From positions 9,273-29,375 of the forward strand of contig JAUNDF010000022.1 of assembly GCA_030526225.1 (NCBI GenBank): a DNA stretch of 20,103 nt, given 5' to 3'. The position numbers and the translations under genes are program-made. The notes beneath the pieces are model-generated. The model ran no database searches and was not told the DNA's origin. It worked only from the letters and a program-made list of their open reading frames with translations. This stretch comes from Clostridia bacterium. Its GTDB lineage: Bacteria; Bacillota; Clostridia; Christensenellales; Aristaeellaceae. Position 1 is the first letter of the stretch; each line of letters starts with the position of its first letter. Shown piece after piece: positions 1 through 20,103 of the stretch.

Positions 1-438
1 ACCCCCGTGCCGCAAAACATCGCCCTGATGGACAAGGCTGCGGTGAAGCTGACTGGCGAAGCCAAGCCCCTCAAGTGCCTGCGCAAGGTGGACGGCATCC
101 TGATGGAAGCCGACCCGCGGGTGTATCAGGCGGATACGGTGCTGGTCAATGCCGAGGACATCTGCGGCGCCATGGATGGCTGGTACTTCCACAAGGCAAG
201 CGACACCAGCTTTGAAATCAAGCTGGGCGACAAAATCATTCAGCTGGATTGGGATGCCGACCGCAACGTGATGACCATCACCGGCGAGGATGGCGAAACG
301 GTGGAGGCCACCGCCAAGCAGCTGCGCATGCACGAAGACGGCGTCCTGCTGGGCGCAGACTTCCTGCGGGAATACCTCCGCACCGATGCCCAGTGGCAGC
401 CCGCCACCAGCATCCTGACGCTGACGAAGCAGGGGTGA
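1..438 (+). CDS. Hypothetical protein, C-terminal part (5' end lies outside the window)
   Basis: Frame 1 is open from base 1 and stops at TGA 436-438. It is followed by a strong hairpin terminator. I recognise no diagnostic motif, only a weak resemblance to copper-amine-oxidase-N-terminal-like stalk domains. Confidence 0.55.
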   Translation, partial: TPVPQNIALMDKAAVKLTGEAKPLKCLRKVDGILMEADPRVYQADTVLVNAEDICGAMDGWYFHKASDTSFEIKLGDKIIQLDWDADRNVMTITGEDGETVEATAKQLRMHEDGVLLGADFLREYLRTDAQWQPATSILTLTKQG

Positions 439-453
439 GGTTCCCCCATAAGC

Positions 454-491
454 AAAAGAGACTGTGAAGCATTTTCACAGTCTCTTTTTTT
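454..491. terminator. Bidirectional rho-independent terminator between convergent genes
   Basis: Perfect 15-bp stem: aaaagagactgtgaa (454-468) pairs with ttcacagtctctttt (474-488), loop gcatt. A T-run follows on the plus strand. An A-run precedes it, which gives a T-run on the minus strand. Confidence 0.8.
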
Positions 492-1245
492 ACACCGGCA
501 ATTGTATTATATCCTCTTCCACCGTCAGCTGCCGCATTTTCCCGTTGCGGATGAGGTAGCCCTCGCCGTACAGCAGGGCCCTGCCGTTTTCCACCAGCAC
601 ATAGCTGCCGTCGGGGATGGCGTAGAAGCTGCGGCCCATGCTGTCGCCGTAGGTGATGTCCTCGTACAGGCGCATGCCGTCGAGGATGTTGTCCTTCACC
701 ATCTGATAGTGGGGGATGATTTGAATCTCCGTCAGCCCAAGGCCGGGGATGAACCGCCGGAAATCCGGGTCGATGGCTTCGCCCTTTTCCTCCGGCTGGG
801 CATACACGGGGTCACAGCAGTTCATGCTGCCGGCGCTGATGCCCATCACCACGCCCTCAAACCGCTGCAGCAGGGCAGGGAGGCCAATCCGGTGGAAGAA
901 CGCATTCTCCGTGGGCACATGACCGCCGGCCAGAAGCACCACATCAGAGGCGGCAATCAGCCCCTTGGCATCGCTGCTGTTTCGGCTGTCCAGCATGTGC
1001 GCCTCCCGGAAGGCCATGCCGTGGTAGGCAAAGCATCCGGCGAAGGTGGCCAGCATCTCGTCATTGCCCCGGGCATCCTCCGGATAGGCGGCCACCATGG
1101 TCATCACGCCGCCGGGAGCCACGCGCTTCTGCAGCTCCATGACAAAGCGGTTGCGGGTGAAAAAGATGCAGGGCAGGGACACGCCCGCCGGCACATTGTC
1201 ATCACAGGGACTGCTGGTGAGAAACACACTGCGGCCCATGCTCAT
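490..1245 (-). CDS. Peptidase S51 family protein (dipeptidase E / class I glutamine-amidotransferase-like fold)
   Basis: 251-aa ORF with LLAGGHVPTENAF and GISAGSMN (nucleophile Ser context), as in S51 peptidases. Stop is TAA. The start is 6 nt after the stop of the upstream repressor gene, so the two form an operon. Confidence 0.75.
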   Translation of the reverse strand: MSMGRSVFLTSSPCDDNVPAGVSLPCIFFTRNRFVMELQKRVAPGGVMTMVAAYPEDARGNDEMLATFAGCFAYHGMAFREAHMLDSRNSSDAKGLIAASDVVLLAGGHVPTENAFFHRIGLPALLQRFEGVVMGISAGSMNCCDPVYAQPEEKGEAIDPDFRRFIPGLGLTEIQIIPHYQMVKDNILDGMRLYEDITYGDSMGRSFYAIPDGSYVLVENGRALLYGEGYLIRNGKMRQLTVEEDIIQLPV

Positions 1246-1251
1246 GCCCCC

Positions 1252-1980
1252 TTACAGCTCAATTTCCAGCCGGGTGGCGCGGCCAAGGAAGCTGATTTCG
1301 TTCAGCTTCAACGTCACGGCCTCGTACTCCCGGTCGTAGCTCTGCAGCAGCACCGTGAAGCTGTCCAGCTTCTTCACCTTGCGCAGGCAGCGGTGCTGAT
1401 TGTACTCCACCACCATCACGGCGCCGTCCACGGGGCTTTGGGCGGGGACCACAAACACCACATCCCCCCGGTGGATGCGGAAGCCGCGCATGCTGTCATC
1501 CGGCGCGGTAAAGTAGAACACCTTGTCGGGATTGGCCCCCTGAATCTTGCCGTTTTCCACGGGAATCAGCCGGTAGCCGGTGGGCTTCATCACGGCGTTC
1601 ATCACCGGTACGCGCTTGATCACGCTGGAGAGCGCATCCAGCCACACGCTGCCCATGCCGCCCTGCTCCTTTTCGGTGGCGGCCACCTTTTCGGCCTCGG
1701 GCTGCTTCGGCTTCTGCGTCATGGCCTTGGCCATGGCAGGCTGCACGGTGGCCAGGTCCACGGTGGCGGCAATATCATCCAGGGAAAAATCCACCTCGGT
1801 CTGCTCCCGGACGCCGATGGTCTTCAAAATGCGGCGGGCCTGATCATCGGCAATAATGCGGGTGCCGGCCTCCACGGCGGTGATAAAGCTTTCGCTGACG
1901 CCGCACTTTTTGGCCACCTGCTTGGGTGTCATCTTGGCGCGGAGCCGTTCGGTGCGGATTAAATCGCCCAGTCTGCTCAT
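1252..1980 (-). CDS. XRE-family HTH / peptidase S24 (CI/LexA-like) self-cleaving repressor
   Basis: N-terminal HTH (LRAKMTPKQVAKKCGVSESFITAVEAG), a Pro/Glu/Lys-rich linker, and a C-terminal S24 domain with catalytic Ser (APDDSMRG) and Lys (CLRKVKK). I chose ATG at 1978-1980 (MSRLGDL) because GAGG lies 8 nt upstream. The longer ORF to 2058 has no RBS. Confidence 0.85.
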   Translation of the reverse strand: MSRLGDLIRTERLRAKMTPKQVAKKCGVSESFITAVEAGTRIIADDQARRILKTIGVREQTEVDFSLDDIAATVDLATVQPAMAKAMTQKPKQPEAEKVAATEKEQGGMGSVWLDALSSVIKRVPVMNAVMKPTGYRLIPVENGKIQGANPDKVFYFTAPDDSMRGFRIHRGDVVFVVPAQSPVDGAVMVVEYNQHRCLRKVKKLDSFTVLLQSYDREYEAVTLKLNEISFLGRATRLEIEL

Positions 1981-2029
1981 ACTGTCAACCTCACGAATAT
2001 GCTTGATTTTGTGCAAAACACATAGGGGT

Positions 2030-2058
2030 ATTGTACCGCGTTTGCGGCAATTGTGCAA
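2030..2058 (-). promoter_or_regulatory. Candidate sigma-70 promoter of the repressor-S51 operon, with two TTGCACAA operator-like repeats
   Basis: On the minus strand: TTGCAC (2053-2058), a 17-nt spacer, then TACAAT (2030-2035). The octamer TTGTGCAA occurs twice on the plus strand (2009-2016 and 2051-2058), 42 nt apart. One copy overlaps the -35. Confidence 0.5.
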
Positions 2059-2061
2059 CCG

Positions 2062-2529
2062 TCAGCCGCGTGTCAGGTGAGCCAGCAGGCTTTCACAGGC
2101 CTCGGTAATGTCATCCCAGCAGGCGGAAAAATCGCCGCTGTACCACGGGTCGGCGATGTCCCGGGGGCGGTCTGAAAAATCCAGCATGCGGTGGATTTTG
2201 CCCTCTGGGTCGCTGGGGATGATGCGCCTGAGGTTGCGGATGTTCCAGCTTTCCGCGCACAGCAGCAGGTCAAAGTCCTCGTAATCCGCAGCCGTCACCT
2301 GCCGGGCCCGCTTGCCTTCGCAGCGGATGCCGTGGCGGCGCAATTCATCCCTCGCCGGGGGATACACCGGATTGCCGATGCCGTTCCAAATCTCCTCGGT
2401 GCTGGTGGCCGCCGACTCCGCGTAAAACGCCTTCTCCAGCCCCCGCTTTTGCACCATGTCCTTGAAAACAAACTAAGCCATTGGGCTGCGGCAAATATTG
2501 CCGTGGCAAATGAACAGGATTTTCTTCAT
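2062..2529 (-). CDS. Low-molecular-weight protein-tyrosine phosphatase interrupted by one in-frame TAG at codon 19 (2473-2475)
   Basis: ATG 2527-2529 with GGAGAG upstream gives MKKILFICHGNICRSPMA-TAG-FVFKDMVQKRGLEK... in one frame. The CX5R(S) P-loop lies before the TAG and the D-loop DIADPWYSG after it. The total of 155 codons is the normal family size. Stop is TGA. Under the standard code this would be annotated as a pseudogene or as the 131-aa fragment 2062-2457. Confidence 0.85.
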
Positions 2530-2559
2530 CGTCTTTTCTCTCCGTATAAGTGCTGTGTT

Positions 2560-2644
2560 TCTTCTCAAATGCCCGATATTTCCGGGATTGCGGCATTTTT
2601 GCATTTCTTCGTCTGCGGGATATCTTCTCAAATCTTCCCGGATT
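2560..2644. repeat. Two imperfect direct repeats next to the integrase 3' end (candidate arm-type or end-region sites)
   Basis: TCTTCTCAAATgcccgatatTTCCGGGATT (2560-2589) and TCTTCTCAAATcTTCCCGGATT (2623-2644), with starts 63 nt apart, in the 183-bp spacer between the int stop and the LMW-PTP start. Confidence 0.5.
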
Positions 2645-2679
2645 TTCTCATGCTTTTCTCCGCAAAATTGGTAAAATCG

Positions 2680-2704
2680 TTGGTAAATTTCGTGTGTTTA
2701 CCAA
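2680..2704 (-). terminator. Hairpin just downstream of int (weak terminator candidate)
   Basis: TTGGTAAA (2680-2687) pairs with TTTACCAA (2697-2704) around a 9-nt loop, 9 nt after the int stop. Only a modest T-rich tail follows on the minus strand. A third direct copy of TTGGTAAA lies at 2668-2675. Confidence 0.4.
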
Positions 2705-2712
2705 TGGGGTTT

Positions 2713-3912
2713 TCAGCCCTGAGCCAAACGCTGAAGCTCGTCCTTCACATCATCGAAATGCACATGGGTGTAAACATTCATCGTGACGCCGATGTCGGCA
2801 TGGCCCATGATGTACTGCAGCGTTTTGGGGTTCATGCCGGATTTCGCCATGTTGGAGCAGAAGGTGTGGCGGCATACATGCGGGGTCACCTTGGGCATCT
2901 GGATGCGGTAAATCCTGTTGTACTTGTCTACAATGTGCTGGATGTACTTTTCCCAGTGCAGGGCAACCATGGGCTTCTCGTTTTTGTCCAGAAACAGGAA
3001 GCCGATATATCCATCCACCATGGGCTCCACCTTCGGCTTCACACGATTGGCAAGGATGCGGCGGAAACAGGCAGCTACTTCCTCTGTCATGGGGATATAG
3101 CGGACACCGCTTTCCGTCTTGGGCGATTGAATCACATATTCCATCTGTGATGTCCGCTGCAGCTGATGATCAACCTTGATGCGCATCTGGTCGAACTCGA
3201 TATCAGCCATGGTCAATCCACAGAATTCGGAAATGCGCAGCCCCGTGTGGAAAAGGATGTAGATGCCATCGTAGTACCGGCAGAAATGCTTGTCCTCCTG
3301 GATGAACCGCAGCAGCTCCCGTTCCTGCTTTCGGGTGATGGCCTCCCGGGTAACGGAATCATTCACAATCACAGAGGCCAGCTCGAAGCCAAAGGGATTC
3401 TTGCGAATCAGGTCATCATCCACCGCCATCTGAAAGGCCGGACGCAGCACACCTCTGATGGAGTGAATGGAGCTGTAGCCCCGACCATCCACCTGTTGGA
3501 GCTTAATCAGCCACGCCTTTGCATCAGACAGGCGTACCTTGTCGATACGCAGGCTGCCGAAGGGGTCTTTGTTCAGGAGGCTGATGACCGTTCGATAACC
3601 GGCGCGGGTGTTGTGGGTTACGCCGGTTTTCAGGGATACATATTTCTCAACCAGCTCCACCACCGTGTAATTCCCGCCGTGGGTCACAATGTGGTCAAAG
3701 AGGTCTGCCTGAATCTGCTTTTCCTTCTCCCGCAGAGAGGGCTCACGTTTTTTGCCCTTGGGCATGGGATCGTTCTTGTCCAGCCGCCAGCTGTACACAT
3801 TCTTTTCTTTGCCGTCCTCGTCGATATAACGGTAACGATACCGCCCATCGGCTCGCTGATATTCGCCATCGTGCAGAATCCGGTTACGGCTGTCTCGTCT
3901 TTTTTCGCTCAT
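2713..3912 (-). CDS. int: Tyrosine recombinase / integrase, Tn916 Int family, with N-terminal arm-binding domain
   Basis: The N-terminus MSEKRRDSRNRILHDGEYQRADGRYRYRYIDEDGKEKNVYSWRL closely resembles the Tn916 Int arm-binding domain. The catalytic region has HTGLRISE (Arg), HVCRHTF (His-x-x-Arg), GHADIGVT and NVYTH (Tyr). RBS is AAAGGAGAG. Stop is TGA. Confidence 0.95.
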   Translation of the reverse strand: MSEKRRDSRNRILHDGEYQRADGRYRYRYIDEDGKEKNVYSWRLDKNDPMPKGKKREPSLREKEKQIQADLFDHIVTHGGNYTVVELVEKYVSLKTGVTHNTRAGYRTVISLLNKDPFGSLRIDKVRLSDAKAWLIKLQQVDGRGYSSIHSIRGVLRPAFQMAVDDDLIRKNPFGFELASVIVNDSVTREAITRKQERELLRFIQEDKHFCRYYDGIYILFHTGLRISEFCGLTMADIEFDQMRIKVDHQLQRTSQMEYVIQSPKTESGVRYIPMTEEVAACFRRILANRVKPKVEPMVDGYIGFLFLDKNEKPMVALHWEKYIQHIVDKYNRIYRIQMPKVTPHVCRHTFCSNMAKSGMNPKTLQYIMGHADIGVTMNVYTHVHFDDVKDELQRLAQG

Positions 3913-3934
3913 GGAATCTCTCCTTTCAAAAGAA

Positions 3935-3980
3935 GGAGAGCCAGACTTGCGATTTCATTGTATCACAAATCTGACTCTCC
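3935..3980 (-). terminator. Long xis-int intercistronic hairpin with U-tract (attenuator/terminator candidate)
   Basis: On the minus strand, GGAGAGUCAGAUUUG pairs with CAAGUCUGGCUCUCC (15 bp including 2 G-U pairs, 16-nt loop), followed by UUCUUUUG. The 3' arm CUCUCC can alternatively pair with the int RBS GGAGAG (plus 3918-3923). Confidence 0.55.
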
Positions 3981-4031
3981 GTATAGCTATGTCATGGGAA
4001 AACGGCAGTTTTGCCATGATGGTTTTACAAA

Positions 4032-4268
4032 TCAGACAGCGGTGGCCTGATCCAGGTACCGCTCGAACTTTTCGCGCTTAATCAATGCCCGGTTGCCGTT
4101 CATCACATAGAAATCCTCATGCGGATGCTGGTCAATGAGCATGCGCAGTTTTCCTTCGCCGATGTGGTAGTACCGTGCTGCTTCCTCGATGGTCAGCGTA
4201 TACCGGCGCCATACGGGGATGTCATAATACTTCATTTCGTTTTCGTTGTTCTTGATATTTGCCATCAA
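4032..4268 (-). CDS. xis: Excisionase (Tn916 Xis-like HTH protein)
   Basis: The 78-aa product contains [30 protein letters not shown]...[19 protein letters not shown]. This closely parallels Tn916 Xis ([29 protein letters not shown]...IMNGNRIQIKRKQFEKI). It lies directly upstream of int. RBS is GGAGGTG. Confidence 0.9.
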   Translation of the reverse strand: [78 protein letters not shown]

Positions 4269-4308
4269 TATTCACCTCCAGAGATTAGAGCAGAGAGAGG
4301 CCGGTGCG

Positions 4309-4491
4309 GTGTCTGACACACTGACACACCGGCACACACGGTTTGAAAACTTTTTTCTTTCTGCTCCTATGTTTTTACTATTTCAAACTCTTTATATTTT
4401 AGTGTGTCAAGTGTGTCAAAAGCCGGAAACCCTTCTCTCATAAGGGTTTGACCGACACACTGCCTGACACACCCGCTGACACACTGTGTCA
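4309..4491. repeat. Iteron field: at least 8 copies of TGACACAC / GTGTGTCA in both orientations around an AT-rich core
   Basis: Forward copies lie at 4314-4321, 4322-4329, 4465-4472 and 4477-4484. Degenerate forward copies lie at 4331-4339 and 4453-4460. Reverse copies lie at 4402-4409 and 4411-4418. Terminal palindromes are GTGTCTGACAC (4309-4319) and TGACACACTGTGTCA (4477-4491). An 8-bp hairpin AAACCCTT/AAGGGTTT lies at 4427-4449. Confidence 0.85.
4391..4419 (-). promoter_or_regulatory. Candidate xis-int promoter embedded in the iterons
   Basis: On the minus strand: TTGACA (4414-4419, part of an iteron), a 17-nt spacer, then TATAAA (4391-4396). Three iterons then lie in the roughly 115-nt leader before xis. 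Confidence 0.5.
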
Positions 4492-4508
4492 AAAGGGAAT
4501 GAAATTGA

Positions 4509-4727
4509 TTAAGTTATGGCCTTGAACCCTTCATCTATACGGGTTTCTCGGAGGCCGAAGACGCTGCGCGGCAGCGCCCTGATACAATCATCGGCACCAG
4601 CGTGCCGTTCTTTCATAAAATATTCAATTGTCAGTGAATTGGTTTGCCGTTCGTACTGTCTGTGCTTCCCTCCCTTGGCTTCAAAGACTATGGGTGGGAC
4701 GGGCGACCCACCCATGATTTGCATCAT
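4509..4727 (-). CDS. Hypothetical small protein (72 aa), start overlaps the relaxase stop
   Basis: The ATG at 4725-4727 overlaps the relaxase TGA (4724-4726) as ATGA, which suggests translational coupling. I recognise no motif. Stop is TAA. Confidence 0.3.
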   Translation of the reverse strand: MMQIMGGSPVPPIVFEAKGGKHRQYERQTNSLTIEYFMKERHAGADDCIRALPRSVFGLRETRIDEGFKAIT

Positions 4728-5962
4728 CGTTCATATGCATGCCGTTTGCCGGTGTGCAGCTTCGGCTTCAGTTTTTCAACCACCGCAGGGCGAACAGCCT
4801 CGGTAATCTTGAACTTGGTATCGTCTTTGCGGATGGGAGACATCAGGCGAATCCGCACATCTTCGGCCATGGAGAGCAAGGCGCTGAACAAATCTTCCTT
4901 TGTTTTGCCAAGCCATTGCAGAATCGTTCCCCTGACGGTAGGCGGGGCATCACTGCCGGCAGCATAGATGGCGTTCTCGAACCGAAGGTCGATTTGACGG
5001 GCAGTCACTTCATGCACGATCTTGCTGACATCCTCAACGGCCTTGTCGTAGCACTCCGAAGTGACCTCATCCAGCAGAGTGTCAACATCCTCCAGCCGCA
5101 GGAGCTTTGCATCCAGCTCGGCTTCTTTCTCAGCCAGGGCAGCGTCCTTGGCTTCGATTTCAGCCTTTTGTGCTTCAATCATTGCCTTCTGCTTTTCGAT
5201 GATGTAATCGTTCTTCTCCAGATACTCCCGACCGCCGTAGATGGCCTCGCGCTCGACTTCCACCCCGTGGGCTTGACAGATGTCAAGGAGCAGCTCCCGG
5301 CAGATGTTGTCGAAGGTCTTCTTCCGATGATTGTCCCGGCCCGGCTTCTGATTGGGATACGGCAAGGGAATCCCCAGCTGCTCCAGCGCCTTCTCCTGCT
5401 TCGGCTCCACCTCGCCGTAGCGGTTGGTGATGTCGAAAACCTGCCTTGCATGGATATGCGGTGAGGTTTCGTCCAAATGCAGTGCCCAGTCCAGTACATG
5501 GACATGGCTGCCATATTTCTGTTCCAGCGTGTCGAAGAACTCGGTCACGATGGCTGTCAGCACCTCCGGCGGAGGACAATCGCCCTCCTTGCCGATTTGG
5601 TACACGGTCTCCTCGGGGCAGAATCGCTTGTCCTTCAGCAAATCGTCCACCGTGCGGTTGCGCTTCATGTGGCCGGATTTCTTGTTGCGCTGATGCTGTC
5701 CGGCGATGTAATCACCATAGCGGCGTTCATACTCATCGTGTTCGTGCTGATTGAAGGTGGGATACAGGCCGCTCATCTGCTCCTCATGGGTGCGCAGACC
5801 GTTCCGGCAATCCCAGTAGAGGTTGTGCTGAGTTCGGGCTTGGTCGATGTTCTCGGCGTTGGCTACATCGAAGTTGCGGTCGTTGTGCTTGGGGTTGTAA
5901 ACGCCGTGCTTTCCGGCTCGACCGTTGTGCCGGGAAACACGCTTCTTTTCAGGCATGGACAT
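4724..5962 (-). CDS. MobV-family relaxase (Mob_Pre / plasmid recombination enzyme type)
   Basis: It carries the signature HLDETSPHIHA (HxDExxPHxH metal-binding motif of MobV relaxases) and a coiled-coil-like C-terminal half (EKQKAMIEAQKAEIEAKDAALAEKEAELDAKLL). I chose the start at 5960-5962 (MSMPEKK) because a perfect AAAGGAGG lies upstream. The longer ORF to 6034 is rejected. Confidence 0.9.
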   Translation of the reverse strand: MSMPEKKRVSRHNGRAGKHGVYNPKHNDRNFDVANAENIDQARTQHNLYWDCRNGLRTHEEQMSGLYPTFNQHEHDEYERRYGDYIAGQHQRNKKSGHMKRNRTVDDLLKDKRFCPEETVYQIGKEGDCPPPEVLTAIVTEFFDTLEQKYGSHVHVLDWALHLDETSPHIHARQVFDITNRYGEVEPKQEKALEQLGIPLPYPNQKPGRDNHRKKTFDNICRELLLDICQAHGVEVEREAIYGGREYLEKNDYIIEKQKAMIEAQKAEIEAKDAALAEKEAELDAKLLRLEDVDTLLDEVTSECYDKAVEDVSKIVHEVTARQIDLRFENAIYAAGSDAPPTVRGTILQWLGKTKEDLFSALLSMAEDVRIRLMSPIRKDDTKFKITEAVRPAVVEKLKPKLHTGKRHAYER

Positions 5963-6240
5963 GCCTCCTTTCTTTTTGGTTGGTAGCCTCCCCGCAGGGA
6001 GCCTGTGTTTTTCGGCAGGCAATACCCAGTACAAAGTGTCGAATCCCTCCGGGCCACTTCGCTTTCAACACTTCACTGGGCCAAAGGGCTGCGGCCCTCT
6101 GGACTTCCGGGGAATACAACAGGGCCACGCCCTTCGGTACGACCCTGTTGATGCGGTGCTCCTTTGGTGCAAATTGATGCCATCTCGCCGACCGTCTCGC
6201 ACCATCGGAGCCGGATTTGGTGCGGATTCGCACCGGCCGG

Positions 6241-6582
6241 TCAGCTGCCCATCATGTCCAGCAGCGTGTCGATGTCCTCGTCATCCGGCGCATCATCTGC
6301 GACGGGCTCGGACGGTTTTGCCTGCCTCATTGCCTGCATCAGCGTTGCGAGTGCGGAGGAGGACAATTCCTCCCGGACAATGGCTCGGATGGCATCCTTC
6401 TGATGCTCATCAAAGCAGGGGGCTTCCCGCTGATGACCGTAGTAGCCATTGACCGCATGAACGATGGCCTCGGTCAGTTTGATATGCTGCTCATCCCGCG
6501 CCTGATACAGAAGAGTCAGCGCTGCCTGATGCTCAGGCTTGTCTGCATACAGCCGAAGGGTTGTGCGAAAAATCTCCTTCAC
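6241..6582 (-). CDS. ParR-like partition adaptor candidate (ribbon-helix-helix-like N-terminus, acidic C-terminal tail)
   Basis: The 113-aa ORF has a GTG start overlapping the parM stop (GTGA). The N-terminus FRTTLRLYADKPEHQAAL looks like a strand-helix (RHH) element. The C-terminus DDAPDDEDIDTLLDMM is acidic. The position downstream of parM matches parMR organisation. The function is inferred from context only. Confidence 0.45.
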   Translation of the reverse strand: MKEIFRTTLRLYADKPEHQAALTLLYQARDEQHIKLTEAIVHAVNGYYGHQREAPCFDEHQKDAIRAIVREELSSSALATLMQAMRQAKPSEPVADDAPDDEDIDTLLDMMGS

Positions 6583-7505
6583 TGCGCCTTCGCCTCACGC
6601 TTCAGCCGCCGTTCTGCAAGATACTCATAGCCCTTGGCAGAGGCGTGAATGTCGCTGATGATGGTCACCCGATTGGCATCATACTGCCCGAAATTGCGAA
6701 TCAGACACCCGCCACCGCCCACAATCCACAGGCGCATGGTCTTGGGATCGTATTCGTGCTCGCGGAGCTTGCGCATGATTTCTGCCACATAGGCCGCGGC
6801 AGCATCACGAATCACCCGCACATACTCCGGGTCGATATCCGCGGTGCCCTCGCGCATCACCTGCTCAATGGCCACATCGGGCACCGTGCGGCCGCACAGA
6901 CGGGTCAGGGCTTCACGAGCCCGCAGCACGCACTGATGAGTGCCGTACTTCTCCGTGTAGCACTGGTCCGGCACGGGCTTGCGGTCGTTGATGCTCATGA
7001 CAATCATGGTGCCGTTGCCGATGTCGCAGAGCATGTTGGCTCCGGTGAACTTCTTCAGCTCGGGGATGACGGCGGAGTAGCCCTGGGCGTACACATCAAC
7101 GCCCACAATATCGATATGGTAGTCGATGCCCCGCCAGACGAAGTCCACATGGCGGTTTTGCCACAGATACGCCCGAAAGGCTTCCCGCTGATTGTCCACC
7201 CAGGTCAGGGGCAGGCCCACCGCCAGATGCACCGCCGCCGTGGTCATGCGGTTGTGCCACAGCTCCTGCCCGATGCCGGCCAGGGTCAGGATGTAGTGGT
7301 CCAGATTGCTCACCTTGTCCAGGGTGAATTCCCGGTGGCCTGCGCCGATGACATAGTACTTGCCATCGTAAATGAGCAGGTCGTGGGCATGGGCGGGTTC
7401 TGCGTCATAGCAGACCACGCTGGCCGGGAAGATGCCGTTGGCCGTCTTGATGTTGCCATAGCCGTTGTCCAGGCCGATGATGTGGATGTTGTTGAATGTT
7501 TTCAT
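6579..7505 (-). CDS. parM: ParM/StbA-family actin-like segregation ATPase
   Basis: The 308-aa product has the actin-fold phosphate-1 motif IGLDNGYGNIK near the N-terminus, then CDIGNGT and WIVGGGG motifs, as in ParM/StbA. RBS GAGG lies 8 nt upstream. Confidence 0.85.
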   Translation of the reverse strand: MKTFNNIHIIGLDNGYGNIKTANGIFPASVVCYDAEPAHAHDLLIYDGKYYVIGAGHREFTLDKVSNLDHYILTLAGIGQELWHNRMTTAAVHLAVGLPLTWVDNQREAFRAYLWQNRHVDFVWRGIDYHIDIVGVDVYAQGYSAVIPELKKFTGANMLCDIGNGTMIVMSINDRKPVPDQCYTEKYGTHQCVLRAREALTRLCGRTVPDVAIEQVMREGTADIDPEYVRVIRDAAAAYVAEIMRKLREHEYDPKTMRLWIVGGGGCLIRNFGQYDANRVTIISDIHASAKGYEYLAERRLKREAKAQ

Positions 7506-7550
7506 ATGGTTACCTCATTCTTTCTCCTGCGTTTGCAGGGTAAAATAATA

Positions 7551-7574
7551 GGCAGACAGCAATTGCCATCTGCC
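7551..7574. promoter_or_regulatory. Palindrome upstream of parM (candidate parC/operator)
   Basis: GGCAGAcagCAATTGccaTCTGCC has outer 6-bp arms and a central CAATTG that are self-complementary. It lies about 45 nt upstream of the parM start. Confidence 0.35.
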
Positions 7575-7635
7575 ATAGGGAAAAAACGGGAATCACAGGT
7601 GCACAATCAAGGGCACCACCTCCTTTCAAAAGGGC

Positions 7636-7668
7636 AAACAAAAACGCCAACGGATGATTCCGCAGGCG
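7636..7668 (-). terminator. Terminator-like hairpin in the parM leader (copy A of a duplicated 29-nt module)
   Basis: On the minus strand, CGCCTGCGGA-ATCA-TCCGTTGGCG is followed by TTTTTGTTTG. It lies about 25 nt downstream of the candidate promoter at 7701-7729 and is nearly identical to the hairpin at 8463-8486. Confidence 0.5.
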
Positions 7669-7700
7669 CTGCATGGTTTTTATCCACTTTTACATAATAC

Positions 7701-7729
7701 AGTATATCATGTCAAGAGCGTGCCATCAA
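7701..7729 (-). promoter_or_regulatory. Candidate promoter of the parM-parR operon
   Basis: On the minus strand: TTGATG (7724-7729), a 17-nt spacer, then TATACT (7701-7706). The -10 lies inside the palindrome ATACTGTAT. Confidence 0.4.
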
Positions 7730-7824
7730 CGTAATGATTCGTCAGGGAGTGTCGGCTGCTGTCAGTCGTTTGTCCGGCGTTGTCATCAGCTACGAGGACA
7801 GCTGGCCTGCGGTCTTATCAGCCG

Positions 7825-7868
7825 AAAAAAGCATAAGAAAAAGGAGCCTGATTTCGTCAGACTCCTTT
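7825..7868 (-). terminator. Rho-independent terminator of the sigma-like regulator gene
   Basis: On the minus strand, AAAGGAGUCUGA pairs with UCAGGCUCCUUU (12 bp with one G-U pair, loop cgaaa), followed by UUCUUAUGCUUUUUU. It lies about 40 nt after the stop at 7909. Confidence 0.7.
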
Positions 7869-7908
7869 ACCCATCCTCTGCATCATACAGTATAGCACAA
7901 GTTTTCTG

Positions 7909-8370
7909 TCAATTCATGTCACCGGCTGTCGCTTCCTGTCTGATTCTGTCACCAATTTCAACCTCCAGCAGCCGGTTCAGTTCTGCAAGTGCTCTGTCCT
8001 TCAGGGTGTAGACAAACTGCCGGGCGATGAATTCCTCCCGGGCGATGTCGGTGATGGTGCGCCCTTCCAGATAATGCTTCCGCAGAATGGCGGCGCCGTG
8101 GTTCGTGTTCAGCCTGCCCAGCATATCATCAATCTTGTTCAGAATCCGCGTCCGCTCGTTTTCCAGTCGATTGGCCTCGTCGGATGCTTCTACATAGCTG
8201 AGAATGGCTGTTTCTTGAACAGACACATCCAAAGTCCTCTGGACACCGCAGCGTTTGATGGATGCGGCAATCCTCTCCGCAGTCTCTCTGCAGCGGTCTT
8301 CCTTCATCCGCGCAGTGAGGAGCTTCTTGTTAATCACAACGCCTTCCGCCAGAAAATCCAATGCCAGCAT
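7909..8370 (-). CDS. Sigma-70 region-4-like HTH regulator (DUF1492/ArpU-like, analogous to regulators on Tn916-type elements and phages)
   Basis: The C-terminal AILRKHYLEGRTITDIAREEFIARQFVYTLKDRALAEL resembles a sigma region 4 HTH. I chose the start at 8368-8370 (MLALDFL), which has a G-rich RBS and a promoter just upstream. The longer ORF to 8559 would run through the promoter and terminator. Confidence 0.7.
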   Translation of the reverse strand: MLALDFLAEGVVINKKLLTARMKEDRCRETAERIAASIKRCGVQRTLDVSVQETAILSYVEASDEANRLENERTRILNKIDDMLGRLNTNHGAAILRKHYLEGRTITDIAREEFIARQFVYTLKDRALAELNRLLEVEIGDRIRQEATAGDMN

Positions 8371-8403
8371 CAACAACACCCCCCGAATAGCGTTCTTAAA
8401 AAG

Positions 8404-8450
8404 AGAACAAATGTTCTTGTTTATTATAGTGCTATTTGGGGATGGGGCAA
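8404..8450 (-). promoter_or_regulatory. Promoter with a Cheo-box-like palindromic operator
   Basis: On the minus strand: TTGCCC (8445-8450), a 16-nt spacer, then a perfect TATAAT (8423-8428). Five nt further downstream is the perfect 14-bp palindrome AGAACATTTGTTCT (8404-8417), which matches GAAC-N4-GTTC. Confidence 0.55.
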
Positions 8451-8452
8451 GG

Positions 8453-8486
8453 GAAAGAAAAACGCCGGCGGATGATTCCGCTGGCG
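8453..8486 (-). terminator. Rho-independent terminator of the AEC transporter gene (copy B of the duplicated hairpin module)
   Basis: On the minus strand, CGCCAGCGGA-ATCA-TCCGCCGGCG is followed by TTTTTCTTT. It lies 44 nt after the stop at 8531. Confidence 0.7.
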
Positions 8487-8530
8487 TGGGTGTGTATTTG
8501 CCGTCCTGAATCTGTTTGCCGGGCTGATTT

Positions 8531-9484
8531 TCACACTGCCAGCAATCCCATCTGCGCAAGGGAGAAAATCCAAACGAAGATGGTCAATACGCTGACCACC
8601 GTGCTGATAAACACAAACTGTCCCGCAAGCTCTCCGTCGCCGCCCATGTTTTTGGCCATGGGATAGGAGCCGGACGCAACAGGGGTGCCGAACACGACCA
8701 GAACCAGAAACAGTTCAACACCGCGGAGGCCAAGAATATATCCGATGGTTACAAGAATCAGCGGCAATATCAGCAGCTTGATGCTCAGTGTGGGCACAAT
8801 GTATTTCAGGTTTTTGCCGATTGCATTGAATTGCAGTGTCCCGCCCAGTGCAAACAAAGCAAGAGGCGAAGACATGTTTGCAAATGCTTTTATAGGTGTT
8901 TCAATGCTTTTAGGCAAATGGATGCCAAGCGCAAAGAAAACAATGCCGAAGAAGCAGCCCTGCAGCATCGGGTTTTTCATCAGCTTGATCAGCAGTGACT
9001 TGAATTCGATTTTTTGACTGCTGCCGTTGAACATTTCAAGAATCAGAACAGAGGTGATGTTGTAGATGGTAATTACCACCATAATCAGCATACCTGCCAC
9101 CGCTGCCTTTTCACTGCCGTAGATGGTGGTTGTCAGCGGGATGCCGAACAGCACAAAGTTCGACCTGAAGATTGCCTGGATAATCACACCGCGCCGGGGA
9201 TTTTCTTTTACAAGCCGGGGTACAATCAACAGCAGAATCCCCTCAACAATCAGGATGGCTGCTGCACAGAAAACGAGCAGCGTTGTTGAAGGCAGATTAT
9301 CAGGTGTCGCGCTATAAACGCTGTTGAAGGTCATAAACGGGAACATGATGGTAAACACAAGCTTCGTCAGCCGGTCCAGAAACTGCTTGTCCACAACACC
9401 GGCAGCGGCAGTGCCATAGCCCAAAGCCAGATAGCACAGGAATGGGATTACCGCGTTAACCGCTGTCAGAAAGCTCTCGAACAT
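8531..9484 (-). CDS. AEC (auxin efflux carrier) family transporter
   Basis: The 317-aa polytopic membrane protein has a typical AEC N-terminus (FLTAVNAVIPFLCYLALGY) and about 10 hydrophobic segments. RBS is AAGGAGGAG. Stop is TGA. Confidence 0.85.
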   Translation of the reverse strand: MFESFLTAVNAVIPFLCYLALGYGTAAAGVVDKQFLDRLTKLVFTIMFPFMTFNSVYSATPDNLPSTTLLVFCAAAILIVEGILLLIVPRLVKENPRRGVIIQAIFRSNFVLFGIPLTTTIYGSEKAAVAGMLIMVVITIYNITSVLILEMFNGSSQKIEFKSLLIKLMKNPMLQGCFFGIVFFALGIHLPKSIETPIKAFANMSSPLALFALGGTLQFNAIGKNLKYIVPTLSIKLLILPLILVTIGYILGLRGVELFLVLVVFGTPVASGSYPMAKNMGGDGELAGQFVFISTVVSVLTIFVWIFSLAQMGLLAV

Positions 9485-9499
9485 AAGCGCTCCTCCTTA

Positions 9500-9542
9500 C
9501 AGAAAAGAAGGCAGGCACATGCCGGAAAAGCATGCACCTGCC
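9500..9542 (-). terminator. Hairpin with T-tract between the RraA-like gene and the AEC gene (partial terminator/attenuator candidate)
   Basis: GGCAGG..CATGC (9510-9522) pairs with GCATG..CCTGCC (9530-9542) with a 2x2 internal mismatch. On the minus strand it is followed by TTCTTTTCT, directly before the AEC RBS. Confidence 0.45.
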
Positions 9543-9559
9543 CGGAAGAATCCTGCAGA

Positions 9560-10255
9560 TTATTTCATCATATCCAGCACCCACTGGGGAGCGAGCTGCG
9601 GCAGTTCTCCGCCTTCTGCTTTTGCCTTGCGATAGGCGGCAATGGTTTCATTGCGCTTGTTCTCGTAGGCAAGCTTCTTCTCGGCCTCGGCCAGAACGGT
9701 CTCAATATGTTCGACGGGAATTACGCAAACACCATCGGAATCGCCAACCACCAAATCACCGGGATTGACCTTTACGCCGGCGCACATGATAGGCGTGTTG
9801 ATGTTGCCTTCGTTCTTCTTGATGGGGCCCCGGGGCATAAAGCCCTTGCTGTATACGGGGAAGTTCAGGTCAATGTTGCCGTCACGGTCGCGGGTGCAGC
9901 CATCGATGACCATGCCCTCAAAGCCAACAGCCTGACAGGCGCCCATAATCAGATCGCCGAAGTAAGCGCGGCCTTCATAGCCCTTGCCATCGATGACCAT
10001 GACATAGCCTTCAGCCTGAAAACTGTAGCTGGCCACATGGATGGGGAAATTGTCGCCATTGTCCGTCTCAACTGTCAAGGCGGTACCGACAACGGTCATG
10101 CCGCGTTCAACAGGCATAACAGCCATGTCCATGCAGCCGTCGTTGAGAATGTCCAGCTTGGCAGCCTTCACACCGTCCAGCAGCAGCGGTACATTCAGTT
10201 TCTTGGCCCGTTCAATAATATCCGCACTCAGCAGCGGAGCACATGCATTAATCAT
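9560..10255 (-). CDS. RraA / 4-hydroxy-4-methyl-2-oxoglutarate aldolase-oxaloacetate decarboxylase family protein
   Basis: GDLIMGACQAVGFEGMVIDGCTRD matches the RraA/HMG-aldolase core (DG-x-x-RD). I chose the start at 10253-10255 (MINACAPLL), which overlaps the permease stop as ATGA. The upstream extension to 10396 is Arg/Cys-rich and is rejected. Confidence 0.8.
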   Translation of the reverse strand: MINACAPLLSADIIERAKKLNVPLLLDGVKAAKLDILNDGCMDMAVMPVERGMTVVGTALTVETDNGDNFPIHVASYSFQAEGYVMVIDGKGYEGRAYFGDLIMGACQAVGFEGMVIDGCTRDRDGNIDLNFPVYSKGFMPRGPIKKNEGNINTPIMCAGVKVNPGDLVVGDSDGVCVIPVEHIETVLAEAEKKLAYENKRNETIAAYRKAKAEGGELPQLAPQWVLDMMK

Positions 10256-12177
10256 TTCGTCAGAACCTCTTTCTTTACTGTTTTTGCAGCCAAAACGAGA
10301 ATGCCGCCGACAATCAGCAGACCTGCAGCGTTCAGAAGGAGGGGCTCCTTCACCAGCAGCATCACACCGCCGGCAACCAGTGCTGCCCGCTCCCATATCT
10401 TCAGGTCACGCTTGAACCAGCCGAACAGACCAAAGGCCATACCGGCACAGCCAATGGCAGCGGTTACCAGACAGAAGATAACCATGGGGCTGAAGCCGAA
10501 GGTGTTGGCAGCCACATCATAGCAAAGCAGTTCAGTGTTATACAGGAATACGAAAGGAATTACAAAACCGGAGATTGCCAGCTTGATCGCCTGGAAACCG
10601 GTTTTCCACATGTCGCCGCCCGATATGCCGATGGCGGCAAAAACCGCAAGTGCAACAGGCGGAGTAATGGCAGCCACCACACCGTAGTACAGCACAAACA
10701 TATGCGCGGAAATGGTTGCCACGCCAAGGCTGATCATGGCAGGTGCTACCAGCACGCTCAGCACGATGTAGCAGGCGGAGGTAGGCAGGCCCATGCCCAG
10801 AATGATGCACACAAATGCAGTCAGCAAGCCCATGAAGAAGATGTTGCCGCCGGAAATGGTGGTAATCAGGCCGGAGATGCTCAGGCCCAGACCGGTCTTA
10901 TTGATGGCGCCAACAATCACGCCGGCAATCATGCAGGCGATGGACACGCTCATGATGCTCTTTGCAGAGGAAATGCACAGATTCATCAGATTCTTGGGCG
11001 TGAACTTCTTCGGGTCCTTCATCAGGCCGATGACAACGCACAGGCCGATGGTAATCAGTGCAGCGCGCTGGGTGGACAGGCCAATGACCATCAACACAAT
11101 CAGGACCACGATGGGGCTGAAGTAATACCAGCCTTCCTTGAAAATCTGACCGACTGTTTTTGCATTGGGGTCAGGCTCCTGAACCGGGATATGGTTCTTA
11201 TGAGCATAAGAGAAAATGGAAACAGAGAGCGTAAGGTAATACAGCACTGCGGGCAGGAGTGCAGCCAGACAGATGGTGGTGTAGGGCAGATTGGTTGCCT
11301 GTGCCATCAGGAATGCAACGGCACCCATAACCGGGGGCATAATCTGACCGCCATTGGATGCAACGGCTTCTACCGCACCGGCTGTGTCTTTGTCAAAACC
11401 GGTTTTCTTCATCAGCGGTATGGTAAAGGTACCGGTCGTTACTACGTTAGCAGCACCGGAGCCGTTTACCATGCCCATCAGCATGCTGGAATACACAGCA
11501 GCCTGAGCAGGACCGCCGCATACACGGCCAAAGGCTGCGAAGGAGATATCCACAAAGAATTCGCCGGCACCGATGAAATTGAGCATGGAGCCGAAAATGA
11601 CGAACAAGAATATGAAATTGGCCGCCGTACTCAAAGCACTGCCAAACAAGCCTTCGTCACCGACGACCAGATACTTGGCAAAGTTGTTCATCTTAACCGG
11701 CGCAGTCCGGAAGGGCTCCGGCAGGTACTTGCCGACCAGTGTATAGATGAAGAAAACAAGTGCCAGAGTAGGAAGCACGGGACCCAGTGCCCTGTAGGCA
11801 ATAATCACTGCAACGGCAATGAAAATCTGGCAAATCAGGTACTGATAATCCGAAACCTTTGCCGAATTGGTATTGCGCATTTTGTATGCTTCCAATGCGA
11901 CCAGGATGGTTAATACAATCAGAACAACATCCACGACACGGGAGAGGGTCGACTTGGCCTTCACATGCTTTCCCTTGAATTTCAGGGGCTTTACAAGCAG
12001 GAAGAATGCAATAATCAGGGAGCCATGCACAATCGCCTGGGTGGTGTTGTTCAGCGTCAGCACAGGCGAGGCTGCCAGCAGATGGAACAGGCAAAGCACT
12101 ACTGCTACCACAACGGAAAGCACGTAGGCGGCCTTCTCCGTACCGCTGCCATGGATTCTGGCTTCGGTTTCGCTCAT
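10252..12177 (-). CDS. TRAP transporter fused permease (TAXI-type, DctQM-like)
   Basis: The 641-aa highly hydrophobic protein is typical in length and architecture of the fused permeases that partner TAXI binding proteins. RBS GGAGGAA lies 7 nt upstream. Confidence 0.9.
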   Translation of the reverse strand: MSETEARIHGSGTEKAAYVLSVVVAVVLCLFHLLAASPVLTLNNTTQAIVHGSLIIAFFLLVKPLKFKGKHVKAKSTLSRVVDVVLIVLTILVALEAYKMRNTNSAKVSDYQYLICQIFIAVAVIIAYRALGPVLPTLALVFFIYTLVGKYLPEPFRTAPVKMNNFAKYLVVGDEGLFGSALSTAANFIFLFVIFGSMLNFIGAGEFFVDISFAAFGRVCGGPAQAAVYSSMLMGMVNGSGAANVVTTGTFTIPLMKKTGFDKDTAGAVEAVASNGGQIMPPVMGAVAFLMAQATNLPYTTICLAALLPAVLYYLTLSVSIFSYAHKNHIPVQEPDPNAKTVGQIFKEGWYYFSPIVVLIVLMVIGLSTQRAALITIGLCVVIGLMKDPKKFTPKNLMNLCISSAKSIMSVSIACMIAGVIVGAINKTGLGLSISGLITTISGGNIFFMGLLTAFVCIILGMGLPTSACYIVLSVLVAPAMISLGVATISAHMFVLYYGVVAAITPPVALAVFAAIGISGGDMWKTGFQAIKLAISGFVIPFVFLYNTELLCYDVAANTFGFSPMVIFCLVTAAIGCAGMAFGLFGWFKRDLKIWERAALVAGGVMLLVKEPLLLNAAGLLIVGGILVLAAKTVKKEVLTK

Positions 12178-12261
12178 TCTCTGTTCCTCCGTTTTTAATG
12201 ATGGGAGACCCGATTGCTCGAGTCCCCCGTTTCAGCATCAGATTCAGTTATTTGAATGCAA

Positions 12262-13230
12262 TCAATCAGTAATCAGACCGATTTCACGATAGTAACGCTC
12301 TGCACCGGGGTTGAAGGGAATGATGGGCGTTGCGATAGTCTCGGTGGAAATCTGGCGGGTAGCGGCGTTGGTATCAATGTAGGTGGGCAGGGTTTCCATC
12401 ATCAGCTTGCAGAAAGCGTAGATCTGATCGTCATCCACATTGGAGGAGCAGAACAGGCAGGTCAGATAGGACAGGGTCATCACAGAATCTTCGTTTGCCT
12501 GATTCTCATAGGTGCCGGCAGGAATCTCGCTCTTGATGGCAAAGGGATACTCGGCAATGATCGCATCGCAAACTTCTTCGCTGACGGGCAGCATACGGAA
12601 GCTGGTGGTAGCGGCATACTGCTGAATGCCGGCAATGGGATAGCCGCCGGTCTGGAAGGCAGCGTCAATGTCGCCGTTGGCCAGTGCTTCTGCAGCCTCG
12701 GCATAGTTCATGTAGAAGGGAGTGATGTCATCCAGGGTGATGCCATAGGCAGCCAGGATTGCTTCGTCGATGAACAGATAGCTGGTGCCCTGAGAGCCTA
12801 CGCAAACCTTCTTGCCCTTCAGCTCGGAGATGTCATTGATGCCGCTGTTGGCATTAACGAACACATGCAGCTGGGACTGATACAGCGCGGCAACTTCCTG
12901 AATGTCCTGAGCGCCGTCGTTTGCATAGGTCATGGTGCCGGTGTATGCGCCATACAGGGCGTCACTGTTGCCCATGCCAATCTGAATGTCGCCGGACTGT
13001 ACCAGCTGTACGTTTTCACCGGAGCCGGCAGTTGCCTGCACCCAAACCTTCAGCTTGCCTGCTTCAGAAACAGCATTGCCGATGGCGGCGCCAACATAGT
13101 AGAAAGTACCGGTGGAGGAAGCAGTGCCGAGCACCAGGTCGCCGGAAACGCTGTAAGCATCAACCTCGGCAAAGGCAACGGAGGACAGCAGCATGGCAAT
13201 AGCCAGCAGGGCAGCAAAGAACTTTTTCAT
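12262..13230 (-). CDS. TAXI-family TRAP transporter solute-binding protein
   Basis: It has a signal peptide (MKKFFAALLAIAMLLSSVAFA) followed by LGTASSTGTFYYVGAAIGNAV...SGENVQLVQSGDIQIG, as in TAXI (immunogenic-protein type) receptors. RBS is AAAGGAGAA. Confidence 0.9.
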   Translation of the reverse strand: MKKFFAALLAIAMLLSSVAFAEVDAYSVSGDLVLGTASSTGTFYYVGAAIGNAVSEAGKLKVWVQATAGSGENVQLVQSGDIQIGMGNSDALYGAYTGTMTYANDGAQDIQEVAALYQSQLHVFVNANSGINDISELKGKKVCVGSQGTSYLFIDEAILAAYGITLDDITPFYMNYAEAAEALANGDIDAAFQTGGYPIAGIQQYAATTSFRMLPVSEEVCDAIIAEYPFAIKSEIPAGTYENQANEDSVMTLSYLTCLFCSSNVDDDQIYAFCKLMMETLPTYIDTNAATRQISTETIATPIIPFNPGAERYYREIGLITD

Positions 13231-13299
13231 GACAAAATTCTCCTTTTCTATTTTTTCACCTGAAACACACGTTCAGGGTGAACTCCGTTTTGTAAGATT

Positions 13300-14040
13300 T
13301 TATACCAGCTCTTCGCCGGCAACCGGGAAGAAGTTGGAGAAGCACTCACCGTACTTGTAGGTCTGATTACCGGAAATGCGGCGCAGGTGATTGCCGCGCA
13401 GGAAGGCGCGCTCGGTGTAGTATTCAATCAGATGATTCTGAGCCTTGAAGCACTTCATGGCTGCCACCTTCTGTTCATACACCTCGGAAATATCAACCAG
13501 TTCACCGGGCACGAATTTGCTCAGCTCTGTCTGATGGGGCTCAAAGCCAAACAGGCGCATCTGCTTGGTCGTCTTGGTGCCTTCAATGCGAACACCGTTG
13601 GAGTTGGACTGAATGCTGCACTCAAACACAAAGCGGCTTACGGCGTTGTGGTCGGGGTTCAGCACATCCTCGCCCATCTTATCGTGGGTCAGGATGATGT
13701 CGGGGCGTACTTCGCGAATCTTGCGAATCAGGCGCTCGCGAACATTCTCATCCAGCGCGGGAGCCATGGGATAATCGGGCAGATCCCAGAACTCAATGTT
13801 CTTGATGCCCAGGATTTCGGCTGCTGCAGTTGTTTCTGCCAGACGTTCTGCCTTAACGCTTTCGGCGGTTGCGCCTTCCTTCTTCCACAGGTCGTTGCTT
13901 TCGCCGCGAATGCCAAAGCTGAGCACCACCACATGCACATCAGCGCCGTGTTTAATGTACTTGGCAATTACACCGCCTGCACGCCACACATAGTCTGCAG
14001 CATGTGCGCTGACCACCAGTACCTTCTTGCCTTCAATCAT
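13300..14040 (-). CDS. PIG-L/LmbE-family deacetylase
   Basis: The N-terminus VLVVSAHAADYVWRAGG is a variant of the AHPDD motif. DIILTHD and NPDHNAV motifs follow. The 246-aa length fits the family. RBS is GGAGGAA. Confidence 0.8.
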   Translation of the reverse strand: MIEGKKVLVVSAHAADYVWRAGGVIAKYIKHGADVHVVVLSFGIRGESNDLWKKEGATAESVKAERLAETTAAAEILGIKNIEFWDLPDYPMAPALDENVRERLIRKIREVRPDIILTHDKMGEDVLNPDHNAVSRFVFECSIQSNSNGVRIEGTKTTKQMRLFGFEPHQTELSKFVPGELVDISEVYEQKVAAMKCFKAQNHLIEYYTERAFLRGNHLRRISGNQTYKYGECFSNFFPVAGEELV

Positions 14041-14063
14041 CGCTCATTCCTCCAAATCTTATA

Positions 14064-14960
14064 TCATTCCAGACCAAGAAGCTTCTTGGGATTATAAACG
14101 GTTGTCTTGCGGACTTCCTCAACGGAGTAGCCTGCTTCGTACAGCTTTTCCGCATAAGCCAGCATGCCTTCATCGGGGTAGATGGCGGTCTTCTGGCCAA
14201 GGTCGGTTGCCAGAACAATATGGTCGGGGCCGATTGCCTTAATCTGTTCCATGGTGGTTTCGATGGGGCACTTGCCGGTGGCCCAGGTGGTGTAGCAGTG
14301 CTCGATGTAGGCGCCCATATCCAGGAACTTCTTCTGTTCCTCAACCGTGTAGAAGGTGGTGGGGAAATCAGCATGCGTTACCAGGATGTTCTTTACGCCC
14401 ATTTTGCTTGCCTCGCCGCACAGGGCAAAGGCTTCTTCATGACTCATATGGCCGGTTGCAAGAATCATATCGTACTTGGCAATCACCTTCAGCACCGTGT
14501 AGGCTTCTTCGGTCAGGCCGCCTTTTTCATCCAGTACGGTAACGGTAGGAGCGGCATTGCCGGCAGCGGCCATCTCCTGTACGATGGTTGCCCAGTAGGG
14601 CTGCTTCTTGTATTTGCCGGAGAGAACATAGGCGCGCTCGTGCGCAGAATCGCAGGTGGGGAACCAAACCAGCTTGGCACCGCTTCTTGCGGCCATTTCC
14701 ACAGCGGAAGGATTAATGCCGCCCACGCTGGAATTCAGGGTGATGGCACCGATTGCATTGCAATCAGGGAACATCTTGTTAATCAGCTCTGCACGTTCGC
14801 TGGTGCAGAAGTAATGGCTTTTGATAATGTAGCCGGCCATGCCGCTCTGCTTAATCCGCTCGGCCATTTCAATGTCATCCATCTTGCGGGGAAGAACATC
14901 GGGTGCAGAATGCACATGCATATCATAACCGCCGAGAATCAGTTCCTTCATGTCTGCCAT
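14064..14960 (-). CDS. Metal-dependent hydrolase, amidohydrolase/TIM-barrel-like (DUF6282-like), substrate unknown
   Basis: It has GYDMHVHSAPD near the N-terminus, an internal ATGHMS, and LVTHADFP and ATDLGQ motifs suggesting metal ligands. I chose the start at 14958-14960 (MADMKEL), which has the GAGAGGAG RBS. The longer ORF to 15197 runs through the AT-rich promoter region. Confidence 0.65.
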   Translation of the reverse strand: MADMKELILGGYDMHVHSAPDVLPRKMDDIEMAERIKQSGMAGYIIKSHYFCTSERAELINKMFPDCNAIGAITLNSSVGGINPSAVEMAARSGAKLVWFPTCDSAHERAYVLSGKYKKQPYWATIVQEMAAAGNAAPTVTVLDEKGGLTEEAYTVLKVIAKYDMILATGHMSHEEAFALCGEASKMGVKNILVTHADFPTTFYTVEEQKKFLDMGAYIEHCYTTWATGKCPIETTMEQIKAIGPDHIVLATDLGQKTAIYPDEGMLAYAEKLYEAGYSVEEVRKTTVYNPKKLLGLE

Positions 14961-15035
14961 GGTTTTACTCCTCTCACATTGCAAAAATAAAACACTTTCT
15001 GGACAAATTTTACCTTTGCGCGTTGTTGTGACTAA

Positions 15036-15064
15036 AAGATAGCATAAACAAAAACGGTTGTCAA
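15036..15064 (-). promoter_or_regulatory. Candidate promoter of the hydrolase-to-transporter operon
   Basis: On the minus strand: TTGACA (15059-15064), a 17-nt spacer, then TATCTT (15036-15041), within an AT-rich divergent intergenic region. Confidence 0.5.
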
Positions 15065-15131
15065 TATCGTTTTGCATAAATTTTTTACAAAATTGTTCAA
15101 CAATCTCGTTTAATTTGATTCGAGGACAATG

Positions 15132-15160
15132 TTGACTTTTTTTCTTACTAATGATATCAT
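15132..15160 (+). promoter_or_regulatory. Candidate promoter of the GntR-family regulator gene
   Basis: TTGACT (15132-15137), a 17-nt spacer, then TATCAT (15155-15160). The leader of about 105 nt contains a 7-bp hairpin GAGACAG/CTGTCTC (15226-15245). Confidence 0.55.
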
Positions 15161-15273
15161 AACCACAAGCAGAGAAGACCAAGGAAGCTTTCAGCAATAA
15201 TTGAATTTTCCTTTCTTTTTTCTGAGAGACAGGACTTGCTGTCTCCTTTGTTCAGTGAAAGGAGATTATCCAT

Positions 15274-15918
15274 ATGGCCGCTACACAAACAACACAGGTC
15301 TATCAGGACTTGAAACATAAAATACTGCATAGTGGTTATGCGCCTTCCGAAAGTCTTCCCGAAGCCGATTTGGCAACAACATATTCCGTCAGCCGCAATA
15401 CCATCAAAAAAGCACTGCTTATGCTGGAAAACGACGGCCTGGTCGTTATCGAACCAAACAAGGGCGCCAAGGTTCGCTCTTATTCCAAAACAGAAGTGCT
15501 CGAGTATCTGGAAATCCGCGAAGTGCTTGAGGAACGGCTGATGAAGCTTGCCGTGCCCGCCATGACAGCAGATGATTTCGAAAAGCTGGATAGAATTACA
15601 GCATAGATGCTGCAGGCAAAAACAGAAGGCCGCCTGTCAGATTATTCATCCGGCAACCGGGCCTTCCATTCTGTTTTCTATGATGTATGCCCGAACCGTT
15701 CCCTGGCGCAGCTGATTGTCAACCTGAAGAACCAGATGAGAAAATACAACAGCAAAACCGTTCTGATTCCCGGCAGAACCGACAATGGCTACCAGGAACA
15801 TCTGGCCATTCTTGAGGCAGCCCGTTCCGGCGACGGCGAAACAGCAGCCAAAGCCATCGTCAAGCACATTCAGGGCGTACGGCAAATATTTGAGGATAAT
15901 TTCGATTTGCTGTTCTGA
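15274..15918 (+). CDS. GntR/FadR-family transcriptional regulator interrupted by one in-frame TAG at codon 111 (15604-15606)
   Basis: The N-terminal winged HTH (LPEADLATTYSVSRNTIKKALLMLENDGLVVIEPNKGAKV) and the C-terminal FCD-type domain (NRAFHSVFYDVCPN..., EHLAILEAARSGD) are in the same frame. They are joined by ...DRITA-TAG-MLQAKTEG. The combined 214 codons is the normal family size. RBS is AAAGGAGA. Stop is TGA. Confidence 0.85.
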
Positions 15919-15968
15919 AAGAATTGCTGCATCAAAACCGCTTTCAGTAATTTACATAGGAACAAATG

Positions 15969-16022
15969 AAAAAGACCGTTGACGCCTGATCGTATCAGAT
16001 TTCAATGGTCTTTTGTTTGTTT
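15969..16022. terminator. Terminator between the convergent GntR and response-regulator genes
   Basis: AAAAAGACCGTTGA (15969-15982) pairs with TCAATGGTCTTTT (16002-16014) with one G-T pair, plus an inner CTGAT/ATCAG stem. On the plus strand it is followed by TTTTGTTTGTTTG. Confidence 0.75.
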
Positions 16023-16095
16023 GCCTTTGATAACATTGTATCTGGAAATGTTGTTAATACTCATCCAACGCAGCCCGCGCAACTGTCCTCCATCA

Positions 16096-17625
16096 TCAAT
16101 CACTTTTCCTCTCCCTGTATTCTCCCGGGGTCATGCCATACTGCTTTTTGAAAAGGCGGTTGAAATAGAAGGGATCGTCAAACTCGACCAGAGAGGAGAT
16201 GTCCTTCGCAGAGGCACTGCCCTTGCGCAGCAGGGAGGCTGCTTTTTCCAGACGGATACGCGTGAGAAACTGCAGAATGCTCTCGCCGGTTTCCCGCTTG
16301 AACAGCCGGCACAGGTAGCTTTTGTCCAGATTAATCATGCCGGCGAGCATTTCCAGGGTGATGCGGTCTGCGTAGTGCTGCTGCAGGTACAGAATCACCG
16401 TTCTGACATCGGCGTTTTTTCCATCATCAGCCGTGTCCGGCAGCTGCAGCAGAGACGGCAGCAGGCTGTGCAGCAGGGAGCACAGCTGCTGAGAAGAGGT
16501 GCACGCAAACACCTGCACATGGCTGGCAAAGGTAATGCTTTCGGAGACATTTGGCTGATTGATAATCAGGCGCTGGAGCAGCAGAAAAATGTAATGCTTC
16601 AATGATTGGGGAGCGGTTCTGCTTTCCCTGCAGCGCTGAATCAGGCTTTGCACCCAGATATCCGCGCTTTCCGGATTTTTTGCGAAGGCATCTGCCAGCT
16701 GAACAGCGGCTGTTTCGGGTGGAGGGGAAGGGACCTCCTGACTGAACGGACTGCCGTCGGCAACAGTACAGCACTGCGCCGATTGTGCTGATTGATAGAA
16801 GAAGTCCTGTGCATCCTGTCTGCAAATGCGCAGCTGCTCAAGCAGACCCTCCATGGAAGAAAACGGCTGTGAAACAAGAATGCCGGCGCTGCAGTTCAGG
16901 TATGTCTTCAGCTGACGCACCATCTGGATGCCCCGCCGCTGCAGCATGGAAGCATCCTGCGCGAATGATACAGGGACCAGGCAGAGATGCTATTGCTCAT
17001 TCAGGCACAGCACATCCGCCTGCTCATTCAGGTTTGCCAGCAATATGTTGCGGATGCTCTTGCGTGCCGCGGCGCGCTGCTCGGCGTTGATAACCACATT
17101 CATCAGCCGGTAAGGTGTGTGGGGCAGCATGATGGCCGGGTCTTTGCAGTTTTCTTCTGTCAGTGTGTAGCCCAGCAGAAAGTCTCTCAGCAGCGTTCTT
17201 CTGTAATCATCGGTCATTGATGTGCCGATGTGCCGGGCATCTGTGCAGCTTGTCAGGTTGGCAGAGAGCTGCTCAAGGGCTTCACGCATGGAATCCTCTT
17301 CCATGTCCGTCTTCAGCAGATAATCCCTCGCCCCTAACTGCATGGCCTGACGGACCAGGGAAAAATCGGAATAATTGCTGAGGACAAGGATGGCCCCCTG
17401 AAACCCGCCTTTTTTCAGATGCCGGATCAGCTCAAGGCCGTCCATTTGGGGCATTTTCATATCCGTGATGACGATGTCCACCGGGGTGCTTTCCAGAAAA
17501 GTCAGCGCCTCTTCACCGTTGGCAACCATGCCGGCAATGGCCCATGGCGTGTCAGCCCAGGGCAGCAGATTGCGGAAGGTCATCCGGATGACAGGCTCAT
17601 CATCAACCAAAAGCAGCTTGTACAT
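16096..17625 (-). CDS. YesN-like response regulator (REC + AraC-type HTH) interrupted by one in-frame TAG at codon 212 (16990-16992)
   Basis: The start MYKLLLVDDEP at 17623-17625 overlaps the kinase stop (TAATG). The REC domain includes DIVITDMKMPQMDG. After ...CLNEQ-TAG-HLCLVPVSF the same frame continues to the AraC HTH (ITLEMLAGMINLDKSYLCRLFKRETG...FDDPFYFNRLFKKQYGMTPGEYR). The 509 codons is typical for the family. Confidence 0.9.
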
Positions 17626-19337
17626 TATTCCACCTCCTTTTGCAGCGGAATGATGATTTCGCAAACGGTTCCCTTGTCCGGCGCTCCGGAAAGAGATACA
17701 CCGTAGGAGGACCCGTAATGCAGCCGGATGCGCTCGGCCACATTGGAAAGCCCGATGCCGGAGGACTTGCCGCCTGCATCCTTTTCTTCACGAAGGCCGG
17801 TGCCGTCATCAGCTACTGTCAGATGAAGACAGGGGCCCTCACAGCGCGCACTGACCGTGATGGTCATGATGCGCCCGTTATCGGGCATGCCGTGAATGAT
17901 GGCGTTTTCCACCAGAGGCTGCAGAATAAAGCGGGGCACGGGCACAGCATTGGCGCTGTCATCCACATGGAATATCAAATCAAAGCCGTCGCCGTACCGC
18001 AGCTTCTGGATGGAGCCGTAGCAGGCCAGGTCCTGCATCTATTCAGACAGCGGATGCATATCCTTTTTGCCCAGCAGGGTGCTTTTCAGCAGTGTGCACA
18101 GGGATGAAATGCCATCGTGAAGTGCAGGCACACCATTGAGGTCGGCAATCCATTTGAAGGTGTTCAGCGTGTTGAACAAAAAATGCGGGTTAATCTGATA
18201 CTGCAGAGCGGAAAGCTCCAGCTCCCGCTTGCGTTCCTCGTTTTTCTTCTGCTGCTCTGCCATGTCGCAAAGCCGGGCAATCAGGTTATCCAAGGTTCGG
18301 GCAAGCACGCCCAGCTCATCGGGGCTGTGGTCGCTCAGGGGCTGGGACAGGGCAGAAAGGTTTCTGCCGCAGTGCTTCATCATTTGCTGGATGGGCTGCA
18401 TAATGGAGGCGTAAACAAGCAGCATGGCAAGAAAACTGATGACAAACAGACCGGCCGCCACCAGTATCAGTGTCTTCAGCACACCCTGCATCCTGCCGTA
18501 GATTTCCGAATAGGGGATGGCGACAAAAAAGCGAAAGCCGTACACATCGCTGACACAGCTGGTCAAAAGATATTGGCGGCTGTTCAGGGAGAAGGTGCGC
18601 TCGGAGCCGTCAGTCAGCTGCGCTGCTTCGCCGGCGAGGGTTTCGTTTTCGGCCGCATCATCCGGAAAAAACAGTGCGCCGTCGGCAGAAGAAAAGAAGG
18701 TGATGGCGCCGCTGCCGAAGGAAATATCCGCCAGAATTTCGCCGCGCAGCAGCTGGGGGCTGAGGCAGATCATGATGTAGCCCTTTTCCGACAGCGTGGG
18801 GGCAAAGCGGAACAGCTTGCGGCCCAGAATCAGGCCGCCGTTGGGATTTACGCGCAGATAGCCGCCGGCCGTGCCTGTGTTGAATTGCTCCAGCACATCC
18901 CGGGGCAGAATATCAAAGGTGCTTTCGTAGCCGGCTGATCCAATCAGCGAGCCGTGTGCGTCATATACCTGCACATCGCGCAGATGCTTCTATGCGCCAA
19001 AGGTTTTCAGACCCTTCCGGATGAACGTGCCCAAGGGCCCTGCGTATGTCTGCCCGGCATCATAGGCATCAAACAGCGCATTCAGTTCGTCTGACAGGCT
19101 GAGTGCATTCAGGTATGTGCCGTAGGGAACAAGGGCTGTCTACAGGTTCCGAGTCATCAGCCGCAGGGATTGGAACGTATGCTCCTGCACCTTTTCGCGG
19201 ATGGTTGTTGTGTAAACATTGCTGGCATACAGGCCGAATACAAGCACCGGAATCAGCGAGCAGGCAAGGATGGCAAACAACAGCCTTGTCTGAATACGAA
19301 ACCGGCGAAGGATACGGATGAGGATATTCCGTTTCAT
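17625..19337 (-). CDS. YesM-like sensor histidine kinase (2 TM segments, HAMP, His_kinase PF06580-type, HATPase) interrupted by three in-frame TAGs (19140-19142, 18990-18992, 18039-18041)
   Basis: A single frame runs from ATG 19335-19337 to TAA 17625-17627, 570 codons. It contains TM1 LLFAILACSLIPVLVFGLYA and TM2 LILVAAGLFVISFLAMLLVYA. The H-box region is LQYQINPHFLFNTLN, the N-box is LQPLVENAIIHG, and the G-boxes are DDGTGL and GIGLSNV. The ORF track splits it into 65-aa, 311-aa and 137-aa pieces plus an unlisted segment, and every break is a TAG. Confidence 0.9.
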
Positions 19338-19516
19338 ATAAATTGCCCCCGGATATTGATTATTGACGGACCGAATGATATGTCATGTCTGTCAAGCGCA
19401 AATAACAGCAGATGGTTCTCGGCATCACATGACAGCTTGAATTGGCATTATTTTACACGATATTTTTACATCAGGCAATGACTGCTGCGCAGAATTCCAA
19501 GTTCGTCCGTGAAAAA

Positions 19517-19547
19517 GTCAATATTGTTTGGCGGAAGGTCAATAATG
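19517..19547 (+). promoter_or_regulatory. Direct repeats upstream of the sugar-binding-protein promoter (candidate response-regulator binding sites)
   Basis: GTCAATATTG (19517-19526) and GTCAATAATG (19538-19547) have starts 21 nt apart (two helical turns). They end just upstream of the -35 region. Confidence 0.35.
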
Positions 19548-19551
19548 TGCA

Positions 19552-19580
19552 TTTTGATTTCCCGGCAAAGTGTCTATAAT
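19552..19580 (+). promoter_or_regulatory. Candidate promoter of the ABC solute-binding protein gene
   Basis: A perfect TATAAT (19575-19580) follows a weak -35, either TTTTGA at 19552-19557 (17-nt spacer) or TTGATT at 19554-19559. The weak -35 would fit activator dependence. Confidence 0.5.
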
Positions 19581-19626
19581 GCAATTATCAAATAAGTCGC
19601 GTGATTCGCGCAACGGAGGTACACAA

Positions 19627-20103
19627 ATGAAAAAGATGCTGCGAATGGTTCTCTGCATGATGCTGTGCATCAGCATGCTGTCCGGTGCGGCAGTGGCAGA
19701 CGAAACACAGGAACTGAACATTGCCGTATTCGAGGGCGGCTACGGCGCAGAGCAATGGAATGCCGTTGTGGCATCCTTTGAGGCGGCCAACCCCGGCGTA
19801 AAGGTCAACATGCAGATCAGCCCCACCATCGGCGATACCGTCAGCGCACAGATGGCAGCCGGCAATGTTCCTGACTTTCTGGTGCTCAACGGCACTGCAT
19901 ACGGCGTGATTCTGAGCATGATTGCCGAACAGGGTCTGATGGACATCACCGATGTATTTGAAGGCCCCTGCTACAACGGCGAAGGCAAGCTGGCCGAGCA
20001 GCTGGGCGACGGCCTGCTGGATTCCAATGTCTGCGCACCCTATGGCGACGGCAAAATCTATCAGGCTCCCCTGTACGCTTCTCCCACCGGCCTGATTTAC
20101 AAC
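19627..20103 (+). CDS. ABC transporter extracellular solute-binding protein (carbohydrate family 1 type), 5' part; continues beyond the window
   Basis: ATG 19627 has GGAGG 7 nt upstream. The signal peptide is MKKMLRMVLCMMLCISMLSGAAVA, followed by ELNIAVFEGGYGAEQWNAVVASFEAANPGVKVN, typical of sugar-binding proteins. The frame stays open to the end of the window (159 codons). It is absent from the ORF track because no stop is reached. Confidence 0.85.
   Translation, partial: MKKMLRMVLCMMLCISMLSGAAVADETQELNIAVFEGGYGAEQWNAVVASFEAANPGVKVNMQISPTIGDTVSAQMAAGNVPDFLVLNGTAYGVILSMIAEQGLMDITDVFEGPCYNGEGKLAEQLGDGLLDSNVCAPYGDGKIYQAPLYASPTGLIYN

Follow-up and report, generated by a model that had tools for sequence, protein, structure and literature searches.

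Six in-frame TAG codons, five of them at glutamate positions, in regulatory genes of an uncultured Clostridia bacterium

The stop codon reassignments known from bacteria all concern UGA (Codetta paper), which is read as Trp in Mycoplasmatales, insect endosymbionts, and Eggerthellaceae (code 4) and as Gly in Gracilibacteria/Absconditabacteria (code 25). In these codes, a tRNA has captured a stop codon that is rare in the lineage, and standard-code gene callers break conserved genes at this one codon and no other. No natural bacterial reassignment of UAG to an amino acid is on record in the literature that we searched; such a reading therefore has a low prior and, if true, would be new for bacteria. 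Outside bacterial chromosomes, gut phages that use code 15 (crAss-like, Lak, and others) infect standard-code hosts, recode amber by means of suppressor tRNAs, and have TAG in a subset of their genes, where it specifies Gln. The nuclear codes of peritrich ciliates and Blastocrithidia nonstop read UAG as Glu by way of GAG/GAA to UAG/UAA changes, with alterations in eRF1 and recoding of UAA as well. In pyrrolysine-using organisms (Acetohalobium, Desulfitobacterium, Bilophila, and archaea), UAG has a sense meaning without a strict cis element, TAG terminators are few, and the decoded sites lie in methylamine methyltransferases. Finally, in amber-suppressor strains such as Escherichia coli supE and supD, in-frame UAG is read, in competition with RF1, by a tRNA that acts in trans through its CUA anticodon, and amber alleles persist where insertion of the suppressor's residue yields the wild-type protein again. 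Natural coliform isolates that carry suppressors also exist.

The window analyzed here, a 20-kb stretch of DNA, belongs to a metagenome-assembled genome (MAG) of an uncultured gut-type Clostridia bacterium available at NCBI (locus tags Q4C54_, proteins MDO4483736-55), the closest relatives of which are Faecousia-like Oscillospiraceae. It contains six in-frame TAG codons in four otherwise intact regulatory genes (table 1), and these genes adjoin a TRAP/TAXI catabolic cluster for which a relative shows synteny. The initial annotation had located the six codons and described reading frames that continue across them without a frameshift, TAA, or TGA; on the coding strand we found every one of these positions to be TAG, the frames to be continuous, and the four genes to be free of any TAA, TGA, or frameshift/indel lesion. 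The sequences preceding the start codons conceal no additional TAG. The codon is sparse, as in-frame TAG corresponds to 1.7% of Glu codons.

Table 1. Genes with in-frame TAG codons and positions of these codons in the window
Feature	Coordinates	Strand	Description
Low-molecular-weight protein tyrosine phosphatase (PTP) gene	2062..2529	-	155 codons, stop TGA, TAG at codon 19
PTP codon 19, in-frame TAG	2473..2475	-	Immediately follows CX5R(S) P-loop (CRSPMA-TAG-F)
GntR/FCD-family regulator (GntR) gene	15274..15918	+	214 codons, stop TGA, TAG at codon 111
GntR codon 111, in-frame TAG	15604..15606	+	Inside FCD domain
YesN-type response regulator (RR) gene (REC + AraC HTH)	16096..17625	-	509 codons, stop TGA, TAG at codon 212
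RR codon 212, in-frame TAG	16990..16992	-	Linker region
YesM-type sensor histidine kinase (HK) gene	17625..19337	-	570 codons, stop TAA, TAGs at codons 66, 116, and 433
HK codon 66, in-frame TAG	19140..19142	-	Sensor domain
HK codon 116, in-frame TAG	18990..18992	-	Sensor domain; sole site not aligned to Glu
HK codon 433, in-frame TAG	18039..18041	-	Inside His_kinase (PF06580) domain

The six TAG codons are not errors of a single assembly: all of them are carried by Logan contigs of run SRR24915835 (L082, L001, and L165, the last of which contains the PTP site), which are 100% identical to window positions 1360-3753 and 7605-19918. Two different assemblers thus gave identical bases across 14.7 kb; the Logan contigs and the MAG were probably built from the same reads, in which case this agreement checks the assembly and not the biology. 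The TAG codons might be artefacts, stemming from errors in the assembly or consensus, from damage to the library, or from minor alleles that came to represent the consensus: the coverage of the MAG appears to be low, as the Logan contigs from the same run are just 1.7-6.2 kb long, and G>T is the signature of oxidative library damage. We consider such an artefact highly unlikely, given that the two assemblers agree at all six sites, that a consensus is not plausibly wrong at 3.6% of first bases of GAG codons, and that random G>T changes would strike GAA as often as GAG (185 and 168 codons, respectively, in the window genes), yet TAA interruptions are absent (P = 0.012).

When TAG is read through, the four genes have the domains and lengths of their families, as the initial annotation had proposed. 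The restored PTP matches the Pfam model LMWPc over residues 4-149 (e value 3.5e-31), that is, across codon 19, and its top match in the PDB is YfkJ from B. subtilis (2.9e-29); PGAP calls only the 131-aa downstream fragment of this gene (MDO4483736). The GntR gene matches the GntR (residues 6-67) and FCD (78-200) models, the latter spanning codon 111; its full-length orthologues number more than 100, measure 214-215 aa, and include a syntenic one in locus L166. The RR, with Response_reg (5-115) and HTH_18 (427-506) domains, aligns over its full length to orthologues of 504-524 aa, among them those in loci L002 and L003. The HK contains HAMP, His_kinase (374-451, running over codon 433), and HATPase_c (470-566) domains in which H385, N478, and the DxGxG box are all conserved; its orthologues form ten clusters at 52-61% identity, are 572-581 aa long, and are never interrupted.

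Aligning the in-frame TAG codons to orthologue columns, a check that the initial annotation had suggested, placed five of the six on Glu columns, and the chance of at least five of six sites falling on Glu is 6.6e-6. Two of these columns are invariant: HK433 is Glu in 13/13 orthologues and in 83/83 tblastn homologues, and PTP19 is the Glu of the CRSPxAE motif in 4/4 displayed solved LMW-PTPs. Glu is also found in 11 of 13 orthologues at both RR212 (as well as in L002 and L003) and HK66, where the remaining two have Gln. At GntR111, Glu is the residue of P0131, the nearest orthologue at 71% identity, with GAG as the codon in L166, and the family column consists of Q16/E8 plus other residues. 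Of the true Glu codons in the TAG-bearing genes, 44-88% are matched by Glu in the closest orthologue; thus, the TAGs behave like Glu codons. The exception is HK116, where all 13 orthologues have Gly (GGG in L002 and GGT in L003) and where at least two substitutions are required to turn a Gly codon into TAG; this site counts against a reading as Glu. Summed over all six columns, the log-odds are +8.9 for Glu, -3.5 for Gln, and -6.9 for Lys, favoring Glu over Gln by ~12 nats. A Glu- or Gln-like assignment had been proposed previously, and of its two halves these values favor Glu. Placement on Glu columns is strong evidence beyond the arguments advanced in the initial annotation, the interpretation of which is partly supported: a Glu-like sense reading of UAG best fits the site-level data. 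We give about an even chance to the explanation that a trans-acting tRNA decodes UAG as Glu, if perhaps only partly; one 20-kb window fits this reading and is compatible with unusual gene decay as well.

We regard it as quite unlikely that UAG is recoded to a residue other than Glu, either by a Gln suppressor as in phage code 15 or by site-specific recoding of the pyrrolysine or selenocysteine type. TAG-to-Gln is the known amber recoding of gut phages, and Gln does occur at GntR111 (16/35 sequences) in addition to HK66; however, under a Gln code TAG would be expected mainly on CAG/Gln columns, CAG (172 codons) being as common as GAG in the window, and the negative Gln and Lys log-odds and the two invariant Glu positions count against such recoding too. 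These invariant positions also argue against a bulky Lys derivative such as pyrrolysine. Pyrrolysine-using organisms share the paucity of TAG stops, but no methylamine methyltransferase or pyl genes are present in the window, and no SECIS- or PYLIS-type hairpin was found downstream of the TAGs. A code-15 phage genome, in which TAG would be expected on Gln columns and chiefly in late or lytic genes, does not match the window either: the TAGs lie on Glu columns, and the genes that carry them encode an LMW-PTP, a GntR regulator, and the two proteins of a two-component system.

The four genes may instead be nonsense pseudogenes, that is, a dispensable two-component system, GntR repressor, and phosphatase untranslated past the first TAG, which we hold to be the main alternative and a serious possibility but somewhat improbable. 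Ordinary nonsense pseudogenes likewise have premature stops under code 11 in non-essential genes, PGAP annotates the pieces as separate CDS, and TAG is a real stop codon in relatives. The initial annotation had reasoned that random decay should produce a mix of the three stop codons, but with the codon usage found here the mix would not be even: TAG is the commonest nonsense outcome, expected from 54-60% of random mutations to a stop, and the probability of six TAGs out of six is 0.025-0.05. The ancestry of the TAGs is harder to reconcile with decay. The sources expected in pseudogenes are CAG, TGG, AAG, and TAY in addition to GAG, and under uniform or transition-biased mutation GAG is the source of only 11-19% of new TAGs, so that the probability of at least five of six arising from Glu is 9e-5 to 1e-3. 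The most viable form of this explanation is therefore a G:C>T:A bias, for example from a mutY/mutM-type defect in 8-oxoG repair, that turns GAG into TAG; if only G:C>T:A changes occur, GAG is the source of 91% of new TAGs. Such a mutator accounts for the Glu origin yet predicts TAA as often, and in the G:C>T:A-only spectrum more often than TAG (53% vs. 30%). None is seen; under the full spectrum, the probability of no TAA and six of six TAGs is 8e-4, compared with 0.012 from the GAA and GAG counts. In addition, a single G>T change cannot turn Gly into the TAG at HK116.

Decaying pseudogenes are also expected to accumulate mixed lesions, whereas here there is one stop type, with one ancestral amino acid at five of the six sites, and the three HK stops, which correspond to ~3% neutral divergence, are accompanied by zero indels and leave all catalytic motifs intact. 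Four broken genes out of 20 far exceeds the usual density, and no in-frame TAG was found in real genes among the ~74 ORFs of the closest relatives. There are signs of faster change in the HK lineage, which would favor decay: besides the TAGs, one of which (codon 116) takes the place of an invariant Gly, 10 otherwise invariant columns are changed, mostly conservatively, and a relative-rate test against the P0001 group gave 57 versus 29 unique changes (P = 0.003), although the same test against the P0008 group gave 57 versus 47 (P = 0.33). Either relaxed constraint or basal branching in the tree could underlie this acceleration. For GntR, the corresponding test gave 17 versus 8 unique changes (P = 0.07).

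The genomic distribution of the TAGs bears on both decoding as Glu and decay. Of the five regulators in the window, four have in-frame TAG, compared with none of the 15 remaining genes (P = 0.001), and four of the six TAGs lie in one operon (P = 0.008 under an even spread). Their reported absence from mobile-element and transporter genes holds and extends to the enzymes of the window. The spread expected of a recoded codon is thus not seen within the window, which includes no essential genes. Regulators are a class of genes that is often lost first, and once the operon had its first stop later ones in it would be neutral; a settled neutral reassignment accounts for confinement to regulators together with clustering in an operon less well than does suppression that is partial or leaky, or the decay of regulators that the cell can dispense with. 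Terminators are less informative. Where 14 TGA, 5 TAA, and no TAG had been tallied for 19 genes, our recount gave 15, 5, and 0 for 20, and this lack of TAG had been taken as evidence for a sense meaning. It is, however, common to relatives that do stop at TAG: TAG ends 4 of 74 genes in close relatives and 113 of 634 in other Clostridia loci, and under the close-relative baseline the probability of observing 0 of 20 is 0.33. Complete genes of relatives that end in TAG include an AraC regulator in L002 and a permease in L010. With TAG serving as a genuine stop in the closest relatives, any change of meaning would be very recent. Of the case made originally for UAG as sense, the arguments from TAG-only lesions and from missing terminators are therefore weak and the TAGs are confined to regulators; what upholds it is the placement on Glu columns.

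Termination at TAG followed by re-initiation, with the pieces acting as functional split genes, might be suggested by the ATG that directly follows TAG in GntR (15607) and at HK433 (18036-18038), and HK434 is Met in the window versus Leu, Val, or Ile in orthologues. The Met after GntR111 is invariant across the family and hence not a new start, no start codon lies behind the PTP, RR, HK66, and HK116 TAGs, and neither a PTP that lacks its P-loop nor a kinase cut within its sensor domain can work. We judge split genes to be extremely improbable.

For decoding of UAG as Glu, the RNA around the sites points to trans rather than cis action: the 80 nt from each TAG fold no better than shuffled sequences (z -1.25 to +0.29), and the window has no match to any Rfam family. 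The decoder would be a Glu-charged tRNA that acts in trans and whose anticodon is CUA, most simply derived from the GAG-reading tRNA-Glu(CUC) or charged by a non-discriminating GluRS of the kind typical of Clostridia; no tRNA gene of any kind lies within the window, nor does prfA. Such a tRNA could have captured the codon in a lineage that by then ended very few genes with TAG; GAG to TAG changes would then be nearly synonymous and able to persist, and selection would still purge GAA to TAA changes, frameshifts, and TAGs at non-Glu positions. Decoding would probably be incomplete with RF1 competing, so that TAG would be tolerated only in low-abundance regulatory proteins.

Such a mechanism resembles that of amber-suppressor strains, and the amber alleles found here would again be those at which suppression regenerates the wild-type sequence; the setting differs in that several amber genes occur at once in a MAG of an uncultured anaerobe, the tRNA is postulated, and Glu is not a standard specificity of natural suppressors. 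Compared with the bacterial UGA codes, the codon is UAG, the residue would be Glu, usage is restricted to regulators, and relatives retain the stop. The resemblance to phage code 15 lies in amber recoding in the gut that affects a subset of genes, but here the genes are chromosomal bacterial regulators beside a TRAP/TAXI cluster. Pyrrolysine sites differ in lying off Glu columns. The eukaryotic codes are alike in residue and in the inferred GAG origin, whereas in the window TAA ends 5 of 20 genes and interrupts none.

All six in-frame TAG codons that the initial annotation had reported in four genes were verified at their positions, and they are the sole interruptions: the frames carry no other lesion and no further TAG lies upstream of any start. 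The restored proteins match their orthologues in length, as had been proposed, and three of the TAGs are each spanned by a single Pfam domain. The motifs said to be intact are so: the YesM-type histidine kinase (HK) retains the phosphoacceptor His along with the N and G boxes, and the low-molecular-weight tyrosine phosphatase (PTP) its P-loop and DPWY loop; in addition, the YesN-type response regulator (RR) retains its acidic pocket, D55 and K105. Logan contigs (separate assemblies of sequencing runs) from run SRR24915835 are 100% identical to window positions 1360–3753 and 7605–19918 with all six TAGs included, an agreement that excludes an assembler artefact and is no biological replication, the contigs and the MAG probably sharing reads. 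A sequencing artefact was rejected, as was a reading of the pieces as functional split genes. The contigs of this run that match window proteins measure 1.7–6.2 kb and all lie inside the window.

The weight-bearing evidence is where the TAGs are placed; the TAG-only and terminator arguments are weaker. Just 5–8% of the positions in the TAG-bearing proteins face Glu in the closest orthologue, so that finding five of six TAGs on Glu has P = 6.6e-6. Genuine Glu codons in these genes face Glu 44–88% of the time, and by alignment the TAGs behave like them. Codetta-style log-odds over the six TAG columns were +8.9 nats for Glu, −3.5 for Gln and lower for all others; of the Glu- or Gln-like assignment first suggested, the Glu part fits these columns best and Gln is rejected, and an assignment to Pyl was likewise rejected. 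We place at about an even chance that UAG is translated as Glu, fully or partly, and to this degree the earlier interpretation is partly supported. If UAG were read as Glu, GAG>TAG would be nearly neutral, and GAA>TAA changes, indels and TAGs at non-Glu positions would remain purged; this single simple model would predict the entire TAG pattern.

Features of the window and residues aligned with the in-frame TAG codons
Feature	Position	Strand	Codon	Description
Peptidase S51 and LexA-like repressor genes				Left end of the window
PTP gene				Right of the LexA-like repressor gene
TAG in PTP	2473–2475	−	19	Glu of CRSPxAE in every solved structure displayed
Small integrative and mobilisable element	2713–7505			Tn916-type integrase, Mob relaxase, ParM-like ATPase
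Catabolic island				AEC permease, RraA-like aldolase, fused TRAP permease, TAXI binding protein, PIG-L deacetylase, DUF6282
GntR/FCD regulator gene	ends 15918			Divergent from the catabolic island
TAG in GntR	15604–15606	+	111	Glu (GAG) in the closest orthologue (71% identity, syntenic locus L166); column Q/E in the wider family
YesN/YesM-type two-component system				Faces the sugar-binding lipoprotein gene
TAG in RR	16990–16992	−	212	Glu in 11/13 orthologues
TAG in HK	18039–18041	−	433	Glu in 13/13 orthologues and 83/83 homologues
TAG in HK	18990–18992	−	116	Invariant Gly in orthologues
TAG in HK	19140–19142	−	66	Glu in 11/13 orthologues, Gln in 2/13

A serious possibility, though one we rate below an even chance, is that the four genes are nonsense pseudogenes, most viably the product of a G:C>T:A mutator. 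Codon usage in the window is rich in CAG, AAG, GAG and TAC, so 54–60% of random nonsense substitutions would give TAG; the TAG-only pattern, initially taken as a sign of sense reading, does hold for all six stops (P = 0.025–0.05) and is weaker than was claimed. Under uniform or transition-biased mutation, GAG would be the source of just 11–19% of new TAGs, and at least five of six arising from Glu has P = 9e-5 to 1e-3. A pure G:C>T:A process, for example from an 8-oxoG repair defect, does derive TAG from GAG, but it yields TAA above TAG (53% vs 30%, from GAA, TAC and TCA), giving P = 8e-4 for six TAGs with zero TAA or TGA, and with Glu codons alone (GAG 168, GAA 185) a TAG-only outcome still has P = 0.012. 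Three stops in the 570-codon kinase gene would correspond to an estimated neutral divergence of about 3%, but the gene is free of indels and has kept its catalytic motifs whole; the TAG at codon 116 of the kinase is unreachable from Gly in one step. Moreover, 4 of 20 genes are interrupted, far over the usual pseudogene density, and in relatives none of some 74 ORFs has an in-frame TAG that lies within a real gene. The remaining probability is shared by three readings: an artefact, functional split genes, and UAG read as some other amino acid.

The distribution of the TAGs sets limits on a settled reassignment. Four of the six lie in the HK–RR operon (P = 0.008), unlike the spread of a synonymous codon, and all four affected genes encode regulators; as noted originally for the mobile-element and TRAP-cluster genes, TAG is absent there, with 0/15 enzyme, transporter and mobile-element genes affected (Fisher P = 0.001). 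This regulator-only clustering fits a partial suppression that low-abundance proteins alone can bear, and it also fits the loss of dispensable regulators. The genome was not filed as recoded, a class defined at genome level by a CUA tRNA, the status of RF1 and TAG in essential genes; within the window the TAGs failed the even-spread test. We consider it unlikely that the change of UAG from stop to Glu is complete or nearly so in this lineage. Unique substitutions in the kinase lineage number 57 vs 29 in one sister group (P = 0.003, about twofold) and 57 vs 47 in a second, where the excess is not significant; at ten columns that hold a single residue across 13 orthologues the kinase differs, mostly by conservative changes. 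This acceleration fits a constraint that is somewhat relaxed, or just a lineage that branches basally.

The lack of TAG terminators was confirmed in the 20 genes counted (TGA 15, TAA 5, TAG 0). It does not serve as evidence of reassignment, since TAG ends are also scarce in close relatives: they account for 4/74 terminators in the closest relatives (GC3-filtered ORFs) vs 113/634 in other Clostridia loci, and given the former 0/20 has P = 0.33. Complete genes ending in TAG, namely those for an AraC regulator (locus L002) and an ABC permease (L010), indicate that relatives do terminate at TAG, and any change of UAG meaning would therefore be recent. TAG trinucleotides occur at about half the frequency of other Clostridia loci (TAG terminators about 5% vs 18%), and the 20-kb window has no CTAG where a second-order Markov model expects 7.8; close relatives (L002, L003, L007, L009–L011) either lack CTAG or have it at a 3- to 10-fold reduced frequency. 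Avoidance of TAG and CTAG looks like a clade-level trait of the window genome and its relatives. Apparent in-frame TAGs in the relatives are antisense junk or belong to a truncated GH2 glycosidase gene (L003, 1–2061, minus strand, Faecousia sp.). The latter ends half-way through its TIM-barrel domain, where the sequence turns abruptly AT-rich and non-coding, and the break is a truncation or assembly junction rather than a recoded TAG.

Near-cognate reading of UAG yields Gln, Tyr, Lys or Trp, not Glu, so insertion of Glu would need a dedicated tRNA with a CUA anticodon. Such a tRNA might plausibly be a mutated form of the GAG-specific tRNA-Glu(CUC), or one that the non-discriminating GluRS of GlnRS-less Firmicutes charges. 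The downstream context of the six TAGs, on an 80-nt scale, holds no hairpin or shared motif, so that a cis element of SECIS or PYLIS type is unlikely and the natural candidate is a tRNA acting in trans. The window contains no tRNA gene and no Rfam family, and no suppressor tRNA was found in the 160-odd fetched loci. Full reassignment would need a dedicated tRNA-Glu(CUA) together with loss or disabling of RF1, and could have proceeded through codon capture, TAG terminators in the clade having already fallen to a few percent. The base following TAG is A at 4/6 sites; an A after UAG is reported to favour amber suppression in E. coli. ATG follows TAG directly at two sites (15604–15609 and 18036–18041); this Met is invariant across the family in GntR and peculiar to the window genome in the kinase, where orthologues have Leu, Val or Ile.

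According to the Codetta survey, known bacterial reassignments all concern UGA. In the literature searched, amber recoding was confined to phages (TAG to Gln), Pyl users among archaea and bacteria, and eukaryotes, including the UAR-to-Glu codes of peritrichs and Blastocrithidia; bacterial UAG-to-Glu was not reported there, nor was run SRR24915835 cited. The case is closest in its working to a classical amber-suppressor strain or to an early codon-capture stage of stop reassignment. Full reassignment, if true, would make this the first bacterial genetic code recoding UAG, and even partial reading would be a natural counterpart, in a free-living gut bacterium, of engineered RF1-free recoded E. 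coli. It would represent an intermediate stage of codon capture, with TAG all but lost as a stop across the clade and TAG sense codons, still sparse, showing up first in low-abundance regulators, and would bear on phage–host code conflicts in the gut. Standard-code annotation would split and mislabel genes of such MAGs. If the genes are instead decaying, they offer a cautionary example in which codon usage and clade baseline alone can yield both "TAG-only" and "no TAG terminators". PGAP calls the TAG-separated pieces independent proteins and not pseudogenes (2062–2457, 15274–15918, 16096–17625 and 17625–19337; GntR, MDO4483749/50; RR, MDO4483751/52; kinase, MDO4483753/54/55), and fragment "proteins" of the MAG are consequently now singleton clusters in protein databases.

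The source contig is 29,375 bp long and belongs to an NCBI MAG, "Clostridia bacterium" (locus tags Q4C54_047xx, proteins MDO4483736-55). The nearest sequenced relatives for these genes, and best matches in a GTDB genome scan, are an uncultured Clostridia MAG from the Hadza gut (L002) and the Faecousia sp. MAG (L003), whose distance (57–62% amino-acid identity) allowed their use as orthologues but neither dN/dS nor the polarising of mutations. All ten window proteins looked up were singleton 90% clusters, indicating no second strain; no candidate paralogue among NCBI-sourced matches bears a Q4C54/MDO448 accession, and among JGI metagenome contigs the restored kinase had no close relative (best match 34% identity). 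The mobile element, which adjoins the PTP gene, also holds two small ORFs; its integrase has Integrase_DNA and Phage_integrase domains, its relaxase is Mob_Pre-like and its ATPase is of ParM/ALP type. Against 72,556 plasmids this region has no close relative (best match 64% identity over 17%). The catabolic island with the divergent GntR gene (8531–15918) is syntenic with L166 1–6715, a Logan contig from a different sample (run ERR13998933), at about 76% nucleotide identity, and the GntR reading frame there is unbroken, codon 111 being GAG. GC3 is 0.79–0.85 in the four leftmost genes (1–2529, PTP included) and the ParM-like gene, and far lower in the catabolic island, GntR (0.55) and the two-component system (0.67–0.69); the TAG-bearing genes thus fall in both compositional classes.

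Follow-up and report, generated by a model that had tools for sequence, protein, structure and literature searches.

UAG most probably serves as a sense codon, decoded as glutamate, in the Clostridia bacterium from which the 20,103-nucleotide stretch of DNA analyzed here (the window) derives. Several unrelated genes that are otherwise intact and under constraint carry in-frame TAG, and no other internal stop, nearly always at positions that homologs fill with glutamate. We consider it likely that this pattern represents an undescribed bacterial genetic code (UAG=Glu, with UAA and UGA as stops) in two or more uncultured lineages that are Clostridia-like (the Q4C54_ MAG and R28__coassemble_113), presumably established through a tRNA-Glu-derived CUA tRNA and the loss of RF1.

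The TAG codon of the LMW-PTP gene

The 20-kb window contains six in-frame TAGs in four genes, encoding an LMW-PTP, a GntR regulator, a response regulator, and a histidine kinase that carries three of them. The LMW-PTP gene displays the following features.

2062..2529, minus strand: LMW-PTP gene, 155 codons with the TAG read through; terminal stop TGA (2064..2062)
2473..2475, minus strand: in-frame TAG, LMW-PTP codon 19, just 3' of the CX5RS P-loop (CRSPMA-TAG-F)
2538..2543, minus strand: Shine-Dalgarno sequence GGAGAG of the LMW-PTP gene, 9-14 nt 5' of the ATG at 2529..2527

Translated from this ATG on the minus strand, the gene reads MKKILFICHGNICRSPMA, then the TAG at 2475..2473, then FVFKDMV and onward. 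The read-through product matches the Pfam LMWPc profile (PF01451) from end to end (1-144 of 144, E=3.5e-31, 108.8 bits against a cutoff of 23.2), and its homologs in the PDB include YfkJ (4etm, E=3e-29). The P-loop C8-H-G-N-I-C-R14-S15 is intact, with columns that are invariant in 31 orthologs, and the general-acid loop D127-P128-W129-Y130 is retained downstream of the TAG. The codon for the conserved glutamate after the P-loop (CRSP-x-A-E) is TAG here, and this feature of the family is present only if TAG is read as Glu.

An earlier note, made from the sequence alone, had claimed that the TAG at 2473-2475 replaces a near-invariant glutamate in a gene whose ribosome-binding site, start codon, and catalytic Cys, Arg, and Asp contexts are all preserved. 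Both claims hold: the proposed alignment with close orthologs places Glu opposite the TAG in 31 of 31 full-length sequences (59-70% identity), the solved structures 4etm (B. subtilis YfkJ), 2gi4, and 5jnu (mammalian) have Glu in the same column, and the Shine-Dalgarno sequence, ATG, C8-X5-R14-S15, and D127-P-W-Y are in place. The note took the TAG to be decoded rather than terminating in an otherwise intact gene, and all 40 of the 40 conserved columns downstream are indeed kept. It had weighed a decaying gene, with GAG in relatives and TAG accompanied by other degenerative changes in this strain; relatives do carry Glu codons at the TAG sites, but other degenerative changes are absent.

The note had also raised the Met at 2455-2457 as the true start of a truncated product, which is not borne out. 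This Met-25 codon (2457..2455) opens the 131-aa ORF annotated by NCBI as MDO4483736.1, but AAGGA directly abuts the ATG, leaving no properly spaced Shine-Dalgarno sequence, and the product would lack the P-loop. The ATGs that trail two of the TAGs have no Shine-Dalgarno sequence either; true start codons, by contrast, are preceded by GGAG or AGGAG. We rejected a Met-25 start, and separate translation of the downstream fragments in general, on these grounds and because essential domains would be missing. As judged from sequence comparison, the conserved Glu that follows the P-loop is most probably specified by codon 19, and the product is most probably a full-length, active phosphatase.

TAG codons in three further genes of the window

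The remaining five in-frame TAGs lie in a transcriptional regulator gene on the plus strand and in a two-component system on the minus strand.

15274..15918, plus strand: GntR/FCD regulator gene, 214 codons read through; stop TGA
15604..15606, plus strand: in-frame TAG, GntR codon 111; GAG (Glu) in the nearest homolog (70% identity)
16096..17625, minus strand: YesN-like response regulator (Response_reg + AraC HTH), 509 codons read through; stop TGA
16990..16992, minus strand: in-frame TAG, response regulator codon 212; the Pfam receiver domain and AraC HTH lie on opposite sides
17625..19337, minus strand: YesM-like sensor histidine kinase (HAMP, His_kinase, HATPase_c), 570 codons read through; stop TAA
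18039..18041, minus strand: in-frame TAG, histidine kinase codon 433, between the His_kinase and HATPase_c domains
18990..18992, minus strand: in-frame TAG, histidine kinase codon 116, in a variable loop of the sensor domain
19140..19142, minus strand: in-frame TAG, histidine kinase codon 66; Glu in the 10 nearest homologs (53-61% identity)

Each read-through product corresponds in length and domain content to single proteins elsewhere. Full-length homologs of the GntR regulator measure 214-215 aa and combine PF00392 with PF07729; relatives of the response regulator are single proteins of 511-516 aa; and histidine kinase homologs (572-581 aa) align over 100% of the query. Among the GTDB species representatives, the kinase has no match above 38% identity. 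In relatives the kinase and response regulator are single uninterrupted genes in the same order (contigs L002-L005), and the GntR gene is syntenic with that of a further relative (L006), where RraA, DctM, TAXI, PIG-L, DUF6282, and GntR follow in the same gene order without interruption. Pfam annotation of the kinase gene and of the response regulator gene is cut exactly at an in-frame TAG.

The columns opposite these TAGs point to glutamate with differing force. Histidine kinase codon 433 faces Glu in 120 of 120 homologs, and relatives carry GAA there. Opposite response regulator codon 212, 20 of 30 full-length relatives, among them the 12 cluster representatives with the best scores, have Glu, and one has Gln; the site is GAA in L002 and AAA in L003. 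Codon 66 of the kinase is GAA or GAG in L002 and L003, with Glu, Gln, or Ser among more distant homologs, and the column of GntR codon 111 holds Gln in 42 and Glu in 31 of 120 family members. Codon 116 of the kinase, where the nearest 13 homologs have Gly and most others Ser, is the sole site of the eight found in both organisms (see below) without a Glu alignment. To go by these alignments, UAG is most probably decoded as Glu in all three of these genes as well.

The stop codon TAA of the kinase gene and the start codon ATG of the response regulator gene share one base (TAATG, 17623-17627), an overlap arrangement also found in relatives, which suggests translational coupling.

Under the standard code, PGAP/NCBI annotates the TAG-split pieces as separate proteins (2062-2457, 15607-15918, 16096-16947, 17625-18038, and others) within the series MDO4483736-753 (locus tags Q4C54_). 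Among them are a 131-aa 'LMW-PTP' that lacks the P-loop (MDO4483736.1), an 'FCD domain-containing protein' (MDO4483750.1), and a 'hypothetical protein' (MDO4483753.1). In large protein databases, TAG-split fragments also stand as the representatives of clusters (P0380, P0382).

TAG is the only internal stop, and the affected genes are intact

The codon table first compiled for the window covered 17 genes, four of which bear TAGs. Translation of the window genes across stops, together with this table, reveals neither an in-frame TAA or TGA nor a frameshift. The 17 genes terminate in TGA (11) or TAA (6) and never in TAG, and four ORFs added later end in TGA (3) or TAA (1), giving 14 TGA, 7 TAA, and no TAG as terminal stops among 21 genes. 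Every substantial ORF of the window that closes on TAG under the standard code is a fragment of one of the TAG-bearing genes. Over the approximately 25 kb examined in both organisms, TAG ends 0 of 21 genes in the window and 0 of 5 in the second contig, as compared with 1 of 36 in standard-code relatives (contigs L002, L003, and L006). Since relatives also rarely use TAG stops, the lack of TAG-terminated genes constitutes weak evidence for reassignment.

Downstream of the TAGs, 130 of 132 conserved columns are retained overall, comprising 40/40 in the LMW-PTP, 34/34 and 19/20 in the histidine kinase, and 37/38 in the GntR regulator. A kinase gene with three neutral nonsense mutations should show lost invariant residues and indels; that 53 of its 54 conserved downstream columns are intact argues for translation through the TAGs.

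These counts bear on the view that the TAGs are ordinary nonsense mutations and the four genes recent pseudogenes in a decaying or mutator genome, which we regard as very improbable. It has in its favor that a single G>T change turns GAG into TAG, that most of the sites are GAG or GAA in relatives, that NCBI annotates the pieces as separate proteins, and that the organism is known from one sample. Against it, all six lesions are TAG. GAG makes up only 19% of the one-step precursors of TAG in the window, so the probability that at least five of six would come from Glu codons is about 1e-3, and even under a model of pure G>T change, in which GAA should yield TAA no less often than GAG yields TAG, the probability is about 0.01. 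Neither the mixed lesions nor the relaxed downstream constraint that mark pseudogenes were found.

Assembly and sequence context of the TAG codons

All data for the window organism stem from a single sequencing run (SRR24915835), of which the Logan contigs represent an independent assembly. These contigs match window positions 1360-3753 and 13701-19918 with 0 mismatches and contain all six TAGs; the LMW-PTP region, TAG included, lies in contig L001 (0 mismatches over 2394 bp).

No common motif surrounds the six window TAGs. In this small sample (n=6), A comes next in four, A stands directly before the codon in four, and ATG is the next codon in two. Folding of the 93-nt stretches that start at the eight TAGs of both organisms reveals no unusually stable or shared RNA structure (z -1.5 to +1.2). 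The lack of both a common motif and a downstream RNA structure makes the decoding look general rather than site-specific.

Sequencing or assembly artefacts, or Pyl/Sec-type recoding through a local RNA element, are scarcely credible as the source of the pattern. MAG contigs may hold consensus errors, and TAG is the codon for Pyl; against this, the second assembler is identical at six of six sites, and an independent JGI assembly displays the same pattern. Motif-linked base-calling error was rejected, as the six contexts have no motif in common and the second assembler agrees everywhere, and a SECIS- or PYLIS-like local element was rejected because the eight 93-nt folds are unremarkable and dissimilar. 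Pyl itself is further disfavored by columns that are Glu and not Lys-like, by genes that are not methylamine methyltransferases, and by a window that holds no pyl gene.

A second organism with in-frame TAG at glutamate positions

We scanned JGI metagenomes for the pattern G-N-I-C-R-S-P-M-A followed by TAG, which carries approximately 44 bits, so that chance matches are negligible. The scan returned one match, on contig R28__coassemble_113 (L091), whereas the same TAG motif has no match in viral contigs. We examined 4.7 kb of this 46-kb contig, which has a G+C content of 66%. Its LMW-PTP gene (3364-3807) carries its TAG at codon 19, just as the window gene does, and is intact after it. The two phosphatases are 49% identical, and the L091 protein ranks 109 of 120 by this comparison, indicating no special kinship.

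The neighboring gene on L091 encodes an AlgI-type MBOAT acyltransferase (840-2237) with an in-frame TAG at codon 259 (GFTFP-TAG-NFDYPY). In ten AlgI-type homologs from five phyla, this column holds Glu in nine and Gln in one. A 'PENF' motif at this site, which we presumed to be shared by MBOAT proteins, was not confirmed by DltB, a distant protein and the only solved relative, which has Ile at the TAG position. All five genes of the examined segment end in TAA or TGA, and TAG amounts to about 3% of its Glu codons.

A lone phosphatase match might be a stray pseudogene, but the TAG at a Glu position in the adjoining MBOAT gene speaks against this. The same pattern in two adjacent genes of an unrelated metagenome contig also counts against reading the window genes as pseudogenes.

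Glutamate is the residue favored by the aligned columns

Five of the six window TAGs lie opposite Glu in the nearest homologs, and two of these columns are invariant (31/31 and 120/120). Across both organisms, seven of eight in-frame TAGs in six genes fall at Glu positions. At the Glu sites of the window, the relatives' codons are GAA or GAG. The probability that at least six of seven random positions would align with Glu is 6e-7. Codetta-style log-odds for seven columns combined give Glu +9.5 nat, with Gln as the runner-up at -4.8 nat. The proposal of the earlier note that TAG stands for glutamate is thus strengthened by these log-odds and extends to five further TAGs in the window and two on L091.

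TAG is known to be read as Gln in phages. A decoding as Gln or another residue (supE-type or code 15), or by near-cognate tRNAs after RF1 loss, is nonetheless improbable here. Such a reading would agree with the GntR column, where Gln is the most frequent residue (42 vs 31 for Glu), with the frequent Gln at histidine kinase codon 66, and with the one MBOAT homolog that has Gln, and Gln is the usual natural outcome of amber reassignment (for eukaryotes, PMC8629427). The GntR and codon 66 columns do admit Gln in addition to Glu. The two invariant columns, however, hold no Gln at all, and the response regulator column contains 20 Glu to one Gln. The codon of origin also argues for glutamate: CAG and GAG are equally abundant in the window (157 vs 156), yet the TAGs evidently arose from GAG and not from CAG. 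A phage code 15 does not fit either, given a chromosomal context that is syntenic with relatives, the negative log-odds for Gln, and the empty scan of viral contigs.

A possible route to UAG decoding

RF1 is the sole bacterial release factor for UAG, and RF2 covers UAA and UGA. Decoding of UAG as glutamate would presumably involve a tRNA with anticodon CUA that is charged by GluRS and reads UAG, along with an RF1 that is lost or weakened; RF2 would still read UAA and UGA, which serve as stops here. We infer these tRNA and RF1 steps from the way termination works in bacteria and from reassignments already described. Many Bacillota possess a non-discriminating GluRS that takes both C36 and G36 anticodons, and this tolerance at anticodon position 36 makes an A36 variant plausible. 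Neither the window nor the related contigs contain a tRNA gene, and an Rfam scan of the window was empty.

The near-absence of TAG stops in relatives implies that RF1 loss and TAG capture would be cheap. The window holds six TAGs against 334 GAG and GAA codons, so that TAG provides about 2% of Glu codons. Together with the avoidance of TAG stops in relatives, this rarity and the similar value on L091 fit a codon-capture scenario in which the assignment is recent or of low preference.

A code that is ambiguous or conditional, in which RF1 is present and a suppressor tRNA (perhaps regulated or borne by a mobile element) reads part of the UAGs, is possible but unlikely. It would entail reduced or conditional expression of the TAG-bearing genes and is a variant of glutamate decoding, the two not being mutually exclusive. 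TAG is rare, at about 2-3% of Glu codons, and the genes sampled with TAG are regulatory or accessory (phosphatase, two-component system, GntR regulator, and MBOAT). A purine 3' of the codon favors amber suppression in E. coli, and the A that follows four of the six window TAGs provides such a context. Ambiguous amber decoding is, moreover, documented in Pyl-using archaea (PMC12626013). Countering these points, no gene ends in TAG in either contig, and the inefficiency of partial suppression would compound over the three TAGs of the histidine kinase.

Neighboring elements in the window

Immediately upstream of the LMW-PTP gene is a Tn916-family integrative mobilisable element (2713-8559, minus strand), which comprises the following genes, with further ORFs of no assigned family.

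2713-3912, minus strand: integrase (Integrase_DNA + Phage_integrase), member of a 90%-identity cluster of 1,808 members
4032-4268, minus strand: Tn916-type Xis
4509-4727, minus strand: small ORF
4724-6034, minus strand: Mob_Pre-like relaxase (weak)
6579-7505, minus strand: ParM-like actin

None of the genes of the element has an in-frame TAG and none closes on TAG, and a search of the element against a plasmid collection gave no match. Short CTGACACAC-type direct repeats occupy 4313-4482, between xis and the next ORF, and could be a regulatory or oriT-like site. Although the Int/Xis element lies 183 bp upstream, we rejected an integration-junction artefact, as the 5' end of the LMW-PTP gene has no att-like direct repeat.

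Beyond the element, a conserved operon (8531-15918) encodes an AEC-family transporter, an RraA-like aldolase, a fused TAXI-TRAP permease (DctM), a TAXI solute-binding protein, a PIG-L deacetylase, and a DUF6282 protein, with the GntR/FCD regulator as a divergent gene; the segment from RraA to GntR is syntenic in L006. Because the longest RraA ORF (9560-10396) shares 145 nt with the DctM gene, its true start is probably later (the L006 protein has 232 aa).

Comparison with known genetic codes

All known bacterial code changes reassign UGA according to Shulgina and Eddy (PMC8629427). The 2026 gTranslate preprint (10.64898/2026.05.24.727570) recognizes only tables 4, 11, and 25 for prokaryotes and cites genome-wide UAG reassignment for archaea (Pyl) alone, and Kivenson et al. 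describe TAG as a stop in bacteria, barring a few Pyl proteins. We found no bacterial UAG=Glu code in the searchable literature, the coverage of which excludes subscription-only papers.

UAG is read as Glu in two eukaryotic nuclear codes, those of peritrich ciliates (table 30) and Blastocrithidia nonstop (table 31) (PMC12153298), and there, as here, it stands in frame at conserved Glu positions. In those codes UAA and UAG change together and a single eRF1 is modified, whereas in the present bacterium only UAG is apparently reassigned and UAA is still the stop of 7 of 21 genes, a pattern that loss of RF1 with retention of RF2 would be expected to produce. The bacterial UGA codes (table 4, UGA=Trp; table 25, UGA=Gly) resemble the present case in converting a stop to sense through loss of one release factor and gain of one new tRNA anticodon, and both are detected via in-frame stops at conserved columns. 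They differ in that the codon here is UAG, the implied release factor RF1 and not RF2, and the residue Glu. Given that RF2 covers both UAA and UGA, a change confined to UAG would be the natural counterpart of UGA changes with RF2 loss.

Code-15 phages (TAG=Gln; crAss-like, Lak) also have in-frame TAG in prokaryotic-type genes and use a suppressor tRNA, but their TAGs reside in phage genomes and encode Gln, in contrast to chromosomal syntenic genes whose columns favor Glu. Archaeal Genetic Code 34, in which all TAG is Pyl (10.1101/2024.09.30.615893), is likewise a genome-wide loss of the TAG stop in prokaryotes and likewise hard to see by coding density because TAG is rare; it relies on PylRS/tRNA-Pyl and a non-standard residue in archaea, as opposed to the standard residue Glu, inferred here for bacteria. 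Amber-suppressor (supE and others) and recoded, RF1-deleted E. coli strains (PMC11903333) illustrate that bacteria survive UAG as a sense codon once RF1 is dispensable. Those laboratory strains, however, are engineered or partial suppressors. We know of no natural lineage with a Glu-inserting amber suppressor.

Implications

If UAG is indeed read as glutamate in these organisms, this would be the first natural case of a cellular prokaryote assigning UAG to a standard amino acid, and the bacterial genetic codes would gain a new table. A systematic annotation error would also come to light, in which NCBI records split genes and coding-density heuristics are blind to the change. A cheap screen follows from the approach used here, as searching for TAG at invariant-Glu motifs yielded a second case on the first attempt. 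The organisms would represent a natural counterpart of the RF1-free state that synthetic biologists have engineered. With TAG rare and relatives avoiding TAG stops, they would further provide a test case for codon capture versus ambiguous-intermediate theories, and they would offer an evolved Glu-accepting amber tRNA/GluRS pair in which to study how anticodon identity rules can be bent.

Follow-up and report, generated by a model that had tools for sequence, protein, structure and literature searches.

The stretch of DNA analyzed here (the window) spans 20,103 nucleotides of a Clostridia bacterium and carries 19 genes with 5,910 codons, among which six in-frame stops were found. All six are TAG, none is TAA or TGA, and no gene has a frameshift. 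The TAGs are spread over four regulatory or signalling genes, with both strands and two compositional regions represented. These genes, their TAGs, and the neighbor of the kinase are listed below.

2062 to 2529, minus strand: low-molecular-weight protein-tyrosine phosphatase (LMW-PTP), 155 codons, TAG at codon 19
2473 to 2475, minus strand: TAG, phosphatase codon 19, immediately following the P-loop (C-X5-R; CHGNICRSPMA-TAG)
15274 to 15918, plus strand: GntR/FCD-family transcription regulator, 214 codons, TAG at codon 111
15604 to 15606, plus strand: TAG, GntR codon 111, followed by ATG; variable column with a Glu plurality (34/131)
16096 to 17625, minus strand: YesN-type response regulator (REC and AraC-type HTH), 509 codons
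16990 to 16992, minus strand: TAG, regulator codon 212; orthologs have E, E, E, E, K (GAA/GAG/AAA)
17625 to 19337, minus strand: YesM-type sensor histidine kinase, 570 codons plus TAA, TAG at codons 66, 116, and 433
18039 to 18041, minus strand: TAG, kinase codon 433, followed by ATG; Glu in 120 of 120 homologs
18990 to 18992, minus strand: TAG, kinase codon 116; the 14 closest orthologs have Gly (GGN), and the wider family has S/G/P
19140 to 19142, minus strand: TAG, kinase codon 66; Glu in 10 of the 10 closest orthologs (GAG/GAA), variable in the wider family
19558 to 20103, plus strand: divergent solute-binding protein (SBP) gene, partial, Pfam SBP_bac_1 and SBP_bac_8

A first-pass annotation had placed the three kinase TAGs in one frame, and the minus-strand translation bears this out, including the exact context quoted for the third, DMHPLSE-TAG-MQDLACYGSIQKLRYG; the plus strand at 17625-19337 holds no gene. 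The kinase matches the Pfam families His_kinase (PF06580, 66.5 bits against a cut-off of 25.2) and HATPase_c (37.1 against 26.4), and its HAMP score of 21.3 is under the cut-off of 25. The nearest full-length orthologs are 53-61% identical. Codon 433 sits in the motif P-L-x-x-E-L-x-x-L-x-x-Y-F-x-I-Q, and the conserved acidic position that the annotation had assigned to this TAG is indeed Glu in every homolog. Under standard-code calling, a 137-aa ORF begins directly after it. Codon 116 is the sole TAG site of the six that does not point to Glu. The partner regulator scores 82.4 bits for Response_reg and 78.6 bits for HTH_18, and HTH_AraC was also matched. Its TAG lies where it had first been reported and is codon 212 of 509, since the gene starts at 17625 and not at 17628; the TAATG stop/start overlap between kinase and regulator was confirmed as well. 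The order of SBP, kinase, and regulator is shared by five ortholog contigs. Judged from these domains and this gene order, the kinase and regulator are a YesM/YesN-type two-component system.

Two TAGs beyond those of the first-pass annotation lie in the GntR/FCD regulator, which has the only plus-strand TAG, and in the phosphatase. Full-length homologs of the GntR/FCD regulator run to ~213 aa. The phosphatase matches PDB entries for LMW-PTP (down to 2.9e-29), and solved structures have the Glu of CRSPMAE at the position of its TAG, a column that is 96% Glu among 119 homologs. The NCBI annotation of this gene consists only of a truncated product of 131 aa, MDO4483736.1. A scan of the unassigned intervals for more TAG-interrupted ORFs found none, and TAG-extended ORFs opposite real genes were judged spurious. 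Extension of the left edge through the S51 peptidase added only ~350 nt, where the gene has TGA as its stop. A PLSDB search with the integrase/Mob element gave no match.

All six TAGs recur in a second assembly, the Logan contigs from run SRR24915835, which is the single sequencing run from which the organism is known. In these contigs the regulator is called as two pieces of 211 and 283 aa, the GntR (110 aa) and FCD (103 aa) parts are called as abutting ORFs, and the contig with the phosphatase (L087) is identical at the TAG. A methylation motif or a systematic error was considered as the cause and rejected, as the six TAGs are without a common nucleotide context. A downstream stimulatory RNA structure of the PYLIS or SECIS type was not supported either, with z-scores of -1.5 to +1.2. 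Among GTDB species representatives, no relative of the kinase exceeded 38% identity and no sister genome was present; NAG wildcards placed at both invariant-Glu sites in two scans of JGI metagenomes gave no match. These searches turned up no related genome that carries the trait.

The first-pass annotation had proposed an ortholog column check for each TAG. This check returned Glu as invariant at kinase codon 433 and phosphatase codon 19, as the residue of all ten close orthologs at kinase codon 66 and of four out of five at regulator codon 212, and as a plurality at GntR codon 111, with Gly at kinase codon 116. A Codetta-style likelihood calculated on the TAG columns (91% correct in a control) gave Glu +7.1 nats and the next amino acid, Ser, -3.9, for a Glu lead of ~11 nats, while Gln was ~15 nats worse than Glu. 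Mean Glu log-odds came to 1.19 for the TAG columns, 1.30 for GAG, and 1.13 for GAA. By sequence conservation, the TAG columns are not distinguishable from GAG/GAA columns in this 20-kb sample, in which one site is Gly. A single stop type in several genes, falling on a single conserved amino acid, is the pattern by which recoding is recognized, and it is the pattern found here. A search of the window by ARAGORN and by Rfam at gathering thresholds found no tRNA, with a CUA anticodon or any other, and no Rfam match; the RF1 gene, prfA, does not lie in the window either.

The genes themselves look maintained apart from their stops. The kinase had been described as free of indels and motif erosion, and this description holds: there is no frameshift, and 57 of the 59 columns conserved at 95% or more are retained (57-59 in intact orthologs), with the TAG itself accounting for one miss. 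The usual marks of a pseudogene (mixed stop types, frameshifts or indels, loss of conserved residues) were not seen in the TAG genes. Relative-rate and conserved-column tests were used in place of dN/dS, as even the closest orthologs, 53-61% identical, have saturated synonymous sites; the per-segment dN/dS proposed in the first-pass annotation is not meaningful because protein divergence is ~40% and almost all of it predates any inactivation. Gene ends are a different matter. TAG terminates none of the 18 complete genes in the window and TAA terminates five, and TAG also terminates only one of 44 genes in relatives with the standard code. The missing TAG terminators were therefore set aside as evidence for recoding; they are uninformative because the relatives avoid TAG too.

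We rate at even chances the proposal that UAG is translated in this organism, most likely as Glu, through a CUA-anticodon tRNA that arose from a tRNA-Glu, and probably inefficiently. A GAG changed to TAG would then be near-neutral and could remain in a gene that still works. The GluRS of Bacillota is usually non-discriminating and accepts substitutions at anticodon position 36, so that a single point mutation would be enough to give a CUA tRNA charged with Glu. The very low use of TAG stops in the lineage, seen in its relatives, is a precondition of the sort that codon-capture models require. Decoding is probably inefficient because the six TAGs sit in low-abundance signalling and regulatory genes, with none in the 14 others. 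Inefficient decoding, or competition with termination, would make this an ambiguous or early-stage reassignment and not a mature code. We infer all three elements of the proposal, namely that TAG is translated, that the residue is Glu, and the tRNA itself. The concentration of TAGs in regulators is an observation that counts against a mature, efficient code.

The first-pass annotation had implied that the cell tolerates the TAGs or reads through them, and that they do not mark a dead gene. This position has gained from the TAG-only stops, the Glu columns, the intact genes, the two additional genes, and the second assembler, but it is supported only in part; the placement of all six TAGs in regulatory or signalling genes also fits the loss of dispensable regulators. 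Such a loss is the main rival. Recent nonsense mutations, arising under G-to-T-biased mutation, would have struck a two-component system for sugar sensing, a GntR repressor, and a phosphatase, and all of these genes would be young pseudogenes. We consider this unlikely. Regulators hold six TAGs against 46 GAGs, and the genes elsewhere hold none against 120 (Fisher p = 0.0006, for a category chosen post hoc), so the TAGs are not spread over all kinds of genes. The kinase and regulator were hit jointly, as would be expected once the system became dispensable, and kinase codon 116 falls on a non-Glu column. The distance of the kinase from the outgroup is also slightly larger than that of intact orthologs (0.608 versus 0.568-0.592), an excess of at most 3-7%. 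Short-lived in-frame stops are reportedly common in bacterial populations (PMC7918605), and stops in pseudogenes may mimic recoding in screens of the Codetta type (PMC8629427).

The mutational arithmetic is less kind to this explanation. Under uniform mutation, the probability that a new stop is TAG is 0.53, and six of six has p ~0.02; if only G:C>T:A changes are allowed, the probability falls to 0.31, which extends to ~0.0009 for six. Even if all changes were G>T on Glu codons, six TAGs with no TAA would have a probability of 0.012, GAG and GAA being about equally frequent. Uniform mutation would place only 20% of TAG-creating changes on Glu codons, and the mutation-only models fit poorly overall (joint p ~1e-3 to 1e-5). 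The G:C>T:A signature that a mutation bias should leave is not clear either, with 33 such changes where ~47 were expected, compared with 27 of the reverse class (P ~0.02, at low power, with a rate that rests on four events). The leakiest stop in standard bacteria is UGA, not UAG, and selection in a standard system would therefore not favor TAG. Lastly, to collect four stops, the kinase-regulator pair would have undergone a neutral divergence of roughly 2-3%, and yet the pair has no frameshifts and keeps its conserved columns.

Another explanation, which we find improbable, is that UAG is a weak terminator. RF1 would have been weakened or lost once few genes still ended in TAG, near-cognate tRNAs for Gln, Tyr, Lys, and Trp would read through, and a TAG would be only mildly harmful. 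Both the exclusive use of TAG and its concentration in low-abundance proteins would be accounted for, and the scarcity of TAG stops in relatives (1/44) agrees with such a history. The base after the TAG is A, a suppression-friendly context, at four of the six sites (p ~0.055). The Glu columns, two of them invariant, are left unexplained, since near-cognate decoding would insert Gln, Tyr, or Lys, all of which are more than 11 nats below Glu. A weak terminator would need an additional G>T mutation bias to produce the Glu bias, and this is not evident.

Pyrrolysine machinery that reads every TAG as Pyl would make the organism a bacterial counterpart of archaeal code 34, which we regard as very improbable. 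Some Bacillota do encode Pyl. Archaea have a genome-wide TAG-to-Pyl code with rare, scattered TAGs and little loss of coding density, but the Pyl sites of code 34 are unconserved and look like random mutations at tolerant sites (bioRxiv 10.1101/2024.09.30.615893), whereas two of the TAGs here are at invariant Glu positions and the six columns are jointly Glu-like. A bulky lysine derivative at invariant Glu sites is unlikely to be neutral, pyl genes and methylamine methyltransferases are absent from the window, and no PYLIS-like structure was found. A technical error in the sequencing, the assembly, or the binning (for instance from oxidative G>T damage, thin coverage, or miscalls tied to a motif) might be suspected from the single run and from the short Logan contigs (1.7-6.2 kb), which suggest modest coverage, but it would be most surprising given that the six sites are identical in two different assemblers, share no sequence motif, and are confined to TAGs in frame at Glu-type columns with 5,900 other codons clean, which random errors would not yield.

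Returning to decoding of UAG as Glu, we suggest tentatively, from the sequence evidence above, that this may be the first bacterium found in which UAG encodes a standard amino acid, namely glutamate, seen at an early and ambiguous stage. In such a scenario, TAG would have been lost from gene ends, a tRNA-Glu(CUA) would have arisen, and TAG would now be returning to low-expression regulatory genes at former GAG sites, giving a snapshot of the codon-capture or ambiguous-intermediate path. In the literature searched, the bacterial stop-codon reassignments described involve UGA only, and sense use of UAG is limited to phages (Gln), Pyl (archaea and some bacteria), and eukaryotes. A screen of 250,000 genomes reported no bacterial reassignment of UAG to a standard amino acid. 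No bacterial UAG-to-Glu code, or other UAG sense code for a standard amino acid, appeared in the literature searched, and the prior for recoding is low for this reason.

Comparison with known systems brings out what is familiar in this locus and what is not. The bacterial codes in which UGA is read as Trp (table 4) or as Gly (table 25) share with it a single stop type, intact genes, a single conserved residue, and a codon that is rare as a terminator, but here the codon is UAG, the residue is Glu, and six TAGs stand against 354 GAG/GAA codons and occur in regulatory genes only. Peritrich ciliates use table 30 and Blastocrithidia uses table 31. These eukaryotes read UAG and UAA as Glu, the same codon-residue pair, and tRNA-Glu-derived suppressors are the known mechanism there (PMC12153298). 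Their codes are nuclear, involve eRF1, and changed UAA and UAG jointly, whereas here UAA still terminates genes (5/18) and never occurs in frame. Bacteriophages recoded to read TAG as Gln (table 15) likewise use it for a standard amino acid through suppressor tRNAs (bioRxiv 10.1101/2021.08.26.457843); the TAGs here are instead in chromosomal bacterial regulators, at Glu columns where Gln fits far worse, with no phage genes or tRNAs nearby. The likeness to archaeal code 34 is in the rare TAGs scattered through ordinary genes with little effect on coding density, and the differences are the conserved Glu sites, the bacterial host, and a window free of Pyl machinery. The transient in-frame stops described by Belinky et al. 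2021 also lie in genes that look selected, and low-level read-through was proposed for them. Those stops were of all three types and mostly single events on the scale of polymorphism, in contrast to the cluster of six within 20 kb described here, which are of one type, could all stand for a single amino acid, and include three in one gene.

What the locus means depends on which explanation is correct. If the stops are recent nonsense mutations, it is a mere cluster of young pseudogenes. Regardless of mechanism, standard-code annotation misdescribes these genes: the deposited phosphatase protein is missing the catalytic loop, and the genes for the kinase, the regulator, and GntR are either broken into pieces or left out. 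Decoding as Glu, if true, would yield peptides that span the TAGs, such as SPMAEFVFK from the phosphatase and DMHPLSEEMQDLACYGSIQK from the kinase. A Clostridia bacterium, free-living or from the gut, in which UAG means Glu would have a new bacterial genetic code and a natural Glu-inserting amber suppressor pair, and it would indicate that RF1-dependent termination can be abandoned in nature. The order of stop depletion, tRNA mutation, and release-factor loss could then be read from an intermediate stage.

The pattern of in-frame TAG codons extends beyond the two genes in which the first-pass annotation had noticed it, a sensor kinase and its partner regulator, to two more genes of the window:

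17625-19337, minus strand: YesM-type sensor histidine kinase; translates as 570 codons ending in TAA, with in-frame TAG at codons 66, 116 and 433.
16096-17625, minus strand: YesN-type regulator (REC + AraC-HTH) adjoining the kinase 3' end; one TAG.
2062-2529, minus strand: low-molecular-weight protein-tyrosine phosphatase, reading CHGNICRSPMA-TAG-FVFK.
15274-15918, plus strand: GntR/FCD regulator, reading ...LDRITA-TAG-MLQAK.

Minus-strand translation bears out the three same-frame kinase TAGs, the quoted context of the third (...DMHPLSE-TAG-MQDLACYGSIQKLRYG, an exact match) and the regulator TAG at 16990-16992. The reported TAATG stop/start overlap between the two genes is also present, and because the true regulator start is 17625, the regulator TAG is codon 212 of 509. 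In the kinase, two Pfam domains pass their cut-offs, His_kinase (PF06580) at 66.5 bits and HATPase_c at 37.1 bits, and HAMP falls slightly under its own. The phosphatase TAG occupies the invariant Glu position just past the C-X5-R loop, and the deposited NCBI protein (MDO4483736.1, 131 aa) begins at an internal Met and thus lacks the catalytic loop. The GntR/FCD gene, the only plus-strand gene with a TAG, is split by a standard-code gene caller into two abutting ORFs, GntR and FCD, the TAG falling between the HTH and FCD domains. ATG directly follows the TAG at GntR/FCD codon 111 and kinase codon 433. TAG-extended ORFs elsewhere in the window were spurious, placed opposite real genes.

The 19 genes counted, 5,910 codons in all, contain six in-frame TAG but no in-frame TAA or TGA and no frameshifts. 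The 18 complete genes terminate with TGA (13) or TAA (5) and never with TAG, which proves nothing because relatives with 53-61% kinase identity (contigs L081, L084 and L085) are nearly without TAG stops as well (TAA 28, TGA 15 and TAG 1 of 44). This scarcity fits a codon-capture route. The preferred stop is TGA in the window and TAA in these relatives. The alignment columns at the six sites are as follows:

18039-18041, minus strand, kinase codon 433: Glu in 120 of 120 homologs.
19140-19142, minus strand, kinase codon 66: Glu (GAG/GAA) in the 10 closest orthologs; variable in the wider family.
18990-18992, minus strand, kinase codon 116: Gly in the 14 closest orthologs.
16990-16992, minus strand, regulator codon 212: E,E,E,E,K across five orthologs.
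2473-2475, minus strand, phosphatase codon 19: matches the E of CRSPMAE in solved structures; Glu in 96% of 119 homologs.
15604-15606, plus strand, GntR codon 111: variable column, Glu the plurality (34/131).

A Codetta-style likelihood, which scores each amino acid for TAG from homolog columns, gave Glu +7.1 nats over the six sites and Ser, the second choice, -3.9; in the control, sets of six columns drawn at random from any sense codon returned the correct amino acid 91% of the time. Mean Glu log-odds were 1.19 at TAG columns compared with 1.30 and 1.13 at real GAG and GAA codons of the same genes. The TAGs therefore stand at expected Glu codons, kinase codon 116 being Gly, and GAG becomes TAG by one G-to-T change.

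The kinase had been described as free of indels and motif erosion, and this holds: it has no frameshifts, and of the 59 columns conserved at 95% or more it retains 57 (57-59 in intact orthologs), one of the two misses being a TAG itself. Measured against ten outgroup sequences, it lies on average slightly further away (0.608) than intact orthologs do (0.568-0.592), and the protein differs from its nearest orthologs by ~40%. For the kinase-regulator pair to have gathered four stops neutrally, divergence of ~2-3% would be needed, a level that in bacterial pseudogenes is expected to bring several frameshifting indels; the pair contains none. The broader proposal that these genes are tolerated rather than dead is sustained in part, by the TAG-only stops, the Glu-type columns and the otherwise intact genes; the uneven spread over gene classes and the Gly at kinase codon 116 fit its rival.

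That skew is pronounced. Signalling and regulatory genes hold all six TAGs (6 TAG vs 46 GAG), and the other 14 genes, including a Tn916-like mobilisable element, have 0 TAG vs 120 GAG (Fisher p = 0.0006, for a category picked post hoc). This distribution is not what a mature and efficient TAG=Glu code would lead one to expect; it would be expected if suppression were inefficient or conditional and were tolerated in low-abundance proteins alone, or if dispensable regulators were being lost.

The single assumption that would explain most, and to which we give an even chance judging from the sequence, is that UAG is read as Glu by a CUA tRNA derived from tRNA-Glu, probably inefficiently. Such decoding would account for TAG as the sole in-frame stop type, the Glu-type columns (two of them invariant), several TAGs within one intact gene and the presence of TAGs on either strand and in two regions of differing composition. 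The three complete genes furthest to the left (490-2529: S51 peptidase, S24/HTH repressor and phosphatase) have a third-position GC of ~0.8, against 0.57-0.70 elsewhere; with TAG genes on either side of this contrast, they lie in two compositionally different regions. Searches of the window for tRNAs and Rfam families gave no matches, and no RNA structure stands out downstream of the TAGs; the following base is A at 4/6 sites (p ~0.055).

The main rival, young nonsense mutations hitting dispensable regulators, is doubtful. It agrees with the class skew and the Gly column (kinase codon 116), but it requires a strong G-to-T bias and leaves the lack of TAA and TGA unexplained. If mutation were uniform, the chance that a new stop in these genes is TAG would be 0.53 (~0.02 for 6/6), and Glu codons would make up only 20% of TAG-creating hits. 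Restricting changes to G:C-to-T:A would account for the Glu bias, but TAG would then form only 31% of new stops (~0.0009 for six); even within Glu codons, GAG and GAA being similarly frequent, six TAG and zero TAA has p = 0.012. The window lineage shows no clear excess of G:C-to-T:A changes in kinase and regulator (33 vs 27 reverse), and a calibrated mutator model expects ~47 (P ~0.02), its calibration on four events giving little power. The poor fit of these models points to a TAG-specific factor that makes TAG tolerable. UGA is the leakiest stop in the standard system, and TAG-specific tolerance is unexpected there. Window-only differences where five orthologs agree, mostly at codon positions 1 and 2 of kinase and regulator, are ~56% transversions (~30% for two orthologs), a figure that is probably due to the window sequence having diverged furthest and not to a mutational signature.

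Near-cognate read-through of UAG under a weak RF1 is improbable, since it leaves the invariant-Glu sites unaccounted for. Pyrrolysine is a very poor candidate: in archaeal code 34, Pyl positions are non-conserved ones (bioRxiv 10.1101/2024.09.30.615893). Equally far-fetched is an artefact, given a codon-specific pattern on which two assemblies agree. The truncated phosphatase ("MAG: Clostridia bacterium") recurs in the Logan assembly, made with another assembler, of SRR24915835, the only sequencing run from which the organism is known; one Logan contig (L087) is identical to the window across 2,394 bases, phosphatase TAG included, and gene calls on another (L088) break kinase, regulator and GntR exactly at the TAGs. 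With no nucleotide motif common to the six sites, assembly error or motif-linked miscalls are unlikely. Relatives above 61% protein identity were absent from the protein collection searched, GTDB species representatives gave nothing above 38%, and two JGI metagenome scans had no match.

Two further features occupy the middle of the window:

2713-8559, minus strand: putative integrated mobilisable element with a Tn916-type integrase (Integrase_DNA + Phage_integrase).
8531-15197, minus strand: transport and catabolism cluster adjoining the GntR/FCD regulator.

The element has a candidate small Xis-like ORF (4032-4268), a weakly matching Mob_Pre-like relaxase (24.2 bits, under the cut-off), a ParM/ALP-like protein, 52 GAG and 0 TAG, and no megablast match in PLSDB. 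The cluster encodes a Mem_trans permease, RraA-like aldolase, PIG-L deacetylase, DUF6282 and a long DctM-type TRAP permease with an NMT1_3 (TAXI-type) binding protein; the ORFs listed for RraA and DctM share ~145 nt, so the start of one of them is probably misplaced.

In bacterial genes under purifying selection, all three stop types are reported to occur transiently in frame (Belinky et al., PMC7918605). UAG is a sense codon for Gln in phages (bioRxiv 10.1101/2021.08.26.457843), for Pyl in archaeal code 34 (bioRxiv 10.1101/2024.09.30.615893) and in eukaryotes, e.g. UAR=Glu in Blastocrithidia (PMC12153298). The window TAGs behave like a stop-codon reassignment, seen here in one window's sequence and not classed as one, but unlike such a code they are not spread over all gene classes. 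Bacterial stop reassignments known so far are all of UGA in the literature searched (PMC8629427; PMC13462651; gTranslate preprint), and a UAG sense code here, if real, would depart from that UGA-only record.
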